Assembly (NCBI GenBank): GCA_902554325.1
Contig: CACDOH010000001.1
Span: 68,135-132,134, forward strand
Direction: 5' to 3'
Source of the DNA: an uncultured Pelagibacteraceae bacterium
Lineage (GTDB): Bacteria > Pseudomonadota > Alphaproteobacteria > Pelagibacterales > AG-422-B15
DNA length: 64,000 nucleotides
The first letter of the stretch is position 1; the number at the start of each line of letters is the position of its first letter. A program made the position numbers and the translations under genes. The notes under the pieces were generated by a model. It was not told the origin of the DNA. It searched no databases and saw only the letters and a list, made by a program, of their open reading frames with translations. This document shows positions 1-64,000 of this stretch, piece after piece.

Positions 1-114
1 AAAAAGAAAAAATTCAATTATTTCAGTCTGTTATCCCAGATTACTTGAGCAATTTAATAAATTCTATTAAAAGCTGAGCATTGAAAAAAAGCATATAAGT
101 ACCATATTTAATAT

Positions 115-2288
<2,174 letters not shown>

Positions 2289-2300
2289 TTATCCTAAATA

Positions 2301-3635
2301 TTAAGAAAAATATTTTGTAACGTTTTCAGTTAATTCATCAATTTTACTCTGATTTTTACACTCTATCATAACTCTCAAAAGTGGTTCAGTGCCAGACATT
2401 CTAACAACGATTCTACCTTCACCTGCAACTTCTTCCTCACACTTTTTAATAAAATTCTTAGTTTCATCACTTTCCAAAATATTCTTAGTTTTAACTTCAA
2501 AATTAACTAGGTTTTGGGGATGTGGCATAAATAAATTAAGAATTTCACTAGCTTGTTTTTCTTTTTGCATAATAATTGCGAGTACTTGTAGGGCAACAAT
2601 AATACCATCACCAGAGGATGTATAATCCCTCATGATAATATGACCTGATTGCTCCCCACCTAAATTTAGATTTTCATTAATCATTTTTTCTTTGACATAT
2701 CTATCGCCAACATTTGCTCTAACTAATTCAATATTATTCTCATTGAGTAGATTTTCTAACCCAATATTGGCCATTGAAGTCCCAACAACTTTATTTTTTT
2801 GAAGTAAATTTTTTTTGCTCATATGTAATGCTAGCAACGCAAGGATCTGGTCGCCATTAATGACATTTCCTTTCTCATCGACTATTGCTAAGCGGTCTCC
2901 ATCTCCATCTAATGCAATGCCTATATCAGCTTTTTCCTCTATTACAGTTTTTGCTAATAAATCAGTATTTGTTGAGCCGCACTTATCATTGATATTTATT
3001 CCATTTGGCTGAGTTCCAATTTGAATTACCTCTGCTCCTAACTCCCATAAGATAAGAGGAGCTGATATATATGAAGCACCATGAGCGCAATCAACAACTA
3101 TTTTTAAACCATCAAGTCGTTGCGTCTTTGGAAATGTATTTTTCAAATATTCTATATACCTTCCATTTGCATCTTCTAACCTTTGAGCTCTTCCTATGTT
3201 TTCAGGCTTGGCTAGAGATTCTTCAAGTTTACTTTCCATTAGATTTTCTATCTCTAGCTCTGTCTCATCAGAGAGCTTGTTACCAAGTCTATCAAATATC
3301 TTTAAGCCGTTATCTTGATATTGATTATGAGATGCTGTGATCATAATTCCAAGGTCAGCTCGCATTGACTTTGTTAACATTGAGACTGCAGGAGTTGGGA
3401 TCGGGCCAAATAAAAAAACATCCATGCCCATTGAAAGTAAACCAGATGTTAAAGCCTGTTCGATCATGTAACCAGATAGCCTAGTATCTTTTCCAATAAC
3501 AACCTTATGCCTGTGATCTCCTTTGGTAAAATATTTTCCAAGTGCCATCCCTAGATTAATTAGGGTAGGTCCATTTAATTTATCGCTGTTTGAGCTTGCT
3601 CGAATTCCATCTGTTCCAAAATATTTTTTTTTCAT
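2301..3635 (-). CDS. glmM: Phosphoglucosamine mutase
   Basis: 444 aa. 'YFGTDGIRA' start, phosphoserine loop 'ITASHNQYQDNGLK' and 'ALDGDGDR' metal loop. Confidence 0.93.
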   Translation of the reverse strand: MKKKYFGTDGIRASSNSDKLNGPTLINLGMALGKYFTKGDHRHKVVIGKDTRLSGYMIEQALTSGLLSMGMDVFLFGPIPTPAVSMLTKSMRADLGIMITASHNQYQDNGLKIFDRLGNKLSDETELEIENLMESKLEESLAKPENIGRAQRLEDANGRYIEYLKNTFPKTQRLDGLKIVVDCAHGASYISAPLILWELGAEVIQIGTQPNGININDKCGSTNTDLLAKTVIEEKADIGIALDGDGDRLAIVDEKGNVINGDQILALLALHMSKKNLLQKNKVVGTSMANIGLENLLNENNIELVRANVGDRYVKEKMINENLNLGGEQSGHIIMRDYTSSGDGIIVALQVLAIIMQKEKQASEILNLFMPHPQNLVNFEVKTKNILESDETKNFIKKCEEEVAGEGRIVVRMSGTEPLLRVMIECKNQSKIDELTENVTKYFS

Positions 3636-4687
3636 ATCAATTTCGAATAGACTTTTATTGCTTGGTTTGTCTCATATACGTCATGCACTCTGAATATTTG
3701 AATACCTTGAGACAGACCGTATAAAACTGAAGCTATCGATCCCCCTTTACGATCATCGTATAATTCATTTTTTTGAATCTTTCCAATAAAACTTTTTCGA
3801 GAACTGCCTAACATTACCGGTAGACCAAGTGAGTGAAGTAAACTAATTTTTTTTATAAGTGTCAAATTTTGTTTCAGAGTCTTACCAAAGCCAATGCCTG
3901 GATCAATAATAATTTTATTTTCAGATATTCCTTTTGATTTACATTTTTCTATTTGCTTTTCTAAAAAATCATAAACATCTAGTAAAACATCTTTATATTT
4001 AATTGATTTTTGCATTTTCGCAGGATTAGAGATTGAATGCATTATAATGAAAGGAATTTTAGCATTATTTAAAAAACTTATAGCTTTACTGTCATACCTT
4101 AATCCCGAGACGTCATTGATAAAATCAATATTATATTTCATTACAGCTTTCATTACTTTAGATTTTCTTGTATCAACTGAAACTAAAGAATTTCTCGAAT
4201 TACTTTTGATTTGATCAATAACTGGCATTATTCTTTGAAGTTCTTTTTTAGCTGGAACTGTCTTTGACCCAGGTCGCGTAGACTCTCCTCCAACGTCAAC
4301 TATGGCAGCGCCCTCTTTCTTTAACTTTTTGTATTGTGCAAATGCGTCATTAACTGATAAAAATTCTCCTCCATCAGAAAAACTATCTGGGGTGACGTTT
4401 AATATTCCCATTATTATGGGTTTATTAAAATTTAAATTTTTAATCTTCTTTCTGGTTTTTGTTATTTTTTTGAGTTGAATATTGATTATCTGACTAATGT
4501 CTTTTGATAGTCCATTGACCTCTTTTAAATGGAGATATTTTGATGAAATTTTTTTACCATCTCTTTTAATTAATTCAATTCTATCAAAATAAAATTTGGA
4601 AGAGCCAAGTTTTAGAGAGTCTTTATTTTTATTATTATTAAATATGGGTCTTACGTAATACTTAACAAGTTTACGCGAAGCGGTCAT
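3632..4687 (-). CDS. folP: Dihydropteroate synthase with a ~70-90 aa Lys-rich N-terminal extension
   Basis: 351 aa. The canonical DHPS core starts at 'IIMGILNVTPDSFSDGG' (residue ~91) and continues with 'DVGGESTRPG'. ATGA overlap with glmM. Confidence 0.88.
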   Translation of the reverse strand: MTASRKLVKYYVRPIFNNNKNKDSLKLGSSKFYFDRIELIKRDGKKISSKYLHLKEVNGLSKDISQIINIQLKKITKTRKKIKNLNFNKPIIMGILNVTPDSFSDGGEFLSVNDAFAQYKKLKKEGAAIVDVGGESTRPGSKTVPAKKELQRIMPVIDQIKSNSRNSLVSVDTRKSKVMKAVMKYNIDFINDVSGLRYDSKAISFLNNAKIPFIIMHSISNPAKMQKSIKYKDVLLDVYDFLEKQIEKCKSKGISENKIIIDPGIGFGKTLKQNLTLIKKISLLHSLGLPVMLGSSRKSFIGKIQKNELYDDRKGGSIASVLYGLSQGIQIFRVHDVYETNQAIKVYSKLI

Positions 4688-4699
4688 ATTTAATTTAGT

Positions 4700-6610
4700 T
4701 TAACTAGTCTGTGGTTTGGGCTTGAAACCAGGAACAACTGTTGAAGGTTTTCCACTTTTAGGTACTGATGGACCAGCATTGTTAATTTCCTCTTCCGGGT
4801 TTGGTCTGTCAATTTTTCCATCCTTAAGTAACGACAATATTTCGTCTCCATTCAAAGTTTCATATTCAATTAAGCCTTTTGCAAGAGCATGAAGATCTTT
4901 AATTTTATCATTAAGAATCTTCCTTGCTAAATCATAGCACGTATCAACAATTATTCTAATCTCAGAATCAATCAGTCTAGCTGTGTCTTCTGACACATTT
5001 TGATGTTTCTGAACTGATCTACCTAAGAAAACTTCTTCCTCGTTTTCACTGTACTGAAGTGGTCCTAGTTTTTCACTCATTCCGTATTTAGTGACCATAT
5101 TTCTTGCCATTTTAGTCGCCATTTCGATATCAGAAGATGCACCTGATGTTACCTTGTCGTCACCAAAAATTATTTCTTCTGCTACTCTTCCTCCCATAGC
5201 AACAGTGATATCAGCAAGCATCTTCTCTCTTGCCATTGATAACTGGTCTCGTTCAGGTAGTCTCATAACCATTCCTAGGGCTCTACCACGGGGTATGATT
5301 GTAGCCTTATGAATTGGATCTGATGCGGGTTGATTTAAAGCAACAATAGCGTGACCACCTTCGTGATACGCTGTTAATTCTTTTTCTTCTTGACTCATTA
5401 CAAGAGATCTTCTCTCTGATCCCATCATGACTTTGTCTTTTGCTTCTTCGAAATCTACCATTGTCACAATTTTTTTATTTTTTCTTGCAGCAAGTAATGC
5501 AGATTCATTAACAATATTAGCTAAATCAGCTCCTGAAAAACCAGGAGTTCCCCTTGCAATTGTTCTAATATCTACATCAGGGGCAACTGATATTTTTTTA
5601 ATATGAACTTTTAAAACTGCTTCTCTGCCCATAATATCTGGATTTGGAACTACTACTTGTCTATCAAACCTACCAGGTCTTAATAAGGCTGGGTCTAATA
5701 CATCTGGTCTGTTTGTTGCAGCAACTAATATAATACCTTCTTGGGTATCAAAACCATCCATTTCTACAAGAATTTGGTTTAACGTTTGCTCTCTTTCATC
5801 ATTGCCACCGCCAAGACCTGCTCCACGGCTTCTTCCAACAGCATCAATTTCATCAATGAATATTATACATGGAGAATTTCTTCTTCCTTGCTCAAACATA
5901 TCTCTAACTCTTGAAGCTCCCACGCCAACAAACATTTCTACAAAATCAGAACCCGAAATTGTAAAAAATGGAACGCCAGCTTCACCCGCAACAGCTCTTG
6001 CTAAAAGTGTTTTACCTGTTCCAGGGGGACCAATTAATAAAGCACCTTTTGGAATTCTTCCACCAAGCTTTTGAAATTTTCTTGGATCCTTTAAAAAGTC
6101 TACAATCTCTACAAGTTCCTCCTTTGCTTCATCTATTCCTGCTACATCGTTAAAAGTTACCTTATTTTTGTTTTCAGTTAAAAGTTTTGCTTTTGATCTA
6201 CCAAAACCCATTGCTCCACCTCTACCACCTTGCATTTGTCTCATAAAGAAAATCCATACACCTATAAGTAATAGCATAGGGAACCATGAAATAAGCACTC
6301 CCAGTAGTGAAGGATAGCCATCGTCAAGAGGAGCAGCAGAGATATTCACACCTCTTTCATTTAATCTGTCTACAAGCGTAGGGTCGTTTGCAGCATAAGT
6401 TTTAAATGAACGCCCATCATCAAATGCGCCATTAATATTGCTGCCTCTTATAACTACATCTTTGACGGACCCAGCTTCTACTTCATCAAGAAATTGAGAA
6501 TATGTAAGATCAATTACATTTCTTTCGCCACTGGTGTTGCTGAAAAGATTAAATAGACCGAAAACGATAAGGGCAATAAAAAACCATAGTGTAATATTTC
6601 TGAAATTCAT
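4700..6610 (-). CDS. ftsH: ATP-dependent zinc metalloprotease FtsH
   Basis: 636 aa. N-terminal TM segments, Walker A '[11 protein letters not shown]', Walker B 'IIFIDEIDA', SRH region and zinc motif 'HEGGHA'. Confidence 0.97.
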
Positions 6611-6707
6611 TTTTTTTTAATTGTTCATTATATTAAATAATTACTATTTTACGTCATGCAAGAAAAGAAAGGTATAAATTTTAACAATATATATCAATTG
6701 CTTAACA

Positions 6708-7799
6708 CTAATAATGCTCTATTAATTTTGGCCAATTCTTATTTTTAAGAATAACTTTGAAATTTTGTCCCGAATGTGGGCTCCCTCTTTTTTCTTTTGA
6801 TATTAGAATTTCGTCACTTTTAATCATAAATATGCATCCATTTAAAGTATGACTTTTAAAATCTCCAGTATTAATTTTTTCAATAAGGTTTTGGAGCGAC
6901 TTAGATCTGGGAACTTTATCCTTATTGCCCATAAGACGGCACAGTTTATTGATAACTCGGTATTGTATTTCAACTGGCGCTTCTTTAAATTTTTTATTAT
7001 TAAACTTTAAAGTGCTATTTCTACCAAGCGAAATACATTTTTTTAAATAGTTATTAACTGATACAGTAATTGCTTCATCTGCTTTTTTTAAATTTTCTAT
7101 AACTTCTAGAATTCTTTTCTTATCCAACCCCTCAGTAATTAAATTTTCAGCAATAGCTCTAATACGAGACCTATCGTACTTCATATCTTGATTTGTGTTA
7201 TCATATATATAAGGTTGCTTCATTTTTGCTAAATACTTAATCAAACATTTCTTTGAATATTTTAATAAAGGTCTAACAATTTTAATCTCTCCTCCTTTAT
7301 ACTTAGAAACTGGCTTTAAAGATGATAGACCTTTTATTCCGCTACCTCTAATTAACCTCATTAAAAATGTTTCAATTTCATCGTCTAAATGATGTGCAGT
7401 TAATAAATATTTAAATTTATTTTTTCTACAAACATCTGCTAATAGTTCATACCGATGTTTTCTAGCTGTTGAAAGTGTATTTGAACTACTTATTTTTTTT
7501 ATAACTTTTTTTGATAGAAATCTTACTTTTTCTTTTTTCATTAGCTTCTTTATCCATTTAATTTCTATAGATGAATCTTCTCGCAACCTATGATCTATTG
7601 AAACAGCAATAAATTTTAGATTATTTTTTTTTGCGAAATTTTTAGCCAGATATAAAAGAGCTAAGCTATCTGGACCTCCAGAAAGAGCAACGGTAAAGTT
7701 TGCATTTACACCAAGAAACTTGAGTTGTTTTTCAAAATCTGCATCGGTGATCTTCTTTATATTTTTATAATTAATTGGCTTAACTAATTTCACAGCCAT
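6708..7799 (-). CDS. tilS: tRNA(Ile)-lysidine synthase (short form)
   Basis: 363 aa. PP-loop 'ALSGGPDSLAL' and 'LLTAHHLDDEIETFLMRL'. Sits between cpoB and ftsH, as in other Alphaproteobacteria. Confidence 0.85.
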   Translation of the reverse strand: MAVKLVKPINYKNIKKITDADFEKQLKFLGVNANFTVALSGGPDSLALLYLAKNFAKKNNLKFIAVSIDHRLREDSSIEIKWIKKLMKKEKVRFLSKKVIKKISSSNTLSTARKHRYELLADVCRKNKFKYLLTAHHLDDEIETFLMRLIRGSGIKGLSSLKPVSKYKGGEIKIVRPLLKYSKKCLIKYLAKMKQPYIYDNTNQDMKYDRSRIRAIAENLITEGLDKKRILEVIENLKKADEAITVSVNNYLKKCISLGRNSTLKFNNKKFKEAPVEIQYRVINKLCRLMGNKDKVPRSKSLQNLIEKINTGDFKSHTLNGCIFMIKSDEILISKEKRGSPHSGQNFKVILKNKNWPKLIEHY

Positions 7800-8817
7800 T
7801 TCTTTTTAATTCTAGATTGCTTCTATCAATGATCGAGGGATTAGCTTCAGGATATGACTCTTGCAGTTGTATAAATGTAATACATCCCTGTTCTTTTTGT
7901 TGCATGTTTACTAATGAAATTCCTAATTTTAATAGCGCATCTGGTGCCTTTTTTGCATTTGGGAAAGTTTGATAGAGATTCAAATAATTTTTAGCAGCAT
8001 CTTTGAAGTTTTCTCTTACGTAATAAGTCTCAGCTAGCCAAAAATGTGAATTACTTAAATAATTTCTATCATCCCCAATGGTAATAAATTCTGTGAACGC
8101 TTTTTCTGCTGTTTCATAGTCACCTTGCTTAAGTAAATTAATGGCATATTCATACTGACTTTTTTCATCACTCTCCGGCAGTATTGTTAAAGGCGTTTGT
8201 TGTTCCCCAAGGGATACAATATTATCTTGCGATATTGTATTTATAATTTGTTGCTCTTCACCTTCATTATTAATTTTTACTTCAAAAGGTGAATTTTCTT
8301 CTTCAGGTAAGCTTGACATGTTTATAGTTCCAAGTGATTTTGGCTCTAAATCTAATTCATCTTCATTAGCTATAAACATTTCGCTTTGCATTACACTTAA
8401 AGTGTTAGGTTGGGCATTATTTTGAACTTTTTCTATATTCTCAGCTTTAGTGTTTAAATCTGTAAATCTATACTCTGCATCTTCTTTGAATGTGTTAAAA
8501 TTATTTACAGTAGATTGCATCGTAAAAATCATTTCTTCAATTCGAGCTGTTAGAGATTGAATTTCATTTTGAAGTTCTGATATTTGAATAGATTGTTTTG
8601 CAATTATTGATTGATAATCATCAAGACTTAAATTATTTCCTTGGTCAGAAGTTGTATTGTTAAATGTTGCTTTTTCAAGAACCTTTATTCTACTTTCGAT
8701 TGTTTCTAGCTTTTGAAGAAGTTTATCTAATGGAATTTCTTCTGCATAGAGAACAGGATTGAATAATGTAAGAGCTATTTGAGTAACACAAAAATATAGA
8801 TAAATCTTATTGATCAT
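7780..8817 (-). CDS. cpoB: Tol-Pal system protein CpoB/YbgF
   Basis: 345 aa. Signal peptide, N-terminal coiled coil, acidic linker and a C-terminal TPR-like region ('YEYAINLLKQGDYETAEKAF', 'APDALLKLGISL'). Lies directly downstream of pal. Confidence 0.75.
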   Translation of the reverse strand: MINKIYLYFCVTQIALTLFNPVLYAEEIPLDKLLQKLETIESRIKVLEKATFNNTTSDQGNNLSLDDYQSIIAKQSIQISELQNEIQSLTARIEEMIFTMQSTVNNFNTFKEDAEYRFTDLNTKAENIEKVQNNAQPNTLSVMQSEMFIANEDELDLEPKSLGTINMSSLPEEENSPFEVKINNEGEEQQIINTISQDNIVSLGEQQTPLTILPESDEKSQYEYAINLLKQGDYETAEKAFTEFITIGDDRNYLSNSHFWLAETYYVRENFKDAAKNYLNLYQTFPNAKKAPDALLKLGISLVNMQQKEQGCITFIQLQESYPEANPSIIDRSNLELKRNGCEIS

Positions 8818-8889
8818 AAAAATAAATAATTTTTATAAGCCTAGACTTATCTTTTGTCTAAATAAAGGCGTTAATAATTAAATATCGAT

Positions 8890-9453
8890 TTAATTTGTTC
8901 TTACAGTTACTGATCTTCTATTTTGTGCCCAGGCCTTTTTATTTGAGCCACTATTCACGGGTCTTTCCTTGCCAAAACTGATAGTGGTAACCCTGCTAGA
9001 ACTAATCCCTTGTGTCATCAAATAATCTTTAGCAGCGTTAGCTCTTCGATCACCAAGTGCTAAGTTATATTCTCTCGTTCCTCTTTCATCAGCATGACCT
9101 TCAATCGCTATTGTAACTGATCCATTTGCTTTCAACCATTTCGCCTGTTTTTCTAATGTATTTTGAGCAGCTTTAGTAAGTGAATGGCTGTCGTATGCAA
9201 AAAATATTCTATCAGGAACATCGATCGCTAACATTTCAACAGTATCTGATCCAACATACACACCGTCTTGTATTTCTACAGCTGCGGTTGATGATGATGA
9301 TGATGATGATGATGATGTTGATGATGATGATGCAGTATCTTTTGGCACAGTTTCACAAGCTGCCAAAAACAAAGCAAATAATATAATTACCAAATATCTG
9401 GTATAATTCTGAAAGGTTGAAACCATTTTAATAAACTCCCGTAATATTTTCAA
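8890..9453 (-). CDS. pal: Peptidoglycan-associated lipoprotein Pal (OmpA-like), with a poly-Ser linker
   Basis: Lipobox 'LFLAAC', then S4-T-S9 linker, then OmpA_C domain 'GHADERGTREYNLALGDRRANAAKDYL'. The real start is probably the second ATG at 9426 (GGGAG about 10 nt upstream). Confidence 0.9.
   Translation of the reverse strand: MKILREFIKMVSTFQNYTRYLVIILFALFLAACETVPKDTASSSSTSSSSSSSSSTAAVEIQDGVYVGSDTVEMLAIDVPDRIFFAYDSHSLTKAAQNTLEKQAKWLKANGSVTIAIEGHADERGTREYNLALGDRRANAAKDYLMTQGISSSRVTTISFGKERPVNSGSNKKAWAQNRRSVTVRTN
9289..9330. repeat. Trinucleotide microsatellite (TGA)9-TGT-(TGA)4 on the + strand, equal to (TCA)n Ser codons inside pal
   Basis: Read directly: 'ttgatgatgatgatgatgatgatgatgatgttgatgatgatgatgc'. 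It encodes SSSSTSSSSSSSSS in the Pal linker. Confidence 0.9.
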
Positions 9454-9548
9454 AGCCGTTAGTACTCTATTAACTTAACTTGCGCAAGTCTAGGATAAAG
9501 TTATTACATATTCTTTAAAATATGTCTAATTTCCAGTAAAAATTGCCC

Positions 9549-10871
9549 TTATTGTATTAATTTTGACCAAGATGGGTCGGATGCATCAACCGGTGTAATA
9601 ATTTTTCTCTCGTTAAACCCAGTCAAATCAATAGACCAAATGGATGAAGAGTGACCGTCCCCTGCATCATTTGCTTTTGTTTCACGATAAAATATTAATA
9701 CCCTCCCATTAGATGACCATGATGGTGCTTCTTGATACCAATTTTCAGTTAGTAATCTCTCACCACTTCCATCAGTTCTCATGACGCCAATAAAATATTG
9801 ACCCTGATAAAACTTTGTAAAAGCAATAAGATCACCTCTTGGAGACCAAACAGGGGTTGCGTAATTACCTCCTTGTTTTGAAATTCTCTTTTGATTTCGC
9901 CCATTGCTGTCCATTACATAAATTTGCTGGGACCCTCCTCTATCAGAATTGAATGTAATTTTTTTACCGTCAGGAGAATAACTTGGAGATGTATCGATTG
10001 CTGGACTGTCAGTTAGTCGTTCAACAACACGATTTGTTAAATCCATGACGTACAAGTCAGAGTTGCCCTCTCTTGCTAAGCTCATAATAATTTTTCCTCC
10101 ATCTGGAGAAAATCGTGGTGCAAAAGTCATACCCGGAAAATCACCCACAACTTCTTGTATTCCTGTTTGAATATTTAATAAATAAACTCTGGGCAAATTT
10201 TTAAAATATGAGAGATATGTAATCTCTTGTCTTACAGGGTTAAATCTTGGTGTTAAGACTAGTTCTTTTCCACTTGTTAAAAACTTATGGTTAGCTCCAT
10301 CTTGGTCCATGATTGCTAGTTTTTTTATTCTTTTATTTTTTGGACCCTCTTCAGCAACATAAACTATCCTTGTATCAAAGTAACCTTCCTCACCTGTAAG
10401 TCTCTCATATATTTTGTCTGCAATCATATGACTAATTCTTCTCCAATTATCAATTGTTGTAATAAGAACTAATCCCTCTATTTCTTTTTCCGCAAATGTA
10501 TCCCATAAACGAAATTCTACTCTTAACCTATCGTCTTCAATGGCAAGTTCTCCTGTAAGCAAACCTTGGGCTTTTATTAACCTCCAATCTGCGAATCTAG
10601 GTTTTAAATGCATGGCGCGATTTGTTTGAATGAATGCCTTATCATCAATTGATGAAAACAAACCACTTCTTTCAAGGTCATCTGAAATTACAGTTCTAAT
10701 ATTTTCTGTTATTTTCTTGTCTATTATTTCTTGGTTATTGTCATGAAAGAACTCACTGATTGCAAGTGGAAGAGGTTCTCGATTACCTTCAGTTATATCG
10801 ATTTCAATTATCGCAAATGAAATATTAGTGAATAATATTAAGGGAAATAAACATACCAGTAATCTTTTCAT
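9549..10871 (-). CDS. tolB: Tol-Pal system beta-propeller protein TolB
   Basis: 440 aa. Signal peptide plus repeated 'P.(F/W)SPDG..I.F' propeller blades ('[11 protein letters not shown]', '[12 protein letters not shown]', '[12 protein letters not shown]'). Confidence 0.92.
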
Positions 10872-10873
10872 AT

Positions 10874-11686
10874 TTAACCTCTTAGTATCTCTCTAGGATC
10901 AAAATTCAACTGTAAATTTTTCCAATTATCATAACGCTCAGCTTCTGGTGCCTTTATAGGGTCACATCGTCTTACCGCTCTAAGAGCACTCTCTGCGAGT
11001 GTTCTAAAATATTTCTCGCCTGGCTTATTCATCCGTTCATGCTGGACAACTTCTGGTGGTTTTAAAAGCGACCCATCTGTATTTAAAAATATTTTAATTT
11101 TTACTATCATTGTTTCATCATAAGGAATTCCGAGTGGAATACTCCAACATTGCATAAATTGTGCTCTGATTGCGTCCTCCTCACTTAGAGTCAGACGCTT
11201 ATCGAGACTTGGTGTTGAATCAAGGGCTTCATAATCCTTTTCAACGATATCTTCTGGATTTGTTTGTTTTGTATCTTTTTGCTTGTCAATTAACTCAGCT
11301 AGTTTGAGAGGATCAAATTTATCTTTCTTTTTTATCTCTGGCTTTCTGACTGGCATATTTTGTATCATTTTTTCTTCAATTTTTTTATTTTCAATTTTCT
11401 CTTCTGTGGACGGATCTTTTACTTTTTCATTTGATTTTTCTTCTTTTGGTTTTTGAATTGGTTGATTTAATTTTTGTTCTTCTTTTTTGTTTTCTTTTTC
11501 TGGTTTTTTATCCTCTTTCTTTTTACTAATCTGAGGTACATTTGTTTTTTCTGCTATTTCGATCAGTTCAACTTGAATAACAGGTGGCGTTTCAAGTTCA
11601 TCATTATTAAATAAAGGGAGTGAGACTATTGTAAAAAGAAGGATGAACAAGTGAAGTGATACTGATCCTACAACTGAAATTCTCAT
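10874..11686 (-). CDS. tolA: TolA-like cell envelope integrity protein
   Basis: 270 aa. N-terminal TM anchor, long K/E/P-rich spacer and a TonB/TolA-like C-terminal domain. Position between tolR and tolB. Confidence 0.7.
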
Positions 11687-11702
11687 ATTTAAGTCCCATT
11701 AA

Positions 11703-12107
11703 TTAATTGCTTATGGGTTTTGTAATTAAAGAAACTTTTGAAAAGCCTGATCCAGATAACTCCCCAAGTACTCTCATTACTTTTCCGTAGTCAATTGCCT
11801 CATCTCCTCTGACGTATATCTTTGTATCTAATCTATTATCAGTTATTGCTTTTATTTTAGGAATTAATTCACCCAGTGCTATTTCTGTTTCTTGAATATA
11901 GATTATACCAGTCTCATTGATTGTTACTTCCATTGGCTCATCATCAGATTGCAGGGAGTCAGCATTGCTTTCAGGAAGATCTACTTGTACGCCAACTGTT
12001 AATAACGGAGCAGTAACCATAAAAATTATAAGCAGAACCAACATTACATCAACAAAAGGTGTAACATTTATATCGCTAAAGGGTTTTGAACGAGTATTTC
12101 TAATCAC
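11703..12107 (-). CDS. tolR: TolR (ExbD/TolR family)
   Basis: 134 aa. 'SDINVTPFVDVMLVLLIIFMVTAP' signature of ExbD/TolR. Synteny. Confidence 0.85.
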   Translation of the reverse strand: MIRNTRSKPFSDINVTPFVDVMLVLLIIFMVTAPLLTVGVQVDLPESNADSLQSDDEPMEVTINETGIIYIQETEIALGELIPKIKAITDNRLDTKIYVRGDEAIDYGKVMRVLGELSGSGFSKVSLITKPISN

Positions 12108-12123
12108 TTAATAAATTTCATGT

Positions 12124-12828
12124 TTATTTTGCACTTAGTCCTCTTGAGAAAATGACATTAAACTGCTCTTTAAATCTATACATTCGGGCATTCTCGTCAT
12201 TCACTTGGCTTGTGAAAATATTATAGGCTATTACAGCTGGTATAGCTGCCAGAAGTCCTAGAGCTGTAGCAAAGAGAGCTTCGGCAATCCCTGGTGCCAC
12301 TACTGCTAAGGATGTATTTCTTGATATTGCAATTGACTGAAAAGAATTCATTATCCCCCAAACCGTCCCAAATAGACCGATGAAAGGTGTTGTTGCGCCT
12401 ATAGTTGCGAGATAGCTAAAGTATAGTGAGAGCTTTTCATTTTGATAATCAATTGCGGCTTCCATAATTCGATTAATTCTATCAGTAATGCTGTCGATAT
12501 TTTTTTTAGTATCTTTATTTGATTTTTCAATTTCATCTACTGCCTCAAGAAAAACATACTTTATAGGACTCTCTGAGAGATGATGGGTGGTTGATGCAAT
12601 TTCTTTGATGGTACGTCCTGACCAAAATTCTTCCTCAAATTGTTTGCTGATTTTTTTTAAAGACCTAAAAAGTCGTATTTTATGAATAATTATTGTCCAT
12701 GAGAATATTGATGCTGCAAATAATATAAGAATTACTAACTTCACTACTAAGTCAGCCCTAAAGAAAAGCGACATTAAGGTGAACTCATCGTTTATTTGAC
12801 TTGTACTAATCAGAGCTTCGTTTTCCAT
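12124..12828 (-). CDS. tolQ: TolQ (MotA/TolQ/ExbB proton channel)
   Basis: 234 aa. Three TM segments and '[21 protein letters not shown]', typical of the family. Confidence 0.88.
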
Positions 12829-12867
12829 AATATTATTTTAAAACCAAAAATTGTCTTAAATAGGGCA

Positions 12868-13251
12868 TCAAGTGTTAGTCTTCTTGCTTTCAAGTAAGAT
12901 TTTGTATAGCTCCATAAAGTCATCTAACCTTAAAACGCACAATGAATTACCAGTTGTTTCCCTATTTCTTCTTGTAATTACCACAGGAAATGAGTCTGAT
13001 TTAGATGTTTCAATATTTTCTTCGACTTGCTTAATTGACTCATGGATTTTAAATTTTTCAGTTCTCTTTGCCTCAACGTAAATATGAGGAGTGTTTTTTA
13101 AATCACTTCCTCCTGATGATTTTATTGCTCCACCACCAGACAGTGGCATTCGTTGTACAAGATCATCTCCACCAAAAACTTTTTCGTTAAAATATTTCGC
13201 TAACTCTCTTTCATATCCATCACCTTTTCTTTTTGGAGAGCTACCTGGCAT
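12868..13251 (-). CDS. Small PDDEXK nuclease resembling archaeal/phage Hjc-type Holliday junction resolvases
   Basis: 127 aa. 'KGDGYERELAKYF' (Glu motif), then 'GGSDL...HIYVEAKRT' (D...E-x-K), a spacing like Hjc. Located between yebC and tolQ. Confidence 0.55.
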   Translation of the reverse strand: MPGSSPKRKGDGYERELAKYFNEKVFGGDDLVQRMPLSGGGAIKSSGGSDLKNTPHIYVEAKRTEKFKIHESIKQVEENIETSKSDSFPVVITRRNRETTGNSLCVLRLDDFMELYKILLESKKTNT

Positions 13252-13319
13252 AAAAACGAATCAAATTTATCAATTCATTAAAGACTAATTAATATATTAA
13301 GATTTTAAAAGTTAATTAA

Positions 13320-14063
13320 TTAAGCAATTCTGCTTAATTCTTCATCGCTTGCCTCAAAATTTGAAAAGATATGTTGAACATCCTCGTCACCATCAAGCTC
13401 ATTTATTAGATTTATAAGTGATTTTAACCTATCACCTTCAACTTTAACTAATATATTTGGTCTCCACTGAAAACCAGATGAGACGGGCTCGCCGTATTTA
13501 GAAGCTAACAAGTCGTAAAACTTTGACAATGCATCAGGTAAGCATACCGTTTCATATTCATCCTCTTCTAAAAAACAATCTTCCGCACCATTTTCAATTG
13601 AGAAGTTAAAAAACTCATCCTCATTTGCAATATCTTTATTGAATTTCAGAAAACCATAATGTTTAAATGCATGAGAAACCGACCCTGTTTCACCTAATGA
13701 TCCACCAAACTTTTGAAACGTTGATCTGACATTAGATGCCGTTCTGTTTCTATTATCAGTCAGTGCCTCAACAATTATAGATGTACCTGCTGGGCCAAAT
13801 CCTTCATATCTCATCTGGTCATAATTAATAGTATCTTTCTCTAAAGACTTTTTTATAGCACGGTCAATATTCTCTTTTGGAAAACTCGATGCCTTTGCAA
13901 GTTGAATGGCCGATCTCAATCTAGCATTTTGATTAGGGTCTGGAGAACCTAACTTTGCTGCAACAGTTATTTCTTTAGATAACTTAGAAAATAGTCCTGC
14001 TCTTTTTTTGTCTTGCGCTCCTTTTCGATATTGAATATTTTTAAACTTAGAGTGACCCGCCAT
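13320..14063 (-). CDS. yebC: YebC/PmpR family DNA-binding regulator
   Basis: 247 aa. 'MAGHSKFKNIQYRKGAQDKKR' N-terminus is diagnostic. Confidence 0.9.
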   Translation of the reverse strand: MAGHSKFKNIQYRKGAQDKKRAGLFSKLSKEITVAAKLGSPDPNQNARLRSAIQLAKASSFPKENIDRAIKKSLEKDTINYDQMRYEGFGPAGTSIIVEALTDNRNRTASNVRSTFQKFGGSLGETGSVSHAFKHYGFLKFNKDIANEDEFFNFSIENGAEDCFLEEDEYETVCLPDALSKFYDLLASKYGEPVSSGFQWRPNILVKVEGDRLKSLINLINELDGDEDVQHIFSNFEASDEELSRIA

Positions 14064-14864
14064 TTAATTTCCTATTTTTCCCCCAATACGAATTGATTGA
14101 ATATTTTTAGCAAGTAAATTGTCATGCTGCGATTCTATGATTACTCCACATAATGTGCCTACCCCATCGGCAGGTGGTACTCTTTTTCTTTCAGTGTCTT
14201 GTGTTGCAAATTTTCTTACAAATTCTTGTTTTTTCGTTCCTATTACAGAGTCGTAATCACCACACATACCTGCATCTGTTTGATAAGCTGTCCCATGTTC
14301 CATAATAGTAGCATCAGCTGTTGGAACGTGCGTATGCGTCCCTACTACCGCGGTTACACGTCCATCAAGATGATGACCCATGGCCATCTTCTCACTCGAT
14401 GCTTCAGCATGAAAATCTACAAATATGAATGATAAATCTTTTACATCAATTTTTTGCAATACCTCCTCGATTTTGAAAAAAGCATTGTCACAGGAGCGCA
14501 TAAATAGGTTGCCCATTATATTAATAACTGCAATTTTTTCCTTATTGTCCAACTCATAAATATTAAAGCCTAGTCCAGGAGATCCTTCAGCAAAATTATA
14601 AGGTTTTAATAGATTTTGATCCTTGTCGATGTAATTAGTGATTTCTTTTTGATCCCACAAATGATTTCCTGTAGTAATGACATTTACACCGTAAGAATAC
14701 AATTCATTACATATACTTTCTGTAATACCAAAACCACCTGCAGCGTTTTCACCATTTGCTATTACAAAATCAATATTATTATCAATAATTGCTTGTGGCA
14801 GATGATCTCTTAAGGAATGCCTGCCAGATCTACCCATTACATCCCCTAGGAATAAAATTTTCAT
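14064..14864 (-). CDS. YmdB-like metallophosphoesterase (TIGR00282 type)
   Basis: 266 aa. 'MKILFLGDVMGRSGR', 'ANGENAAGGFGIT' and 'GNHLWD' calcineurin-like motifs. Confidence 0.8.
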   Translation of the reverse strand: MKILFLGDVMGRSGRHSLRDHLPQAIIDNNIDFVIANGENAAGGFGITESICNELYSYGVNVITTGNHLWDQKEITNYIDKDQNLLKPYNFAEGSPGLGFNIYELDNKEKIAVINIMGNLFMRSCDNAFFKIEEVLQKIDVKDLSFIFVDFHAEASSEKMAMGHHLDGRVTAVVGTHTHVPTADATIMEHGTAYQTDAGMCGDYDSVIGTKKQEFVRKFATQDTERKRVPPADGVGTLCGVIIESQHDNLLAKNIQSIRIGGKIGN

Positions 14865-15436
14865 ATTACTTTATATAAATAACTTTCTGTTAAAATCCAA
14901 TCAAGTTTTTGATCATGATCTTCAATTGGAATTTTATAAACATTTTGAAAAGAAAATCCTAATCCTACTCTAATAATTTCTTTTTCTTCTTGAAAAGAAA
15001 AATATTTATCATAAAAACCTCCACCATATCCTAGTCTAAAACCACTTTCATTAAATGCTAGTAAAGGCACTAATACTAGTTTTGGAAAAATAATTTCATT
15101 AGTTATCTCAGGTTCTAAAATATTATATTTATTTTTAATTAATTTAGTTCCAGTACTATATTTAAAAAAATTAATTTCATTAGTTTGATAATCAATTTTA
15201 GGTAAGCAAATATTTAAATTTTTTTCAATCAGGTATTTATGTATAGCATTAGTACTTAATTCAGAATTATAATCGATATATGAACCTACATAATCATTAT
15301 TCATATTATTTAATAATGGACGTAAATGTACGTGAGACATATTTTTTTCTTCATAGTCTCTTGATAGGTGCTTTCTTCTGTTGATTAAAAATTTGCGTAA
15401 TATTTTTTTTTCTAGATGATGCTCTGTATTAATCAT
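14861..15436 (-). CDS. 5-formyltetrahydrofolate cyclo-ligase
   Basis: 191 aa. 'VLVPLLAFNESGFRLGYGGGFYDKY' motif. Conserved position next to zapA. Confidence 0.75.
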   Translation of the reverse strand: MINTEHHLEKKILRKFLINRRKHLSRDYEEKNMSHVHLRPLLNNMNNDYVGSYIDYNSELSTNAIHKYLIEKNLNICLPKIDYQTNEINFFKYSTGTKLIKNKYNILEPEITNEIIFPKLVLVPLLAFNESGFRLGYGGGFYDKYFSFQEEKEIIRVGLGFSFQNVYKIPIEDHDQKLDWILTESYLYKVI

Positions 15437-15459
15437 TAATATTAATGATTAGAAATTTC

Positions 15460-15825
15460 TTAACTTGCCTGTGAAAGCTTAGATAGTAAATCTGTTAATT
15501 TTTCATTATTAGTTTCAATGTATTTTTGACTTTCCATTTGTTGTTGGTCTAAAATTTTTTCTTTTGAATTAATACTTGTTTGAAGCTCTTCAATCTTAGT
15601 CAAATTTGCACTTAATTTTTGATTAAGGTCGTGTATCTCATCAGCAATCAGCAACGAAGCCATTACCATGAGCCTTGTTTCACCTATTTTTCCAAATCTT
15701 TTGGTCAACTCTCTGACTTTAAAGTCAATTCGCGAACTAAGTTGCTTTAAGTGATTTTCTTCACCAGGATCGCAAACTATCGCATAATCTTGATCATTAA
15801 TATTTACAACTATTTCAGGCATCAA
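15460..15825 (-). CDS. zapA: Cell division protein ZapA
   Basis: 121 aa. 'VVNINDQDYAIVCDPGEENHL' ZapA-like N-terminal domain plus a C-terminal coiled coil. Confidence 0.7.
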   Translation of the reverse strand: MMPEIVVNINDQDYAIVCDPGEENHLKQLSSRIDFKVRELTKRFGKIGETRLMVMASLLIADEIHDLNQKLSANLTKIEELQTSINSKEKILDQQQMESQKYIETNNEKLTDLLSKLSQAS

Positions 15826-16089
15826 TTATGAATCCAATATGTCTTTAATTGTATAAATATTTTCATCAAGCTGAGATGAAATATTTCCGGCAATATTTTT
15901 GAGCTCTAGAAAATCAGATTTTAAGATTTTAATTTCGTTTTCAAGGTGGTTATTTTCACTTAGAAGTTTTGCATTTTCATTTTCTAGAGACGAAACTTTT
16001 TTTGCTTCTTGTGACAATTTTTCAATCTCTCTGCCAAGGTTAGCAATGGTGTTACTGAATTGATCTTTAGTATCTTGATATGTTGACAT
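15826..16089 (-). CDS. Small coiled-coil protein (DUF4164/ZapB-like) abutting zapA
   Basis: 87 aa. Heptad-rich ('ENENAKLLSENNHLENEIKILK'). Its stop abuts the zapA start. Confidence 0.5.
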   Translation of the reverse strand: MSTYQDTKDQFSNTIANLGREIEKLSQEAKKVSSLENENAKLLSENNHLENEIKILKSDFLELKNIAGNISSQLDENIYTIKDILDS

Positions 16090-16153
16090 GTCGCACCCTT
16101 AATCTTTAGGGGGAGTTTAACTGTCTTTTTTATTCCCAGTCAACTTTTAAAAT

Positions 16154-16180
16154 CACAAAAAAAATTAAATTTTTTTTGTG
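16154..16180. repeat. Perfect 11-bp inverted repeat CACAAAAAAAA-N5-TTTTTTTTGTG in a divergent promoter region
   Basis: Read directly, between the start of the coiled-coil gene (16089, -) and tkt (16254, +). Confidence 0.5.
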
Positions 16181-16253
16181 AATAAGATATTATAATCTAA
16201 GACTCTTTCCACTTTATTGCTTATATTAGGCTCATTATTGGTATTATAAATAA

Positions 16254-18251
16254 ATGTCTCAAAACTTAAATTCATCTTCTATCCCTCACGAGAATATGGC
16301 AAATGCCATAAGATTCTTATCGATAGACGCAGTGGAGAAAGCTAAGAGCGGACACCCTGGATTGCCAATGGGAATGGCTGATGTTGCTACTATTCTTTTC
16401 ACTAAATTTCTGAAATTTAATTCTGCTGCCCCCAAGTGGCATGATAGAGATAGATTTGTATTATCTGCAGGTCACGGCTCGATGCTTCTGTATTCACTTC
16501 TGTATCTCACTGGTTACCGTGATATGACCATAAAGGATATTAAAAGATTTAGACAACTTAATAGTAAATGTGCAGGTCATCCAGAATATGGACATGCTCA
16601 AGGTATTGAAACAACTACTGGCCCTCTAGGTCAGGGAATAGGAAATGCTGTAGGAATGGCATTAGCTGAAAAAATACTGAACAGCCAATTTGGAGATAAG
16701 ACTGTCGATCACTATACGTACGTAATAGCCAGTGATGGTGACTTGATGGAAGGCATATCTCATGAGGTCGCTTCATTTGCGGGTCATTTGAAGTTAAATA
16801 AGCTAATTGTTTTTTTTGATGATAATGGAGTTTCAATTGACGGACCTGTTAAACTCTCGAATTCTGAAAAGACAACTGACCGCTTTAAGGCCTATGGATG
16901 GAACACAATAAAAATTAATGGGCATAATAAAGATGAAATTATAAAAGCGATAACAAAAGCTAAAAAATCAAAAAAACCTACTCTAATTTCTTGTAAAACA
17001 AAAATTGGATTCGGCTCACCTAACAAACAAGGTAAATCTTCCTCTCATGGTAGTCCACTTGGGGAAGAAGAAGTAAGCTTAACTAGATCCAAACTAAAGT
17101 GGCCCCATAAGCCCTTTGCGGTTCCAACAGATGTATTAAATGAATGGAAAAAGTCTGGCAAGAGATCAACTGATGCATATAAAAAATGGAAAATAGATTT
17201 TGAAAAACTGTCCAAAAAGAAAAAAGATGAATTTGTAAGAAGAATTAGTGGAAATACTCCAAAAAAAGTTAATCTGCTTTTAAGCAAGTTTAAAAAAAAC
17301 TCAATAAAAAAACCAATTGATATAGCAACACGGCAAGCCTCTGAGATGGTGATTAACCAAATTGCACCCATCATGCCAGAATTAGTTGGTGGATCTGCAG
17401 ATCTTACCGGTTCAAACAATACCAAAGGTAACAAAGTGGATGTTATTAATTCAAAAAATTACCGAGGTAATTATATCTATTATGGAATAAGAGAGCATGG
17501 AATGGCAGCCATTATGAATGGCTTATCATTACATAGGGGCATAATACCATTTGGAGGAACATTTTTAATATTTTTAGATTACTGTAAGCCTTCTCTTAGA
17601 CTTGCGGCTCTTATGAAACAGAGGGCTATTTATATTTTAACACATGACTCAATTGGCTTGGGTGAAGATGGCCCAACTCATCAACCAATTGAACAGCTGG
17701 CATCTCTAAGGGCAACGCCAAATGTAAAAGTATTCCGGCCTGCTGATGTTATTGAAACAGCTGAAGCTTGGGAATTGGCTTTATCAAATCAAAAAGGTCC
17801 ATCTGTTATTGCCTTAACTAGACAAAAGCTGCCTATGCTTAGAAAGAAATATTACACAAAAAATATTAGTTCTCAGGGTGCATATGAAATTAAAAGTAAC
17901 TCTAAAAATCCAGATGTTTCAATCTATGCCTCAGGTTCTGAGGTAGAAATAGGTATACAGCTAATGAGTCTACTAGAAAAAAAGAAAAAAAATGTAAGAG
18001 TGATTTCTGTGCCCTGCATGGAGCTATTTAAAATTCAAAATAAGACATATCAAAAAAAGATCAGAGGGAATTCTAAGTTAAATATATCAATTGAAGCAGG
18101 CTCTAGTTTTGGATGGAGTGACATCTCTGGAGGGAATACTGTGAATATATGCATGAAAGATTTTGGAGCCAGCGCTCCCTATCAAAAACTTTATGATTAC
18201 TATGGCTTCACAGCAAAAAAAATATTAAAGCAAGTAATTAAAAAAATATAG
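16254..18251 (+). CDS. tkt: Transketolase
   Basis: 665 aa. 'SGHPGLPMGMADV', 'DGDLMEGISHE' ThDP motif and 'THDSIGLGEDGPTHQPIE'. Confidence 0.95.
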   Translation: MSQNLNSSSIPHENMANAIRFLSIDAVEKAKSGHPGLPMGMADVATILFTKFLKFNSAAPKWHDRDRFVLSAGHGSMLLYSLLYLTGYRDMTIKDIKRFRQLNSKCAGHPEYGHAQGIETTTGPLGQGIGNAVGMALAEKILNSQFGDKTVDHYTYVIASDGDLMEGISHEVASFAGHLKLNKLIVFFDDNGVSIDGPVKLSNSEKTTDRFKAYGWNTIKINGHNKDEIIKAITKAKKSKKPTLISCKTKIGFGSPNKQGKSSSHGSPLGEEEVSLTRSKLKWPHKPFAVPTDVLNEWKKSGKRSTDAYKKWKIDFEKLSKKKKDEFVRRISGNTPKKVNLLLSKFKKNSIKKPIDIATRQASEMVINQIAPIMPELVGGSADLTGSNNTKGNKVDVINSKNYRGNYIYYGIREHGMAAIMNGLSLHRGIIPFGGTFLIFLDYCKPSLRLAALMKQRAIYILTHDSIGLGEDGPTHQPIEQLASLRATPNVKVFRPADVIETAEAWELALSNQKGPSVIALTRQKLPMLRKKYYTKNISSQGAYEIKSNSKNPDVSIYASGSEVEIGIQLMSLLEKKKKNVRVISVPCMELFKIQNKTYQKKIRGNSKLNISIEAGSSFGWSDISGGNTVNICMKDFGASAPYQKLYDYYGFTAKKILKQVIKKI

Positions 18252-18262
18252 GAGTTATCAAA

Positions 18263-19273
18263 ATGGCAGTAAATGTTGCAATTAGTGGGTTTGGAAGAAT
18301 TGGTAGATTAGTTCTTAGATCAATTATAGAGAGTAAACGTAAGGATATTAATGTTGTTGCAATAAATGACTTAGCGCCTGTTGATACAAACGCATTCTTA
18401 CTAGCGAATGATACGGTGCATGGACCTTTAAACGAAAAAATTTCTGTAAAGAAAAACAAAATGACCATTGGAAGGAAAACTATTTTAGTGCTTAATGAAA
18501 GAGATCCACAAAAACTTCCATGGAAAAAAATGAAAATTGACGTAGCACTTGAATGTACTGGTTTATTTACCTCAAAAGAAAAAGCATCTATGCATATCAA
18601 AGCGGGAGCAAAAAAAGTTCTTGTCTCTGCCCCCTGCTCTGAAGCTGATAAAACAATAGTATATGGGGTAAACGAACAAGAAATAACTCGCAATGATCTA
18701 GTTGTTTCGAATGCATCTTGCACTACGAACTGTTTGGCACCAGTAGTTAAAGTTCTTCACGAAAAATTTGGAATTGTTCATGGATATATGACTACCATTC
18801 ATGCATTTACAGGTGACCAAAGTGTTTTGGATACATTTCATCCTGATTTAAGAAGAGCTAGAGCTGCTTCAATGTCAATGATACCTACATCAACAGGTGC
18901 CGCCAAAGCAGTTGGGTTAGTGATGCCAGAATTATCAGGAAAACTAGATGGAACGGCAATTAGAGTGCCAACTCCCAATGTATCACTTATCGATTTTAAA
19001 TTTGTATCAAAAAAAATAATGAAAGTTGATAGCGTAAATAAAGCTATGACCGCTGCGTCACGATCCAATAAATTAAAAGGCATACTTAACGTTAATTCAG
19101 AGCCACTGGTTTCATCAGATTTTAATCATAATCCTGCTTCGTCAAATTTTGACCTGACTCAAACACAAGTCATTGATGGAAAATTTGGAAGAGTTTTAAG
19201 TTGGTATGATAATGAGTGGGGTTTCTCAAATAGAATGTGTGATACTGCAGTAGCAATGAAAAGATCAAAATAG
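18263..19273 (+). CDS. gap: Glyceraldehyde-3-phosphate dehydrogenase
   Basis: 336 aa. 'GFGRIGR' and active site 'SNASCTTNCLAP'. AGGAG SD upstream. Confidence 0.96.
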   Translation: MAVNVAISGFGRIGRLVLRSIIESKRKDINVVAINDLAPVDTNAFLLANDTVHGPLNEKISVKKNKMTIGRKTILVLNERDPQKLPWKKMKIDVALECTGLFTSKEKASMHIKAGAKKVLVSAPCSEADKTIVYGVNEQEITRNDLVVSNASCTTNCLAPVVKVLHEKFGIVHGYMTTIHAFTGDQSVLDTFHPDLRRARAASMSMIPTSTGAAKAVGLVMPELSGKLDGTAIRVPTPNVSLIDFKFVSKKIMKVDSVNKAMTAASRSNKLKGILNVNSEPLVSSDFNHNPASSNFDLTQTQVIDGKFGRVLSWYDNEWGFSNRMCDTAVAMKRSK

Positions 19274-19275
19274 TA

Positions 19276-20472
19276 ATGCTAGATGTCTCTAATCTAAAAA
19301 AAATTACTGAGAAAAATAAAACTATATTAATAAGATTTGATCTTAACGTTCCACTAAATTCTATTGATGAATATATTAGTGATAGAATAATCAGAATTAA
19401 AAAACCTATTTTAGATCTTTTGCATGAAAATCATAAAGTCATTATTTTATCTCACTTGGGTAGACCAAAAGGAGAAATAAAGGATGAACTATCATTGCAA
19501 CAAGTAGTTCCTCAGCTAGAAAAAGTTCTTGAAAAAAAGATAAATTTCTTACCAGATTGTATCGGAAACGAAATAAAAGATAAAATTAATTCCCTTGAAT
19601 ATGGAACAGTTATTTTATTAGAAAACTGTAGATTCTATAAAGAAGAGGAAGAGAATGATCATGACTTTGCAAAAAAATTATCTGAGTTAGCTGATGTTTA
19701 CATAAATGATGCATTTGCCTGTGCGCACCGCGCACATGCATCAATTGAGGCAATATCGCATTTCATGCCTTCATATTGTGGCGATCTTCTTGAAGAAGAA
19801 ATAATTAATTTGCAAGAAGTGATACATGAACCTCTTAGTCCTGCTCTCACAATAATAGGAGGTTCTAAAATATCCACAAAAATTACTGTTCTTAAAAATT
19901 TATCAAAAAAAATGGATACCATTGTCATAGCTGGCGGTATGGCAAATAACTTTTTGAAATACCATGGATATAATATCCAAAAATCATTGCATGAGGAAAA
20001 TGTCGACCACTTAATTACAGAAATATTGGATTTTTCGTCAAAAAATAATTGTAGGTTAGTTTTGCCAATTGATGTGGTCACAGCAGATAAAATTTCAGAC
20101 AAGACAGACACTAAAGAGTCTGAAATTGATAATATTGAAGAACAAAATATGATTCTGGATATAGGCAAAAATACATTGAAGTTAATAAAAAATGAAATTA
20201 GTAAATCTAAAACTGTATTCTGGAATGGTCCACTTGGAGTATTTGAAACTTCTCCGTTTGACAAAGGCACTGTAGAAATTGCAAATTATATTGGCACTCT
20301 AACTGAAAATAATAAAATTAGGTCATTTGCTGGCGGAGGTGATACAATTTCTGCGTTGGATTTAGCCCGTGTGAAAGATAAATTTTCTTATGTTTCTACT
20401 GGCGGTGGTGCATTACTTGAGCTAATAGAAGGTAAGAAATTACCAGGCCTGGTCGCATTAGGAATTTTATAA
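19276..20472 (+). CDS. pgk: Phosphoglycerate kinase
   Basis: 398 aa. 'RFDLNVP', 'SHLGRPKG', 'WNGPLGVFE' and 'STGGGALLE'. Confidence 0.95.
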   Translation: MLDVSNLKKITEKNKTILIRFDLNVPLNSIDEYISDRIIRIKKPILDLLHENHKVIILSHLGRPKGEIKDELSLQQVVPQLEKVLEKKINFLPDCIGNEIKDKINSLEYGTVILLENCRFYKEEEENDHDFAKKLSELADVYINDAFACAHRAHASIEAISHFMPSYCGDLLEEEIINLQEVIHEPLSPALTIIGGSKISTKITVLKNLSKKMDTIVIAGGMANNFLKYHGYNIQKSLHEENVDHLITEILDFSSKNNCRLVLPIDVVTADKISDKTDTKESEIDNIEEQNMILDIGKNTLKLIKNEISKSKTVFWNGPLGVFETSPFDKGTVEIANYIGTLTENNKIRSFAGGGDTISALDLARVKDKFSYVSTGGGALLELIEGKKLPGLVALGIL

Positions 20473-20478
20473 TAGGAG

Positions 20479-21498
20479 ATGAAAATGATACCAAAAACTC
20501 TAGAAGATATTGCAAGCTATATTGTAAAGGACGGCAAAGGAATACTAGCAGCTGACGAAAGCACTGGAACAATAGAAAAAAGATTTAAGTCAATTGACGT
20601 GGAGTCAACTGAAGATAACAGAAGAAAATATAGAGAAATGCTTTTTAGATCTCCCGCTATGGCAGAGGCTATAGGTGGGGTAATTTTATTTGATGAGACC
20701 CTGAGACAAAAAGCAAAAGATGGATCATATTTAAGAGACGTAATTTTAAACCATGGGTCACTTCCTGGAATTAAGGTAGACCAAGGAGTAAAAGAACTGG
20801 AAGATAATTCTAATGAAAAAATCACAACTGGATTAGATGGCCTAAATGAACGTTGTAGAGAATATGATGCATTGGGTGCTAAATTTACTAAATGGAGAGC
20901 GGTAATCAATATTAGCGAAGGCATGCCATCTACAAAATGTATCAATGAAAATATGTTAGCTTTATCCGAGTACGCCCTTATAGCTCAAGAAAATAATATG
21001 GTCCCAATAGTTGAACCTGAAGTCATTATGGATGGTCCGCATACAATAGATCAATGCTATGACGTTACTAAAAATACATTATCTATACTTTTTGAAATGC
21101 TTGATAAAAAAAATATAAATATTAGGGGCACCCTTTTAAAACCTAACATGGTAGTTTCAGGAACAGAGAATAGTCATCAAGCAAATTATAAGGAAGTTGC
21201 AGAAAAAACTCTTGATTGCCTCAGTTTGTCTGTGCCTGATGAATTGCCAGGTATCGTTTTCCTATCGGGTGGTCAATCTGATATTGATGCAACAGCACAC
21301 TTAGATGAGATGAATAAAATTGGAGGGTTTAAATGGAAACTAAGTTTTTCTTATGGAAGAGCATTGCAGCAAGCAGCATTGAAAGCTTGGTTAGGTAATG
21401 ACAGTAATCTAGAACATGCCCAAAAAGCATTTGGCCATCGTGCAATCATGAATATGAAAGCTTCTTTGGGTGAATGGAGCGAGTCACTTGAGGCTTAA
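20479..21498 (+). CDS. fba: Fructose-bisphosphate aldolase, class I
   Basis: 339 aa. 'GKGILAADES.GT..KR', 'LLKPNMV' (Schiff-base Lys region) and 'LSGGQS'. Confidence 0.88.
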   Translation: MKMIPKTLEDIASYIVKDGKGILAADESTGTIEKRFKSIDVESTEDNRRKYREMLFRSPAMAEAIGGVILFDETLRQKAKDGSYLRDVILNHGSLPGIKVDQGVKELEDNSNEKITTGLDGLNERCREYDALGAKFTKWRAVINISEGMPSTKCINENMLALSEYALIAQENNMVPIVEPEVIMDGPHTIDQCYDVTKNTLSILFEMLDKKNINIRGTLLKPNMVVSGTENSHQANYKEVAEKTLDCLSLSVPDELPGIVFLSGGQSDIDATAHLDEMNKIGGFKWKLSFSYGRALQQAALKAWLGNDSNLEHAQKAFGHRAIMNMKASLGEWSESLEA

Positions 21499-21502
21499 TT
21501 AA

Positions 21503-22066
21503 ATGAAAATTAATGGAAATTCTGTAAAACCAGGCATGATTTTAGAGCATAAGGGTGAGTTATGGACTGTTGCCAAATCACAATCTGTAAAACCAGGCAA
21601 GGGTGGAGCATTCAACCAGGTTGAAATGAAAAATATTAAAACTGGAACAAAACTTAATGAGAGGTTCAGAGCCTCTGAAGAAGTGGAGCGTGTACGGGTG
21701 GATGAAGAAAAGTACCAATATTTATATAAACAAGATGGTAAACTAGTTTTTATGAATACGGACTCATATGAACAAATAGAACTGGATTCAGAAATTGCTG
21801 GAGATCGAATGGTCTTAATGAGTGAAAATGACGAAGTTATAATTGAAATGTACAATGATAAAGCTATAGGCATACAACTTCCAAAGACACTCTCCTTTAC
21901 TGTTAATGAAACGGAGGCGGTTGTGAAGGGTCAAACAGCTGCATCTTCAAATAAACCTGCAATATTAGAGAATGGTATAAGAGTAATGGTGCCGCCGTTT
22001 ATTGAACAAGGTGAAAAAATTGAAATCAATACAGAGGACTTAACCTATTCTAAAAGAGCTGACTAA
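21503..22066 (+). CDS. efp: Elongation factor P
   Basis: 187 aa. 'VKPGKGGAFNQVEMKNIKTG' KOW-like loop. Confidence 0.93.
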   Translation: MKINGNSVKPGMILEHKGELWTVAKSQSVKPGKGGAFNQVEMKNIKTGTKLNERFRASEEVERVRVDEEKYQYLYKQDGKLVFMNTDSYEQIELDSEIAGDRMVLMSENDEVIIEMYNDKAIGIQLPKTLSFTVNETEAVVKGQTAASSNKPAILENGIRVMVPPFIEQGEKIEINTEDLTYSKRAD

Positions 22067-22848
22067 TGAGTTACTCAGATCCTCACATAAATGCGATATT
22101 CCTTGCTTCAAGAAAAGTAAGTAAAAATCTCATACGAGACTTTGGAGAAGTTGAAAAATTACAGGTATCTTTAAAGGGAGTTTCTGATTTTGTTTCTTTA
22201 GCAGATACCCGAGCAGAGAAGCAAATAATAAAAGAACTTACTTATTCATATCCTAAAATAAATATACTTGCTGAGGAAAATGGAACAATAAAGAACTCAG
22301 ACGATAATATGAGATGGATAATCGATCCTCTTGATGGTACGAGTAATTTTGTTTTTAGTATCCCCCATTTTGCGATTTCAATTGCTCTGGAAAAAGACAA
22401 TGAAATTATTGTAGGTGGAGTTTATCAGCCACTGACAGATGAGTTTTTTTGGGCTGTAAAAGGCAGGGGCGCTTTTTGCAACAACCTAAGGCTAAGAGTT
22501 TCATCAAGGGAAAACTTAGAAGACTGCATGATTGGAACAGGCATTCCTCACAAAGGAATGAAAGGACACGAAGAGTATCTACCTGGACTTAAAACAGTAA
22601 TGGAAAATGTATGTGGTGTTAGAAGATTGGGCGCTGCATCTTTGGATCTAGCATATGTTGCTGCTGGCAAGTATGACGGTTATTGGGAAAAAAACTTAAA
22701 GCTAGTTGATATCGCCGCAGGATCATTAATTGTAAAAGAGGCAGGTGGAAAAGTAACTGACTTTGAAGGAAGAGAGGAATATCTTAATTCAGGAAGAATT
22801 CTTGCAACTAACTTTAGAATTCATGATCAACTTCAAAAAGTAATTTAA
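22066..22848 (+). CDS. suhB: Inositol monophosphatase family protein (SuhB-like)
   Basis: 260 aa. 'WIIDPLDGTSNF' and 'GAASLDLAYVAAG' motifs. TAATG overlap with efp. Confidence 0.85.
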   Translation: MSYSDPHINAIFLASRKVSKNLIRDFGEVEKLQVSLKGVSDFVSLADTRAEKQIIKELTYSYPKINILAEENGTIKNSDDNMRWIIDPLDGTSNFVFSIPHFAISIALEKDNEIIVGGVYQPLTDEFFWAVKGRGAFCNNLRLRVSSRENLEDCMIGTGIPHKGMKGHEEYLPGLKTVMENVCGVRRLGAASLDLAYVAAGKYDGYWEKNLKLVDIAAGSLIVKEAGGKVTDFEGREEYLNSGRILATNFRIHDQLQKVI

Positions 22849-23151
22849 TTATATTTTTATACCAAATCTATTTAAAATTTTCTTTTCAAATTTCCAAAAA
22901 TATTGAAATTGTCCAAAAGGAATGGCAACTAATAATAATAATATTTGATATATAAAAAATAAAAGAATAATTCTAATTGGCCAAAAAAAAATTGGATTAA
23001 AGTTTTCCTCTTTCAAGCCGATGATTTCAAAAAATTCGACTGTTATATAAAGTGATACAGATCCTGTGATTGCAAATACAATCATTATCAATATAAACTG
23101 CCAAAAACTGATAATATTGAGCCTTTTCATCATTGCATTAACTATTCTCAT
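22849..23151 (-). CDS. Small integral membrane protein, function unknown
   Basis: 100 aa with two or three hydrophobic helices. No motif recognised. Its 3' end abuts the suhB stop. Confidence 0.4.
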   Translation of the reverse strand: MRIVNAMMKRLNIISFWQFILIMIVFAITGSVSLYITVEFFEIIGLKEENFNPIFFWPIRIILLFFIYQILLLLVAIPFGQFQYFWKFEKKILNRFGIKI

Positions 23152-23222
23152 AGAAATTCACTAAATAATCATTGATCAAGATTATTATATAGTTTAATTA
23201 ACCTCAAAATTAACTAAATAAA

Positions 23223-23441
23223 ATGAAAAAAGATAAACATCCAAATTATCACACAATTAACGTTGTCATGACAGATGGTACGAAGTTTGAAACGAAGTCC
23301 ACATGGGGAAAAGAAGGAGACACAATGTCTCTTGATATAGATCCTTTATCTCATCCTGCATGGACCGGTGGGCAGCAAAAAATTCAAGATAAAGGTCAAG
23401 TAAGCAGATTTAAGAAGAGATTTAGCAATCTTAAAACTTAA
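23223..23441 (+). CDS. rpmE: 50S ribosomal protein L31 (Cys-less form)
   Basis: 72 aa. '[20 protein letters not shown]...[12 protein letters not shown]...RFKKRF'. No Cys residues. Confidence 0.92.
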
Positions 23442-23448
23442 ACTTCGA

Positions 23449-23478
23449 ACCTTGAAATCAAGATAATCATCACAATAT
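23449..23478 (+). promoter_or_regulatory. Candidate sigma-32-type heat-shock promoter for ibpA
   Basis: 'aaCCTTGAAA'-13 nt-'CACAATAT', compared with the remembered consensus CTTGAAA-N13-15-CCCCATNT. Lies ~95 nt upstream of the Hsp20 start. Confidence 0.45.
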
Positions 23479-23570
23479 GAGTCTTGTTGGTGGCAATAAT
23501 GCATCATCAAAAATTGCCTAGCTTAATTTAAGTAGGCCAAAACTTATAATCGCTTAAGGAGGATTAAACT
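23479..23570 (+). promoter_or_regulatory. Structured 5' leader of ibpA (possible RNA thermometer)
   Basis: Hairpin 23516-23537 (GCCTAgCTTA/TAAGTAGGC, one bulge). Weak AU-rich hairpin 23547-23566 (TAATC...GATTA) encloses the SD AAGGAGG. Confidence 0.35.
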
Positions 23571-23999
23571 ATGACTACATTTGACTTATCGCCATTACTG
23601 CGCTCAAGCGTAGGTTTTGACGCATTTGACAATATTTTTGACTCTGTCTTTAATATGAATGAGACTGGAAGTGCTTACCCGCCTTACAATATTGTGAAAT
23701 CAGGTAATAATTACACCATAACACTTGCAGTAGCTGGTTTTTCAATGTCTGACTTAGACATTTCTGTACAAGAAAATGAGCTAATAATCAGTGGTAAGAC
23801 CAATGACTCTGAAAATAACGTTGAGTTCTTGCATAAAGGTATTGCTGGGAGAAGCTTTGAAAGAAAGTTTCGACTAGCTGACACTATCAAAGTATCTGAT
23901 GCAAACTATGAGAATGGTTTATTGCATGTATTTCTTGAAAGGGAAATTCCAGAACATCAAAAACCAAGAAAAATAGAAATTAATAATAAAATTAATTAA
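23571..23999 (+). CDS. ibpA: Small heat-shock protein (Hsp20/IbpA family)
   Basis: 142 aa. 'YPPYNIVKSGNNYTITLAVAGF' and 'NGLLHVFLERE' alpha-crystallin motifs. Strong SD. Confidence 0.9.
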   Translation: MTTFDLSPLLRSSVGFDAFDNIFDSVFNMNETGSAYPPYNIVKSGNNYTITLAVAGFSMSDLDISVQENELIISGKTNDSENNVEFLHKGIAGRSFERKFRLADTIKVSDANYENGLLHVFLEREIPEHQKPRKIEINNKIN

Positions 24000-24007
24000 T
24001 TTTAATA

Positions 24008-24047
24008 AGGAGCTGCTAATAATACTTAGCGGCTCCTCTATATTTTT
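24008..24047 (+). terminator. Rho-independent terminator after ibpA
   Basis: 9-bp stem AGGAGCTGC/GCGGCTCCT (one G-U pair), 12-nt loop, followed by a T-rich tail 'ctatattttt'. Confidence 0.6.
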
Positions 24048-25025
24048 ATGAAAGCAATTACTTTTGATAAATTTGGAGGCCCTGAAGTCCTATATTTATC
24101 TGACAACATAGAGACACCAGTTGTTAGTGATGAAGAAGTATTAATCAAAGTTCATGCAGCAGGGATAAATAGACCTGACATATTGCAACGCATGGGGCAA
24201 TATCCACCTCCTAGAGGTGCTTCGGAGATACTTGGACTAGAGGTTTCAGGATGTATAGTAGATTGTGGTAAAGGTATTGATAAAGAATTTCTAAACAAAA
24301 ATGTTTGTGCTCTTGTAACAGGTGGTGGATATGCGGAATATGTGAAATGTCATAAATCAACAATACTACCTATTCCTAAAGGCATTTCGCTTAGTGATGC
24401 TTGCACTATCCCTGAAACTTTTTTTACAGTATGGACAAATTTATTTGACCTTGCGAAACTTAAAAGGGATGAAACCCTGCTTATTCACGGTGGCGCTAGC
24501 GGTATTGGTTTAACTGCTGTTTCAATGGCAATGGCCTTTGGAGTGAAATGCATTGCTACAGTAGGATCTGATGAAAAAGAAAATTACTTAAACTCTCTAA
24601 ATATAGAACGAGTAATTAATTATAAGACTGATGATTTTGAAAAAATAATACTCAACGAGTATAAAGGTATTGATGTAATTTTGGATATGGTAGGAGGAAA
24701 TTACTTCCAAAAAAATCTAAATATAATGAATCGTTTTGGGAGACTAATAAATATTGCTTATCTTCAGGGCTCAAAGATTGAAGCTAATCTTCTTCCAATT
24801 ATGCTAAAAAGATTAATCATTTCGGGATCTACTTTAAGAACAAGGGCAAATAAAGAAAAGGCAGAAATAGCCGAAAATCTTAAAAAGAATATTTGGCCTT
24901 TGATAGAAAATAACAATATTAAACTTCATATTGATAAAAAATTTGATATGAGTGATGTCTCAAAAGCACACCAATACATGGAAAATAATAAAAATATTGG
25001 CAAATTACTGCTAAATTTTGAGTAA
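24048..25025 (+). CDS. qor: NAD(P)H:quinone oxidoreductase (zeta-crystallin/PIG3 MDR family)
   Basis: 325 aa. 'GINRPDILQRMGQYPPP' and 'LIHGGASGIG' Rossmann motif. Confidence 0.85.
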   Translation: MKAITFDKFGGPEVLYLSDNIETPVVSDEEVLIKVHAAGINRPDILQRMGQYPPPRGASEILGLEVSGCIVDCGKGIDKEFLNKNVCALVTGGGYAEYVKCHKSTILPIPKGISLSDACTIPETFFTVWTNLFDLAKLKRDETLLIHGGASGIGLTAVSMAMAFGVKCIATVGSDEKENYLNSLNIERVINYKTDDFEKIILNEYKGIDVILDMVGGNYFQKNLNIMNRFGRLINIAYLQGSKIEANLLPIMLKRLIISGSTLRTRANKEKAEIAENLKKNIWPLIENNNIKLHIDKKFDMSDVSKAHQYMENNKNIGKLLLNFE

Positions 25026-25077
25026 AGCTTTGAAAAAATGATAAACTAACATATAAGAACTTTTTTAATTACAGATT

Positions 25078-25719
25078 ATGAAAACAATAAAATTACCACT
25101 TATGCCAAAGGCTACTGCAATTTGGCTTGTAGATAACACTTCCCTCTCTTTCAGACAGATAGGAGATTTCTGTGGCATGCACGAACTGGAAATTAAAGGT
25201 ATAGCTGACGGCGAAGTGGGTGTAGGAATAAAAGGATTAAATCCAATTACTAGTGGCCAATTAACTAAAGAAGAAATTGATAGATGTGTTGCATCCGAAG
25301 AAGAAGAGCTTCAAATCATTGAAAATGAAATCTCTGAAAAAACAGAACAATCAAAGAAAAAAAAGAAATATACACCCCTATCTAAAAGACAAGATCGACC
25401 AGATGCTGTTTATTGGTTGATTAGAAATCATCCTGAATTAAAAGACTCTCAGGTAGCTCGTTTAGTTGGAAGTACAAAAAATACTATAGACGGAATAAGA
25501 AAGAGAACTCATTGGAATATGGCAAACATCAGACCTCAAGACCCAATCGGTCTCGGTCTATGTAGGCAAATAGAATTAGATGAAGCTCTTGAAAAAGCTG
25601 AGCGCTCAATCAAACGTGCTGAAAAGAAAAAAGCAAAAGAAGAGAAGCTAAAATTAGAGGAAATGAATATTCAAAATGAAGAGAATCTCTCCTCTACAAA
25701 TACAACTATAGACGAATAA
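25078..25719 (+). CDS. DUF1013-family protein (alphaproteobacterial cell-cycle regulator-like)
   Basis: 213 aa. 'LMPKATAIWLVDNTSLSF.QI..FCG.HELE' resembles DUF1013, recalled from memory. K/E-rich tail. Confidence 0.7.
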   Translation: MKTIKLPLMPKATAIWLVDNTSLSFRQIGDFCGMHELEIKGIADGEVGVGIKGLNPITSGQLTKEEIDRCVASEEEELQIIENEISEKTEQSKKKKKYTPLSKRQDRPDAVYWLIRNHPELKDSQVARLVGSTKNTIDGIRKRTHWNMANIRPQDPIGLGLCRQIELDEALEKAERSIKRAEKKKAKEEKLKLEEMNIQNEENLSSTNTTIDE

Positions 25720-25728
25720 GTTTTATCG

Positions 25729-26217
25729 ATGAAAAGTTTGCCACTCGTTAGCATAATAATGGGAAGCCAATCTGATTGGTCAACAATGAAACATGCATCA
25801 AAAATTCTAACTACTTTTAAAATTAAACATGAAGTAAAGATTATTTCAGCCCATCGCACTCCCAAAAGATTATTCACATATGCTGAGGAAGCTGACAAAA
25901 GAGGTATAAAAGTAATAATTGCAGGAGCTGGGGGAGCTGCTCATCTTCCTGGCATGACAGCATCAATAAGTAATTTGCCTGTGCTGGGTGTTCCAGTTGA
26001 ATCTAAAAAATTAAAAGGATTGGATAGCTTATTATCAATTGCTCAAATGCCTGCAGGTGTTCCTGTAGGATCGCTAGCTGTTGGTGAATCAGGTGCAAAA
26101 AATGCTGCCTTATTAGCAATCTCAATATTAAGTGGTGAAGATAAAATTCTTAAAAACAAGTATAAGAGTTGGCGTTTAAAGCAAACCCGGTCAGTAAATA
26201 TCAAACCTAAAAAATGA
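25729..26217 (+). CDS. purE: N5-carboxyaminoimidazole ribonucleotide mutase
   Basis: 162 aa. 'IIMGSQSDW', 'SAHRTP' and '[14 protein letters not shown]'. Confidence 0.93.
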
Positions 26218-27287
26218 GTTTAAAAGTTAAGACAGTTGGCATCATTGGTGGTGGACAGCTGGGCATGTTCTTAGCTCATTCATGTAATAAATTAGGACTT
26301 ATAGTATTCGTTTACTCAGACAGCAAAAGAGTTCCCGCAGAAAAATATGCTGACAAAATGTTCTACGGTTCTTTTGAAGATGTCGAAAGTTTAAAAACTT
26401 TTAGTAGTGAAGTAGATCTTATAACCTACGAATTTGAAAATGTATCAACTAAAGCTCTAAACAAATTAAAGGGAAAGAAAATATACCCACCTATTTCTGC
26501 ACTAATTATTAGTCAGGATAGAAAAAAAGAGAAACAATTCTTCTCAAAAAATAAAATTAACCATGCAGGAATTGGTCTTCTAAATAATAAGAATAGTTTG
26601 AAAAGACTAAAAACTTCAATTCAGTATCCTGTAATATTAAAAACAACTAGATTTGGCTACGATGGTAAAGGACAAGCATTAGTAAAAAATACTAAAAATT
26701 TAGAAAGACAATGGAAAGAGAATGGATATCAGGAATGTATTATAGAAAGGAAGATTAATCTTAAAAAAGAAGTTTCAGTTATATGCGCAAGAGACATTAA
26801 ACGAAATTCTTATTTCTATCCAACATTCACTAATGTACACAAAAACCACATACTTTTTGAAACAAAATCACCTAGTAGTATTGATGCAGAAATTGAAGGT
26901 AAATTATTAAAAATATCAAAAAAAATTATTACAAAGCTTAATTATATTGGATTATTAACGATTGAATTTTTCATTGATAAAGAAAATACTATTTATGTTA
27001 ATGAAATTGCTCCAAGGGTTCATAATTCTGGGCATATAACACTTGATAATGCGAACATAAGTCAATTTGAGTTGCATATAAAAGCCATTACAGGAAAAAA
27101 AATTCTGAAACCCAAACTACTTAAAAAAGGGCTTATGAGAAATCTTATAGGCAATGAAATAAAAAGAGTGAAAAGTATAAAATCTATGAGGAAGTATAAA
27201 GGCTTCAAAAAAAACGTAAAGTATGACTATGGCAAAAAGATCGTAAAAGGTGGCCGAAAAATGGGTCACATTAATTTTATCTCATAA
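26214..27287 (+). CDS. purK: N5-carboxyaminoimidazole ribonucleotide synthase
   Basis: 357 aa. ATP-grasp ('GIIGGGQLG', 'GYDGKGQ', '[12 protein letters not shown]'). ATGA overlap with purE. Confidence 0.85.
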
Positions 27288-27374
27288 TTGAATATAGTTT
27301 TATTTGGCTAGACAAAGGAATTCCAAGATGGTAAAAACCCACAAATTTTAAGTGCTCTTAAGGAGGGCAGTACC

Positions 27375-27572
27375 ATAGTTGAAGTAAGTGTAAAAGATAA
27401 CAACGTTGAAGGAGCTTTACGTATCCTTAAGAAAAAAATGCAAAGAGAAGGTATTTTTAAGGAAATGAAAATGAGAACTTACTTCGAAAAACCTAGCCAG
27501 AAAAAGTTAAGAGAAAAAGCAGAAAATATTCGTCGTTCTCGAAAAATGGCTAGAAGAAAATTATACAGCTAA
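27375..27572 (+). CDS. rpsU: 30S ribosomal protein S21, apparent non-canonical ATA start (not in the ORF track)
   Basis: Hand translation: (I/M)[71 protein letters not shown] at 27360-27366 lies 8 nt before ATA. There is no in-frame ATG/GTG/TTG before the internal 'KKKM'. Confidence 0.8.
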
Positions 27573-27577
27573 AATAA

Positions 27578-28978
27578 CTACAAAGCCTTAACAATACCCT
27601 CAACCATTTTTTTAGCATCAGAGAAAAGCATCATGGTATTGTCTCTGTAAAATAACTCATTATCTACCCCGGCATAACCTAAGCCCCTACCCCTCTTAAC
27701 AAATAAAACTGTATTTGCATTCTCTACATCAAGGATTGGCATTCCATAAATTGGTGAAGAAGGATCAGTTTTAGCTAAAGGATTGGTTACATCATTCGCA
27801 CCTATTACAAATGCCACATCTGCTTGAGAAAATTCTGAATTTATATCTTCCAATTCAAAAACATCATCATATGGCACATTAGCTTCGGCTAACAAAACAT
27901 TCATATGGCCAGGCATTCTTCCTGCAACTGGGTGAATTGCAAAAGTTACTTTAACTCCATTTCTTTTCAAGGCATCAGTCATCTCTTTTAATACGTGCTG
28001 AGCTTGAGCTACTGCCATTCCATAACCTGGTACGATAATAACAGATCCAGCATTTTTCATGATAAATGCTGCATCATCAAAGCCGCCCTCTTTTACAGGT
28101 CGTTGCTCTACATCTTTATTAACTGCGATATCATCACCGCCAAAACCTCCTAATATTACACTTATGAATGATCTATTCATTGCGGCACACATTATATATG
28201 AGAGTATGGCACCAGATGATCCAACTAACGCTCCAGTAATTATTAGTGCTGTATTTCCAAGTGTGAACCCAATGCCTGCTGCAGCCCATCCTGAATATGA
28301 GTTAAGCATAGATACGACTACTGGCATATCTGCTCCACCAATCGGAATAATAATAAGAAAACCTATTAAGAATGATAGTGCGATAATTGTTAAATATATC
28401 TTTTGATCCTGATTGAAGCAAAAATACACAATACCAGCAATGATTACAATCCCAATAAATAAATTGAGCATATGTTGTCCTCTAAATACTATCGGAGAAC
28501 CAGACATTATTCCTTGAAGTTTACCAAACGCAATTACAGAGCCAGAAAAAGTAATTGCACCAATCACTGCCCCCAAAGACATTTCAACTAAACTTAGAGT
28601 TTTTATATTTCCCAAAGTCCCAATTTTAAATGCCTCAGGCGCATAAAATGCAGCTAGAGCAACAAATACAGCAGCTAAACCAACAAGGCTATGAAAACCT
28701 GCAACTAACTGTGGCATATCTGTCATAGCAATTCTTTTCGCAATAATAGCACCTACTATTCCACCAATAGCAATTGCAACTATAACAAATACAATCGTTT
28801 GAATATCTGAAGTAAAAAAATTAACCGAGAACAAAGTTGCTAAAATAGCAATTACCATTCCTAGAATACCAAAAATATTTCCTCTTCTCGAACTTTCCGG
28901 GGATGAGAGTCCTCTTAATGCGATAATAAAAAATACACCCGATACAACATATGCAATGGCGACTAGATTTGTAAGCAT
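27578..28978 (-). CDS. pntB: NAD(P) transhydrogenase subunit beta
   Basis: 466 aa. Polytopic N-terminal part and C-terminal dIII '[13 protein letters not shown]' and '[19 protein letters not shown]'. Confidence 0.93.
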
Positions 28979-29302
28979 TTATTCTTTATCCTCTTTTTTT
29001 GGTTTTTTCTTATACATTGCAAGCATTCTTTGTGTAACTAGAAACCCGCCAAATATATTCACAGCAGCTAAAAGCACGGCAAGAAAGCCGAACCCTTTAG
29101 AAAGATTTCCTAAAAGTGATAGATCGCTGCTGAGAACTAGAGCAAATAACCCGCCAACAATTATAACTGATGATATTGCGTTAGTGACTGCCATCAGAGG
29201 TGTGTGTAAGGCAGGTGTAACGCTCCATACGACATAATATCCTATAAAAATCGATAAAACGAATATTGTTAGTCTGAATATATTTGGATCAACTAATTCC
29301 AT
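28979..29302 (-). CDS. pntAB: NAD(P) transhydrogenase subunit alpha part 2 (membrane)
   Basis: 107 aa with three or four TM helices. Lies between pntAA and pntB, the split-alpha arrangement known from Rhodospirillum-type enzymes. Confidence 0.85.
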   Translation of the reverse strand: MELVDPNIFRLTIFVLSIFIGYYVVWSVTPALHTPLMAVTNAISSVIIVGGLFALVLSSDLSLLGNLSKGFGFLAVLLAAVNIFGGFLVTQRMLAMYKKKPKKEDKE

Positions 29303-30423
29303 TATTTAAACTCCTCATTAGTTATTTCTTTATTCTTAGTGACAAGTATGCCTTTTACAATCTCATCTTCCCAATCAATGCTTAGTTCCTTTGTCTCACT
29401 ATCAATCAACAAATCTAAAAAATTTAAAACATTTTTAGAAAAAAGGGATGAGGCATCTTGCGAAATAGTTGATGTAATATTTTTTACACCTACAACTGTC
29501 ACCCCGTTCACATTATTTGTTTCACCCGCAGCTGAGCATTCACAATTGCCTCCACTTTCTGCAGCTAAATCAATAATTATTGATCCTGGCTTCATAGAAT
29601 TTACTTGCTCTTTTGAAATTAGTAGTGGGGCTTTTTTACCTGGTATTAAAGCTGTACATATTGCAATGTCTTGGGATGCTAAGGTTTCAGAAATTAGATT
29701 TGCTTGCTTTAATTTGAATTCTTCACTCATCTCCTTTGCATATCCTCCAGATGTCTCAGCATCTTGACCTTCATCATCTTCAACCATTACAAATTTGCCA
29801 CCCAAGCTTTCAACCTGTTCTTTTGCAGCCATTCTGACATCAGTTGCGGACACGATTGCTCCTAATCTTTTTGCTGTAGCAATAGCTTGCAGTCCTGCCA
29901 CACCAGCCCCAAATACCATGACTTTGGCAGGAGCAATTGTTCCTGCTGCTGTCATCATCATAGGCATTGCTTTATTAAAAAGATAAGTAGCATCAATGAC
30001 AGCTTTGTATCCTGCTAAATTTGATTGCGATGACAAAATATCCATAGATTGAGCCCTAGTTATTCTAGGCATTAATTCCATTGCAAAAGATGTTACTCCT
30101 TTATCTTTTAACTTATTAAGTGTATCACTATTATTATATGGATCGAGCGATGCAATTAGCACTGATCCCTCATTCATATGTGCAATTTCATCTTCATTTG
30201 GTTTATTAATCTTAAGTATCAGATCAGATTTACTTATATCAGTAATTTCATTCGATATTGATGCTCCACTTTTAATATACTCTTCATTAGAAAAATTTGA
30301 GTTTAATCCAGCATTGTCCTGTATAACTACATTAAGACCCCAGTCCTTCATCTTCTTTACAGTGTCTGGAGAGGCTGCCACTCTAGAGTCAGAATTGCTT
30401 TCTTTAAGAATATAAACTTGCAT
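29302..30423 (-). CDS. pntAA: NAD(P) transhydrogenase subunit alpha part 1 (dI)
   Basis: 373 aa. Alanine-dehydrogenase/PNT fold and 'VMVFGAGVAGLQAIATAKRLGA' Rossmann motif. Confidence 0.92.
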   Translation of the reverse strand: MQVYILKESNSDSRVAASPDTVKKMKDWGLNVVIQDNAGLNSNFSNEEYIKSGASISNEITDISKSDLILKINKPNEDEIAHMNEGSVLIASLDPYNNSDTLNKLKDKGVTSFAMELMPRITRAQSMDILSSQSNLAGYKAVIDATYLFNKAMPMMMTAAGTIAPAKVMVFGAGVAGLQAIATAKRLGAIVSATDVRMAAKEQVESLGGKFVMVEDDEGQDAETSGGYAKEMSEEFKLKQANLISETLASQDIAICTALIPGKKAPLLISKEQVNSMKPGSIIIDLAAESGGNCECSAAGETNNVNGVTVVGVKNITSTISQDASSLFSKNVLNFLDLLIDSETKELSIDWEDEIVKGILVTKNKEITNEEFK

Positions 30424-30435
30424 AATGAATAGAAT

Positions 30436-30546
30436 TTATAATAAGAAAATTGCCATAAATACTAGGACTAAAATCACACCCACTGATCCCCAAACAATTA
30501 ACTTTCCAAAAAATGAGTAGGTTTTTTTTTGTTCCGAAATGTCCAT
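30436..30546 (-). CDS. 36-aa single-TM protein resembling the 'aa3-type cytochrome oxidase subunit IV' (COX4_pro_2) small-protein family (not in the ORF track)
   Basis: Hand translation: MDISEQKKTYSFFGKLIVWGSVGVILVLVFMAIFLL*. Matches the remembered pattern E-x3-TY-x2-F-x2-L-x2-WG plus a TM helix. Lies directly upstream of pntAA. Confidence 0.55.
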   Translation of the reverse strand: MDISEQKKTYSFFGKLIVWGSVGVILVLVFMAIFLL

Positions 30547-30635
30547 AATATTCAATGTAATATATTTCTTAATTTATAATTTAACAGCATTATTTTTATA
30601 TAACTTTTAGTATAAAAATTTATTTTATTTAATTT

Positions 30636-31538
30636 TTACAATGCTTTAGAGGGCTTAGAATGATCCCAATCTATAACGAGAGATCTTAAGGCTGCTACTA
30701 ATGCTAAAGGTTGGTCTACCATAATATGATGGTGGGCTTCAGGAATATTTATTATTGGAGATTTTTTGTCCATGAGCTCATGCATATATTTTGCACTTCG
30801 ACCAGGAAAAAGAAGTGACTTCTCACCTCTAAATATAGCAACCCTACACTTCAAGCCCTTAAGCTTATTTCGATACATTGCTTGCCTTTCAGCGAAACTG
30901 TCACTATTAAAAATTTTCATATAGTTTGGATCAAACTTCCATGTCCATCCACCTCTAACTTTTTTAATAGATTTTTCTGCAATATAATCCATTACGTAAT
31001 CAAGTGCATCACTTTGTGACGGAACAAGTCTGAACCTTTTTCTTATATCTGATTGTCTTTTATAAATTTTATTAGCTCTTATTTTTAAGTCAAATTTAGG
31101 TGGTTTTTCTGAAGGAGGCATTATCGCAGTATCTACGATGACGAGGCCATAAAGAGTTTTTTTCATAGATGAAGCGGCAATTACACTGCACATACCTCCT
31201 AAACTGTGACCAACTAAAATTGGTTTCTTGAGTTTCTCTTTTTTGCAAACTCCAACTATTTCATCTCCCCATGACTCTATAGAGTATTTTTTTTTCCAAT
31301 CACTCTCACCCATACCTCCTAAATTCATTGCTATAACCCTATGCGTTTTTGCAAAATACGGTCCAATAAAATTCCACCACTCGGCGTGTGCCATTCCACC
31401 GTGAACAAATATTAGTCCGGGATTTTTTTTATCGCCCCAAGTATTATAGACTATTTTAGTGCCTTTAACTTTGACGGAACATATTTCTGGATTATTGGCG
31501 ATTGAATCTTTAAACCATTGAGGTGTATTAGTATTCAT
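30636..31538 (-). CDS. Alpha/beta-fold hydrolase
   Basis: 300 aa. 'FVHGG' oxyanion region, 'GHSLGG' nucleophile elbow and a C-terminal His ('PEAHHHIMVDQP'). Confidence 0.75.
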   Translation of the reverse strand: MNTNTPQWFKDSIANNPEICSVKVKGTKIVYNTWGDKKNPGLIFVHGGMAHAEWWNFIGPYFAKTHRVIAMNLGGMGESDWKKKYSIESWGDEIVGVCKKEKLKKPILVGHSLGGMCSVIAASSMKKTLYGLVIVDTAIMPPSEKPPKFDLKIRANKIYKRQSDIRKRFRLVPSQSDALDYVMDYIAEKSIKKVRGGWTWKFDPNYMKIFNSDSFAERQAMYRNKLKGLKCRVAIFRGEKSLLFPGRSAKYMHELMDKKSPIINIPEAHHHIMVDQPLALVAALRSLVIDWDHSKPSKAL

Positions 31539-32239
31539 GAAGTAAGTTTTTTTAATGATTTAACTACTGTTTTGTGTAATAGCCTTGAAACTCTTTTTAT
31601 CTTAGTTGGGTTTGAAAGTAAATCATTTCTGACTTCTATTAACGCATGTGGGAGCTTATTTTTTAAACCATGCCTATACATACTGTCTCCGATCAAATTT
31701 CCTCTGTATGGCTTATTGTCTCCAACATTTAGCTTCTGCAATTTAAGTTGGTCAATAATTATACTACTTAAATTTTTGTCTTCATTTGAAAGTATGCCAA
31801 ATTCTAAAAGTCTTCTTTTATTCTTAAATATTGGATTAAAAGAATGTAAAGATAAAATAACTTTAACTTTTTTATTTTTTATAGTTCGATTTATTTCGTG
31901 ATGATATTTATTATAAATTTTTTTAACCCTTAATCTTAATTCACTTTTACTAAGCCCTATATTCCCAGGAATTATTTTTCCATCTACTATTTCTGGAATA
32001 ACAGTTGGATCATTTAAATCTCTATTTAAATCAATGAGCAGTCTTGAATATTTACCTTGAATGACTTTACATTTTAATCGATTTGATAGATCTAAGCTTA
32101 GTTCTTTTACTCCAATATCGAAAGCAATATGCTGATTTAAAAAAACACTTGTTAGGCCGAGTTTATAATATTCTTTAGGTAAGTAGTTAGAAGCGTGATC
32201 AGCAATTATTAAAACTTGATTGCTTGAATATTTAACCAA
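31535..32239 (-). CDS. N-formylglutamate amidohydrolase (FGase) family protein
   Basis: 234 aa. 'IIADHASNYLP', 'YSRLLIDLNRD' and 'LHSFNP' motifs. ATGA overlap with the hydrolase. Confidence 0.7.
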   Translation of the reverse strand: MVKYSSNQVLIIADHASNYLPKEYYKLGLTSVFLNQHIAFDIGVKELSLDLSNRLKCKVIQGKYSRLLIDLNRDLNDPTVIPEIVDGKIIPGNIGLSKSELRLRVKKIYNKYHHEINRTIKNKKVKVILSLHSFNPIFKNKRRLLEFGILSNEDKNLSSIIIDQLKLQKLNVGDNKPYRGNLIGDSMYRHGLKNKLPHALIEVRNDLLSNPTKIKRVSRLLHKTVVKSLKKLTS

Positions 32240-32246
32240 AAGTTAA

Positions 32247-32372
32247 TTAACCTTGGCGAGCTTTCATTCTTGGATTTTTCTTATTAATCACGTAAAGACG
32301 ACCCTTACGTTTTATAAGCTTATTGTTTCGATCTCTGGTTTTGAGATTTTTTAGTGAACTTCTTACTTTCAT
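32247..32372 (-). CDS. rpmJ: 50S ribosomal protein L36 (Cys-less type; not in the ORF track)
   Basis: Hand translation: [41 protein letters not shown] (41 aa). Confidence 0.9.
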
Positions 32373-32503
32373 GATTGCTGCTCAACCTGAGGCGCATTAG
32401 CCTCCTCAATTCTTTTAAGTCTAACCTTTTTCTTGCGAATGTTATTCTTTTTCGAACGTTTTTTATTTAATCTTGCTTCTCTAATTTTGTTCGGCTTTTT
32501 CAT
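32369..32503 (-). CDS. 44-aa extremely basic sORF translationally coupled (ATGA) to rpmJ (not in the ORF track)
   Basis: Hand translation: [44 protein letters not shown]. Its TGA overlaps the rpmJ ATG. It is 53 nt downstream of tRNA-Val on the same strand. Confidence 0.45.
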
Positions 32504-32556
32504 ATCTAATGCGATCTTTTATATAAAAAGTCAAAAAAAACAACACATTATTTCTC

Positions 32557-32631
32557 TGGTGGGCACGGTTGGGATCGAACCAACAACCCCCACGATGTCA
32601 ACGTGATGCTCTACCACTGAGCTACGTGCCC
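32557..32631 (-). tRNA. tRNA-Val (anticodon GAC), CCA encoded
   Basis: Reverse complement: GGGCACGTAGCTCAGTGGTAGAGCATCACGTTGACATCGTGGGGGTTGTTGGTTCGATCCCAACCGTGCCCACCA. It folds as a cloverleaf: 7-bp acceptor stem, GCTC/GAGC D stem, TCACG/CGTGG anticodon stem, loop TTGACAT and T loop TTCGATC. Confidence 0.93.
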
Positions 32632-32677
32632 TATGATAATAAAACCATATATATCATTATTTATTAGCTATCCATAC

Positions 32678-33958
32678 TTATCGAGCAAACCTTTTTAAAC
32701 CTTCAGGTGTAAACATTTTTATGTCATGAGGCTCATTTAATTTCCATTCTACTTTAGGTATATCTTTAGATCTAACGCTTTGTAATTGATACCTTCTGGT
32801 GACAAAGTCGTAAGTGGCGGAATGTATAGATAAGCACATTGGTTGATCATAAAAGTTAATGATTGGGAACTCTCGATACGCCATTATAAGGTTCATATCA
32901 TCATATGTTTCCTCAGACAACATATTATGACTATCAGCATCAAAGTACATTATTCTTTTTGGAATTATGTGACGTTTATCATCTTTGAGTTTTGCTTCAA
33001 CTACATTTACTTTAACTAGTTCATATCTTAAGAAATCCTGATTTACATGATAAGGGGTTAATATTTCTTCAATATTTGTTTCATAAAACTTGTATGCATT
33101 GTATGGCATTAGTCTTAATTGATCGCCAAGATCTAACCAATGATATCTATCCTTAGCGCCATTAAAACCATCTACCTGATCCACAGTTGTTAATCCCTGA
33201 GAAGCACTGGGCATATAATCATAACTAATATCTGGAGCTCTCCGCACTCGTTTTGTGCCAGGATTATAAACCCATGATTTACGAGGTGTCTTAAAAGAAT
33301 TAAGTGATTCAATAACTAAAGTTGATGCATCTGCCAACCGGGGTGGACTTGTTACTTTTGTCATCAACATTCCTTGTAGACCTGCATCTTCATTTATTAT
33401 ATATGGATTCCAAAAATTTTTAGCAATGGCCTCACCAGCTCCATATATTTGGGTTCCATCTGGATTAACTATGTAAAATGGAGATGCACCATATATTTCA
33501 ACACCCCTATATCTCAAGATATGGTTCCAAACATGATGAAGGGCTTCAGATGGATTTGGGAAAGGTATACTTCCAACTACTCCTTCTATTCCTTCTCCGT
33601 CGTCAATTAATAATGCATTTTTTTTTGTAAGTTCCAAAACTTCAGATGGTACAGCACAACTTCTTCGTGAAGGATAAATATTCATTTTGAATGTCTCTGG
33701 GTAAGTTTCAAACATTTTAATTTGGCCAGGGGTCAAAAGAGTTTCTTTAAATGAAATATAGTTTTCAGCATCTATAGTAAGAATTATTTGGTCAGGTTGA
33801 AATGGATCAGGATAGGAGTTTAATTCAGAGTTAAATTCTGCCAAAGGGTTTGTAATTGGCAATCTTTCGCCAATAGTTTCTATAGAGAAAATTAAGTCTG
33901 CAAAAACATAAATAGGAGCAAATAAAAATATAGCAAAAATATTAATTTTTATAATCAT
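32678..33958 (-). CDS. DUF1329-family periplasmic/outer-membrane-associated protein
   Basis: 426 aa. Signal peptide. 'FPNPSEALHHVWNHILRYRG' resembles the DUF1329 signature, recalled from memory. Confidence 0.65.
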   Translation of the reverse strand: MIIKINIFAIFLFAPIYVFADLIFSIETIGERLPITNPLAEFNSELNSYPDPFQPDQIILTIDAENYISFKETLLTPGQIKMFETYPETFKMNIYPSRRSCAVPSEVLELTKKNALLIDDGEGIEGVVGSIPFPNPSEALHHVWNHILRYRGVEIYGASPFYIVNPDGTQIYGAGEAIAKNFWNPYIINEDAGLQGMLMTKVTSPPRLADASTLVIESLNSFKTPRKSWVYNPGTKRVRRAPDISYDYMPSASQGLTTVDQVDGFNGAKDRYHWLDLGDQLRLMPYNAYKFYETNIEEILTPYHVNQDFLRYELVKVNVVEAKLKDDKRHIIPKRIMYFDADSHNMLSEETYDDMNLIMAYREFPIINFYDQPMCLSIHSATYDFVTRRYQLQSVRSKDIPKVEWKLNEPHDIKMFTPEGLKRFAR

Positions 33959-34011
33959 AATAATTATGTTAAAATTTTATAAATACAAATCAATAAAAAT
34001 ATAAAGTTTAT

Positions 34012-34815
34012 ATGAAGGAGAGTATTCATAATTTTGTCAAAGTTGCAAACTATATGGCTGATGATGCTAGAAAAATTTCGTTAAATTATTTTAAGAAGAA
34101 ATTAAAAATTAAATCAAAAGATAAAAAGAGTTTTGATCCAGTTACAATTGCAGACATCAGAGTTCAAAGAAAAATCAATAAAACTATTAAAAAGTATTTT
34201 CCTAAACATTCAATTTTAGGAGAAGAAGAAAGTGTGAAGAATATAAGTGATTTTCAATGGTGCATTGATCCTATAGATGGAACTAAATCTTTTGTTCAGG
34301 GATTTCCTATCTGGGGAACCCTAATTTCATTATCACAAAAAAACAAAATTATATTAGGAATTGCAGATATACCTGCACTCGATGAGCGTTACATTGGGTA
34401 CTCAAAATTTTCGTATAAAATTAAAAATAGTAAAAAGACAAAGCTTAAAGTAAGAAACACAGATAAAATCAAAGATAGTATTTTGAATACAACCTCACCA
34501 TATGTATTTGCAAATAAAAAAGATCAAACAATTTTTGAAAATTTAGCTAAGGAGACAAAAACTGTCAGACTTGGGGGAGATTGCTATAGTTATTGCCTTT
34601 TGGCGGATGGCTATATTGATTTAGTAATAGAAAGTGGACTCATGCCGTGGGACATTAGAGCTTTGGAACCAATAATTGAAAATGCAGGCGGAATACTAAA
34701 AACTTGGGAGGGAAATAAAATATTCCGAGGGGGAAGAATTATTGCAGCAACAAATTATAAATTATATAAGAAAGTTAAATCCAAAATGAATAAAAAAAAC
34801 CCAGTTAAAAAATAA
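34012..34815 (+). CDS. Inositol monophosphatase family protein (possible histidinol-phosphatase HisN)
   Basis: 267 aa. 'WCIDPIDGTKSF' and 'GGDCYSYCLLADG' motifs. Second IMPase paralogue in the window. Confidence 0.7.
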   Translation: MKESIHNFVKVANYMADDARKISLNYFKKKLKIKSKDKKSFDPVTIADIRVQRKINKTIKKYFPKHSILGEEESVKNISDFQWCIDPIDGTKSFVQGFPIWGTLISLSQKNKIILGIADIPALDERYIGYSKFSYKIKNSKKTKLKVRNTDKIKDSILNTTSPYVFANKKDQTIFENLAKETKTVRLGGDCYSYCLLADGYIDLVIESGLMPWDIRALEPIIENAGGILKTWEGNKIFRGGRIIAATNYKLYKKVKSKMNKKNPVKK

Positions 34816-34824
34816 CTGGGTTTT
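34792..34824. terminator. Bidirectional hairpin terminator between convergent genes
   Basis: A7-AACCCAGTT-(7-nt loop)-AACTGGGTT-TT. The perfect 9-bp stem overlaps the last codons of the + strand gene. The SCP2 gene ends 26 nt away on the - strand. Confidence 0.55.
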
Positions 34825-34849
34825 GAACTAAATTATTTTATGTAATATA

Positions 34850-35164
34850 TTATCCTAAAGCATCCATTACTGATTGTAATTTCATTGCAATAGACATATC
34901 TCCAGAAACTTTTAATTTCCCTTGCATAAAAGCAGACGTTCCATCAACTTCTCCTGATCTCATCTGTTCAAAGGTTTCCATAGACATTGATAGGGTACAG
35001 TCTGCATCCTGATCTTGATCTGAGACAGTATTGGGATTTGATTTTCCATCTAAAAAAATGCATCCAGCACCCTCAAAATCAAATTTTACTGTCGCCCCAA
35101 GGCCGGTATCTTTGCCTTCAATACCTTTTTGGAACTCAGCTAATAAACTTGCTACGTCAGCCAT
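34850..35164 (-). CDS. SCP2 sterol-carrier-like domain protein
   Basis: 104 aa. '...AFMQGKLKVSGDMSIAMKL' C-terminal SCP2 signature. Confidence 0.75.
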   Translation of the reverse strand: MADVASLLAEFQKGIEGKDTGLGATVKFDFEGAGCIFLDGKSNPNTVSDQDQDADCTLSMSMETFEQMRSGEVDGTSAFMQGKLKVSGDMSIAMKLQSVMDALG

Positions 35165-35247
35165 ATAAATTCTCCATTAATTAATTTTAGTATGACAATA
35201 AATCAATTTAGATTATATATGTCAATACGAATTTTTGACAACTAGAT

Positions 35248-35868
35248 ATGAAAAAACCAATTTTTTGGGAACAGGCAAAAAGTGACCTCTCATATAAAGA
35301 TAAAGCTCTTGGAAAAATAATACGAAATTATCCAAAAGACTTTCTTTTTTCTAAATCTGATCCGTTTTATACACTAGCAAGGTCTATTGTGGGACAACAA
35401 ATTTCAGTCACAGCAGCTCAAGCTGTTTGGGATAGATTAGAAAAAAAAGTAAAATCTATTAAACCAAAGAATATATATAAGACACATTATATGACTCTTA
35501 AGTCTATCGGACTATCACGTCAAAAAATAAAATATCTTAAATCCCTTTCAAATGCGATCATAAATAAAGATATAAAACCTGAAAAATGGAAAAATATGGA
35601 AGACAACTTAATCATTGAAGAATTAGTTAAAATTAAGGGCATTGGAAAATGGACTGCAGAGATGTATCTAATATTTAATTTATGTAGACCTGATATTTTT
35701 CCCGCTGATGATCTAGGTTTAATCAAAGGTATTTGTAAATGCTACAATCTTAATTATCCAATAACAAAGGATCATGCCATAAAATTATCTTTAAAATGGA
35801 AACCATGGAGATCTGTTGCAACCTGGTATTTTTGGAGAAGCCTTGATCCTATACCAGTAGAGTATTGA
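35248..35868 (+). CDS. DNA-3-methyladenine glycosylase II (HhH-GPD, AlkA-like)
   Basis: 206 aa. 'SIVGQQIS', 'IKGIGKWTAEMYLIF' HhH and 'PADDLGL' catalytic Asp. Confidence 0.8.
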   Translation: MKKPIFWEQAKSDLSYKDKALGKIIRNYPKDFLFSKSDPFYTLARSIVGQQISVTAAQAVWDRLEKKVKSIKPKNIYKTHYMTLKSIGLSRQKIKYLKSLSNAIINKDIKPEKWKNMEDNLIIEELVKIKGIGKWTAEMYLIFNLCRPDIFPADDLGLIKGICKCYNLNYPITKDHAIKLSLKWKPWRSVATWYFWRSLDPIPVEY

Positions 35869-35869
35869 A

Positions 35870-36706
35870 ATGGAAAAAATCAAATTTACTTACGCTTCAA
35901 AATCTGAGCACAATATTGCTCAAAGACTAATTATTCAAACTATCGAAAAAATCACAGGTAAAAAGAAATTAGAGAACCTCTATCAGGAATATAAAGATAG
36001 TCATAATAATCCAGTAAATTTTTGGCAAGATATAATAAGTCTTATGAAAATTAAGATAATTAATAAGTCAAAAAATCCATTAGATATTCCCAAAGAAGGA
36101 AGTCTGATTGTAATTGCTAATCATCCATTTGGGATAGTTGATGGTCTAATATTGTGTTCATTGGTATCTAAGTTTAGAAGTGATTTTAAAATTATGACAC
36201 ATGAAACATTACAATTTTTACCTCAATTAAAAAAATTTATTCTTCCTGTTGACTTCAGTCCAAAAAATAAAAATTCAAAACGGTTAAACTTAGAAACTGC
36301 TCAATTAGCAAAAAACCATCTTAAAGATAATGGTGCTTTGATAATCTTTCCGGCTGGAGGAGTATCAACTGCACAAACTTTACGTTCAGATGCAACTGAC
36401 GAGGAATGGAAATTGTTCCCTGCAAAACTAATACATTCAACGAAAGCTAGTGTGCTACCTATCTTCTTTGATGGCAAAAATGGTATACTTTTTCATCTTT
36501 TTGCCTCTAAATTTAAAAATCAAACTCTTAAATACTCAACATATATTCACGAAACAAAAAAGAAAATTGGAAAAGAAATTACAATCTACACAGGGAAAAC
36601 TCTCAGGTATAATGAATTGAGTCATATGAAAGACAGAAAATATCTAACAAATTATCTAAAAGAAACGACATACAAGCTTAAGAACACCGATTTATATGAA
36701 AAATAA
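35870..36706 (+). CDS. Lysophospholipid (PlsC-like) acyltransferase family protein
   Basis: 278 aa. HX4D motif 'ANHPFGIVDG' and 'IFPAGGVS' block. Confidence 0.7.
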   Translation: MEKIKFTYASKSEHNIAQRLIIQTIEKITGKKKLENLYQEYKDSHNNPVNFWQDIISLMKIKIINKSKNPLDIPKEGSLIVIANHPFGIVDGLILCSLVSKFRSDFKIMTHETLQFLPQLKKFILPVDFSPKNKNSKRLNLETAQLAKNHLKDNGALIIFPAGGVSTAQTLRSDATDEEWKLFPAKLIHSTKASVLPIFFDGKNGILFHLFASKFKNQTLKYSTYIHETKKKIGKEITIYTGKTLRYNELSHMKDRKYLTNYLKETTYKLKNTDLYEK

Positions 36707-37610
36707 TTTTGTAATTTATACTTTTTATAGATTTTTAAAAATAAGGAATAAAAAGTATTTCAAAAAAACATTTGACTTATATTTAAAAAAAATTCCTCTA
36801 AAAGGTACAATACTGATTGCAGATGAGGGCATTAATGCTTCAATTTCTGGAAAAGAAGAAGAGGTATTTAAATTTATTAAACATATAAAAAAAGAATTGA
36901 AAATAAGGAAAATTCAGCCAAAAATTAATTTTGCCAATTTTATACCTTTTAACAAAATGAAGGTAAGAATTAAAAAAGAAATTGTTTCACTAGGAATGGG
37001 TGATTTTGATATAAAAAAATATACAGGAAAAAATATCCATCCTTCAGATTGGAATAAAATTATATCAAAAAAGACGGTCAAATTAATTGACACTAGAAAT
37101 ATTTATGAAATTAATATCGGAAAATTTATCAATTCAATAAACCCTAATACAAATAATTTTAGAGAATTTCCAAAAAAACTCTCGAAAATGAATATAAGTA
37201 AAGATGACGAGGTTGCTATGTACTGCACAGGTGGAATAAGATGTGAGAAAGCTTCAGCATATTTGAAATTAAATGGTTTTACAAATGTCATGCAACTTGA
37301 AGGTGGTATTATAAATTATTTAGACTTTATGAACAAAAAAAAGAATAAATCAAAGTCTAAATGGAAGGGCGAATGTTTTGTATTTGATAATAGAGTGACT
37401 ATCAATAACAATCTTAGTAAAGGAAAATTTATTCAATGCTTTGGCTGTAGAAATCCTATAACAATGAAAGATACTAAATTAGAAAGTTATATAAAAGGTG
37501 TTTCTTGCAAATATTGCTACAATAAAAGGAGTAAACTTCAAAAACAAAGATCAATCTCTAGACAAGTGCAAATTGAACTAGCAAAGGATAACGGTCAAAG
37601 TCACATATAA
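36696..37610 (+). CDS. trhO: Rhodanese-domain protein, UPF0176/TrhO (tRNA U34 hydroxylase) family
   Basis: 304 aa. 'EGINASISG' N-terminal domain, rhodanese active-site loop 'MYCTGGIRCEKA' and a C-terminal Cys cluster. Confidence 0.8.
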   Translation: MKNNFVIYTFYRFLKIRNKKYFKKTFDLYLKKIPLKGTILIADEGINASISGKEEEVFKFIKHIKKELKIRKIQPKINFANFIPFNKMKVRIKKEIVSLGMGDFDIKKYTGKNIHPSDWNKIISKKTVKLIDTRNIYEINIGKFINSINPNTNNFREFPKKLSKMNISKDDEVAMYCTGGIRCEKASAYLKLNGFTNVMQLEGGIINYLDFMNKKKNKSKSKWKGECFVFDNRVTINNNLSKGKFIQCFGCRNPITMKDTKLESYIKGVSCKYCYNKRSKLQKQRSISRQVQIELAKDNGQSHI

Positions 37611-37633
37611 CAATTACTGCAAATATCTTTTTA

Positions 37634-38911
37634 TTATGAATTAGATTGGTTTATTGGGTAGACTTTCTGTAAATAAAAACCAACTGGCAAATAATAAATA
37701 ATATTGATCCAATTATTGAATAAGTTTTGGGATGGAAAAAATGGCCACAAAGTTAAAAGGAAGCATGCAATCAGAGCTATCTCATAGTCAGTGAGTGTAT
37801 TTTTAGATAAAATAATTTTATTATAAAGATGCACTAATATTTTTTGAGATAGGTAAATCAATAAAAATAAGATGAAACCTAATCCGACTATTCCTATTTC
37901 TGATAAGGCTTGAATATAGTTATTATGAGGGTGCGTACTACAACTGTTATCATTGAATTTATATTTATGATTACTACACAATACTCTGTAAAGTTTTGGC
38001 CCATGACCAAATAGAGGCTTATCTTTAAACATATTTATCGCAGTCATAATTAATGGATGGTGCCCCGGACTAAAGATTACATTTGTATTATCAACTTCAT
38101 CATTTGAGGGATTAGTAATTTTGCTTGTCATTTGATTAATAGTACCTTCAATATTTCTCTCTCTAATATCTGGAGATAAAATAGTAATGATACTTATAAT
38201 TATTATAGAAACAATTAATGCAAATAATCTTAATAACTTGTATTCATTAATTACGAGAATTAAAAATATTGAAGCAAGAGTTAAGAGACCAAATGAGGTT
38301 CTTTCACCTGAAAGATAGACAAGGGTGTCTATAAATATAAAAGTGAAAAATAAATAAATGAGTTTTAATCTCGTGTTATTGAATGAATAAATCACAACTG
38401 CAAATAATAGTGGGAAGACTCGTGCTAAAAAGCTTCCTAAGGTTAAATTGTCGTTAAATGTTAATGACATTCTTGTACCGGGACTTTCAAAGCCAAATAT
38501 ATTGTTGCTATTATTAAAATATTGATAATAACCATCTGTAATTGCAATCAATAAAGTGATTATTAGAAATAAAGAAAATTCTCTAATAAAATTCTTTTTA
38601 TTTACTATCAGAAACCAAGTAGCTAATGCAAAAAGTCCAAACCTAAAGTAGAACAGTGAGCTTTCAAGTGATAAATAGGGATTTTCAGAAAAAAAAGATC
38701 TTAAAATAAGGTAAATATAAAAGAGTAAAAAGAATTTTGAAAAATTATTATTATAATATAACCAGTCTTTTTCCTTTATGGAATAAAATAAAAAAATTAA
38801 AATTATTAAAAGTAATATGATCTCTGGAATAAGGGGGCCAGTTAATAAACTAATCGGTAGTAAATAATATATAGTTGATGAAAAATTTATTAATAATTTT
38901 TTATCAATCAT
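37634..38911 (-). CDS. O-antigen ligase family (Wzy_C domain) membrane protein: WaaL- or PglL-type
   Basis: 425 aa with ~10-12 TM helices. Periplasmic loop carries 'HPHNNYIQALSEIGIVG', typical of WaaL/PglL/PilO. Confidence 0.75.
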   Translation of the reverse strand: MIDKKLLINFSSTIYYLLPISLLTGPLIPEIILLLIILIFLFYSIKEKDWLYYNNNFSKFFLLFYIYLILRSFFSENPYLSLESSLFYFRFGLFALATWFLIVNKKNFIREFSLFLIITLLIAITDGYYQYFNNSNNIFGFESPGTRMSLTFNDNLTLGSFLARVFPLLFAVVIYSFNNTRLKLIYLFFTFIFIDTLVYLSGERTSFGLLTLASIFLILVINEYKLLRLFALIVSIIIISIITILSPDIRERNIEGTINQMTSKITNPSNDEVDNTNVIFSPGHHPLIMTAINMFKDKPLFGHGPKLYRVLCSNHKYKFNDNSCSTHPHNNYIQALSEIGIVGLGFILFLLIYLSQKILVHLYNKIILSKNTLTDYEIALIACFLLTLWPFFPSQNLFNNWINIIYYLPVGFYLQKVYPINQSNS

Positions 38912-38914
38912 TTA

Positions 38915-39433
38915 TTAAATAGATTTTTTTTCGAGAAGTTTTATTTTTTTTTTCCAATTTTTATATTTTCCCCAGTCATCTTGACTAATGATATAGCCTA
39001 TACATTTTTTTGATCCACACTCACAAATGTGATCAGTGAAATCTTCTTTGTCAAATTCATATCCATAGTCGTATGTAAATTCTTCACCTATTTTTATTTT
39101 CTTTATAGAAGAAATCCATATCTTCCCTTTTATAATATCTACCTCACAATTAGGATTGCATGAATGATTTATAAAGCGAGCTTTATTGTATGAATATGAA
39201 CCATCGATATCGTATCTTGAATTAAGCTCAAAAATATATACTGATCCTGTTTCTTTAGAATTTAAGTATTTTTTTATTCTTCTTTCTGACCTTTTATCTC
39301 CTTCTTTTTTTGTAACTTTTTGACCAATATACTCAATAATTCTTGTACCTTTTGCAATATTTTGTGTTGCAAATACACCCGTGCCGTGAATTTTTGAGGT
39401 CTTTACCATCCATATCTTTTTATTATTCTGCAT
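38915..39433 (-). CDS. SET-domain protein-lysine methyltransferase
   Basis: 172 aa. 'GTGVFA', 'RFINHSCNPNC', 'EEFTYDYGYEF' and post-SET 'CECGSKKCIG'. Confidence 0.85.
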   Translation of the reverse strand: MQNNKKIWMVKTSKIHGTGVFATQNIAKGTRIIEYIGQKVTKKEGDKRSERRIKKYLNSKETGSVYIFELNSRYDIDGSYSYNKARFINHSCNPNCEVDIIKGKIWISSIKKIKIGEEFTYDYGYEFDKEDFTDHICECGSKKCIGYIISQDDWGKYKNWKKKIKLLEKKSI

Positions 39434-39581
39434 ATTAAACTATTTAGAGAGAATTTTATTGTAAGAATTTTATTTAATTTATATATTTTTAAGTATATTT
39501 CTAGTCATAATATAAAAGATTTATTGATAAAAATAATTATTTAAAAAAAAAATTTAAGAAATAAAAAATAAGAGCTGTATA

Positions 39582-40745
39582 ATGAAAATTGCTTGTATAG
39601 GAGCTGGATATGTTGGTTTTTCGCTATCAGTTCTGCTATCTAAATATCATTCATTAAAAATTTATGATGTCGACAGTAAGAAAACTAAATTAATTAATAA
39701 TAATCTTTCACCCATTCAAGATAAAGAAATAAGTAAATATATAAAAAATAATAAAACAAATTATATAGCATGCGACTCACTGAATGAAGCAATATTTAAT
39801 GCAGAGTACATTATAATTGCAACACCAACTGACTATAATGAAAAAACAAATGCATTTGATACGTCCTCAGTAATACAATCATTAAAAACAATTATACGTT
39901 CAAAAAGTAAAGCAAATATTATAATAAAATCAACAGTGCCTGTAGGTTTTACAGAAAGAATGAAACAAAAACTTAAATATAAAAAGATATTTTTTTCTCC
40001 TGAATTCTTAAGAGAAGGTATTTCTTTGTCAGATAATATGAATCCCTCTAGGATAGTTATAGGGTCGACAATGCAGGAAGGCAAAAAATTTGGGAAATTG
40101 CTCCAACAAATATGTAAAAATAAAGCTCAAGTACTTTATATGAGTTCTAGTGAAGCAGAGGCAGTAAAATTATTTTCAAATAGCTTTTTGGCAATGAGAA
40201 TTGCTTTTTTTAATGAACTTGATAGCTTTTCCATTGCAAACAATATTGAAACAAAAAAAATCATAAAGGGTGTTTCTCTTGATCATAGAATTGGTGACTA
40301 CTACAATAATCCATCATTTGGGTATGGAGGGTATTGTTTGCCCAAAGATACAAAACAATTACTCTCTAATTATGAGAAAGTTCCAAATAATATTATTAGA
40401 GCAATAGTTGATGCTAACAGAACAAGAAAAGACTTTGTATCAGATCATATTTTGTCTTTAAAGCCAAAAAATATTGGAATCTATAGATTAACAATGAAAA
40501 ATAAATCTTCAAATATAAAATCAAGCGCAATACAAGGGATTATGAAAAGAATTAAATCAAAAGGAATAAAGATAACTATTTATGAACCTTTGATTAATGC
40601 AAAAAAATTCTTCAATTCAAAAATAGAAAAAGACTTAAAAAAATTTAAACAAGAATGTGACCTTATTATTGCAAATAGAAATCATAGAGATTTAAATTCT
40701 GTTAAAGAAAAAGTATATACGAGAGACTTATTTAGAATTAATTAA
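39582..40745 (+). CDS. ugd: UDP-glucose 6-dehydrogenase
   Basis: 387 aa. 'MKIACIGAGYVG', 'FSPEFLREG' and 'GYGGYCLPKD' catalytic Cys. Confidence 0.85.
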   Translation: MKIACIGAGYVGFSLSVLLSKYHSLKIYDVDSKKTKLINNNLSPIQDKEISKYIKNNKTNYIACDSLNEAIFNAEYIIIATPTDYNEKTNAFDTSSVIQSLKTIIRSKSKANIIIKSTVPVGFTERMKQKLKYKKIFFSPEFLREGISLSDNMNPSRIVIGSTMQEGKKFGKLLQQICKNKAQVLYMSSSEAEAVKLFSNSFLAMRIAFFNELDSFSIANNIETKKIIKGVSLDHRIGDYYNNPSFGYGGYCLPKDTKQLLSNYEKVPNNIIRAIVDANRTRKDFVSDHILSLKPKNIGIYRLTMKNKSSNIKSSAIQGIMKRIKSKGIKITIYEPLINAKKFFNSKIEKDLKKFKQECDLIIANRNHRDLNSVKEKVYTRDLFRIN

Positions 40746-42579
40746 ATCTATTCAATAATCTTTTGATTGTTATCTCGTCCTCAATTTCCATAGATTTTAA
40801 AAGATTTTGATACAATAAGTCTAAATCAACTTTATCAATGAGTTCTAGCTTATCTTTAAAAATGCTTCCGTGCTCAGTATTAGAAAGATTATTATTAACA
40901 GATAATTCTTCGGTTATTTTTTCATAACTAGAAATACCAGTTATTTTTATTTCAATATCACCTTCAGGATTTTCATTATTTTTTTCACTTAAGCCTGAAA
41001 GACGAATAAGTCTTCGAGCTAGATCGATAATTTTAATTGGGCTTCCCATGTCTAATACGAAAATAGAACAATCATTTGACAACTCTGTAGATTGAAGAAT
41101 TAAATTTACTGCCTCAGTAATTGACATAAAATATCTTTCTACATCTTTACTGGTTACAGTAACAGGGCCTCCCATACTAATTTGCTGATTAAAAAGTGGA
41201 ATTACAGACCCAGAAGAGTTAAATACATTTCCGAATCTAACAATAGAAAATTTTGGACAAGTTAATTTCTTTTCTGAAAGGTCATTATAAACAGATTGTA
41301 TATATAATTCAGCAAGTCTTTTGCTGCAGCCCATTATTGTCTTAGGATTTACCGCTTTATCAGTAGATACAAAACAAAACCTTTCAATATTTCTCTCAGT
41401 AGCTATATCAACTAAATTTTTTGTCCCATAGAAATTATTTTCAACAGCCTCAAAAATATTTTCTTCAAGAATTGAAACATGCTTATATGCAGCTGCATGA
41501 AAAACATAATCTGGTTTATGTATTTTGAAAATACGTTCTAATTTTTTCTTATCCTTAATATTAACAAGCAGTGAACTAATAATTGTATCTTTATTATGTG
41601 CATCGTTTAAGTTGCTAATCTCTTTATTAATTGAATATAAGTTATATTCAGAATTATCCAACATTATCAATTTATTACAATCACTTGCGTAAATTTGCCT
41701 AACTAACTCAGATCCAATAGTACCACCAGCACCTGTGACAAGAATTTTTTTATTTTTAAAAAGATATTTAATATTAGTACCCCTCATTTTTTTTCTATTT
41801 ACTAGGTCTTCTAATGACAGAGGTTCTGAATAACTGCTTCTTAAATAGGCTTCTGTAATATTTTCTAGATTCGGAATTAACCTTATTCTCAAGTTATACT
41901 TTTCAAGTGATCTAATTATATTTCGTTTCGTATTTAAATCGTATTTATCTGAAATAATTACCTCATTAGGTGAATATTTTTTTATTAATGTATCTAGGTG
42001 CTTTGTATGTTTAATTGGCACGGTACTAATACTACTTTTATGATATTTTGAATCATCATCAATAAAAAATACAATTCGATTTAACTTCGTATTATTTAGT
42101 AAATTAAATAAATTTACTGAATTTTCAGTCACTCCATATAAAAAAATTGAGCTAGCTAAATGATTAGAATTTTCTCTAGATATATATGAAATGAAAGCCA
42201 ATCTAGAAATAATAACCATCATAAAAAATGATAGCGACTGAAATAATATAATTTGCCACTTAAGTAGATTGAATTCAATAATTTTAAGAAATATTAAGTT
42301 TAAAACTAAATATATAAAAAATGCATAGAGTATATTAACGATATTGTTAAAACTAAAATATCTAAATACTTGCTTATACAAACTAAAAATTGTGAATGAG
42401 ATAATAAAATTAATTATAAAAAATGAAAACACTACAATAATGTAAGGATTAAAGAATATAGATATTTCAAAGTACATGAGTACAGCAAAAGAAGTTGCAA
42501 TAATTGAAAGGACTACATCAAATGTTATCGCTAATAACTTTTTTTGTAATCTTGACAATGAATTAATAACGTTTTTCAT
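40738..42579 (-). CDS. Membrane-anchored polysaccharide biosynthesis protein CapD/WbpM/PglF type (UDP-HexNAc 4,6-dehydratase)
   Basis: 613 aa. Four N-terminal TM helices, 'ILVTGAGGTIGSEL' and 'FHAAAYKHV' SDR motifs. Confidence 0.88.
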   Translation of the reverse strand: MKNVINSLSRLQKKLLAITFDVVLSIIATSFAVLMYFEISIFFNPYIIVVFSFFIINFIISFTIFSLYKQVFRYFSFNNIVNILYAFFIYLVLNLIFLKIIEFNLLKWQIILFQSLSFFMMVIISRLAFISYISRENSNHLASSIFLYGVTENSVNLFNLLNNTKLNRIVFFIDDDSKYHKSSISTVPIKHTKHLDTLIKKYSPNEVIISDKYDLNTKRNIIRSLEKYNLRIRLIPNLENITEAYLRSSYSEPLSLEDLVNRKKMRGTNIKYLFKNKKILVTGAGGTIGSELVRQIYASDCNKLIMLDNSEYNLYSINKEISNLNDAHNKDTIISSLLVNIKDKKKLERIFKIHKPDYVFHAAAYKHVSILEENIFEAVENNFYGTKNLVDIATERNIERFCFVSTDKAVNPKTIMGCSKRLAELYIQSVYNDLSEKKLTCPKFSIVRFGNVFNSSGSVIPLFNQQISMGGPVTVTSKDVERYFMSITEAVNLILQSTELSNDCSIFVLDMGSPIKIIDLARRLIRLSGLSEKNNENPEGDIEIKITGISSYEKITEELSVNNNLSNTEHGSIFKDKLELIDKVDLDLLYQNLLKSMEIEDEITIKRLLNRFN

Positions 42580-43140
42580 TTAGTGTTTGATATCAGAATT
42601 TTTAATAATTTTAAAAAAAGTTAAAAATAAAATATAAATGTCAAATTTTATTGATCTTCTCTTAATGTATTCAATATCTAACTCAACTTTCTCTTTAATA
42701 TTTAAGCTATCTCTTCCATTAACTTGTGCCCAACCAGTAATACCTGGCTTTATTTTATGTACATTAAATTTTGTTCTCAAAATTATTAAATCATTTTGAT
42801 TGAATAATGCCGGTCTAGGTCCCACTAAAGCAAGATCTCCTTTAATGATCGAAATAAGCTGAGGCAATTCGTCAAGACTGTACCTTCTTAAAAAAGAACC
42901 ACAAGGGGAAAATTTTAGATTTTTTTCATTAATTAAATGTGTAGCTAGCAAAGGAGTATCTTTAGCGAGAGTTCTAAATTTTGGCATTTTAAAAATTTTA
43001 TTATTCATTCCAATCCTATCAGACCAGAAAATAGGGGAGCCCTTTGTGGTTATGAAAACAAAAATATATATTAAAATGATAGGAGCTGTTAATATTAGAA
43101 CCAAAAAGATTACAAGTAATATTTCTATAAATTTATTCAT
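42580..43140 (-). CDS. Small (PglC/WbpL-like) undecaprenyl-phosphate sugar-phosphate transferase
   Basis: 186 aa. One re-entrant helix, 'KMPKFRTL', 'SLDELPQL.N...G.L.LVGPRP' and 'KPGITGWAQVNGR'. Confidence 0.88.
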   Translation of the reverse strand: MNKFIEILLVIFLVLILTAPIILIYIFVFITTKGSPIFWSDRIGMNNKIFKMPKFRTLAKDTPLLATHLINEKNLKFSPCGSFLRRYSLDELPQLISIIKGDLALVGPRPALFNQNDLIILRTKFNVHKIKPGITGWAQVNGRDSLNIKEKVELDIEYIKRRSIKFDIYILFLTFFKIIKNSDIKH

Positions 43141-43144
43141 TAAT

Positions 43145-44272
43145 TCATATTTTATATAAATTTAGTTGTTTTGAATTAATCATATTAATATCAAATACTT
43201 TTTCAGAAAATATTCTTGCTTCTTTTCCCATCTTTATTCGCATATCTCTATTCAATATTAATAATTCAATCTTATCTACAAGATCATTAACATCATATAA
43301 TTCAACTAATAAACCCGTTTGATTAACCTTTATTGATTCATTACAACCTGCAACATTAGTTACAATACATGGCCTACCACATGCTGAAGCTTCTAAGATT
43401 GCTTTAGGCATACCTTCTCTATAGCTTGGTAAAACAATAATATGTGACTTGTGATAAATTGATAATGTGTCTTCAACGTGACCTCTCCAATTTATGATTT
43501 TTTTATTATTCCATTCATTTAATTTTTGAATAGGTATGGAACTAGGATTATGTCTATCAGGATCACCGTAGAGATTAAATTCAATACCAATATACTTTTT
43601 TTTTAGAATAATAGCTGCTTCAACAAACTCTCTAATACCCTTGTCATAAATCATTCTAGCAACTAATGATATATTTAAATTACCTTCAGATTCTCTTACA
43701 GGATAAAAATATTTTGTGTTTACCCCTGATCCTTTAATTAAAACTACATTTTTTCTTTTTAATTTTTTTCTTATAAAATTATTTACTATTTTTTGATCAT
43801 TACTATTTTGAACTATTATGAAAGAATCTTTTCTATTTATTGCTAAATTAAAGGAGATTGATAGGATTTTTCTTGCAATTTTGTTAATTAAATTTTTCTT
43901 TATGAATATGTAACCTAGGCCTGAAACAGCTAAGATTATTTTTTTTACACCAAGAAAATTAGCTAGAAACCCACAAATGATATTATTTTTATTTGAAACT
44001 GAATGAATAATATCAGGCTTAATTTTTAAAACGGTAGTTACAAAAGAAAAAACAGCAAAAATATCTTTTAAAATATTAAAACCTCTACTCAAATTACTCT
44101 CGTAAATTACAATACCTTCATTTTCAATGTATTTTTTGTAGTCTGTTATATTTGTCATTAAATGAACCTCGTAACCCTCAGATAATGCTTTTTTCGCAAG
44201 CTCTAATCTATGTGATAAGAAGCCCCTATCAGTATTCACATAATACAATAAAACGTACTTTCTTTCTTTCAT
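43145..44272 (-). CDS. Glycosyltransferase family 4
   Basis: 375 aa. C-terminal 'LPSYREGMPKAILEASACGRPCIVT' EX7E-type motif. Confidence 0.8.
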   Translation of the reverse strand: MKERKYVLLYYVNTDRGFLSHRLELAKKALSEGYEVHLMTNITDYKKYIENEGIVIYESNLSRGFNILKDIFAVFSFVTTVLKIKPDIIHSVSNKNNIICGFLANFLGVKKIILAVSGLGYIFIKKNLINKIARKILSISFNLAINRKDSFIIVQNSNDQKIVNNFIRKKLKRKNVVLIKGSGVNTKYFYPVRESEGNLNISLVARMIYDKGIREFVEAAIILKKKYIGIEFNLYGDPDRHNPSSIPIQKLNEWNNKKIINWRGHVEDTLSIYHKSHIIVLPSYREGMPKAILEASACGRPCIVTNVAGCNESIKVNQTGLLVELYDVNDLVDKIELLILNRDMRIKMGKEARIFSEKVFDINMINSKQLNLYKI

Positions 44273-44319
44273 AGCTAATTCAATTTAAATATCAGTTTAT
44301 TTAATAATAATTAAACTAT

Positions 44320-45615
44320 TTATAGTTGCGAAATTTTAACATTATTTTTTTTAGCATCAACGACACTTAAATTTGATTGAATATCGTAAAGTATGCCAGA
44401 GGTATTCAAAAGTTTTTTGTATTTTAAAATTTTATATTTTTTTAATTCTTTATGAGATACGCCATAAATTATTGCATCCGAATCATTTGGAAGTTCATTC
44501 CATTTATAAAGCTTTATTTTGTGAGAACGGTAAATATCTTCTTTATTAATGTAAGGATCATAAGCGAATATATTAATATTATAAGATCTTAAATAATTAT
44601 ACACTTCTATCATTTTAGAATTTCTTATATCTGATACGTTTTCCTTGAATGTAAGTCCTAAAATTATAATTTTTGACTCGCTAAATTTAAGATTGTTTTT
44701 TGCTAGCTCATTAACTACTTTACTCGCTACGTGGAGGGGCATTCTGTCATTAATTTTTCTTCCAGATTGGATTACCTCTGTATGAATACCCAGCTCAGAA
44801 GCTTTATAAACCAAATAATAAGGATCTACTCCTATGCAATGTCCACCAACTAGACCAGGCTTAAAGCGCTGAAAATTCCATTTTGTTGAAGCCGCTTCTA
44901 ATACTTGTGAGGTATTTATGCCCATCTTTTCAAAAATCAAAGAAAGCTCATTCATCAAAGCAATATTTATATCTCTTTGGGTATTTTCAATTACCTTGGC
45001 TGCTTCAGCAACTTTAATACTTTCAGCTTCATATACTCCCACTTTGATTATTTTTTTGTAGATTTTAGAAATTATTTGTAAAGTACTTGGTGTGTCTCCT
45101 GATACTACTTTAATAATATTAGTCAGGGTTTTCTTTTTATCTCCTGGATTTATTCTTTCCGGGCTGTAACCCACAAAAAAATCTTTCTTCCATTTAAACT
45201 TTGAGGATTTTTCTAATAGTGGTACACATACTTCCTCAGTCACGCCAGGATATACGGTAGACTCATACACTACAATGCATTTCTTTTTCATTACTTTTCC
45301 AACCAATAAAGAACTATTTTGTAAATAACTTAGATCAGGTTTTCTAGATTTATCTATTGGAGTGGGAACGGTAATTATAATTATATTTGCTTTTGAGAGT
45401 GTCTTTGAAGAGTTTGTAAAAGTTAAATTCTTTGATTTATAAAATTCTTTTGAAGCAACCTCTTTATTTGGATCAAGCTTTTTCTTATAACTACTTATTT
45501 TAGTTTTAGCTAAATCAAATCCGATTGTTTGAAAATATTTACCAAATTCAATCGCAAGGGGTAGTCCTACATACCCTAGTCCAACAATTGCAATTTTGAT
45601 TTTTGCTTTCATCAT
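44320..45615 (-). CDS. UDP-N-acetyl-hexosamine 6-dehydrogenase (TviB/WbpO/CapL family)
   Basis: 431 aa. 'IAIVGLGYVGLPLAIEFGK', 'YSPERINPGD' and 'GLVGGHCIGVDPYY'. Confidence 0.88.
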   Translation of the reverse strand: MMKAKIKIAIVGLGYVGLPLAIEFGKYFQTIGFDLAKTKISSYKKKLDPNKEVASKEFYKSKNLTFTNSSKTLSKANIIIITVPTPIDKSRKPDLSYLQNSSLLVGKVMKKKCIVVYESTVYPGVTEEVCVPLLEKSSKFKWKKDFFVGYSPERINPGDKKKTLTNIIKVVSGDTPSTLQIISKIYKKIIKVGVYEAESIKVAEAAKVIENTQRDINIALMNELSLIFEKMGINTSQVLEAASTKWNFQRFKPGLVGGHCIGVDPYYLVYKASELGIHTEVIQSGRKINDRMPLHVASKVVNELAKNNLKFSESKIIILGLTFKENVSDIRNSKMIEVYNYLRSYNINIFAYDPYINKEDIYRSHKIKLYKWNELPNDSDAIIYGVSHKELKKYKILKYKKLLNTSGILYDIQSNLSVVDAKKNNVKISQL

Positions 45616-45618
45616 TTT

Positions 45619-47520
45619 TTACTTGTTATATTCTAACCATAATTGAAATACAATTATATTCCATAGAAAGTAATGCCAATTTTTTTTGCCTGATAGATGT
45701 TCATTCCATTTAGAGATCACAATTTCCGAATTGAAATATTCTTCTTTGTGATTTATTGCAGAATATATTTTTTCACTAGCAAATTCTTTTAGTGGACCTC
45801 TCAACCAATTTGCAATTGGAACAGCAAATCCCATTTTAGGTCTATTAATTAAATTATTTGGAATATAATCTGAAAGTAGTTCCTTTAAAATAATTTTTGA
45901 CCTACCTCGATTTACTTTTTTTTCAACTGGCAAGCTCCAAGCAAACTCAATTACTTTTTTATCTAAAAAAGGAATTCGCGTTTCTAAACCCACTGACATA
46001 GATGCTCTATCTACTTTACATAAAATATCATCTGTCAAATAAATCTTTGAATCAAAATACATCATTTTTTCGATTATATTTGATACATTTTCCGGGATTT
46101 GATATTTCGAAATTATGTCATTTCTTTCGTTAGAATTTAAAACAATATTTTGCTTTTGATAATCAATATAATTATACAAAAGATTTTGGTATAACTGATC
46201 AAAATCATCTTTATCTAAAAGAAAAGATAATTTATTAAGTTTATCTGATAGTTGGTAGTTTTGGTTTATTAAACCTGAAAAAATTCCAATGTCTTCAATT
46301 TTTCCGACTACATTGCCTGATAATTTTCTAAGTGTATAAGCAAGAATTTTCCTAATTTTTAATGGCATGGATAGAATTCTTGAGGACCATATATATCTAT
46401 TATAACCTCCAAATAATTCATCACCACCATCACCTGATAAAGCAACGGTTACTTTACTTCTTGCAAATTTTGATAATAAATAAGTTACAAGCTGAGACGA
46501 GTCAGAAAATGGCTCATCATATATTTCTGGAATAAGTTGGATTATATCTTGTATGTGTTTATATCCAATTTTAACTTCACTATGATTTGATCCAATTGTA
46601 TTTGCAATTTCTCTAGCATATAATGACTCGTCAAATCTTTTGTCCTCAAATCCAATTGTAAACGTATTAATCCTATTAGGTGAGGTTTCTTGCATCAAAC
46701 AAGAAATTAGCGAAGAGTCTATCCCTCCAGACAAAAACGATCCAATAGGCACATCTGATAATTGTTGTTTGGTAATACTTTCAATCAATATTTCTTTTAA
46801 TCTTAATTTACTATCTATATGAGTCGTTATCTTTCTTGATGAAATAATAGATTTTAAGTCGTAATATTGGAATGTTCTCGGACTTAATTCATTATAAAGC
46901 TGTAAGTTGAGAAGATATCCTGGCTTTAATTTGTAAATTTTTTTATATATCGAATAAGGACATTCAATATATCCAGATTTTATAAAAGAAGATAATGAAT
47001 TTCGATTAATTTTTAAGTCTAAACCTTGTATCGCTTTAAATGCTTTTAATTCAGATGCAAAAAAGAATTTATTGTTTAAATGGCCATAGTAGAGTGGTTT
47101 TTGACCTAATGGGTCTCTGACAAGAAATAGTTGATCTTTTTTTTTGTCATATAATGCAAAGGCGAACATTCCTTCTATTTTTTTTAAAGTTTGCTCTAAT
47201 CCAAAATATTGAATACTTTCGATAAGCGTTTCAGTATCAGTAGAACTATTCCATTTTATTGGAATATTTTTCCTAATTTCGCGATGATTATAAATTTCAC
47301 CATTAAATACAATTGTATATCTACCACTCTGTGATTGCATTGGCTGCCTTCCATTTTGTGATAAATCAATAATTGAAAGTCGAGTATGCGCAAATCCAAT
47401 ATAATCAGATTTCCAAATTCCCTCATCATCAGGACCACGATGAGATAAAATTTTATTCATTTTAATTAACGTGTCTGGATCTACACCTTTTTGATCATAG
47501 TACCCTGCTATACCACACAT
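45619..47520 (-). CDS. Asparagine synthase-type glutamine amidotransferase (WbpS/WbtH-like)
   Basis: 633 aa. N-terminal 'MCGIAG' Ntn nucleophile and 'FLSGGIDSS' PP-loop. Confidence 0.9.
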   Translation of the reverse strand: MCGIAGYYDQKGVDPDTLIKMNKILSHRGPDDEGIWKSDYIGFAHTRLSIIDLSQNGRQPMQSQSGRYTIVFNGEIYNHREIRKNIPIKWNSSTDTETLIESIQYFGLEQTLKKIEGMFAFALYDKKKDQLFLVRDPLGQKPLYYGHLNNKFFFASELKAFKAIQGLDLKINRNSLSSFIKSGYIECPYSIYKKIYKLKPGYLLNLQLYNELSPRTFQYYDLKSIISSRKITTHIDSKLRLKEILIESITKQQLSDVPIGSFLSGGIDSSLISCLMQETSPNRINTFTIGFEDKRFDESLYAREIANTIGSNHSEVKIGYKHIQDIIQLIPEIYDEPFSDSSQLVTYLLSKFARSKVTVALSGDGGDELFGGYNRYIWSSRILSMPLKIRKILAYTLRKLSGNVVGKIEDIGIFSGLINQNYQLSDKLNKLSFLLDKDDFDQLYQNLLYNYIDYQKQNIVLNSNERNDIISKYQIPENVSNIIEKMMYFDSKIYLTDDILCKVDRASMSVGLETRIPFLDKKVIEFAWSLPVEKKVNRGRSKIILKELLSDYIPNNLINRPKMGFAVPIANWLRGPLKEFASEKIYSAINHKEEYFNSEIVISKWNEHLSGKKNWHYFLWNIIVFQLWLEYNK

Positions 47521-47535
47521 AACTTTTAATAATCT

Positions 47536-48732
47536 TTAAATTCCCCAAATTTTAGAATATTTATCTACCATTTCTTCCATTGAGTATTGTTTTTTAATAT
47601 GATCAATAGAATTAATTTTTTTTCTATTCCAATCATCCTGATTGCTCATTTCACTTATAGATCGACGCATAGCGTCGACAAGTTGAGAGACAGTATTTTC
47701 TTGTATTATAAATCCAAAATCACCAACTATTTGTAATGCATCTCCTGAATTTGTTGCAATACATGGGGTTCCACATGCCATTGCTTCACATAGAATATTT
47801 GGAAATCCCTCTCCTCTTTTAGCGCATAATATATTGATATCGGCAGAGTTGTACAGCGTCTCTATTTTATCAATTTCACCTAGCAAATATATATTTTTTT
47901 TACTCTTTATATTATTTATTTCATTTAAAAGTGAATTATTCTTCTCATCAATATTGGTTCCTGCCATAAATAAATAACACGTAGTTTTAATGTCGTTGGA
48001 AAGTATATTGAACGCTTTTAAAACTGTTAAATGGTCTTTTTGTGGACTCCATCTTGCAACCATCGAAAATAAAATACTGGATTCATCAATTGCATATTGC
48101 TTTCTGAAAAGTGTCCTTAATTTTAATTGATTTTTGAATATTTCAATGTCTACACCATTATTAATTGTAATAAATTTGCCTGATTTATAACCTATATTTT
48201 TATGCATTCTAGTTGCAGAGTTCGAGCAAGATATTATTTTAAATGGTACTATATAAGAAAATATAGCAAGAAAGGATATAATTAATTTTGTGGAAGTTTT
48301 TAGTTCTTTTGAACCATTCCTTATTCCCCAGAAAATTTTTGTAAAGGGAAATATAATCTTTAAAAAAATACTTAAGAAGTCTGCATGATACATCCATGTT
48401 TGTATGACTTTTGGTTTTAATTGTGAAATTAAGTAAATTATTTTAATAAATTTTATTATAAAATTTAATTTATTTATTTTACAGTTGTATAAACTTATTC
48501 CTTCCTTTTCTATTTTTTCTGAAAAAAATTGTTTGGTTGACAAATTAATTATAAATATTTTTTTGTTTTTCAGATTTTTACTCAAATTAAATAGAGTTTT
48601 TTCGGACCCCCCTAGCGCTAAACTTGAGGTTATAAAAACTGTTTCAACTTGCTTTAGGTTGTTGGAAATTTTAGAAAAGTCTTTCAAATTGCTGCCCAAT
48701 ATTTTCAAAAGAGTATTGTAATTTAAACTCAC
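47536..48732 (-). CDS. Glycosyltransferase family 4
   Basis: 398 aa. 'LGGSEK' N-terminus and 'KRGEGFPNILCEAMACGTPCIATNSGD'. 62-nt overlap with the upstream gene if ATG 48732 is used. Confidence 0.75.
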   Translation of the reverse strand: MSLNYNTLLKILGSNLKDFSKISNNLKQVETVFITSSLALGGSEKTLFNLSKNLKNKKIFIINLSTKQFFSEKIEKEGISLYNCKINKLNFIIKFIKIIYLISQLKPKVIQTWMYHADFLSIFLKIIFPFTKIFWGIRNGSKELKTSTKLIISFLAIFSYIVPFKIISCSNSATRMHKNIGYKSGKFITINNGVDIEIFKNQLKLRTLFRKQYAIDESSILFSMVARWSPQKDHLTVLKAFNILSNDIKTTCYLFMAGTNIDEKNNSLLNEINNIKSKKNIYLLGEIDKIETLYNSADINILCAKRGEGFPNILCEAMACGTPCIATNSGDALQIVGDFGFIIQENTVSQLVDAMRRSISEMSNQDDWNRKKINSIDHIKKQYSMEEMVDKYSKIWGI

Positions 48733-49762
48733 TTAATAGATTTATTTTAATCTTACTTGATACAATTTGATCAATTTTGGCCGCAAAAACTGAACTATCA
48801 TTTGTATCAATTGTATATCCACATTTATTGTTATTTAAAAGTTCTTCAACACCACTTATTGCTCTCAAAGCTAGTATTGGTGTTTCCAAAGCTATTGATT
48901 CTAAAACTGCATTAGGCAGTCCTTCTACAACTGAAGTAGATAATGAGAGCACCGCTTTAGAAACTATCGCATGAGGGTTTTTTACATGGCCCATAAGTAT
49001 TACCTTATTTTGAATTCCCAGCTTATTTATTTGTTTTAAAATATTATTTCTTTCACTCCCCTCGCCTAGTATTAAGAGTTTTAAGTCTTTAGTTTCAATT
49101 TTGCTAAAAGACTCAATTAAAAATTTAATATTCTTTTCAGGTGATAGTCTAGAAACCGCAACTGCATACTTCTTTGGTATTATTTTATTTGCATCTACAT
49201 TTTTACTTGCTTCAATGTTTAATGCATTAAAATCAATCGGATTGTAAATTTTTTCTATCTTATCTCTAAAGTTAGGATAAGAAGACAGAAAGTCAATTCT
49301 AACATCCTCTGCAGGACAAATTATTTTTTTTGATTTTTTATACAAAATTGGCGTTAAATATTTTATAACATATTTTTTAAGGAGAGGCTCTGTATCAATA
49401 AGTAAGTTATAACATGTAGATTCTCTTAGAAAAAAATCACTTTGATTAAATGTTATTAACTTTGCAACCAAAACAATTAAGTTTATATGTCTTTGCGACG
49501 ATATGACTGAGTTATGCCTATTTTTTACAAAATACTTAAATAAATCAAGCAAACAATAGAGCGATCTGGATTTACCAAAGATAATAACATTTACTTTACT
49601 ATCTATTTTAACTTTTTTTTTGTCATTACTTAATATGATTAAGTCTACTGCGTAACCCAATTGAGAAAATAAATTTGCAAAATTACAAAGTACTCTTTCA
49701 GACCCACCTCCACTATAAGCGTGATTAATAATAGTAACTTTTTTCTTTTTAATAAAACTCAT
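48671..49762 (-). CDS. Glycosyltransferase family 4
   Basis: 363 aa. 'YSGGGSERV' and 'STSVVEGLPNAVLESIALETPILA'. Confidence 0.78.
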   Translation of the reverse strand: MSFIKKKKVTIINHAYSGGGSERVLCNFANLFSQLGYAVDLIILSNDKKKVKIDSKVNVIIFGKSRSLYCLLDLFKYFVKNRHNSVISSQRHINLIVLVAKLITFNQSDFFLRESTCYNLLIDTEPLLKKYVIKYLTPILYKKSKKIICPAEDVRIDFLSSYPNFRDKIEKIYNPIDFNALNIEASKNVDANKIIPKKYAVAVSRLSPEKNIKFLIESFSKIETKDLKLLILGEGSERNNILKQINKLGIQNKVILMGHVKNPHAIVSKAVLSLSTSVVEGLPNAVLESIALETPILALRAISGVEELLNNNKCGYTIDTNDSSVFAAKIDQIVSSKIKINLLSEFKLQYSFENIGQQFERLF

Positions 49763-50853
49763 ATTTGAATGTCAAATTGGTTTTTTATCATCTTTGAAAA
49801 AAAATTATAAAAATATTCATCTTTATTCAAAAAGTTTTTTTTATCATTATAAACATAATCTTGTTTCATAATTAATTTAATTTGGCGTTTCATTTCAAAG
49901 AAATCTCTATCTTTAAATATTAATCCACTTTTTCCAGGTATAATATATTCACAAGTCCCACATGTTGAGGAGCATATTACAGGTATATCATTTGCAAGTG
50001 CTTCAATCACCGAAATGCTCGCTGGCTCAGCAGTTGCTGGCAAGATAAAGAGGTCGGTCTTATTATAGAAATTGTTTATATTTTTATGTGGTATATTAAT
50101 ATAAATTCTCAATCGTGAGTCTTTTTCGCTAAAATCGTATTTTACAAGAGCTTTATTTAAGTTCTCAAAGTGCTCTGGAGTAAAAACTTCACTGACTATG
50201 TCTAATTTTACATTTTTACCTTCATTGATTAATTCCTCAATGATTTCAATCAATTCAATGAGGTTTTTACGTTTAGTAAATTTACCAATAGTAAGAATTC
50301 GAAAATATTTTTTGTCATTTTTCTTAAGGTTATATTTTTTTGCAATGAATGGTACATAATATGTATTCTTTAATTTATTTAATCCCTCAGATTCCATTCC
50401 TTTAATAGGAGAAATAAAGGCAGGGTTAAATAAGATGCATACAATATTATGCAATAACTTTCTTCTAAAATTAAATTTATTATAAATTTTGTTCTGTGAG
50501 TAAACGACTATCTTTGTATTCATAAACTTTGAAAGAAATAATGCAAGAATAGAAAACCAGCGACTTAAGTCTCTAATTATAATAATTTCAGGATTTAATT
50601 TCTTAAAGTATTTAATAAAAATAATAATTTCTGGAAATCCTCTTTTTAAATTCTGACCACCGTCTCCAAATATGAAATTTATGATTTTAGAAAATATGGA
50701 AAGCTTAAACTTTATTGGCGTTATCAATGAATGGTCTTCAGTTTCATGTGATAAAAGAGTACTCATAAATATTTCATGTTTATTTTCTTGTAAGGTCCTG
50801 ATCCACTCAACCATATTCGTATGAAATCTAGGAGCTATAAATAATATTCTCAT
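49759..50853 (-). CDS. Glycosyltransferase family 4 (start re-assigned to the internal ATG)
   Basis: The ORF track extends to 50985. 'MRILFIAPRF' at 50853 gives a typical GT4 N-terminus and an ATGA overlap with the upstream stop. C-terminal 'LPATAEPASISVIEALANDIPVI'. Confidence 0.7.
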   Translation of the reverse strand: MRILFIAPRFHTNMVEWIRTLQENKHEIFMSTLLSHETEDHSLITPIKFKLSIFSKIINFIFGDGGQNLKRGFPEIIIFIKYFKKLNPEIIIIRDLSRWFSILALFLSKFMNTKIVVYSQNKIYNKFNFRRKLLHNIVCILFNPAFISPIKGMESEGLNKLKNTYYVPFIAKKYNLKKNDKKYFRILTIGKFTKRKNLIELIEIIEELINEGKNVKLDIVSEVFTPEHFENLNKALVKYDFSEKDSRLRIYINIPHKNINNFYNKTDLFILPATAEPASISVIEALANDIPVICSSTCGTCEYIIPGKSGLIFKDRDFFEMKRQIKLIMKQDYVYNDKKNFLNKDEYFYNFFSKMIKNQFDIQI

Positions 50854-51815
50854 GAACGAAATAAAGTACTCCATTGATAATAAGATAAAGCAAGATACGG
50901 AGTCCAAAAGCACATTACTAACAATCTCAAGTCTTTTCTTAAATCCCATACAGCATATGCAAGAAAAGGTACGAAACCAGCCCATAGTCTATTTGCAAAA
51001 GGCATCATTAAATTCATAATAGAAAACCAAACCAATATAATAGTAATAAAGTAATGCTTTTTAAGGTATTCTCTTGGAGAAATCATTATTATTGTCAGAA
51101 TAATTAACATTATGATGGTATCAACCTCTCTACCAAATTGGTTGTTTAAAATAGCATTTTGATAAACATGCTGTGTTTTATCTGGAACAAATGAATAAAC
51201 AATTTCATTAAAGAAAGTTGGTAATGTGGCAATAATAATTCCTGTAAATACTATCGCTGCAAGAATAAATACTTTTGATCTTAATCTTTCAATAATAAAA
51301 TCTTTTACAGTAACAAAAAATAAACCGCATACTGCGGTAATATGCCAAAATGGTGCAAATGCAAGAAGCGAATAAGAGATGATTTTAATTGGAATCATTG
51401 TTGCTACAATAATAGTAGAAAATGCAATACTATTTCTGATAATGCTAATAAGCATATCTATCGCGAAAGGATGGAGTAAAAAAAGTAGTGCAAAAAAGAT
51501 ATTCATTCTAGAAATGCAGAAATATGACCAAATAAACATAATAAAACCAGAAATAAATCTAAGTACTAATTCTGAGTCATTTAAAATAGTTTTGAGTTCA
51601 AATAAAACGAAATGGAAAAGGTCTTGATTTGTATAGCTAAATAAATTTACGGTTTCATATTTTCTATCTATCCATTCAGCACTTTCAAGATGACTAAAAT
51701 GTGTTCCGTAGTCAGATGACATCAAATTTGAGTTTATAAGTTCCCAAGGAAACAAAAAAACAAATACTCCCATTAAAAAAGAGTAAATAATATTTTTAAT
51801 GTAAAAAAATTTCAT
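50850..51815 (-). CDS. Polytopic membrane protein, EpsG/Wzy-like candidate glycan polymerase
   Basis: 321 aa with ~9-10 TM helices and no nucleotide-binding motifs. Embedded among glycosyltransferases. Confidence 0.55.
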   Translation of the reverse strand: MKFFYIKNIIYSFLMGVFVFLFPWELINSNLMSSDYGTHFSHLESAEWIDRKYETVNLFSYTNQDLFHFVLFELKTILNDSELVLRFISGFIMFIWSYFCISRMNIFFALLFLLHPFAIDMLISIIRNSIAFSTIIVATMIPIKIISYSLLAFAPFWHITAVCGLFFVTVKDFIIERLRSKVFILAAIVFTGIIIATLPTFFNEIVYSFVPDKTQHVYQNAILNNQFGREVDTIIMLIILTIIMISPREYLKKHYFITIILVWFSIMNLMMPFANRLWAGFVPFLAYAVWDLRKDLRLLVMCFWTPYLALSYYQWSTLFRS

Positions 51816-52603
51816 AATAATTTTTGAGCTATTGCATATCCTCTTTGTTCAGAAATTTCTATATGCTTAATTGAATATTCTTTTTTTTTCTTAACTTCTT
51901 CAATAGCTTTTACTACGCCAGGAAATAAGTTCACCGTTACATCATCAAAAACGATAATATCCCCTTTTTTTTGTTTATTTCTAACATAATTAAATTCACT
52001 TATTACTTCTTTATAGTTATGAACTGCGTCTAAGAAAGCAAAATGAAATCGTTCTATTTCTAGGTTTTTAAATATCGTTTTAGACTTACCCTCATAAAAC
52101 CTTATATTTTTAACTTCATTTTCCCAATAACTTAGCAACTCTTTTCTAGTTTTTTTGGAGTCCAGATCATCAATACAATTCCAGTATATATTCTTATTAT
52201 GTGGGATAATATCACAAGTATGAATTAAACCTTTTTTACCAATATCATTTATTGCTTTTGACATACAAATTGAAGAAAATCCTCTTGCAGTCCCTGTTTC
52301 AATAATATTTACACTGTTGCATGAATTATCATGAATATATTTAGATAATGTCGCGTACAATATCCGACCATGTTGATAATTGAGTCTAGATTTTTTTATA
52401 CAAATCTGTGTATGTAATGCTAAATTTTCAAAATAATCTCGATCTATTTTGAATCCACTTGACTCTTCAAACTTATCTATAACGCTAAATTTTTCTAATT
52501 TGCAATCTTCATGTAAAGCAAGGTATTCTTCTCTTGTTGCAAGTGGTCTATATGTAATGTAAGAAAATCTCTTTTTTAGTTTATTATAGAACCTATTAAT
52601 CAT
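51812..52603 (-). CDS. Class I SAM-dependent methyltransferase-like protein
   Basis: 263 aa. 'IIETGTARGFSS' motif-I-like and 'FAFLDAVH' motif. Weak call. Confidence 0.55.
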   Translation of the reverse strand: MINRFYNKLKKRFSYITYRPLATREEYLALHEDCKLEKFSVIDKFEESSGFKIDRDYFENLALHTQICIKKSRLNYQHGRILYATLSKYIHDNSCNSVNIIETGTARGFSSICMSKAINDIGKKGLIHTCDIIPHNKNIYWNCIDDLDSKKTRKELLSYWENEVKNIRFYEGKSKTIFKNLEIERFHFAFLDAVHNYKEVISEFNYVRNKQKKGDIIVFDDVTVNLFPGVVKAIEEVKKKKEYSIKHIEISEQRGYAIAQKLL

Positions 52604-53696
52604 TAATGAACCCTTTCATAAATAATTGCCACAACTTCATTTGAGCAGCATAAGAATTATCTTCAGCAGTTTTTCTAGCGTTCTTAAGTATACTCTGAAT
52701 CGAATCCATTCTATTAATTACATCTAATGAACAATCAGTTAATCCAGCTACATCTCCAATATCGATAAGCCAGCCATTAGCATCGTTCTCTATAAGATCA
52801 ACGGCTTGACCAACCTTAGTAGATATAATAGGAACTCCAATTGCCATAGATTCAAGAACAGCTCTTGGTCCACCTTCCTCTCTTGAAGTTACTAAATATA
52901 AGTCCAACGCGTTATAAAGTTTAGAAATATCAATATAATTTTTTAGATATATGTGAGTAAATTCAACATTTATTTTTGATAATTCTTCTTTTACATATCC
53001 TCTTGACGGTCCACTTAAAAGTACATGAATTTTTTTATTTTTTTGACTTAAGTTTTTTATTGTCTTTATAAATATATCAGGACCTTTTATTAATTTTGGT
53101 ATATTTCCCTCACCCCAACCATCAGAGTCTTTTTGAAAAGATCCAATAACAACAGCATCCTCAGGAATTCTTAGTTCTTTTCTACTGTTAATTTTATCTA
53201 AACTATTTCTATAAGGAAAAAACTCTAAATCAATGCTAATAGGAATACGAAACACTTTAGATGCGTCAATTCTTGTATCTAAAATTCTATTTTTCATATG
53301 CAAATTAGAAACTTGTATTCGATTAATATATTCATGTTTATTTTTAAGTGTTTCAAACATTTCTTTAAATAAAACTGATTTGTGAGTTTCATAATTTTGA
53401 GGATCACCATGAAAGTATGATAACGCTATACGATGCTTCGGATTTTTCCAATTTAACAAAACTTCATACCTTGAAGTATAAAAAATACATTGATTTTTTG
53501 TTGTATATAAACTTCTAGATGGCAAAGTTTCTATATTTAATTTTTTACATAAATTATTCATTTCTTTTGCTATTGAAGATAATACCCAGTTATATCCATC
53601 TCCTCTTATTATCAACTTAGAATAAGGACTTAATTTCATTGATTTGATTCTATCAGAGATATAAAATTGGCTTAATATTCTCTCTTTGTTTAACAT
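52596..53696 (-). CDS. Glycosyltransferase family 4
   Basis: 366 aa. 'TSREEGGPRAVLESMAIGVPIISTKVG'. Confidence 0.7.
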   Translation of the reverse strand: MLNKERILSQFYISDRIKSMKLSPYSKLIIRGDGYNWVLSSIAKEMNNLCKKLNIETLPSRSLYTTKNQCIFYTSRYEVLLNWKNPKHRIALSYFHGDPQNYETHKSVLFKEMFETLKNKHEYINRIQVSNLHMKNRILDTRIDASKVFRIPISIDLEFFPYRNSLDKINSRKELRIPEDAVVIGSFQKDSDGWGEGNIPKLIKGPDIFIKTIKNLSQKNKKIHVLLSGPSRGYVKEELSKINVEFTHIYLKNYIDISKLYNALDLYLVTSREEGGPRAVLESMAIGVPIISTKVGQAVDLIENDANGWLIDIGDVAGLTDCSLDVINRMDSIQSILKNARKTAEDNSYAAQMKLWQLFMKGFIND

Positions 53697-53706
53697 TTAT
53701 TGTCGC

Positions 53707-54675
53707 TTATAAATTTAGATTACGAAATTTGTTCTCAATCATTTCATGCACAATTTTTTTAAGATTATAAGTTGATTTCCACTTAAGAATTTTCTTTGCT
53801 TTTTTGGTATTTCCTTTGTTACAAATTATATCTAGTGGTCGTTTTAATTTTTTATTTATTTTAACATGGTCCTTCCAATTCAAATCAAAATATTCAAATG
53901 CCAATTTAATAAAATCCTTTAATGGATATGATTTACCAGAAGCGATAACAAAGTCCGATGGATTTTTTTGCTGAATAATTAAATACATAGCCTCTACATA
54001 TTCAGGTGACCATCCCCAGTCCCTCTGGATATCAATTGAACCTAATTCAAGAAATTTTCTTTTCTTATTATATATGTCAATCACATTTGAGATAATCTTC
54101 TGAGTTACAAAACTTTTGCTTCTTATTGGAGACTCATGACTAAATAAGATTCCTGAAACTGCAAAAATATTATATGCTTCACGATAATTCTTAACTATGT
54201 AAAATGCAGAGGTCTTTGCAACTGCGTAAGGGCTTAAAGGATTAAATCCTGAAGTCTCGTCAACTAGTTTCTTTCCAGTATTTCCATAACATTCACTCGA
54301 ACATGCTGAAAAGAACTTTATATCAGCTTTTATATCATGAATGCTTTCTAAAATATTTATAGTACTATTTACGATGCTAATATAAGTTGCAGCTGGATAT
54401 TTAAAAGATTTTGCAACCGAACTTATCCCTGAAAGATGGTAAATCTCATCAGGTTTTATCTTTTTAATTAATCTTCTAGTAGCATTAATATCGTCTAAAT
54501 TACATTGGAAGATTTTACAGGAATTTTTAATATTTAATGTGTATAAATTTTTTAAATTTGACTTTTTTTTATTTCTAGTAATTCCAAATATAATATAATT
54601 TTTTTTTAACAAAAAATTAGCTAGATAGGATCCATCCTGACCCGAAATTCCTGTTATGAGTGCCTTCTTTATCAT
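53707..54675 (-). CDS. Divergent GDP-mannose 4,6-dehydratase-type SDR (second Gmd paralogue; dehydratase or reductase)
   Basis: 322 aa. '[15 protein letters not shown]', 'SPYAVAKTSAFY' (YxxxK) and 'GILFSHESPIRSKSFVTQKI', compared with the canonical 'NHESPRRG'. Confidence 0.75.
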   Translation of the reverse strand: MIKKALITGISGQDGSYLANFLLKKNYIIFGITRNKKKSNLKNLYTLNIKNSCKIFQCNLDDINATRRLIKKIKPDEIYHLSGISSVAKSFKYPAATYISIVNSTINILESIHDIKADIKFFSACSSECYGNTGKKLVDETSGFNPLSPYAVAKTSAFYIVKNYREAYNIFAVSGILFSHESPIRSKSFVTQKIISNVIDIYNKKRKFLELGSIDIQRDWGWSPEYVEAMYLIIQQKNPSDFVIASGKSYPLKDFIKLAFEYFDLNWKDHVKINKKLKRPLDIICNKGNTKKAKKILKWKSTYNLKKIVHEMIENKFRNLNL

Positions 54676-54680
54676 TTTAT

Positions 54681-55745
54681 TTATAAGTCTTTTCTAAATC
54701 TCATTATTTGATCTATAATAAATTTCCATCTAGTAAGATAAGTATTTTTTTCCCAAGTTTCTTGATCAATTGTCTTTTTCTTATTAGCTTTAATTATATT
54801 ACTTATTTCTTCAACAATTCCGCTAATATTCTCTGGGTCATTCTTGTAGAAACTACAGTTATCTTCATTTAACCCTAATTCCCTTATTTCTGGGCAGTCA
54901 AATGTAATCATGTTAGATCTAGCTCCAATACATCTATAAGTATCCCAATTTAATAGCCAGTTTGTATCTTCTAATTCTTTTCTGCTCATTCCCCAATTTA
55001 GATGAACTCCAGTTTCACCAAGCTCATGAAAAGGCAAATGTAATGAATATTTGCCAACTCTATAGTGTTTTGACTTTCCGAATTTATTTACAACTTTAAA
55101 ATTACTAAATATTTTTAACCCTTTTAGTAAATCAGCCTCAAAATGTTTATTAGTTCTACCATTATAATTTATTATTGAGTATCCCTTTTCTAATAAACCT
55201 AAAAGAATATCTCTTCTATGAGTCTTAGCTGTTAATCTTCTTGACCTATCCAAAGTACCATTAAAGACAATGTCATAACGAGTATTATTTGGTTCTTTAA
55301 TGCGAAAATTACCTTGAAATGCAAGTGGAGTATAAAAAACTTTATTTTTATTATTGTAAAATTGCCTTAATTCTCTATTGCTTTGTTCAAATATTATATC
55401 TGTATTTGCAAAAATATGATTTTCATTAACCCATTCCATTTGATTAAAAGACCATGTGTATTTATGAATATTTTTTTTATTTTGCAAAAAATTAATTGAG
55501 TCGCGAGTTAAACCTATAAAAATCACTCCATTATATTTATGATAATTTTTTAGAAACGAGTTAATATATGTTATATTAAATTTAATGTCTGTATTTTTGC
55601 AAACTTTACTTAAACAATATCTAGTGTGCAAATAGTCATGTTGGCTTCCATAAGCGTATGCATATTGACTATGCCAAGAAACCTTGGGTACAACAGCAAG
55701 CTTGTAAGTTTTATTGTTTGTAGTAAAAATCATTAATTCTCTCAC
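54681..55745 (-). CDS. Hypothetical protein (possibly CgeB/DUF3880-like glycosyltransferase)
   Basis: 354 aa, soluble, with no catalytic motif I can name. Overlaps the upstream aminotransferase 3' end by ~23-35 nt. Confidence 0.35.
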   Translation of the reverse strand: MRELMIFTTNNKTYKLAVVPKVSWHSQYAYAYGSQHDYLHTRYCLSKVCKNTDIKFNITYINSFLKNYHKYNGVIFIGLTRDSINFLQNKKNIHKYTWSFNQMEWVNENHIFANTDIIFEQSNRELRQFYNNKNKVFYTPLAFQGNFRIKEPNNTRYDIVFNGTLDRSRRLTAKTHRRDILLGLLEKGYSIINYNGRTNKHFEADLLKGLKIFSNFKVVNKFGKSKHYRVGKYSLHLPFHELGETGVHLNWGMSRKELEDTNWLLNWDTYRCIGARSNMITFDCPEIRELGLNEDNCSFYKNDPENISGIVEEISNIIKANKKKTIDQETWEKNTYLTRWKFIIDQIMRFRKDL

Positions 55746-56823
55746 ATATATTTTTAATATCAGTTTTTTTTAAATCTATTGAAGATGGCAACCACAATCC
55801 TTCTTTCGCTATCATTTCTGAAATTGGAAAATCCCCTCTACATTTATATATTTTCTGAGAATTAATTGATGGATACATTAATCTTGTATTTATGTTAAAA
55901 TTCTTAAGATACTTAACTAAATTTGTTCTATTTTTAGCAATAATCTCTACAAACCACGGTGCAGTATCCTTTAGAGGGTTATCTAATATTTGAATGTTTT
56001 TATTACACATTAGAAATTGTTTATATTTTCGAAAAATCATTTTCTTCTTAGAAATTCTAACTCTAATTTTTTTCATTTGCTCTATTCCAATTACAGCTTG
56101 AATATCGGTAAATTTAAAATTGAAGCCAAAAAAATCATGAACATCATTTCCTCCACTTCTTCTGCCAAAATCCTTTAGAAGCATAATCTTTTTTGCTAGT
56201 TTACTGCTATTAGTTACAATAGCTCCTCCCTGCCCAGTACTAATAATCTTAGCAGGCGAAAATGAAAAAGATCCAATATCTCCTTCAGTCCCCATATGGC
56301 TACCATTAGGATAAAATGAACCTAATGATTGCGCAGAATCTTCAATTAAAAAAATTTTTTTCTTCTTACATAAATTTCTTAATTTACTAATATCATATGA
56401 TGGATAGCGTCCATTTGCAGATACTAATACTATAGCTTTTGTTTTTTTTGTAATACTTGAAACAACCTTGTTATAATCTAAACATAAAGTTTTTTCTTCA
56501 ACGTCAACTAAAACAATTTTTGCACCCAATAACCTGAAGGCGTTAGGCGTTGCTATCATTGTAAAATTAGGAACAATAATTTCATCTCCATTTCCAATTC
56601 CACAAGCAAGACCTGCAACTAAAAGACTTACCGAGCCATTATTGACTAAAAAGCAGTATTTTGAACCTGTATAATTTCTAATCATACTTTCTAACTCTCT
56701 TGTTTTTTTGAACTCTGTAACCCAACCGCCTTCTTTCATATATTTGTTTAAAGCTACTCTCTCTTCCTTTCCAAAACTAGGTTCAAACTGTGAAATTGAT
56801 TTATATTTAATATTTTTTTTCAT
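55711..56823 (-). CDS. DegT/DnrJ/EryC1/StrS-family PLP sugar aminotransferase
   Basis: 370 aa. 'EDSAQSLG' and 'FSFSPAKIISTGQGGAI' (PLP-Lys). Confidence 0.88.
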   Translation of the reverse strand: MKKNIKYKSISQFEPSFGKEERVALNKYMKEGGWVTEFKKTRELESMIRNYTGSKYCFLVNNGSVSLLVAGLACGIGNGDEIIVPNFTMIATPNAFRLLGAKIVLVDVEEKTLCLDYNKVVSSITKKTKAIVLVSANGRYPSYDISKLRNLCKKKKIFLIEDSAQSLGSFYPNGSHMGTEGDIGSFSFSPAKIISTGQGGAIVTNSSKLAKKIMLLKDFGRRSGGNDVHDFFGFNFKFTDIQAVIGIEQMKKIRVRISKKKMIFRKYKQFLMCNKNIQILDNPLKDTAPWFVEIIAKNRTNLVKYLKNFNINTRLMYPSINSQKIYKCRGDFPISEMIAKEGLWLPSSIDLKKTDIKNICERINDFYYKQ

Positions 56824-56830
56824 ATTTTTA

Positions 56831-57376
56831 TTACTTTATTGCTGAAATATTTAAACTAATCAATATACCATCTTGATCTAGATGAGGTACGTATGCTTTA
56901 CTATAATCATCAAACTCTTCTCCAAATTCTTCTAATGGATTAAATTTCTCAATATTTTTAAAGTTTATACTTTCTAATAAATTCTTAAGTAATTTAAAAT
57001 CATAAGCTGTTTTATGATAAATAAAGTCGCCATTATCTAGAGACCATTTACCATATAAAGGTCCTAATATGCCTCTATGATTAAGATCATTATATTTTAA
57101 GTACACTTTTACTATTGACTCAAAGTTTGGGACAGCAAGTAACAGAGTGCCGCCAATTTTTAATACTCTTCTCCACTCAGTCAAAACTAAGACCGCTTCC
57201 TCCTGATTAAAATATTCTAACGTATGAGAAGAATATATTTTATCTACGGAGCCGTTTTCAAACATAGATAAATTTTTAACATCACATTTATAATCTATGT
57301 GTGGTCCATCATTAACATCAATATGTAGATAATCTTTTAAATACTTTTCACCACAACCTAAGTGAATTTTTATCAT
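56831..57376 (-). CDS. Class I SAM-dependent methyltransferase (Methyltransf_11-like)
   Basis: 181 aa. 'IHLGCGEKYL', 'VDKIYSSHTLEYF' and 'LKIGGTLLLAVP'. Confidence 0.7.
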   Translation of the reverse strand: MIKIHLGCGEKYLKDYLHIDVNDGPHIDYKCDVKNLSMFENGSVDKIYSSHTLEYFNQEEAVLVLTEWRRVLKIGGTLLLAVPNFESIVKVYLKYNDLNHRGILGPLYGKWSLDNGDFIYHKTAYDFKLLKNLLESINFKNIEKFNPLEEFGEEFDDYSKAYVPHLDQDGILISLNISAIK

Positions 57377-57377
57377 A

Positions 57378-57776
57378 TTAAAATTTCTTCTTATCTTTAT
57401 CTACATCGGTAAATGGGCCATTTTTTGACTCAATTATTTTAGTATTATTTTCTAAAATTTCATATCCATGCCCACCATAGGCAAATACAGCTAGGTCACC
57501 CTCATATAATACAAACTCATCAAAAAAATTTTGTTCTTCATCAAATAATGTAACCTTCATGGATCCTGATTTCACATAAGTCATTTCCATTGTACGGTTT
57601 GCAATTCTTTGAAATTCGTTATGTAAATGAGAATCAAGAATTTTTCCTTTTTGATACCACCAGGATCCAACTTGTATACTAAGTTCATTGGGTGTAATAA
57701 AATTTAAACCTTCCTTCCAATCATTATTCCTATAAATAATACTAAATATTTTGTTGTCTTTTTTTATTATCTGCAC
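57378..57776 (-). CDS. Small cupin protein (FdtA/WxcM-sized; candidate sugar ketoisomerase)
   Basis: 132 aa. Cupin-like 'DSHLHNEF' and 'GGHGYEI' motifs. Its stop abuts the next gene's start. Confidence 0.5.
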   Translation of the reverse strand: MQIIKKDNKIFSIIYRNNDWKEGLNFITPNELSIQVGSWWYQKGKILDSHLHNEFQRIANRTMEMTYVKSGSMKVTLFDEEQNFFDEFVLYEGDLAVFAYGGHGYEILENNTKIIESKNGPFTDVDKDKKKF

Positions 57777-58313
57777 TCACTTATCCCTGTCATTTAGTAT
57801 TGGATCATCAATTAACCAATCAATTTCTAATCTACTGTCATTCCATTTTACTACAAATTGATCTTCTACATCAAAATATTCTCCTATGTATGCTAATTTA
57901 TAATGATAAACTACATCATCACTTAAAGCGCAGTATCCATTCGCAAAATTAGGTGGAACAAGAATTACTGTTTGATTTTTATCATTAATTATAAATGATT
58001 CCCATTGCAGGTAAGTTTCTGACTCAGGCCTAAAGTCAACTACTACTTGTTGTATTTCTCCATAAACACAGGTAACCAGTTTCCATGTTTTAACATCCCC
58101 GTGTAAGCCCCTTAGAACATTTTTCTTTGAGCAGGAAAATTTATCGTGTATAAATTCTAAATCCTCAGGAAGATAATTTTTAAATTTTTCTTTTAAATAA
58201 GTAGTATAAATTGAACCTCGAAAATCATTGTAAACTGATAACTTAAATGCATGTAAGTCAGCAATTTTGTTTGGTTTTATAAGCTCTAGATCGCTAGATT
58301 GATCAAAAGACAT
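57777..58313 (-). CDS. RmlC-like NDP-4-keto-6-deoxy-sugar 3,5-epimerase
   Basis: 178 aa. 'D.RGS...TY', 'LRGLHGD' and 'PPNFANGYCALSD' follow the dTDP-4-dehydrorhamnose epimerase pattern. Confidence 0.75.
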   Translation of the reverse strand: MSFDQSSDLELIKPNKIADLHAFKLSVYNDFRGSIYTTYLKEKFKNYLPEDLEFIHDKFSCSKKNVLRGLHGDVKTWKLVTCVYGEIQQVVVDFRPESETYLQWESFIINDKNQTVILVPPNFANGYCALSDDVVYHYKLAYIGEYFDVEDQFVVKWNDSRLEIDWLIDDPILNDRDK

Positions 58314-58319
58314 ATTTTT

Positions 58320-59345
58320 TTATAAATTTTGTTTTATTTTTTCAAGATCTGATTTAACCATAATTGAAACTAAATCTTTAAATTTTGTTTTTGCTTCCCA
58401 ACCTAAGACTTTTTTGGATTTTGAAGGATCTCCTAATAAATAATCTACCTCAAGTGGTCTATAATAGTAAGGGTCAATCTTAATAATTTCTTTGTTTGTT
58501 TTTTTATCAACACCACACTCATCAATACCACTATTCTTCCAAATTACTTCAATCTCTACCTCCTTGAATGCGGCCTCAATAAACTCTCTAACTGAATGCA
58601 TTTCTCCCGTGGCAAGAATGTAGTCATCTGGTTTATCTTGTTGCAACATCTTCCACATTCCTTCAACATATTCAGGTGCGTATCCCCAATCTCTCTTTGC
58701 TTCCAAATTTCCTATATAAAGGACTTCTTCAATGCCTAATTTAATTTTAACTGCTGCAGTTGAAATTTTTTTAGTAACAAAAGACTCACCTCTTCGTGGA
58801 GATTCATGATTAAACAGTATGCCGTTTGTAGCATGTATATTGTAAGCATCTCGATAAGTAACAATAGACCAGTATGAAAATAATTTTGAAACAGCATATG
58901 GAGACCGAGGATTAAATGGTGTCTTTTCAGTTTGAGGAGATTCCAAAACTTTTCCGTAAAGTTCACTTGTGGAGGCTTGATAAAATTTAGAATTAATCCC
59001 AGTAGATTTGATTGCATCAAGAAACTTTAGTGTTCCAAGAGCATCAACATGGGTGGTATACTCTGGGATATCAAACGATACTCTAACATCACTTTGCGCA
59101 GCTAGATTGTAGATTTCGCTTGGCTCAACTTTTTCAAGAATTCTATTAAGGTTACTTGTATCTGTGATATCTCCATAATATGTCTTCAAATCATGATTGT
59201 TTATTATTTGAGATATTCTTGAGGTATTTAATGAACTGCTTCTTCTAATAATGCCATGTACTTCATAATTTTTTGAAAGAAGAAACTCGGCTAAATATGA
59301 ACCGTCTTGACCTGTAATACCAGTTATAAGCGCTTTTTTCTTCAT
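58320..59345 (-). CDS. gmd: GDP-mannose 4,6-dehydratase
   Basis: 341 aa. '[19 protein letters not shown]', '[12 protein letters not shown]' and '[20 protein letters not shown]'. Confidence 0.9.
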
Positions 59346-59375
59346 CTTAATATCTTATAGCACTATAACAAAAAT

Positions 59376-60044
59376 TTAATCAATCTTTTTTAGAATAATG
59401 AAGTAGCCAGTATTGATGTATAATTTACTTTTAGAAGAAAATCTATCGAGGAACCTAAATAAAAAACTAAAAATTAATAGAAGTCTAGATAAAAAAAAAC
59501 TCCCATTTAGATGAAAACTTGTTCTCAATAAATCGTATATTACTGAACTGGTTCCTCCCATTCTTATAAACTTTTCCAATTTTAAATTATAACTTTTAAA
59601 AGTTCTTTTTAAGAATGACTCTGTATATCTAATCTTATCAATATCTGCGTCTCCATGTATCGAATGAATTAATGGAACACTGATTATCATATAAGAATTA
59701 ATTTTTAATATTCTTGAAGCCTCTTTTAATACTTGATTTATATCTTCTACATATTCTAATAATTCCAACATCAATACTGTATCTACAGAACAATCCTTCA
59801 ATGGTAAATTATTAGCATCTGCTAAAATGTCAGGGTTAGATGAAGCATTATTATTTAAATATTGCCAAGTTAAAAATGTACAATCCTTATTAGAAAAAGA
59901 CCCACGCGGATTTTTTTTTATGCCACCAATGTCGATAACATTTCCCTTAATATAATTTTTACTTTGAAACAGTAATTTGTCTAAAATTCTCCTTCTTTCA
60001 CTGCCGTTATCAAAAAAAATCATAAAATTCTTCTTTGTTATCAT
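59376..60044 (-). CDS. Class I SAM-dependent methyltransferase
   Basis: 222 aa. 'VIDIGG' and 'DCSVDTVLMLELLEYVED' motifs. Confidence 0.65.
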   Translation of the reverse strand: MITKKNFMIFFDNGSERRRILDKLLFQSKNYIKGNVIDIGGIKKNPRGSFSNKDCTFLTWQYLNNNASSNPDILADANNLPLKDCSVDTVLMLELLEYVEDINQVLKEASRILKINSYMIISVPLIHSIHGDADIDKIRYTESFLKRTFKSYNLKLEKFIRMGGTSSVIYDLLRTSFHLNGSFFLSRLLLIFSFLFRFLDRFSSKSKLYINTGYFIILKKID

Positions 60045-60726
60045 CTAATATTTTTTTTAGCCATTTAACGCCATACAGTTTTATTTCTCTATCATGAAAA
60101 CAAACTTGATTCTTAGAATCGATAATTTTTAAATTATATTCATGTTTGATAGCATTATCTGCATTAATATATTTTATTCCGTTTTGATATGCTGCTTTGA
60201 TAGTTTTAAGACAATATACATTTCCAGGAGGAATTAGTATATTAACATCCTCTTCAAGCCAATCATCAAGAATTTGTTTTCCTTTTCTTATGTTTTCAAA
60301 ATGGAGTTCAAATGGAAGATAATCCCAAAATTCTCTATGATATTTTCTGTTTGAAGTAAATAATCTTGGTTTATGCTTTCCTACTATGCAATGTGTTAAC
60401 CCATGGAGGGCTACTTTAAATGAACCTTCTTTTACTTTATTTTTAATAAACATTGCCTCTTTAGGAAATTTAATTGGAAAAGGGGTTAGATTGGAATCTT
60501 TGTCTACCCAACAAGCAGTTACACCTATCAATAATTTTGCATTATACTTATTGATCAATAAAGATATATTTTTCCAGTCTTCTAAGGATAACTCAGAATA
60601 TTTTCCCCAAGCTTTGAAGTGTCGTAAATATTTAAGAAATAAAAAGTTTCCAAAACCAAAGTACTTTTTAGAATAAATTTCAAATTCTTTACTACTGGCA
60701 CCAATATCATCTATTCTTAATAACAT
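60010..60726 (-). CDS. Polysaccharide deacetylase-like (DUF2334-type) protein
   Basis: 238 aa. 'LLRIDDIG' start and 'ALHGLTH' motif resemble the divergent NodB/DUF2334 fold. Tentative. Confidence 0.5.
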   Translation of the reverse strand: MLLRIDDIGASSKEFEIYSKKYFGFGNFLFLKYLRHFKAWGKYSELSLEDWKNISLLINKYNAKLLIGVTACWVDKDSNLTPFPIKFPKEAMFIKNKVKEGSFKVALHGLTHCIVGKHKPRLFTSNRKYHREFWDYLPFELHFENIRKGKQILDDWLEEDVNILIPPGNVYCLKTIKAAYQNGIKYINADNAIKHEYNLKIIDSKNQVCFHDREIKLYGVKWLKKILDDNKEEFYDFF

Positions 60727-60742
60727 ACTAAATCATACTTGT

Positions 60743-62611
60743 TTATAATGATAATCTTGATGATATTTTATTTTCATCCTCGTACTCTTTGCTTAAAAAA
60801 TTATAAATATTCGAAGAACCAATTAAATAATCGTGTGTTCCTGAACTTTCAATTTTCCCATTGTGCATAACAATGATTTGATCAAAATTCTTTATATTTT
60901 CTATTTTATGTGTGATAAAAATTATGCTTCTTTTTCTATTTAAAAATAACTTATTTAGTATCTCTTTTTCGTTTTGATTATCTAGGGAGCTCGTAGCTTC
61001 ATCAAGAACAAGTATTTCGGGGTCAAGAAGAATTGCTCTTGCAATTGCAAGCCGTTGTAATTGTCCTACAGATAATTTAATTCCATTTTCACCAATTCTG
61101 GTATGCTCTTTATTTTCACTGTCATTTATAAAATTTCCACTATTAGATAGATTTACTGCCTCATCAAATTGTGCTTGAGAAAAATCATCCCTGAATAAAG
61201 TAATATTATTATAGATTGTGTCATCAAAGAAAAGATTCTTTTGAGTGACTACACCAAACAGTTTTCTATAAGACTTATCTTCATAATCTTGTAAATTATT
61301 ACCATTTAATTTAATTGTACCTTTAAATTCATCGTGATTTTTAATAAGCAAATCAATAAGAGTAGATTTACCACTCCCACTCAGACCTACAATAGCAACT
61401 TTCTTTAAATCTAAATTAATTGCAATATTAATATCTTTTAAAATCTTTTTATCTCCATATGAAAATTCCAAGTTCTCGATTTTAAAATCTTTAATAGAGC
61501 CTAACCTTAAGCCTTTTTCTGGTTTATTAATGTTTGATTGAATTAAAAATGTCTTAAAAATAGCATCGTATGATGAATTAATTTTTGTTAACTGAGTAAA
61601 AATTTTACTAAAATTATTCAACGGATTTAGAAATATTTTACCTACAACTACATACATCACTGCACCTTGTGGACTAATAGAGCCATTAAAAATAGCTAAA
61701 GAAGATGCAGCAACAATAATAATAAGTGATAAATTATCTATAAATCCTTTCAATGGACTTTCTATGCTACTTATGAAGTTAAATTTTCTATCGGCATTTT
61801 TATAATTATCTATATTTGTCTTTATTTTATGCAAAAATTTCTGTTTTATGCCATAGGTAAAAATAATTTTTATATTTGAAAATATTTCATAAAATTTACT
61901 ACTTAATTCTGCATTAGAAGTGAATATTGCTTTGTTGGTTGCTTTAATAGGCCTAATGAGAATTGCTGTAGCAATATAGTATATTAAACCAATTAATATA
62001 CACACCAAACTTATATACAAACTTGTATTAACTAGATATAGAAAGTAAAAAATTAATAAAAAAGTATTTTTTAACGCTTCGCTCGAAACGTGGCCTATAC
62101 CATAGGCTGTAATATTCGCATCGTTTAATACTCGAGCTACTGAATCCCCAGATGATTTGTTATTAAAAAAATTAAGATTGAATGAAAAATATTTATTAAA
62201 TAAATTATATCTGATCTTTGAAGATAATTCTGTCGTATATAAAATTTTAAAAATACCAGCAATATAATCAAATAAATTAGACAGGAACACAAGTAATAAA
62301 AAAAGTCCAAGAAATAAAACTACGGTATTTTCAATAGGCAAAGCTTCTAAATAAAATATGCTATTTAAATAATCTAATACTATCAATCCTGCATTATTTA
62401 AATCAAAAATATTTCCATTATTATTTTGACTTGTAGAAAAATCGTTAAATGAAAAGTTGGAGTAATCAATAAATAAGGTTATTACTGTTGCTAATATAGC
62501 TGGCTGTAGAACAGCAAAAATAGATGATACTATTTGAATACCACTTATTAACGCGATATATTTTTTATAAGGCCAGAAATATTTTTTAATAAGGTCTTTT
62601 AATTTTTCCAT
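60743..62611 (-). CDS. Fused TMD-NBD ABC exporter (MsbA/PglK-like)
   Basis: 622 aa. Six-TM N-terminal half, Walker A 'GLSGSGKST', signature 'LSVGQLQRLAIARA' and Walker B 'ILVLDEATSSLD'. Confidence 0.9.
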   Translation of the reverse strand: MEKLKDLIKKYFWPYKKYIALISGIQIVSSIFAVLQPAILATVITLFIDYSNFSFNDFSTSQNNNGNIFDLNNAGLIVLDYLNSIFYLEALPIENTVVLFLGLFLLLVFLSNLFDYIAGIFKILYTTELSSKIRYNLFNKYFSFNLNFFNNKSSGDSVARVLNDANITAYGIGHVSSEALKNTFLLIFYFLYLVNTSLYISLVCILIGLIYYIATAILIRPIKATNKAIFTSNAELSSKFYEIFSNIKIIFTYGIKQKFLHKIKTNIDNYKNADRKFNFISSIESPLKGFIDNLSLIIIVAASSLAIFNGSISPQGAVMYVVVGKIFLNPLNNFSKIFTQLTKINSSYDAIFKTFLIQSNINKPEKGLRLGSIKDFKIENLEFSYGDKKILKDINIAINLDLKKVAIVGLSGSGKSTLIDLLIKNHDEFKGTIKLNGNNLQDYEDKSYRKLFGVVTQKNLFFDDTIYNNITLFRDDFSQAQFDEAVNLSNSGNFINDSENKEHTRIGENGIKLSVGQLQRLAIARAILLDPEILVLDEATSSLDNQNEKEILNKLFLNRKRSIIFITHKIENIKNFDQIIVMHNGKIESSGTHDYLIGSSNIYNFLSKEYEDENKISSRLSL

Positions 62612-62629
62612 AAACTACATACAAGATAT

Positions 62630-63460
62630 CTATGTGCTTTTTACAAAATATTTTTTATAATCTTTGTCGGGGTTAAAGCCAAAATCGGAACGTGGCAAGT
62701 TTTTGCCAGGTCTATAATAATTTGTAATAGAATGTCTATCTCCATCTTCAGCTGGAGATATACCGCAGTGAACACCCCAGGTGTCAAATAATATAAGAGC
62801 ACCCTTATTTGCAGTTATTTTTACCCAATTATTAATTAAGGGACCCAGTTCATTTCTAGTAAAATTAGTTGGATGAGGCTTAAAAGTATTATCAAAATCA
62901 TCTCCTACACTTGGCCCCCAATCAAATTCTTTTTTTCTTCTTAATTCAGTGTCTTTATGAGTACCAATAATATATGAATTAGGCCCATCATTAGAATTAA
63001 CATCATTTAAATACATCATTGCCTTGAACGTTGATGTTTCAAAAGTGTCAATATGGAATCCTCTTACTGGTATATGATAAAATTGATGTCTTTCATAAAC
63101 CTGAACATGGACTGAATATTCATTATTATTATTGTAGTATGCTTTTGCAATATTTTTTAAAAATTCGTCATTCTTAAGTATTGCTGCTTCATAATTAAAG
63201 CAATCAACATGGAAAACTCTTTTGTTTGCCGCTGCGCCTGTATTCTTATACACGTCAAATCTTCTGTAAGATCCATCTGGATAGTTTAGGTCCTCATCAA
63301 CTTCAGCTCTTTCAATGCATGATCGTCTAATCGAATCACACTTTTCTTGATCATAATAGTTCTCAATGAGACAAATTCCATTATCTCTCAAACATCCCAA
63401 AATTTTTTTTGTATCTTTTGGCTGTGTAATGGTATTTATTAGTTGATGGTTTTTACTCAT
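62630..63460 (-). CDS. PhyH-like Fe(II)/2-oxoglutarate dioxygenase
   Basis: Start re-assigned to ATG 63460 (MSKNHQ...). 'GFHIDTF' (HxD) and a distal 'WGVHCG' His. TAATG overlap with the upstream gene. Confidence 0.6.
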   Translation of the reverse strand: MSKNHQLINTITQPKDTKKILGCLRDNGICLIENYYDQEKCDSIRRSCIERAEVDEDLNYPDGSYRRFDVYKNTGAAANKRVFHVDCFNYEAAILKNDEFLKNIAKAYYNNNNEYSVHVQVYERHQFYHIPVRGFHIDTFETSTFKAMMYLNDVNSNDGPNSYIIGTHKDTELRRKKEFDWGPSVGDDFDNTFKPHPTNFTRNELGPLINNWVKITANKGALILFDTWGVHCGISPAEDGDRHSITNYYRPGKNLPRSDFGFNPDKDYKKYFVKST

Positions 63461-64000
63461 TACTGGGTCTCCCACAGTGCTTCAGCTATCTTAAAATCAT
63501 CTTCAGTATCAACATCTAATAATTCAATTTTGTTTGATACCTCATAAAATTGCACTTCTTCCCAGTCCCAATATCTTCCGTTTTCAAAAAAGTATTTCTT
63601 TTCAAAGAAATACATTGCATTGGCGAATTCATAAATTGGTTTTGTTTTTTTTGTATTAAGTGTTTTTAAATTTAAAGAAAAGTTAATCGGTAATTTGTCT
63701 TTATTAAAAAAATAATTATTTTTTTTAGAAATTACAGTTGCAGGTTTAAAGTTATTTTTTTTTATAAAATCTAAAAATTTTTTTATTGTACTAATCTTTA
63801 AATGTGGAAGGCACCCATTAATTAATAATAAATAATCATAATCAACTTCTTTTATAAAAGAAATACACTCGGTAATTGGGCCATCAATCTTTGTAGATTT
63901 TTCTGACCTTCTAATAAATTTAACATTTTTTTTAATGCATTTTTCACGAAATACATCCTCAAAGCCTCCAAAAAAACTTTGATCATTAAAATTCGATAAT
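63460..64000 (-). CDS. Cytidylyltransferase (CMP-sugar synthetase/CTP_transf_3-like), 5'-truncated by the window edge (not in the ORF track)
   Basis: Hand translation ends ...LLLINGCLPHLK...YEFANAMYFFEKKYF...ELLDVDTEDDFKIAEALWETQ*. The C-terminal 'D.DT.EDF..AE' is typical of the family. Confidence 0.6.
   Translation of the reverse strand, partial: LSNFNDQSFFGGFEDVFREKCIKKNVKFIRRSEKSTKIDGPITECISFIKEVDYDYLLLINGCLPHLKISTIKKFLDFIKKNNFKPATVISKKNNYFFNKDKLPINFSLNLKTLNTKKTKPIYEFANAMYFFEKKYFFENGRYWDWEEVQFYEVSNKIELLDVDTEDDFKIAEALWETQ

What the first reader, a model, noticed from the sequence alone, without database searches (positions are those of the whole stretch)
12868..13251. Hjc/PDDEXK-type nuclease sits where ruvC(-ruvA-ruvB-ybgC) is normally found
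In many Alphaproteobacteria the block is yebC ... ruvC-ruvA-ruvB-ybgC-tolQ-tolR-tolA-tolB-pal-cpoB-tilS-ftsH. Here the right-hand part is perfectly conserved, but a single 127-aa ORF separates yebC from tolQ.

That ORF has the E ... D ... E-x-K arrangement ('GYERELAKYF', 'SDL..HIYVEAKR') of archaeal and phage Holliday junction resolvases. This looks like non-orthologous displacement of RuvC, with loss or relocation of RuvAB, in a streamlined genome.
Basis: partly seen in the sequence, partly recalled or inferred. Interest (0 to 1): 0.55.

Follow-up and report, generated by a model that had tools for sequence, protein, structure and literature searches.

The report
Phage-type Holliday junction resolvase replacing ruvCAB
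In one deep branch of the ocean bacterium SAR11, a small, strongly conserved nuclease gene of phage origin occupies the exact chromosomal slot where related bacteria keep ruvC-ruvA-ruvB-ybgC, so it is most likely this lineage's enzyme for cutting recombination junctions.

Summary
Window 12868..13251 (-) is a real 127-aa gene between yebC and tolQ in a SAR11 (Pelagibacterales) genome.

**What the protein is.** It scores above Pfam's cut-off for PF24608 (PDDEXK_15, a phage nuclease family). It keeps the E-R / R / D / E-x-K residues that are catalytic in archaeal Hjc. Its predicted fold matches phage proteins annotated as Holliday junction resolvases. Similarity to solved Hjc structures ranks first but is weak.

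**Conservation.** The gene sits in the same position in all 47 related species genomes found. It is under purifying selection as strong as its neighbours (dN/dS 0.044).

**The slot.** An AT-rich sister lineage with the same neighbourhood carries yebC-ruvC-ruvA-ruvB-ybgC-tolQ. This shows directly that the four genes were replaced.

**Second replacement.** Genus Pelagibacter (HTCC1062 SAR11_0593) has a different stand-alone resolvase in the same slot, a phage-like RuvC-fold protein.

**Not proven.** Junction cleavage has not been tested. Genome-wide absence of RuvAB in this lineage is not shown; the only whole-genome evidence is a gene table covering about 92% of the locus tags of HTCC1062, a different SAR11 lineage, which lists none.

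**Verdict.** A new member of a known enzyme kind, in an evolutionary setting I could not find described in the papers I could search.

The parts
12868..13251 (-). CDS, 127 aa (stop codon 12868-12870): PD-(D/E)xK nuclease of family PF24608 (PDDEXK_15), Hjc-like putative Holliday junction resolvase
   Evidence: ORF. Pfam PF24608 scores 31.3 bits, above the cut-off of 27. PHROG_244 matches at 8.6e-20. AF2 model has pLDDT 84.8. dN/dS is 0.044.
13198..13233 (-). Residues 7-18, KRKGDGYERELA. A basic N-terminal segment followed by helix 1 carrying E14-R15. These align with Hjc E9/R10 (P. furiosus numbering).
   Evidence: K7, K9, G10 and A18 are invariant, and D11, Y13, E14, R15, E16 are at least 90% conserved, in the 40-sequence alignment A1. 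The segment is invariant in 39 unique SAR11 sequences. It aligns to 'KRKGSAVERNI' of Hjc 4tkd.
13129..13152 (-). Residues 34-41, RMPLSGGG. This corresponds to the Hjc 'RAPASGS' motif (Hjc R25). It is followed by a Gly/Ser-rich, low-confidence loop.
   Evidence: R34, S38, G39, G40 and G41 are invariant in A1. Aligned to RAPASG of Hjc. pLDDT is below 50 for model residues 38-45, which are protein residues 39-46.
13063..13107 (-). Residues 49-63, SDLKNTPHIYVEAKR. Strands 2-3 carry the metal-binding D50 and the E60-x-K62 catalytic pair.
   Evidence: D50, E60, A61, K62 and R63 are invariant in SAR11 and phage homologues. The strand is predicted at model residues 56-62.
12961..12984 (-). Residues 90-97, VVITRRNR. 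A conserved basic strand. It is a candidate equivalent of Hjc K81 and a DNA-contacting surface (inferred).
   Evidence: R94 is invariant and N96 at least 90% conserved in A1. The segment is invariant in the SAR11 set. The K62-to-R94 spacing of 32 residues compares with 33 for K48-to-K81 in P. furiosus Hjc (residues cited in PMC10956419).
13252..13319 (.). 68-nt spacer between yebC and the nuclease gene. This is the left edge of the former ruvC-ruvA-ruvB-ybgC block.
   Evidence: Coordinates. No terminator-like site on the minus strand here. The sister lineage has ruvC starting 29 nt after yebC.
12829..12867 (.). 39-nt spacer between the nuclease gene and tolQ. This is the right edge of the former block. 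It contains a weak promoter-like match for tolQ.
   Evidence: Coordinates. A 9-of-12 promoter-like site lies at 12859-12832 on the minus strand; the whole-region count is below the shuffle mean, so it is not significant.
13320..14063 (-). yebC (TACO1/YebC family), the conserved left-hand neighbour of ruvC in many bacteria
   Evidence: E. coli YebC gives tblastn hits in the window and in 45 of the loci. Pfam PF20772/PF01709 on the syntenic gene.
12124..12828 (-). tolQ, first gene of the tol-pal cluster and the right-hand neighbour
   Evidence: Pfam MotA_ExbB on the syntenic gene. 47.5% identical to the TolQ of L179 that follows ruvB-ybgC.

Best explanation
**What it is.** ORF 12868..13251 (-) encodes a small PD-(D/E)xK nuclease. 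It belongs to a family that is otherwise found in tailed phages, and it is distantly related to archaeal Hjc.

**How it got there.** An ancestor of this SAR11 branch acquired the gene from a phage. It now sits in the chromosomal slot between yebC and tolQ that ancestrally held ruvC-ruvA-ruvB-ybgC, and it became a core gene.

**Most likely mechanism (inferred).**
- The protein acts as a homodimer that binds four-way DNA junctions.
- Mg2+ is held by E14, D50 and E60, and K62 serves as the catalytic lysine.
- It makes two symmetric nicks that resolve the junction.
- RuvAB is gone from the slot, so branch migration would be supplied by another translocase, most plausibly RecG. This is how the prophage resolvase RusA rescues E. 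coli ruv mutants.

**Shown.** The gene, its family, conservation of the catalytic residues, its position, purifying selection, and the ancestral content of the slot.

**Inferred.** Dimerisation, junction specificity, partnership with RecG, and genome-wide absence of RuvAB in this lineage.
For: **Family and fold.**
- PF24608 scores above its cut-off. PHROG_244 matches at 8.6e-20.
- AF2 gives pLDDT 84.8 and an alpha-beta-beta-beta-alpha-beta core.
- Foldseek against viral structures gives E 6e-9 to 1e-4 and TM 0.6-0.78, many of the hits named Holliday junction resolvase.
- The best PDB hits are Hjc chains 2wcw and 2wj0.
- Profile searches hit Hjc 4tkd and the phage Tth15-6 resolvase 7bgs. hhalign to Hjc gives 82%, E 1e-5.

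**Catalytic residues.** E14 (E/D, at least 90% conserved), R34, D50, E60, K62 and R94 (all invariant) are conserved across SAR11 and phage homologues. They map onto Hjc residues E9, R25, D33, E46, K48 and K81, which are reported as essential (PMC10956419).

**Position.**
- The gene lies between yebC and tolQ in all 47 species genomes and in closed 1.37-1.39 Mb contigs.
- The sister lineage L179 has yebC-RuvC-RuvA-RuvB-YbgC-tolQ.
- Pelagibacter-type SAR11 has another stand-alone resolvase in the same slot. Some of those loci still have ybgC after it. The slot therefore retains a resolvase function.

**Selection.** dN/dS is 0.044.

**Phage origin.**
- Homologues at 47-58% identity sit beside terminase, portal, Prim-Pol and integrase genes.
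- At least 210 IMG/VR contigs encode relatives, all at 58% identity or less.
- Roseobacter phage CRP-810 has a 49%-identical gene annotated as a Holliday junction resolvase.

**No RuvABC nearby.** The window and the loci hold no RuvA, RuvB, RuvC, RuvC-like protein or YbgC.

**HTCC1062 gene table.** No RuvA or RuvB is listed among SAR11_0001 to about SAR11_1286. RecA, RecO and RecG are present.

**Precedents.** An archaeal Hjc complements E. coli strains lacking RuvC, and RusA together with RecG suppresses ruv mutants (PMC10956419).
Against: - No member of PF24608 has been tested biochemically, as far as I could find. The 'resolvase' names on phage homologues are automated.
- The match to Pfam Hjc is below threshold: 13.5 bits against 21.1.
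- Foldseek against solved structures is weak: E 0.34, TM 0.42.
- The Hjc profile I could build had only 3 sequences.
- PD-(D/E)xK nucleases have many other activities.
- Genome-wide absence of RuvAB and RuvC was not tested for this lineage. The HTCC1062 table is from another SAR11 genus and lacks about 8% of the locus tags.
- The RuvB search cannot exclude a divergent SAR11 RuvB.
- In HTCC1062 the slot gene is weakly expressed, about 44 expression units against 1,870 for tolQ. This is compatible with a repair enzyme but uninformative.
Confidence: 0.66

Rival explanations
1. Accessory resolvase. The genome still encodes RuvAB, and perhaps RuvC, at another locus. The PDDEXK protein would then be a second, back-up or specialised junction or fork nuclease, like RusA in E. 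coli K-12, rather than the replacement.
For: - Only 64 kb of this genome and 20 kb of each related genome could be read.
- The RuvB search listed only the best 120 hits, down to 64% identity, so a fast-evolving SAR11 RuvB could have been missed.
Against: - In the sister lineage ruvCAB sits in this exact slot, and here the slot holds one gene.
- HTCC1062 lists no RuvA or RuvB among about 92% of its locus tags. Its only 'junction' entries are SAR11_0593 (the slot gene) and SAR11_1079 (yqgF-like).
- No RuvB cluster of SAR11-like size, and none on a contig of 1.3-1.45 Mb, appeared.
- A streamlined 1.3-1.4 Mb genome rarely keeps redundant systems (general knowledge).
Confidence: 0.17
2. A domesticated phage PD-(D/E)xK nuclease with a different job. 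Candidates are a flap, fork or mismatch nuclease, a restriction-like defence nuclease, or a nuclease tied to YebC or Tol-Pal function. On this view its position in the old ruv slot is an accident of the deletion and insertion.
For: - The PD-(D/E)xK fold supports many activities.
- Similarity to characterised Hjc enzymes is remote.
- Pfam names the family only 'putative endonuclease'.
Against: - The residues conserved are the Hjc catalytic and DNA-binding set, including the N-terminal KRKG-ER and RAPxSG motifs that are specific to Hjc-type enzymes.
- Phage homologues sit in replication and recombination modules.
- There is no PADLOC match, and no methylase or partner gene nearby.
- The other SAR11 branch keeps an unrelated resolvase fold in the same slot. 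That argues the slot is selected for resolvase function.
Confidence: 0.13
3. A decaying prophage remnant or spurious ORF with no cellular function.
For: The closest relatives outside SAR11 are phage genes.
Against: - The gene is intact and syntenic in 47 species genomes whose YebC proteins have diverged to about 64%.
- dN/dS is 0.044.
- All catalytic residues are invariant.
- Composition matches the host.
- There are no other phage genes or an integrase nearby.
Confidence: 0.02

Closest known systems
Archaeal Holliday junction resolvase Hjc (Pfam PF01870; e.g. S. solfataricus 4tkd/1HH1, P. furiosus 1GEF, A. fulgidus 2wcw)
   Same: - Similar size, about 125-140 aa, and the PD-(D/E)xK core.
- The same ordered motifs: N-terminal KRKG, E-R on helix 1, RAPxSG, D, E-x-K, and a later basic residue.
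- Hjc chains are the best-ranked PDB structures, and the profile alignment runs motif by motif.
- Hjc is a stand-alone cellular resolvase that can complement E. coli ruvC (PMC10956419).
   Different: - Below Pfam's Hjc threshold: 13.5 bits against 21.1. Structural similarity is only TM about 0.42.
- A longer Gly/Ser loop lies between the RxPLSG motif and the catalytic D.
- No C-terminal PCNA-interacting motif.
- Bacterial host and phage ancestry.
Phage family PF24608 (PDDEXK_15) / PHROG_244, e.g. the 'Holliday junction resolvase' of Roseobacter phage CRP-810 (OR671924.1)
   Same: - Same family by curated threshold.
- 47-58% identity.
- Identical catalytic motifs.
- Predicted structures superpose at TM up to 0.78.
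   Different: - The phage proteins are 130-190 aa with an acidic C-terminal tail that the SAR11 proteins lack.
- They lie in phage replication modules, not in a conserved chromosomal slot.
- Their function is annotated, not tested.
Archaeal-like resolvase of Thermus phage Tth15-6 (PDB 7bgs/7bnx; PMC8805305)
   Same: A phage-encoded Hjc-type PD-(D/E)xK enzyme shown to cleave X-shaped DNA. It is a weak profile hit over the N-terminal motif.
   Different: The match is only E 1.2 over about 35 residues. It is 163 aa and comes from a thermophilic phage. It is not the same Pfam family on present evidence.
RusA of the defective prophage DLP12 in E. coli
   Same: The closest functional analogy. RusA is a small phage-derived stand-alone resolvase that substitutes for RuvABC when RecG supplies branch migration (PMC10956419).
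   Different: - Unrelated fold and family, with no Pfam RusA match.
- In E. coli it is cryptic and accessory. Here the gene is core and sits in the ruv slot.
RecU of Firmicutes and Mollicutes
   Same: The textbook case of a PD-(D/E)xK resolvase replacing RuvC in bacteria.
   Different: - No sequence match to RecU models.
- RecU works with RuvAB, whereas here RuvAB is absent from the locus.
- RecU is larger, about 200 aa.
RuvC-like resolvase of genus Pelagibacter (HTCC1062 SAR11_0593, 'crossover junction endodeoxyribonuclease')
   Same: - The same chromosomal slot between yebC and tolQ in the sister SAR11 branch.
- Also a single stand-alone gene, with RuvA and RuvB missing.
- Also closest to a phage family, PHROG_1770 at 2.8e-36.
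   Different: - RNase-H (RuvC) fold rather than PD-(D/E)xK. The two proteins share no detectable similarity.
- 159-165 aa.

Membership tests
Pfam PF24608 PDDEXK_15 (phage putative PDDEXK endonuclease) | Whole-protein score at or above the curated gathering score | tested here: met
   31.3 bits against a cut-off of 27, E 2.3e-7, covering residues 7-122. PF24608 is also precomputed on most homologues.
PD-(D/E)xK nuclease superfamily | Catalytic signature: an acidic residue on helix 1, D on strand 2, and (D/E)-x-K on strand 3, conserved across the family | tested here: met
   D50, E60 and K62 are invariant, and E14 is E or D in at least 90% of 40 SAR11 and phage sequences. All are invariant in 39 unique SAR11 sequences.
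PD-(D/E)xK nuclease superfamily | Alpha-beta-beta-beta-alpha-beta core fold | tested here: inconclusive
Archaeal Hjc (Pfam PF01870) | Score at or above Pfam's gathering score | tested here: not met
   13.5 bits against a cut-off of 21.1, E 0.069.
Archaeal Hjc (Pfam PF01870) | Equivalents of the residues essential in P. furiosus Hjc (E9, R10, R25, D33, E46, K48, K81), in order | tested here: met
   E14-R15, R34, D50, E60 and K62 align to the Hjc residues in the HMMER and hhalign alignments. R94 lies at the matching spacing. The residue list comes from PMC10956419.
Archaeal Hjc (Pfam PF01870) | Significant profile-profile or structural similarity | tested here: inconclusive
   hhalign gives 82% probability, E 1e-5, but against a 3-sequence Hjc profile. 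Foldseek's top five hits are Hjc chains at probability 0.35-0.60.
Holliday junction resolvases (functional class) | Dimeric, Mg2+-dependent, symmetric paired cleavage of four-way junctions | not testable with these tools
   Requires purified protein and synthetic junctions.
RuvC (Pfam PF02075, RNase H fold) | RuvC model match with the D-E-D-D catalytic tetrad | tested here: not met
   No RuvC match at E up to 10. E. coli RuvC and the L179 RuvC give no tblastn hit in the window.
RusA (Pfam PF05866) | RusA model match | tested here: not met
   Not among the Pfam hits at E up to 10. The 'RusA-like' label on PHROG_244 is a functional name.
RecU (Pfam PF03838 / NCBIfam) | RecU model match | tested here: not met
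   No Pfam or NCBIfam hit.
Anti-phage defence nucleases (PADLOC-DB) | Match to a defence-system protein model, with partner genes nearby | tested here: not met
   No PADLOC family at E up to 1. The neighbours are housekeeping genes.

The most novel reading that the evidence does not exclude
SAR11 as a whole has discarded the RuvAB branch-migration motor. At the same chromosomal slot, yebC|tolQ, it has recruited phage stand-alone resolvases of two unrelated folds: RuvC-like in genus Pelagibacter and Hjc-like PD-(D/E)xK in the lineage of this window. The most abundant bacteria in the ocean would then resolve recombination intermediates by a RecG-plus-phage-resolvase route. That could bear on their unusually high recombination rates and on the minimal gene set for homologous recombination.
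Probability: 0.45. Interest if true: 0.72.

Novelty: new member of a known kind. Interest (0 to 1): 0.58.

Why it matters
RuvABC is close to universal in Proteobacteria, and SAR11 is a model for both genome streamlining and very high recombination.

If the reading holds, this locus is a clean natural case of non-orthologous gene displacement. A four-gene block is reduced to one phage-derived gene in its original position. A sister lineage preserves the ancestral state, and a second SAR11 branch reached a different solution in the same slot.

Three consequences follow:
- It defines a testable minimal junction-processing pathway: RecA, a translocase such as RecG, and a stand-alone resolvase.
- It gives a likely function to an uncharacterised phage family, PF24608, and supplies a small enzyme candidate for biochemistry.
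- It bears on genome annotation and completeness estimates that treat ruvA and ruvB as universal bacterial markers.

NCBI currently labels the protein 'hypothetical', while IMG labels it 'Holliday junction resolvase'.

Tried and rejected

**Hjc profile.** A database search seeded with the S. solfataricus Hjc fragment returned only 2 proteins. The Hjc profile for hhalign was therefore very thin.

**Literature.** Searches for SAR11 or Pelagibacter together with ruvA, ruvB or ruvC found nothing relevant. Two SAR11 genome papers do not mention these genes.

**Supplementary tables.** None were held as text for Grote 2012, Smith 2013 or the 2025 isolate-genome paper, and those of Steindler 2011 and Wilhelm 2007 were uninformative. 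Only PMC12753301 gave a usable HTCC1062 gene table, and that was cut at about SAR11_1286.

**Testing for RuvB elsewhere in SAR11.**
- I searched with the RuvB of the AT-rich sister lineage and looked for clusters of SAR11-like size or contig lengths of 1.37-1.45 Mb. None appeared.
- The list stops at 64% identity, so this is only weak negative evidence.
- Cluster look-ups gave no organism names for that lineage.

**Length of HTCC1062 SAR11_0593.**
- I first suspected it was the same PDDEXK gene with a mis-called start. The reads/expression ratio gives about 497 nt, and none of the PDDEXK loci allows an extended frame.
- The metagenome scan then showed it is a different, RuvC-like gene.

**Readings rejected.**
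- Canonical RuvC, RusA or RecU: no model matches.
- Defence nuclease: no PADLOC hit and no partner genes.
- Recent prophage insertion: no compositional anomaly and no phage genes nearby.
- Structured RNA or tRNA at the locus: none found.

**Transcription signals.** Promoter and terminator scans around the gene were at or below chance level.
Full report
**1. The observation**

The window is AT-rich (30.7% GC). It comes from a SAR11 genome: a 20-kb stretch of Pelagibacterales SAG-MED32 carries an identical copy of the ORF, and 46 further Pelagibacterales/Pelagibacteraceae species genomes carry copies 76-99% identical.

The ORF listing gives a 127-aa ATG ORF at 12868..13251 on the minus strand. 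It lies 68 nt after yebC (13320..14063) and 39 nt before tolQ (12124..12828). Downstream follow tolR, a tolA-like gene, tolB, pal, a TPR (cpoB-like) gene, tilS and ftsH. The Pfam labels come from the syntenic locus L049.

The ORF is a real gene, on four grounds:
- It keeps the order ymdB-yebC-ORF-tolQ-tolR-tolB in all 47 genomes and in closed 1.37-1.39 Mb contigs.
- No locus allows a longer frame.
- Its composition matches the flanks.
- Median pairwise dN/dS is 0.044, against 0.053 for yebC, 0.018 for tolQ and 0.032 for tolR.

**2. What the protein is**

*Sequence matches.* Pfam places it in PF24608, PDDEXK_15 ('phage putative PDDEXK endonuclease'), at 31.3 bits against a cut-off of 27. The Hjc model PF01870 matches below threshold, at 13.5 bits against 21.1. 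PHROGs gives family 244, annotated as a Holliday junction resolvase, at 8.6e-20. The 'RusA-like' wording of that label is functional, because no RusA model matches. NCBIfam, PADLOC and PDB sequences give nothing with the single sequence.

*Conserved residues.* An alignment of 40 SAR11 and phage homologues (A1) shows these invariant or nearly invariant residues, in full-length numbering:
- K7, K9, G10, and E14-R15-E16 on the first helix
- R34, then S38-G39-G40-G41
- D50
- E60-A61-K62-R63, and E65
- R94

All of them are invariant in 39 unique SAR11 sequences.

*Alignment to Hjc.* A profile of A1 aligns to S. solfataricus Hjc (4tkd) motif by motif: KRKG..ER, RAPxSG, then E-x-K. It also touches the phage Tth15-6 resolvase 7bgs. 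Both hits have poor E-values, 0.6 and 1.2. hhalign against the small Hjc alignment I could assemble gives 82% probability, E 1e-5. The conserved residues correspond, in order and with similar spacing, to E9, R10, R25, D33, E46, K48 and K81 of P. furiosus Hjc. A review reports these as essential (PMC10956419).

*Conclusion.* The protein is a member of PF24608 and of the PD-(D/E)xK superfamily. It is Hjc-like in its motifs, but it is not a member of Pfam's Hjc family.

**3. Where it came from**

SAR11 copies are at least 71% identical to each other. Everything else is 58% identical or less.

Those more distant relatives lie in phage or prophage contexts:
- next to a terminase and a portal gene in a 2.8-Mb genome
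- in roughly 55-kb elements with Prim-Pol, an AAA_24 protein, an integrase and a lysozyme
- in Roseobacter phage CRP-810, at 49% identity, annotated as a Holliday junction resolvase
- in at least 210 IMG/VR contigs

The phage proteins carry an acidic C-terminal tail that the SAR11 proteins lack. A single, old acquisition from a phage is the simplest reading. The host-like composition and the depth of the SAR11 clade support this: YebC has diverged to about 64% within it.

**4. What used to be in the slot**

I scanned metagenome contigs with a degenerate TolQ DNA pattern and classified what lies between yebC and tolQ. Three states appeared.

a) *Ancestral state.* An AT-rich (32% GC) marine alphaproteobacterial lineage (L120, and L179/L180 fetched through its RuvB) has a very similar neighbourhood: L31, suhB, efp, zapA, the 5-FTHF cyclo-ligase gene, ymdB and yebC, then RuvC, RuvA, RuvB and a 4HBT thioesterase (ybgC), then tolQ and tolR. 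Its RuvC, RuvA and RuvB are canonical, at 42%, 32% and 54% identity to E. coli.

b) *RuvC-like state.* Of 68 loci that contain both yebC and tolQ, 62 have a single 159-165-aa ORF in the slot. These loci are 28-31% GC.
- The ORF carries GIDPG...E...DA motifs.
- It matches PHROG_1770 ('Holliday junction resolvase') at 2.8e-36.
- It matches Pfam RuvC only at 19.9 bits, below the 22.2 cut-off, and in one of three sequences tested.
- BLASTP against the canonical RuvC of L179 gives no better than E 0.015.
- NCBI and UniRef name it 'crossover junction endodeoxyribonuclease' of Candidatus Pelagibacter.
- It corresponds to HTCC1062 SAR11_0593. The reads-to-expression ratio in a published table implies a length of about 497 nt, which fits.
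- Two loci, L060 and L169, still have ybgC after this gene.

c) *PDDEXK state.* Four loci, L068, L104, L124 and L141, have the PDDEXK gene of this window.

Across four flanking proteins, the RuvC-like and PDDEXK lineages are somewhat closer to each other than either is to the L179 lineage. For TolR the figures are 63.5% against about 50%, and for YmdB 50.7% against about 46%. L179 therefore behaves as an outgroup that preserves the ancestral arrangement.

The slot has thus gone from four genes to one, and the one gene differs in fold between two SAR11 branches. Neither the window nor the 47 related loci contain RuvA, RuvB, RuvC, the RuvC-like protein or YbgC. The only RuvB-like hits fall on the AAA domain of FtsH.

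**5. Is RuvAB gone from the genome?**

I could not read whole genomes, so this is only partly answered.
- The supplementary expression table of PMC12753301 lists HTCC1062 genes from SAR11_0001 to about SAR11_1286.
- It has no 'ruvA', 'ruvB' or 'ruvC'. [quoted passage not shown]
- RecA (0641), RecO (1052), RecG (0993) and an RmuC-like protein (0481) are present.
- That table is for genus Pelagibacter, not the lineage of the window, and about 8% of the locus tags are not visible.
- A protein search seeded with the L120 RuvB found that lineage's own relatives and then Rhodospirillales-type RuvBs at 64-68% identity. It found no cluster of SAR11-like size and none on a 1.3-1.45 Mb contig. A divergent SAR11 RuvB could still lie below the listed 120.

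**6. Most likely mechanism**

*Shown.* A conserved, selected PD-(D/E)xK nuclease with the Hjc residue set sits in the former ruvCAB-ybgC slot.

*Inferred.*
- It dimerises and binds four-way junctions.
- It cuts two opposing strands by metal-ion catalysis through E14, D50, E60 and K62.
- It works as a stand-alone resolvase.
- Branch migration is provided by RecG or another translocase.

Three precedents support these inferences. Archaeal Hjc restores repair to E. coli lacking RuvC. The prophage resolvase RusA suppresses ruvA, ruvB and ruvC mutations in a RecG-dependent way (both summarised in PMC10956419). A phage Hjc-like enzyme cleaves X-shaped DNA (PMC8805305).

No minus-strand terminator separates yebC, the ORF and tolQ, and the promoter-like matches are at chance level. 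Transcription organisation is therefore undetermined. In HTCC1062 the slot gene is expressed about 40-fold lower than tolQ.

**7. Rivals**

- *Accessory nuclease, with RuvAB elsewhere (about 0.17).* Not excluded without complete genomes.
- *A different nuclease activity (about 0.13).* Possible for this fold. It is disfavoured by the Hjc-specific motifs, by the phage replication-module context, and by the unrelated resolvase in the same slot in the sister branch.
- *Prophage remnant (about 0.02).* Contradicted by the conservation and selection data.

**8. Novelty**

The enzyme kind is known. PD-(D/E)xK resolvases include Hjc, RecU and T7 endonuclease I, and phage-derived resolvases substituting for Ruv are known from RusA.

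IMG already auto-labels the protein 'Holliday junction resolvase', while NCBI calls it hypothetical.

The following I could not find in the literature available to me:
- that SAR11 lacks the ruvCAB-ybgC block at its ancestral site
- that a phage PDDEXK_15 gene fills the slot in one deep branch
- that a phage-like RuvC-fold gene fills it in Pelagibacter

I therefore rate it a new member of a known kind, with a noteworthy evolutionary context.

Noticed in passing
Loci L059-L178, e.g. L065 6380-6988 and L060 1233-1730. The equivalent of window 12868-13251 in other SAR11.: Genus Pelagibacter-type SAR11 (HTCC1062 SAR11_0593) has a different gene in the same yebC|tolQ slot. It is a 159-165-aa RuvC-fold protein that matches the phage family PHROG_1770 (2.8e-36) far better than Pfam RuvC (19.9 bits, below cut-off). 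It may itself be a phage-derived replacement of canonical ruvC.
   Followed up: partly
L179 8008-12259 (also L180 and L120): An unnamed AT-rich (32% GC) marine alphaproteobacterial lineage shares the SAR11 neighbourhood but keeps yebC-ruvC-ruvA-ruvB-ybgC-tolQ intact. Its identity was not resolved: cluster look-ups gave no organism names. It looks like a useful outgroup for SAR11 genome reduction.
   Followed up: partly
L060 1723-2136; L169 1715-2128: Some Pelagibacter-type contigs retain ybgC (a 4HBT thioesterase) between the RuvC-like gene and tolQ. This shows that ruvAB and ybgC were lost in separate steps.
   Followed up: partly
Alignment A1, columns about 140-232 (phage homologues such as P0082, P0095, P0104, P0108): Phage members of the family carry a 20-60-residue acidic C-terminal extension. 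It ends in a short conserved hydrophobic motif (e.g. LKLVV or LSPLNGG), which might be a clamp- or SSB-binding tail. All SAR11 copies lack it.
   Followed up: no
window 8890..9453 (-): The Pal/OmpA-family lipoprotein has a run of about 16 Ser/Thr residues (SSSSTSSSSSSSSSTA) just after the signal/lipobox region. It is mirrored by a spurious poly-Met ORF on the opposite strand (9180..9386 +).
   Followed up: no
window 16254..21498 (+), compared with L179 1833-5099: In SAR11 the block tkt-gap-pgk-fba lies between zapA and efp. The sister lineage has no such block there, and it has a MotA/ExbB-like plus OmpA-like gene pair between L31 and suhB. The neighbourhood has therefore been remodelled on that side as well.
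   Followed up: no
window 15826..16089 (-): An 87-aa coiled-coil-looking ORF directly upstream of zapA has no Pfam hit in the syntenic loci. It is conserved in position in SAR11 and may be a ZapB-like partner.
   Followed up: no
window 32557..32631 (-): A tRNA-Val (GAC) gene is the only RNA gene that Rfam or ARAGORN detects in the 64-kb window.
   Followed up: yes

Follow-up and report, generated by a model that had tools for sequence, protein, structure and literature searches.

The window that we analysed, a stretch of DNA of 64,000 nt, ends in a dense block of glycan genes that begins just after a trhO-like gene. Between 37,634 and 63,475 we found 24 complete ORFs, all on the minus strand, tightly spaced and with many overlaps of 1 to 35 nt; one plus-strand gene (ugd) lies among them, and one further ORF, like the island itself, runs off the window end. 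The block holds a Wzy_C ligase, a PglF-like dehydratase, a small priming transferase, five GT4 glycosyltransferases and a sixth GT-B enzyme recognised by fold only, an EpsG/Wzy-like membrane protein, UDP-, GDP- and probably CMP-sugar modules, three methyltransferases, a SET-domain protein and an ABC exporter. This inventory bears out the initial annotation, which had listed about 24 co-directional, overlapping genes, a ligase, an initiating transferase, five or six GT4 enzymes, a polymerase-like protein, three nucleotide-sugar modules, three or four methyltransferases and an ABC exporter. The functions given below are predictions from family membership, and several matches (TviB, eps_aminotran_1, PglK, MsbA, RmlC and the second Gmd) lie under the curated equivalog cutoffs. 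The features are as follows.

33,870-37,610: divergent syntenic flank with an inositol-monophosphatase paralogue, SCP2, an HhH-GPD glycosylase, an acyltransferase and trhO (Pfam)
36,696-37,610, plus strand: trhO-like gene, UPF0176_N plus rhodanese (Pfam, synteny)
37,634-38,911, minus: candidate Wzy_C-family glycan ligase, WaaL-like or O-oligosaccharyltransferase-like (PF04932, 64.6 bits, gathering cutoff 31.7)
38,915-39,433, minus: SET-domain protein (PF00856, 89.5 bits)
39,582-40,745, plus: predicted UDP-glucose 6-dehydrogenase, Ugd (Pfam; TIGR03026, 312 bits, over cutoff)
40,738-42,579, minus: membrane-anchored PglF/WbpM/CapD-like UDP-HexNAc 4,6-dehydratase (Polysacc_synt_2, 342 bits)
42,580-43,140, minus: small polyprenyl-phosphate sugar-phosphate transferase, predicted priming enzyme (Bac_transf PF02397, 173.8 bits)
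43,145-44,272, minus: GT4 glycosyltransferase (Pfam)
44,320-45,615, minus: TviB/WbpO-like UDP-HexNAc C6 dehydrogenase (NF011729, TIGR03026)
45,619-47,520, minus: AsnB-type glutamine amidotransferase, candidate uronamide-forming, WbpS/WbqG-like (Asn_synthase, 334 bits)
47,536-48,732, 48,671-49,762 and 49,759-50,985, minus: three consecutive GT4 glycosyltransferases (Pfam)
50,850-51,815, minus: polytopic membrane protein, divergent EpsG/Wzy-like polymerase candidate (transitive homology)
51,812-52,603, minus: Methyltransf_24, sugar O-methyltransferase-like (Pfam; weak rhamnosyl O-methyltransferase match)
52,596-53,696, minus: GT4 glycosyltransferase (Pfam)
53,707-54,675, minus: second GMD-family short-chain dehydrogenase, dehydratase or 4-reductase (TIGR01472, PDB)
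54,681-55,745, minus: predicted GT-B-fold glycosyltransferase of a small marine family (fold prediction)
55,711-56,823, minus: DegT-family nucleotide-sugar aminotransferase, C3- or C4-acting (Pfam, NCBIfam, PDB)
56,831-57,376, minus: Methyltransf_11 methyltransferase (Pfam)
57,378-57,776, minus: small cupin-like protein, weakly WbuC-family-like (TIGR04366, 27 bits, under the 42 cutoff)
57,777-58,313, minus: predicted GDP-4-keto-sugar C3/C5 epimerase (PDB matches)
58,320-59,345, minus: predicted GDP-mannose 4,6-dehydratase, Gmd (TIGR01472, 528 bits, over the 415 cutoff)
59,376-60,044, minus: Methyltransf_11 methyltransferase (Pfam)
60,010-60,726, minus: DUF2334 protein, polysaccharide-deacetylase-like (Pfam; homologues also carry Polysacc_deac_1)
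60,743-62,611, minus: fused TMD-NBD ABC exporter of MsbA/HepA/PglK (ABCB) type (Pfam, NCBIfam)
62,630-63,475, minus: PhyH-like 2-oxoglutarate/Fe(II) dioxygenase (Pfam)
63,480-64,000, minus: CTP_transf_3 cytidylyltransferase, the C-terminal 179 residues of 219 aa (homologues with PF02348)

Predicted enzymes of the island

The Wzy_C gene converges on trhO, with 23 nt between their ends. Its product has about nine hydrophobic segments, no sequence match in the PDB and a single, weak NCBIfam match, to TfpM (E = 1.8e-4; 20.7 bits, cutoff 600); the domain is common to WaaL, PglL/TfpM and Wzy, and by sequence alone the protein could be either a WaaL or a PglL. The neighbouring SET-domain gene is a conserved anchor beside trhO or the ligase, present at all 10 places compared among the island variants, and its product keeps 68 to 76% amino acid identity in relatives whose trhO is 53 to 63% identical. 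The plus-strand ugd overlaps the end of the PglF-like gene by 8 nt. The PglF-like dehydratase has hydrophobic segments at its N terminus, and its best NCBIfam families, PseB and FnlA, both score under cutoff; the priming transferase (186 aa) has one hydrophobic segment. In two related sequences (L004 and L098; L numbers denote the sequences compared with the window) the homologue of the first GT4 gene is broken into two ORFs.

The TviB/WbpO-like dehydrogenase (NF011729, 430 bits, under the cutoff of 592; TIGR03026, 391 bits, over cutoff) adjoins the AsnB-type gene, whose product passes the generic TIGR01536 (455 bits, over cutoff) and has eps_aminotran_1 as its best NCBIfam family (TIGR03108, 516.8 bits, under the 816.9 cutoff). 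That family is reported to contain WbpS and WbqG, which are uronamide forming (PMC7468200). With this gene pair, the amidated hexuronate predicted by the initial annotation appears reasonable, as does its methylated amino-deoxy sugar, for which Gmd, the GDP-sugar epimerase, the DegT aminotransferase and the methyltransferases would be the candidates. The epimerase is nearest to GDP-heptose modification enzymes of the Campylobacter jejuni capsule (PDB 8dco, 8db5, 7m14), its best PDB matches being the GDP-heptose 3,5-/3-epimerases at 191 bits; dTDP RmlC reaches about 88 bits. The second GMD-like enzyme reaches 307 bits with TIGR01472, under the 415 cutoff, and in the PDB matches true GMDs (246 bits) better than the RMD reductase 2pk3 (125 bits). 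The DegT aminotransferase has PDB matches of about equal score in QdtB and perosamine synthase; the small cupin-like protein has weak cupin matches and none in the PDB.

Two proteins were placed by indirect means. The EpsG/Wzy-like protein (321 aa; 10 hydrophobic peaks, some overlapping) has no direct Pfam or NCBIfam match; a search of 1.84e9 proteins yielded 40 representative clusters, and 20 of 30 relatives match PF14897 EpsG (best E = 3.6e-18). The ORF at 54,681-55,745, also without a Pfam or NCBIfam match, has 29 homologues among 5.8e9 clusters. Its AF2 model (pLDDT 83, pTM 0.80) superposes on solved GT-B enzymes with two Rossmann-like domains: the top Foldseek matches in the PDB are mostly GT-B glycosyltransferases (probability 1.0, ~10% identity), the nearest folds, at TM 0.55 to 0.63, being GlgM, SPS, TreT, BshA and PimA.

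The ABC exporter is the only candidate translocase seen in the window. Its architecture matches the PglK/Wzk type, and it scores under every equivalog cutoff, including that of PglK (NF050066, 152.6 bits against 1000) and that of MsbA (TIGR02203, 272 against 602). The gene is absent at the equivalent position in L083, and its role in glycan export is therefore uncertain. At the window edge, full-length homologues of the truncated cytidylyltransferase, one of them 99% identical, carry PF02348. The next gene beyond it is a GT2 and CTP_transf_3 fusion in L084 (98.9% nucleotide identity), and NeuB with a second cytidylyltransferase lies past the equivalent point in the related islands L083 and L092; the CMP-activated sugar that had been suggested as possible thus remains a reasonable expectation.

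Composition and the near edge

G+C falls from 0.329 at 1-37,610 to 0.275 at 37,611-64,000, and per gene from 0.333 in 39 core ORFs to 0.279 in 25 island ORFs (Mann-Whitney p = 1.4e-7). The initial annotation was right about the drop but misplaced it, having set it at the junction of trhO and the ligase: a single change point fits best at 33,870 (support 33,600-33,940; log-likelihood ratio 127, where 200 block shuffles reached at most 35), and the shift therefore starts ~3.7 kb ahead of that junction. Between 34.0 and 37.6 kb, the five syntenic genes are already at 0.284, and trhO is at 0.251. The spot values quoted earlier (35 to 50% in the core against 17 to 25% in the island) exaggerated the difference; lines of 60 nt average 0.33 and 0.275, with widely overlapping 5 to 95% ranges (0.20-0.45 in the core and 0.17-0.40 in the island). 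Codon positions 1 (0.435 to 0.349) and 2 (0.336 to 0.288) fall further than does position 3 (0.228 to 0.200). The composition is thus not uniform across the junction, and both the change point and the recombination breakpoints described below fall within the flank at 33,870-37,610; the compositional and recombinational edge of the island lies 1 to 4 kb before the end of trhO.

Exchange of cargo among relatives

Among relatives sharing the same core up to trhO, we counted 12 arrangements after this gene in 20 sequences and ~19 in 28. Gene order is not conserved even at short distance, with L095, L096 and L101 holding unrelated cargo at ~90% core nucleotide identity to the window. By synteny, trhO is the last gene common to every relative of the lineage.

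Three comparisons locate the breakpoints. In L001, core identity of 92 to 94% drops to ~70% from 33.7 kb, divergence grows towards the island, and homology ends at 37,564. The metagenome contig L003 has one mismatch in 32,548-36,859 (4,312 nt) and, beyond a breakpoint at 36,860 inside trhO, 244 differences in 2,909 nt (8 to 9% divergent). In the distant single-cell genome L002, identity switches at ~35.8 kb from ~75% in the core to ~87% in the island. The window's island type is found on numerous contigs, next to differing cores of 100% (L003), ~90% (L004) and ~75% (L002) identity. Island identity to the window is 88% in L004, 96% in L090 and 99% in L084, and L085/L092 keep the gene order over 20 kb at ~65 to 70%. 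The locus is thus hypervariable, as had been proposed, but not unique to one strain, since its type recurs at 65 to 99% identity. In this lineage the cargo varies by relative at a fixed site, which follows trhO and the SET-domain gene, and homologous recombination swaps entire variants, breaking within the flanking core genes. More distant SAR11-like contigs, with trhO 42 to 45% identical, carry no glycan genes beside trhO.

Proposed pathway, known counterparts and alternatives

From the family assignments we infer the following route. The PglF-like dehydratase and the small phosphoglycosyl transferase would prime undecaprenyl phosphate with a sugar of 6-deoxy-HexNAc type, and six GT-B transferases would extend the chain. 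Sugars would come from three modules: (i) a UDP module, in which Ugd would make GlcA and the AsnB/WbpS-like enzyme would amidate a HexNAc uronic acid; (ii) a GDP module (Gmd, C3/C5 epimerase, DegT aminotransferase, second GMD-like enzyme and methyltransferases) yielding 6-deoxy, amino and methylated hexoses; and (iii) a cytidylyltransferase module that probably starts at the window edge. The MsbA/PglK-type ABC half-transporter may carry the lipid-linked product over the inner membrane, the EpsG/Wzy-like protein may then polymerise it, and the Wzy_C ligase would join it to an acceptor, lipid A-core or some other.

In our reading, the window shows the near end of a flexible genomic island, of the replacement type, in Pelagibacteraceae (SAR11), and this island probably encodes synthesis of a cell-surface heteroglycan (probability about 0.8). 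L001 and L002 are Pelagibacteraceae single-cell genomes, and the loci related to the window carry the same label. The >26 kb block of sugar-coat genes is real, its cargo differs among close relatives, and it is swapped via recombination. Islands of this kind are well known, and the novelty is low. The pattern agrees with that described for SAR11 HVR2 and replacement islands (PMC2217521, PMC3448164, PMC4033161, bioRxiv 10.64898/2026.04.03.716430). HVR2, an LPS O-chain island (Wilhelm 2007, PMC2217521; Grote 2012, PMC3448164; Haro-Moreno 2020, PMC7318151; the preprint 'Pelagibacter, resolved'), shares with our locus the clade label, hypervariable content at a fixed position, depressed G+C and signs of entire variants spreading through homologous recombination; in both, glycosyltransferases, nucleotide-sugar epimerases and dehydratases, DegT aminotransferases, GDP-mannose dehydratases, methyltransferases and an O-antigen ligase/polymerase-like protein dominate. 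The replacement, or 'glycotype', islands of Lopez-Perez et al. (2014, PMC4033161) likewise hold strain-differing genes of equivalent function at a fixed position, with one cluster in different clonal frames and a substitution peak at the boundary indicating homologous recombination. Our locus has the same signature at its boundary (L003, L002, L001) and its variant occurs in several clonal frames; it does not differ in kind and is another instance, in a SAR11 lineage. The literature suggests a part for such islands in susceptibility to phages and grazers, as the initial annotation held, and selection on this one is presumably phage driven and frequency dependent.

HVR2 lies between the 16S-23S and 5S rRNA genes, whereas the visible boundary here is trhO and the SET-domain gene, and we found no rRNA in the window, where only the near end of the island is in view, or in the related loci scanned. 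The locus might instead be a relocated or second replacement locus of one Pelagibacteraceae lineage, anchored by trhO and the strongly conserved SET-domain methyltransferase gene, with export by an unusual MsbA/PglK-type ABC half-transporter and an EpsG-type polymerase without Wzx, and with contributions from two HMM-less enzyme families (the GT-B family with 29 known relatives and the divergent EpsG-like one). We regard this as less likely than not. A route that pairs a type IV ABC exporter and an EpsG-like polymerase would be non-canonical.

Like the island, enterobacterial and Pseudomonas O-antigen clusters are low-G+C and operon-like, and their WbpM/PglF-like dehydratase, priming transferase and GT4 enzymes have counterparts in it. 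Like the uronamide modules of WbpO/WbpS in P. aeruginosa O6 and WbqG in Escherichia coli O121 (PMC7468200), the island sets a UDP-HexNAc 6-dehydrogenase beside an AsnB-family amidotransferase. It has the Bac_transf priming gene of the Wzx/Wzy pathway, but, unlike those clusters, it has neither a Wzx (MOP-family) flippase nor a Wzz domain in any ORF of 37.6-64 kb, nor do related islands of the same type in their next 10 kb. A separate Wzm permease and Wzt ATPase were not found either, the sole ABC protein being the fused ABCB/MsbA type, and family scores fall under equivalog cutoffs. The C. jejuni pgl locus and the Helicobacter pylori Wzk route combine a PglF-like dehydratase, a PglC-like transferase and a fused ABC flippase. 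The island has such a trio, but, unlike pgl, it lacks PglB and has a Wzy_C ligase and an EpsG-like protein. One may therefore ask whether it serves general O-linked glycosylation of pilin or other surface proteins, not LPS or capsule: Wzy_C would be a PglL/TfpM-type oligosaccharyltransferase, and a short lipid-linked oligosaccharide would be assembled and flipped by the PglF-, PglC- and PglK-like proteins. The pgl-like logic, the absence of Wzx and Wzz from the window and the TfpM match, to an O-linking enzyme, speak for this, but that match is very weak, a polymerase candidate is present, and Wzz-domain genes adjoin the ligase in the sister variants L095, L097, L099 and L104, which fits chain-length-regulated polymers. 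We consider protein glycosylation improbable.

A still smaller chance attaches to foreign DNA brought in by a phage or mobile element at a tRNA, with low G+C marking the donor. A 2026 preprint proposes a model of two-ended phage insertion for the Pelagibacter HVR, G+C is depressed here, and other phyla have 45 to 50% homologues of certain island genes, the GT2-CTP_transf_3 fusion among them. Yet Pfam shows no integrase, transposase or phage domain in any island ORF; the junction has no tRNA, the nearest (Val, 32,557-32,631) lying 5 kb within the conserved core; and the breakpoints are inside core genes, as homologous recombination predicts. Moreover, codon positions 1 and 2 account for most of the G+C drop, all sister variants are SAR11-like in G+C (0.27 to 0.30), and IMG/VR contigs yielded no relatives of the GT-B family or of the SET gene. 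That the region is no island, merely a less constrained, AT-rich stretch of conserved chromosome, would suit a modest shift (5.4 points) that begins in syntenic genes, but it is refuted by gene content after trhO that differs in most relatives, including those of ~90% core identity.

Exchange of cargo at a conserved locus

The window was compared with metagenome contigs anchored on trhO (36,696-37,610, plus strand) or encoding its exact SCP2 protein, and with the trhO relatives among reference genomes, two Pelagibacteraceae single-cell genomes (L001 and L002). All compared contigs keep the core order PntAB, hydrolase, FGase, L36, DUF1329, inositol monophosphatase, SCP2, HhH-GPD glycosylase, acyltransferase, and trhO. 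Downstream of trhO, a SET gene and a Wzy_C gene follow almost always—frequently accompanied by genes for Wzz, a PglF-like protein, and a priming transferase in varying order—and then unrelated cargo. Clustering of the downstream DNA gave 12 arrangements in 20 sequences and ~19 in 28 non-redundant sequences; contig L103, whose gene order differs from that of the window and which is linked to the window-type cluster only via a short segment of contig L003 (ligase and SET gene, 68%), was counted apart. Three contigs with a core ~90% identical to the window (L095, L096, and L101) carry an unrelated island, and in L001 (core 92 to 94% identical) homology stops at 37,564. This variability bears out the initial annotation, which had proposed an accessory locus.

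The island type of the window is also found in L002 and in contigs L003, L004/L098, and L005. The window is a clean and well-annotated example in which recombination breakpoints can be placed at the nucleotide level. A single mismatch separates L003 from the window over 4,312 nt (32,548-36,859); the 2,909 nt that follow hold 244 differences, so that the breakpoint lies at 36,860, within trhO, in an otherwise clonal background. In L002, the core is ~75% identical and identity is ~87% from ~35.8 kb on; in L001, divergence climbs toward the island from 33.7 kb. Copies of the window glycotype differ by ~9 to 13% irrespective of whether the core diverges by 0%, 10%, or 25%. This pattern is the one reported for replacement flexible genomic islands (PMC4033161), and the same signature has been described for hypervariable region 2 (HVR2), the lipopolysaccharide O-chain island of SAR11, in HTCC1062 versus HTCC1002 (PMC2217521). 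The locus carries variable cargo that is exchanged by homologous recombination, as the alignments show directly. Since the same glycotype occurs in core backgrounds 0 to 25% divergent, our data support a view of glycotypes as alleles that are old and shared and that move between lineages in this manner. Phage-mediated insertion as the source of the island is not supported, because there is no integrase or transposase among the island ORFs and no tRNA at the junction, and a limited test in IMG/VR contigs found no viral relatives of the GT-B family or the SET gene described below.

Which phages can attack the ocean's most abundant bacteria is thought to depend mainly on glycan replacement islands, and these islands are also the main reason why SAR11 genomes assemble poorly from metagenomes. 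The island is real and was read correctly, as another instance of this well-known kind. Its conceptual novelty is small; the useful leads are the anchoring on trhO and the SET gene, a visible flank that lacks rRNA, and two small families of proteins for which no models exist. Among the long metagenome contigs that bear the junction, 7 of 10 (L098-L104) end 2.4 to 3.8 kb from SCP2 on the core side, corresponding to window positions ~31.1 to 32.5 kb and mostly just beyond rpmJ and tRNA-Val (32,557-32,631), while extending into the island for 40 to 50 kb, a pattern that fits assemblies breaking in shared core sequence and not in the island.

Composition and the edge of the island

G+C content falls from 0.329 in the core (1-37,610) to 0.275 in the island (37,611-64,000), and per gene from 0.333 in 39 core ORFs to 0.279 in 25 island ORFs (Mann-Whitney p = 1.4e-7). 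The drop noted in the initial annotation is therefore real, but its edge had been placed at the trhO/ligase junction, whereas the single maximum-likelihood change point is at 33,870 (support 33,600-33,940; log-likelihood ratio 127 compared to ≤35 across 200 block shuffles). The shift in composition thus begins ~3.7 kb ahead of that junction, and trhO itself (0.251) is AT rich like the island. The spot values first quoted were too extreme: lines of 60 nt average 0.33 in the core and 0.275 in the island, with a wide overlap of ranges. The decrease sits mostly at codon positions 1 and 2, which points to a different amino-acid usage in proteins under weaker constraint no less than to foreign origin.

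The window holds two inositol-monophosphatase-family paralogues 11 kb apart (22,066-22,848 and 34,012-34,815, both plus strand); the second, just beyond the change point, is among the fast-diverging flank genes, with 64 to 71% amino-acid identity in relatives whose core proteins are ~80 to 100% identical. Within the same flank, the SCP2-domain protein (34,850-35,164, minus strand; 104 aa) is small and strongly constrained, being 96 to 100% identical where neighboring genes reach only 64 to 90%, and the public assembly collection has 641 blocks with its exact sequence. Eleven related contigs (L009, L014, L016, L018, L021, L096, L097, L099, and L102-L104) have an extra Gmd-like epimerase/dehydratase gene between the acyltransferase gene and trhO; it is 46 to 48% identical to the window Gmd and absent from the window, so that variation in gene content starts one gene before trhO.

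Gene content and a proposed glycan route

The island comprises 24 complete minus-strand ORFs across 37,634-63,475, closely packed and frequently overlapping, together with ugd on the plus strand and one ORF truncated at the window edge, in agreement with the ~24 codirectional genes initially described.

Gene families of the island, assigned by Pfam and NCBIfam
Wzy_C ligase; SET-domain protein with a lysine-methyltransferase fold (38,915-39,433, minus strand)
Ugd (plus strand); membrane-anchored PglF/WbpM-like 4,6-dehydratase; 186-aa Bac_transf priming enzyme
Five GT4 enzymes (the first at 43,145-44,272; the fourth at 49,759-50,985, minus strand)
TviB/WbpO-like UDP-HexNAc 6-dehydrogenase and an adjoining AsnB-type amidotransferase
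One Methyltransf_24 and two Methyltransf_11 methyltransferases
True Gmd; second GMD-family enzyme (53,707-54,675)
DegT aminotransferase; small cupin
DUF2334 protein; fused MsbA/PglK-type ABC exporter; PhyH-like dioxygenase

Five or six GT4 enzymes had been proposed: five were assigned as such, and the sixth is a GT-B enzyme by its predicted fold. This 354-aa protein (54,681-55,745) has no HMM match and only 29 homologues, and its AlphaFold model (pLDDT 83, pTM 0.80) superposes on GT-B glycosyltransferases. The 321-aa membrane protein at 50,850-51,815 (minus strand; ~8 to 10 hydrophobic segments, 40 representative relatives) is a candidate divergent Wzy/EpsG-like polymerase, with Pfam EpsG matched by 20 of 30 relatives scanned. 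The cut last ORF gave no Pfam match alone; judging from its full-length homologues, it is the predicted C terminus of a 219-aa CTP_transf_3 cytidylyltransferase. For the AsnB-type amidotransferase, the top NCBIfam family is eps_aminotran_1 (score below the cutoff of that family), which is reported to contain the uronamide-forming WbpS and WbqG (PMC7468200).

In PDB, the RmlC-like protein matches GDP-4-keto-sugar 3,5-epimerases of C. jejuni far better than dTDP RmlC (191 compared to 88 bits), and its assignment to a dTDP-rhamnose pathway is rejected on this ground. An Rmd-type reductase is unsupported for the second GMD-family enzyme, since it is nearer to true GMDs than to RMD. PDB sequence searches with the small cupin and the Wzy_C ligase gave no match for either. 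As called mechanically, the ORF of the fourth GT4 shares 136 nt with the EpsG-like gene and opens with a hydrophobic stretch; translation probably begins instead at an internal Met, around MRILFIAPRF. In one relative (L004, 12,075-13,201; L098, 886-2,012), two ORFs take the place of the first GT4 homologue, which may reflect a frameshift or a pseudogene inside this glycotype, or else an error of assembly. The SET gene adjoins trhO or the ligase gene in essentially every island variant—most have the order trhO-SET-ligase, whereas the window type has the ligase between the two—and is more conserved than trhO in the same relatives (68 to 76% compared to 53 to 63% amino-acid identity).

In contrast to the evolutionary behavior, which is observed directly, we infer the biochemical route. 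The PglF-like and Bac_transf pair would prime Und-P, and six GT-B enzymes would extend the chain with sugars activated by UDP, GDP, and probably CMP, including a uronamide as well as 6-deoxy or amino hexoses that carry methyl groups. The ABC half-transporter would translocate the product; a Wzx-like protein was found neither in the window nor in a further 10 kb of related islands. The EpsG-like protein possibly polymerizes the glycan, which the Wzy_C protein would then ligate. A minority alternative is that the locus encodes a protein O-glycosylation system, as a very weak TfpM match would suggest.

Extent of the island and relation to HVR2

According to a 98.9%-identical contig (L084), the next gene past the window end is a GT2 and CTP_transf_3 fusion. 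Four related islands that share the gene order of the window (L085 and L092-L094; ~58 to 70% identity) go on with a deacetylase, a formyltransferase, NeuB, a second AsnB, an MptE-like protein, methyltransferases, another cytidylyltransferase, and DegT. The island is thus well over 26 kb long, and the content of these related islands makes a nonulosonic-acid-type module plausible. Walking outward with proteins homologous to the last ORFs or to the GT-B enzyme added up to 10 kb of related islands and reached no far boundary. There is small-scale mosaicism inside this glycotype: in contig L083 (10,001-12,239; ~78 to 80% nucleotide identity), the CTP_transf_3, PhyH-like, and DUF2334 genes are consecutive, without the ABC exporter gene that lies between PhyH and DUF2334 in the window (60,010-64,000), and L092 has the PhyH-like and CTP_transf_3 genes in swapped order.

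In content, composition, and dynamics, the island is of the same kind as HVR2. However, HVR2 is defined by its position between the 16S-23S and 5S rRNA genes, and no rRNA flanks the island on its visible side: neither the window nor the related loci scanned contain any, and rRNA/tRNA scans of the related-locus edges were empty. Judged from the near boundary, the island may be either HVR2 whose near edge differs or a locus of its own. More distant SAR11-like contigs, with a trhO 42 to 45% identical and sarcosine oxidase and FTHFS genes as neighbors, have no glycan genes at trhO. In four distant low-G+C contigs of this sort (L071, L073, L074, and L082), trhO lies beside C1-metabolism genes (sarcosine oxidase subunits, FTHFS, and MTHFR-like) on one side and, on the other, the TrcR-suhB-efp-gap-tkt block of the window in inverted orientation, which indicates a rearrangement of ~11 kb or more around trhO between lineages.

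Follow-up and report, generated by a model that had tools for sequence, protein, structure and literature searches.

A widespread five-gene cassette that probably makes a methylated amino-6-deoxy sugar from GDP-mannose in an uncultured Pelagibacteraceae bacterium

Two units in a polysaccharide region

In the window analysed here (64,000 nucleotides of contig CACDOH010000001.1), we identified a five-gene cassette that probably makes a methylated amino-6-deoxy sugar from GDP-mannose. Its product is most likely a GDP-linked 6-deoxyhexose that would be epimerised or isomerised, aminated and methylated. The cassette (unit A, 55711-59345, minus strand) encodes, in gene order, a canonical GDP-mannose 4,6-dehydratase (Gmd1), an RmlC-like epimerase, a 132-aa cupin, a methyltransferase and a DegT-family aminotransferase. 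It is followed by unit B (52596-55745, minus strand), a trio made of a protein first labelled an orphan, a second Gmd-like protein (Gmd2) and a GT4 glycosyltransferase. On balance, we favour this two-unit explanation as a whole, with a GDP-linked methylated amino-6-deoxyhexose other than perosamine as the product. With similar confidence, we regard the region as part of a cell-surface polysaccharide island of a marine bacterium, in which the two functional units are co-transcribed.

The first-pass annotation had read all these genes except that of GT4 as a single tailoring module. The seven ORFs are indeed present where it had placed them, all on the minus strand, co-directional and densely packed (gaps of -35 to +7 nt from ORF to ORF), and the motifs NHESPRRG and SHESPIRS were found in Gmd1 and Gmd2, respectively. 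The single module must however be given up, since the two units recur independently of each other: the orphan and Gmd2 belong to a separate trio, which occurs elsewhere without unit A, after a Gmd gene and a GDP-fucose-synthase-like gene.

Cassette A was detected in 36 genome loci from at least six phyla, the carriers being found in Bacteroidota, Ignavibacteriales, Alpha- and Gammaproteobacteria, Bacteriovoracaceae, Eubacteriales and Cloacimonadota. Their common order is Gmd, epimerase, cupin, a variable slot and DegT, an arrangement also seen at additional loci from metagenomes. At one locus (L028), Gmd, epimerase and cupin are present and no aminotransferase is found nearby. Most of the 36 loci lack Gmd2.

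Enzymes of the cassette

Gmd1 (58320-59345, minus strand) scores 527.8 bits against the TIGR01472 equivalog model (cut-off 415) and matches PF16363 (3.4e-140). Besides NHESPRRG, its sequence includes the RR loop (IIRRSSS); cassette orthologues of Gmd1 share 54-61% identity across phyla. Because Gmd1 belongs to this equivalog family, we assign to it the first step, in which GDP-mannose would be converted into GDP-4-keto-6-deoxymannose.

The 178-aa epimerase (57777-58313, minus strand) matches PF00908 (1.1e-42). Its nearest solved structures are the GDP-heptose 3- and 3,5-epimerases of Campylobacter jejuni (8dco, 8db5, 7an4 and 8dak; E ~1e-55, ~58% identity), whereas dTDP-specific RmlC is matched at just 1e-24. 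With the score of Gmd1 above the equivalog threshold, this difference bears out the earlier claim that the gene set is GDP-linked. The counterparts of the catalytic His67 and Lys74 are invariant in cassette-type epimerases. Given these residues and the identity to characterised GDP-sugar epimerases, the second step would be the inversion of C3 and/or C5, adjoining the keto group of a GDP-4-keto-6-deoxyhexose.

The third protein (57378-57776, minus strand) is a candidate GDP-keto-sugar isomerase or epimerase feeding the aminotransferase. It has no Pfam match and scores 27 bits against the WbuC model TIGR04366 (cut-off 42). All of the 35 homologues sampled likewise remain below this cut-off, at 27-37 bits for the family, and no FdtA-family match was found for the 35 family members, even at E<=10. 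Thus, of the earlier description as a cupin of FdtA/QdtA size, the similar size and the cupin nature stand, the latter by predicted fold, while the FdtA family finds no echo in the sequence. The structure prediction suggested at that stage gave a jelly-roll model (AF2, pLDDT 81), with which Foldseek returned only weak matches (E 0.03-0.1), the full-length alignments being limited to the FdtD and WlaRB ketoisomerases and the RmlC-like WbcA; profile searches against solved structures gave nothing meaningful. The family, which comprises 2148 representative clusters in a profile search, is large, unannotated and uncharacterised. In the cupin, H50, H52, E64 and H103 are invariant, and with ~70% identity across phyla it is the best-conserved protein of the cassette. 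Moreover, the DegT gene lies directly downstream even where cupin identity falls to 28-35% (plasmids of Bradyrhizobium, Caballeronia and Azospirillum; at the Caballeronia locus, gmd, fcl and manC are present too), and this adjacency persists at loci without an RmlC-like gene. Two fusions, of a C-methyltransferase and of a GDP-fucose-synthase-like SDR with the cupin, tie the family to NDP-keto-sugar enzymes. It is gene coupling only that points to the third step, a second proton-transfer rearrangement of the keto-sugar (either the epimerisation still left to do or a 3,4-keto shift) by which the cupin would create the aminotransferase substrate.

The DegT-family PLP sugar aminotransferase (55711-56823, minus strand) matches PF01041 at 5.9e-83. 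Among NCBIfam models it comes closest to LegC (219 bits) and PseC without reaching the cut-off of either, and its PDB matches include QdtB (1.4e-45) and GDP-perosamine synthase (6.9e-43, ~150 bits). Throughout the 35 cassette-type DegT sequences compared (window included), Lys192 of the motif SFSPAK is conserved without exception; a ColD-like identity was therefore rejected, the catalytic lysine being retained. The cues to the amination site conflict: LegC, PseC and AntD indicate C4, whereas QdtB, the best characterised PDB match, indicates C3. In the fourth step, DegT would aminate either C4 or C3.

The slot before DegT is occupied, in alternation between cassettes, by a methyltransferase or by an AntD-like N-acyltransferase (1.6e-35 to AntD, PDB 3vbi-3vbp). 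AntD acylates a C4 amine. In the window, the slot holds a 181-aa class I SAM methyltransferase (56831-57376, minus strand; Methyltransf_11, 9e-08), for which a sequence search for a solved relative found none. Homologues from outside the window's lineage, 44-52% identical, are found at this position in Rhodobacterales, Pseudothioglobus, Methylophilaceae and the gammaproteobacterial single-cell genome SCGC AB-629-P17, and the motifs LGCG/LGCW, SH..EYF and AVPDF are conserved. In the fifth step, this enzyme would methylate the product on the new amine or on a hydroxyl. The amine is suggested by the N-acyltransferase filling the same slot in sister cassettes; since one locus (L050) carries both enzymes, their targets need not be common.

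Unit B, a trio with putative glycosyltransferases

The first protein of unit B (54681-55745, minus strand, 354 aa) has no match in Pfam or NCBIfam. Gene callers place its start four codons later, at 55733 (350 aa), which is the probable true start. The orphan label no longer fits this conserved protein, which has 29 homologues, every one from metagenomes or marine samples. Its AF2 model (pLDDT 83) resembles GT-B transferases in Foldseek (GlgM 6tvp, 2.6e-08, TM 0.62; also sucrose-phosphate synthase, PimA, BshA and WaaC), and the protein is thus predicted to be a divergent GT-B-fold glycosyltransferase. At locus L059, a homologue (45% identical) precedes a Gmd2 homologue.

Gmd2 (53707-54675, minus strand) is a short SDR of the GMD-like type and belongs to a separate subfamily. 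As the first-pass annotation had recognised, it is a second, divergent Gmd-type protein: it matches PF16363 (2.8e-93), and its 307 bits against TIGR01472 remain under the cut-off of 415. It aligns without gaps to the short GMD of Pseudomonas aeruginosa (1rpn, 3e-67), whereas Rmd (2pk3) and the heptose dehydratase 7us5 are matched at just 3e-35 and 1e-31. TGxxGQDGSYL, SSECYG and YxxxK are retained and the RR loop is replaced. All the dehydratase catalytic residues that could be checked are kept, so Gmd2 may be a plain second dehydratase; a canonical Gmd always accompanies it, which suggests a non-redundant role. Alternatively, Gmd2 may have arisen from Gmd and taken on another role, e.g. 4-reduction to a D-rhamnose-type sugar. 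The GT4 glycosyltransferase (52596-53696, minus strand; Glycos_transf_1, 2.6e-20), which lies beyond the stretch first annotated, has homologues (50-54% identical) after Gmd2 homologues at four loci (L016, L027, L057 and L059).

Alternative products

Ketoisomerase is one of two comparably likely readings of the cupin. It is possible that the cupin is a GDP-4-keto-6-deoxyhexose 3,4-ketoisomerase analogous to FdtA/QdtA and DegT a C3 aminotransferase, the product being a GDP-3-amino-3,6-dideoxyhexose, mycosamine-like, possibly epimerised, and N- or O-methylated. This was the reading of the first-pass annotation, and it is a sub-variant of our favoured explanation. The FdtA/QdtA size, the invariant H-x-H pair 50/52, the full-length Foldseek alignments and the C3 enzyme QdtB as best characterised match of DegT speak for it, as does the cupin-DegT adjacency without RmlC, expected of a ketoisomerase passing a labile 3-keto sugar to a transaminase; with an RmlC-like enzyme already there, a second epimerase is also less needed. 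However, no FdtA-family match was obtained, WbuC is the sole recurrent family signal, the closest named families of the partners (LegC, PseC, AntD) work at C4, and the reductase-like SDR and C-methyltransferase fusions suit an epimerase at least equally. In addition, H50, H52 and H103 resemble a metal site, whereas FdtA and QdtA are reportedly metal-free in structures from the Holden laboratory. Just as tentatively, the cupin may be a metal-dependent mono-epimerase complementing the RmlC-like enzyme, with DegT aminating C4 to give a GDP-4-amino-4,6-dideoxyhexose, a stereoisomer of perosamine. A precedent is CapF, whose cupin domain epimerises the CapE product in a Zn-dependent manner ahead of the reduction that CapF itself carries out (PMC5393024); the SDR-cupin fusions mirror the architecture of CapF. 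The WbuC signal ('cupin fold metalloprotein'), the three invariant His and one Glu, and the proximity of DegT to LegC and PseC and of the sister-cassette acyltransferase to AntD argue in the same direction. On the other hand, it would be unusual to find two epimerases in a single cassette of five genes, CapF is missing from the top Foldseek matches, the WbuC scores are all sub-threshold, and the classical cupin Glu, 3-4 residues past the second His, is unconserved (Q in the window protein).

It is improbable that the region makes two known sugars instead, GDP-perosamine by Gmd1 and DegT and a GDP-6-deoxyhexose by the epimerase and Gmd2 as 4-reductase, with an accessory or inactive cupin. The match of DegT to GDP-perosamine synthase and the constant pairing of Gmd2 with a canonical Gmd would fit, but epimerase, cupin and DegT occur together in the 36 loci, mostly without Gmd2, and Gmd2 is far closer to true GMDs (up to 246 bits) than to Rmd (125 bits). 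The conservation of the cupin across phyla is also hard to reconcile with an inactive accessory. A heptose, which the first-pass annotation had allowed for, appears very unlikely. The cassette would then act on GDP-glycero-manno-heptose like Campylobacter DdahA/DdahB or MlghB, yielding an amino-6-deoxyheptose, as the ~58% identity of the epimerase might suggest. Campylobacter structures assign Ile56 and His123 to the heptose C7 (PMC7949155); in every cassette orthologue both are replaced by hexose-type residues (Ser/Tyr in the window protein; S/A/N and Y/F in 37 out of 37 cassette-type epimerases, window included). Gmd1 exceeds the GDP-mannose dehydratase threshold, GDP-heptose synthesis genes are absent from the examined part of the window, manC and gmd are present at one distant cupin-DegT locus, and the match of Gmd2 to 7us5 is low.

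Comparison with known pathways

In line with the first-pass annotation, no characterised pathway matches the cassette gene for gene, the perosamine, colitose, rhamnose, fucose and 6-deoxyheptose routes all differing, and no description of it was found in the searchable open-access literature. The C. jejuni 6-deoxyheptose capsule pathways (DdahA/B/C, MlghB/C) also combine a GDP-linked 4,6-dehydratase with an RmlC-like cupin epimerase, related to ours in identity and catalytic residues but not at positions 56 and 123; in the cassette, the GFS-like C4 reductase (DdahC/MlghC) gives way to an aminotransferase, a methyltransferase and an additional small cupin. The dTDP-Fuc3NAc and dTDP-Qui3NAc pathways (RmlB, FdtA/QdtA, FdtB/QdtB, FdtC/QdtC) share a 4,6-dehydratase, a ~135-aa cupin, DegT and an N-modifying enzyme, which in sister cassettes is likewise a left-handed beta-helix acyltransferase. 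The cassette differs by its GDP linkage, its additional RmlC-like epimerase, a cupin matching no FdtA-family model and, in the window, a methyltransferase in place of the N-acyltransferase.

GDP-perosamine synthesis (Gmd and Per/RfbE, with or without PerB) and the proposed GDP-mycosamine route likewise take GDP-mannose as their starting point, pass through Gmd and rely on a DegT-family transaminase. Perosamine, however, needs neither epimerase nor cupin, and its synthase is matched at just ~150 bits. Mycosamine needs a 3,4-keto shift, and according to a review of this subject a GDP-4-keto-6-deoxymannose 3,4-ketoisomerase is not known, the polyene and vancoresmycin clusters having no candidate gene. 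Staphylococcus aureus CapF (SDR and Zn-cupin) and the WbuC cupins of L-FucNAc clusters resemble the cassette by a small, apparently metal-binding cupin after the dehydratase, and CapF also by the SDR-cupin fusions, but both of these belong to UDP-linked pathways, the cassette cupin family scores on the WbuC model only below its cut-off, and the cassette cupin is coupled to an aminotransferase, not a reductase. In the Bacillus anthrose pathway (AntC aminotransferase, AntD N-acyltransferase, 2-O-methylation), the end product is of the type expected for the cassette, an amino-6-deoxyhexose that is acylated or methylated, and AntD resembles the sister-cassette acyltransferase; anthrose is derived from dTDP-glucose without epimerase or cupin, and the window cassette has no acyltransferase.

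The most likely role of unit B is to extend the glycan by adding sugars to it. As for cassette A, it is widespread and not peculiar to the genome of the window, and we consider it probable that it is a portable nucleotide-sugar cassette.

Gene content and genomic setting

The seven ORFs described in the first-pass annotation were all found on the minus strand at 53707-59345, with an intergenic spacing of 0-7 nt or overlapping ends. This spacing therefore points to one transcription unit, which includes the flanking genes. The first dehydratase (Gmd1) passed the GDP-mannose 4,6-dehydratase equivalog TIGR01472 (527.8 bits for a cut-off of 415). The second one (Gmd2) matched PF16363 (2.8e-93) and reached only 307 bits on the same equivalog. 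The 178-aa protein is RmlC-like (PF00908, 1.1e-42, 146 bits vs. a gathering cut-off of 27), the 370-aa protein is a DegT protein (PF01041, 5.9e-83, 279.5 bits) and the 181-aa protein matched Methyltransf_11 (9e-08). Neither the 132-aa protein (the cupin) nor the 354-aa protein (hereafter the orphan) has a Pfam family.

These genes are located in a surface-polysaccharide island, which occupies 37.6-64 kb of the window with a GC content of ~27% vs. ~33% upstream. It encodes an O-antigen-ligase-like protein, sugar dehydrogenases, a PglF-like dehydratase, an initiating transferase, several GT4 enzymes, an AsnB-like amidotransferase, an EpsG-like polymerase, an ABC exporter and a PhyH dioxygenase. 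Between ~32.5 and 37.6 kb, the GC content drops from ~33% to ~26-27% (near 35-37 kb) and a tRNA-Val gene is found at 32557-32631, which together fit the edge of a horizontally exchanged glycan island. Housekeeping genes, e.g. those for RpoH, TolB, FtsH and transketolase, point to a proteobacterium. The closest syntenic genome locus (L027) belongs to a Pelagibacteraceae single-cell genome, and identical gene fragments are present in Tara Oceans and other marine metagenomes.

Several neighbouring genes were also recorded. Directly upstream of Gmd1, genes encoding a second small methyltransferase (Methyltransf_11) and a DUF2334/polysaccharide-deacetylase-like protein (59376-60044 and 60010-60726, minus strand) overlap by 35 nt and are syntenic in three close marine relatives (L013, L016 and L027); their products may act on the same sugar or glycan. 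A PhyH-family dioxygenase gene lies at the cluster edge, both in the window (62630-63475, minus strand) and in its close relatives (L013, 517-1347), and another one adjoins a distant cupin-DegT pair on a Caballeronia plasmid (L056, 4587-5576). This dioxygenase may be tied to the cupin-DegT pair, as an oxygenase that modifies a sugar or glycan. Finally, a 172-aa SET-domain protein (PF00856, 2.3e-25) is encoded within the island (38915-39433, minus strand), flanked by the O-antigen-ligase-like gene (37634-38911) and by a gene of the UDP-glucose/GDP-mannose dehydrogenase family (39582-40745). Bacteria rarely have SET domains, and a polysaccharide island is an odd location for one.

Two gene units and their distribution

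The seven genes had been treated as a single GDP-sugar module. Two units were found instead, the orphan and Gmd2 genes being missing from most loci that carry the other genes. The first unit, cassette A (55711-59345, minus strand), comprises the genes encoding Gmd1, the RmlC-like epimerase, the cupin, the 181-aa methyltransferase and the DegT aminotransferase. The second one, trio B (52596-55745, minus strand), associates the orphan and Gmd2 genes with a downstream GT4 glycosyltransferase gene, and it recurs as such.

We scanned 185,579 species genomes with a cupin profile, and the neighbouring genes were then classed by BLAST. The order Gmd, RmlC-like epimerase, cupin, variable slot and DegT was found in 36 loci of these genomes, and also on metagenome contigs. 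The carriers belong to Bacteroidota (including the cultured Butyricimonas muris), Ignavibacteriales, Alpha- and Gammaproteobacteria (including Pelagibacteraceae, Rhodobacterales, SAR86, Pseudothioglobus and Aliikangiella coralliicola), Bacteriovoracaceae, Eubacteriales and Cloacimonadota. Cultured carriers include Butyricimonas muris (L023), Aliikangiella coralliicola (L042) and a Pseudothioglobus sp. (L035). No Escherichia coli O-antigen cluster with the cassette, sought for its known glycan structure, was found.

Trio B lies behind the amino-sugar cassette in the closest marine relatives (L013-L017 and L027). On four other marine contigs (L057-L060), the Gmd2-GT4 pair comes after a canonical Gmd and a GDP-fucose-synthase-like SDR; two of them (L059 and L060) keep an orphan homologue, while none was detected in L057 and L058, though the pair is present.

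Two further arrangements were observed. In a Bacteroidales MAG (L028, 6402-13192), the Gmd, epimerase and cupin genes are followed by genes encoding an ATP-binding PPDK_N protein, a class II aldolase, an FGGY kinase and an Fe-alcohol dehydrogenase, without an aminotransferase. The Gmd-epimerase-cupin front end may thus supply other downstream chemistry. In addition, a conserved protein of ~250 aa without a Pfam family is encoded downstream of DegT in several loci (L007 at 12072-12812, L023, L031, L042, L046 and L049), immediately so in L007, L023, L031 and L046; these are acyltransferase-type cassettes, and the window has no such gene.

Gmd1 and the RmlC-like epimerase

Among solved structures, the epimerase is most closely related to the GDP-heptose C3 and C3/C5 epimerases of Campylobacter jejuni (E ~1e-55, ~58% identity), while dTDP RmlC enzymes reach only ~1e-24; the epimerase is therefore placed in the GDP-specific branch. 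A structural study assigns to Ile56 and His123 of DdahB/MlghB the contact with C7 of the heptose and with its hydroxyl, where the hexose enzyme RmlC has Ser and Phe (PMC7949155). The window epimerase has Ser and Tyr at these two positions, which are Ser/Ala/Asn and Tyr/Phe in all 37 cassette-type epimerases (window included). The equivalents of the catalytic His67 and Lys74 are invariant among the cassette-type epimerases compared. The residues accommodating C7 in DdahB/MlghB are replaced. The hexose-type residues and the equivalog-level score of Gmd1 strongly favour a 6-deoxyhexose over a heptose as the substrate, and the heptose product that had been left as an alternative is judged unlikely.

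The Tyr at the position equivalent to His123 of DdahB (Tyr127 in the window) is found mostly in methyltransferase-type cassettes, and Phe in acyltransferase-type ones. This split could reflect two co-evolving cassette sub-lineages or a differing stereochemical outcome.

The cupin family

No other protein of the cassette is as conserved as the cupin (~70% identity between phyla), in which M1, H50, H52, E64, H103 and a GGHGY motif are invariant. When 1.84 billion representative proteins were searched with its profile, a family of 2148 clusters was retrieved (961 at E<=1e-10), nearly all of them stand-alone proteins of 130-145 aa. Two rare fusions were found: one with an NDP-hexose C-methyltransferase (P0336, 530 aa; Methyltransf_13/23/14) and one with the C-terminal portion of an SDR resembling GDP-fucose synthase (P0385, 237 aa, probably truncated). 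Cupins with 28-35% identity are encoded on plasmids of Bradyrhizobium, Caballeronia and Azospirillum; there, the next gene downstream is a DegT gene, and no RmlC-like gene is annotated in the 12-14-kb regions examined. The Caballeronia pair adjoins gmd, fcl and manC. From the plasmid and cassette contexts, the invariant core is thus a cupin followed by an aminotransferase, in a GDP-mannose setting.

The cupin had been described as being of FdtA/QdtA size. Its single domain of 132 aa, the invariant H50-x-H52 pair and the predicted jelly-roll fold agree with such enzymes (~135 aa, with a paired His-x-His in the barrel), but membership of the FdtA family is not borne out by the sequence: for 35 members, no match to this family was found at E<=10, only generic cupin models. 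The WbuC model TIGR04366 ('cupin fold metalloprotein') gave 27.2 bits for the window cupin. It was also matched by all 35 close and by the 10 distant cupins sampled, none of which hit another model in this comparison; the scores seen were 21-37 bits, all below the cut-off of 42. A 139-aa neighbour of an FnlA-like gene (L006), considered as a link to the WbuC profile, proved not to be a WbuC, and this comparison was empty. Single-sequence and profile searches of the PDB returned noise, mainly oxalate decarboxylase (E ~0.15-0.5), and no ketoisomerase. The AlphaFold model (jelly-roll, pLDDT 81) had no Foldseek match below E 0.03. The only full-length alignments, weak ones (TM 0.41-0.49), were with the sugar 3,4-ketoisomerases FdtD and WlaRB and with the RmlC-like WbcA, while metal cupins aligned across ~60 residues only.

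The aminotransferase and the variable slot

The Schiff-base lysine of the DegT protein (Lys192, motif SFSPAK) is invariant in all 35 cassette-type sequences (window included). In ColD, this position is reportedly occupied by a histidine, according to the structures of Cook and Holden. With the lysine invariant and no GFS-like ColC gene within the region (Pfam/NCBIfam annotation), a ColD-type 3-dehydratase, i.e. a colitose-like deoxygenation, was ruled out, which makes the DegT protein a transaminase. Among curated models it comes nearest to LegC and PseC, each below its own cut-off, and among solved structures to QdtB (1.4e-45) and GDP-perosamine synthase (6.9e-43). LegC, which is GDP-linked, PseC and GDP-perosamine synthase act at C4, and QdtB is a C3 aminotransferase.

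The slot preceding DegT contains a hexapeptide-repeat acyltransferase of ~185 aa, a homologue of the methyltransferase, both (Roseivirga locus L050) or neither (L029 and L046). The acyltransferase of sister cassettes matched AntD of Bacillus cereus (PDB 3vbi-3vbp; 1.6e-35) and, more weakly, QdtC (1.8e-12); AntD is the N-acyltransferase of anthrose. The methyltransferase homologues share 57-77% identity within the lineage of the window and 44-52% outside it. The 181-aa protein has class I motifs (LGCG or LGCW, then SH..EYF), and no solved relative was retrieved by sequence search. Because it sits in the slot of the acyltransferase, it may methylate the new amine. O-methylation is equally possible, as both enzymes are encoded in L050.

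Gmd2 and the orphan

Gmd2 aligns without gaps, end to end, with 1rpn, a short GMD from Pseudomonas aeruginosa (3e-67). It scores 205-246 bits with true GMDs, vs. 125 with Rmd (2pk3) and 113 with the Campylobacter heptose dehydratase. The sequence is thus far nearer to GMDs than to Rmd (GDP-6-deoxy-D-mannose reductase). The nucleotide-binding motif TGxxGQDGSYL, the Ser-Ser-Glu (SSECYG) and the YxxxK (SPYAVAK) are retained. The RR loop (RRSS) following the first beta-alpha-beta unit is absent, with TRNKKKS in the window protein. The Gmd2 subfamily (P0121-P0240) is marked by SSEC[FY]G and NHESPLRP, and in most members GTSRD replaces the NADP-binding RR loop; the acidic residue at this position might indicate a preference for NAD over NADP. 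The whole subfamily falls below the TIGR01472 cut-off of 415 (e.g. 317 bits for L059 and 367 bits for L045), yet its cyanobacterial members are called GDP-mannose 4,6-dehydratase by NCBI. A canonical Gmd accompanies Gmd2 in every marine locus whose context was examined, which argues for a non-redundant role of Gmd2.

The orphan has 29 homologues (44-93% identity), all from marine or other metagenomes, and no match among the curated glycosyltransferase sequence families of Pfam and NCBIfam. Its AF2 model (pLDDT 83) has two Rossmann-like domains, and the Foldseek matches are of the GT-B type: GlgM (2.6e-08, TM 0.62), sucrose-phosphate synthase, PimA, BshA and WaaC. From this predicted fold, we read the orphan as a putative divergent GT-B glycosyltransferase.

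Proposed pathway and reaction of the cupin

From family membership, Gmd1 would convert GDP-mannose into GDP-4-keto-6-deoxymannose, the RmlC-like enzyme would invert C3 and/or C5, DegT would carry out a PLP-dependent transamination and the 181-aa enzyme a SAM-dependent methylation. The genomic context suggests that the cupin would rearrange the keto-sugar into the substrate of the transaminase. The GT-B protein and the GT4 enzyme would then presumably transfer the sugars, and Gmd2 would provide or alter a second GDP-6-deoxy sugar.

Two reactions fit the cupin about equally well. A 3,4-keto shift, leading to a 3-amino-3,6-dideoxyhexose, agrees with the protein size, the H-x-H pair, the weak fold matches and the coupling of cupin and DegT, which persists where the epimerase is missing. 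The alternative, an epimerisation of the CapF type assisted by a metal, would lead to a 4-amino-4,6-dideoxyhexose other than perosamine, and agrees with the WbuC signal, the three-His/Glu set, the SDR fusions and the partner enzymes being nearest to LegC, PseC and AntD. The cupin domain of CapF is a Zn-dependent epimerase acting on the CapE product, upstream of the reduction by CapF itself (PMC5393024).

A broader reading, which builds on the keto shift and which we consider rather unlikely to hold as a whole, would be that the cupin founds a new enzyme family (>2000 sequence clusters, no detectable FdtA/QdtA sequence match) corresponding to the missing GDP-4-keto-6-deoxyhexose 3,4-ketoisomerase. 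In that case, marine and gut bacteria would commonly have GDP-linked 3-amino-3,6-dideoxyhexoses as surface sugars, of the mycosamine type and, in the window, additionally epimerised and methylated. Gmd2, for its part, would derive from Gmd and have a new role in a conserved glycosyltransferase trio.

Comparison with known systems

As anticipated by the first-pass annotation, none of the perosamine, colitose, D-rhamnose, fucose and 6-deoxyheptose pathways corresponds to the gene set by gene-for-gene orthology. The front end of cassette A resembles the Campylobacter-type GDP route, and its logic (dehydratase, small cupin, transaminase, N-modifier) is that of the dTDP-Fuc3NAc and dTDP-Qui3NAc routes, but the cassette is a member of neither. 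The GDP-perosamine pathway (Gmd and Per, with or without PerB) has no counterpart of the conserved epimerase and cupin, and DegT reaches only ~150 bits against Per. To our knowledge, the known sugars derived from GDP-mannose are few: fucose, rhamnose, talose, colitose, perosamine, mycosamine and 6-deoxyheptoses. According to a 2022 review, no 3,4-ketoisomerase for GDP-4-keto-6-deoxymannose had been identified, which is an open gap in mycosamine biosynthesis (PMC8944477). In the open-access literature searched, we found neither a later GDP ketoisomerase nor the gene combination of cassette A.

The type of system is ordinary, i.e. a nucleotide-sugar tailoring operon inside a glycan island; the novelty lies in an apparently undescribed and widely distributed enzyme combination and in an uncharacterised cupin family. 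The presence of cassette A in cultured and uncultured bacteria of oceans, sediments and guts points to at least one further GDP-linked amino-deoxysugar, and to a cupin enzyme family (~2100 sequence clusters) tightly coupled to sugar aminotransferases. This would add to the few sugars derived from GDP-mannose without overturning current understanding. Surface-glycan islands are thought to shape interactions with phage and grazers. For marine microbiology, cassette A offers a concrete chemical hypothesis for part of these hypervariable islands.
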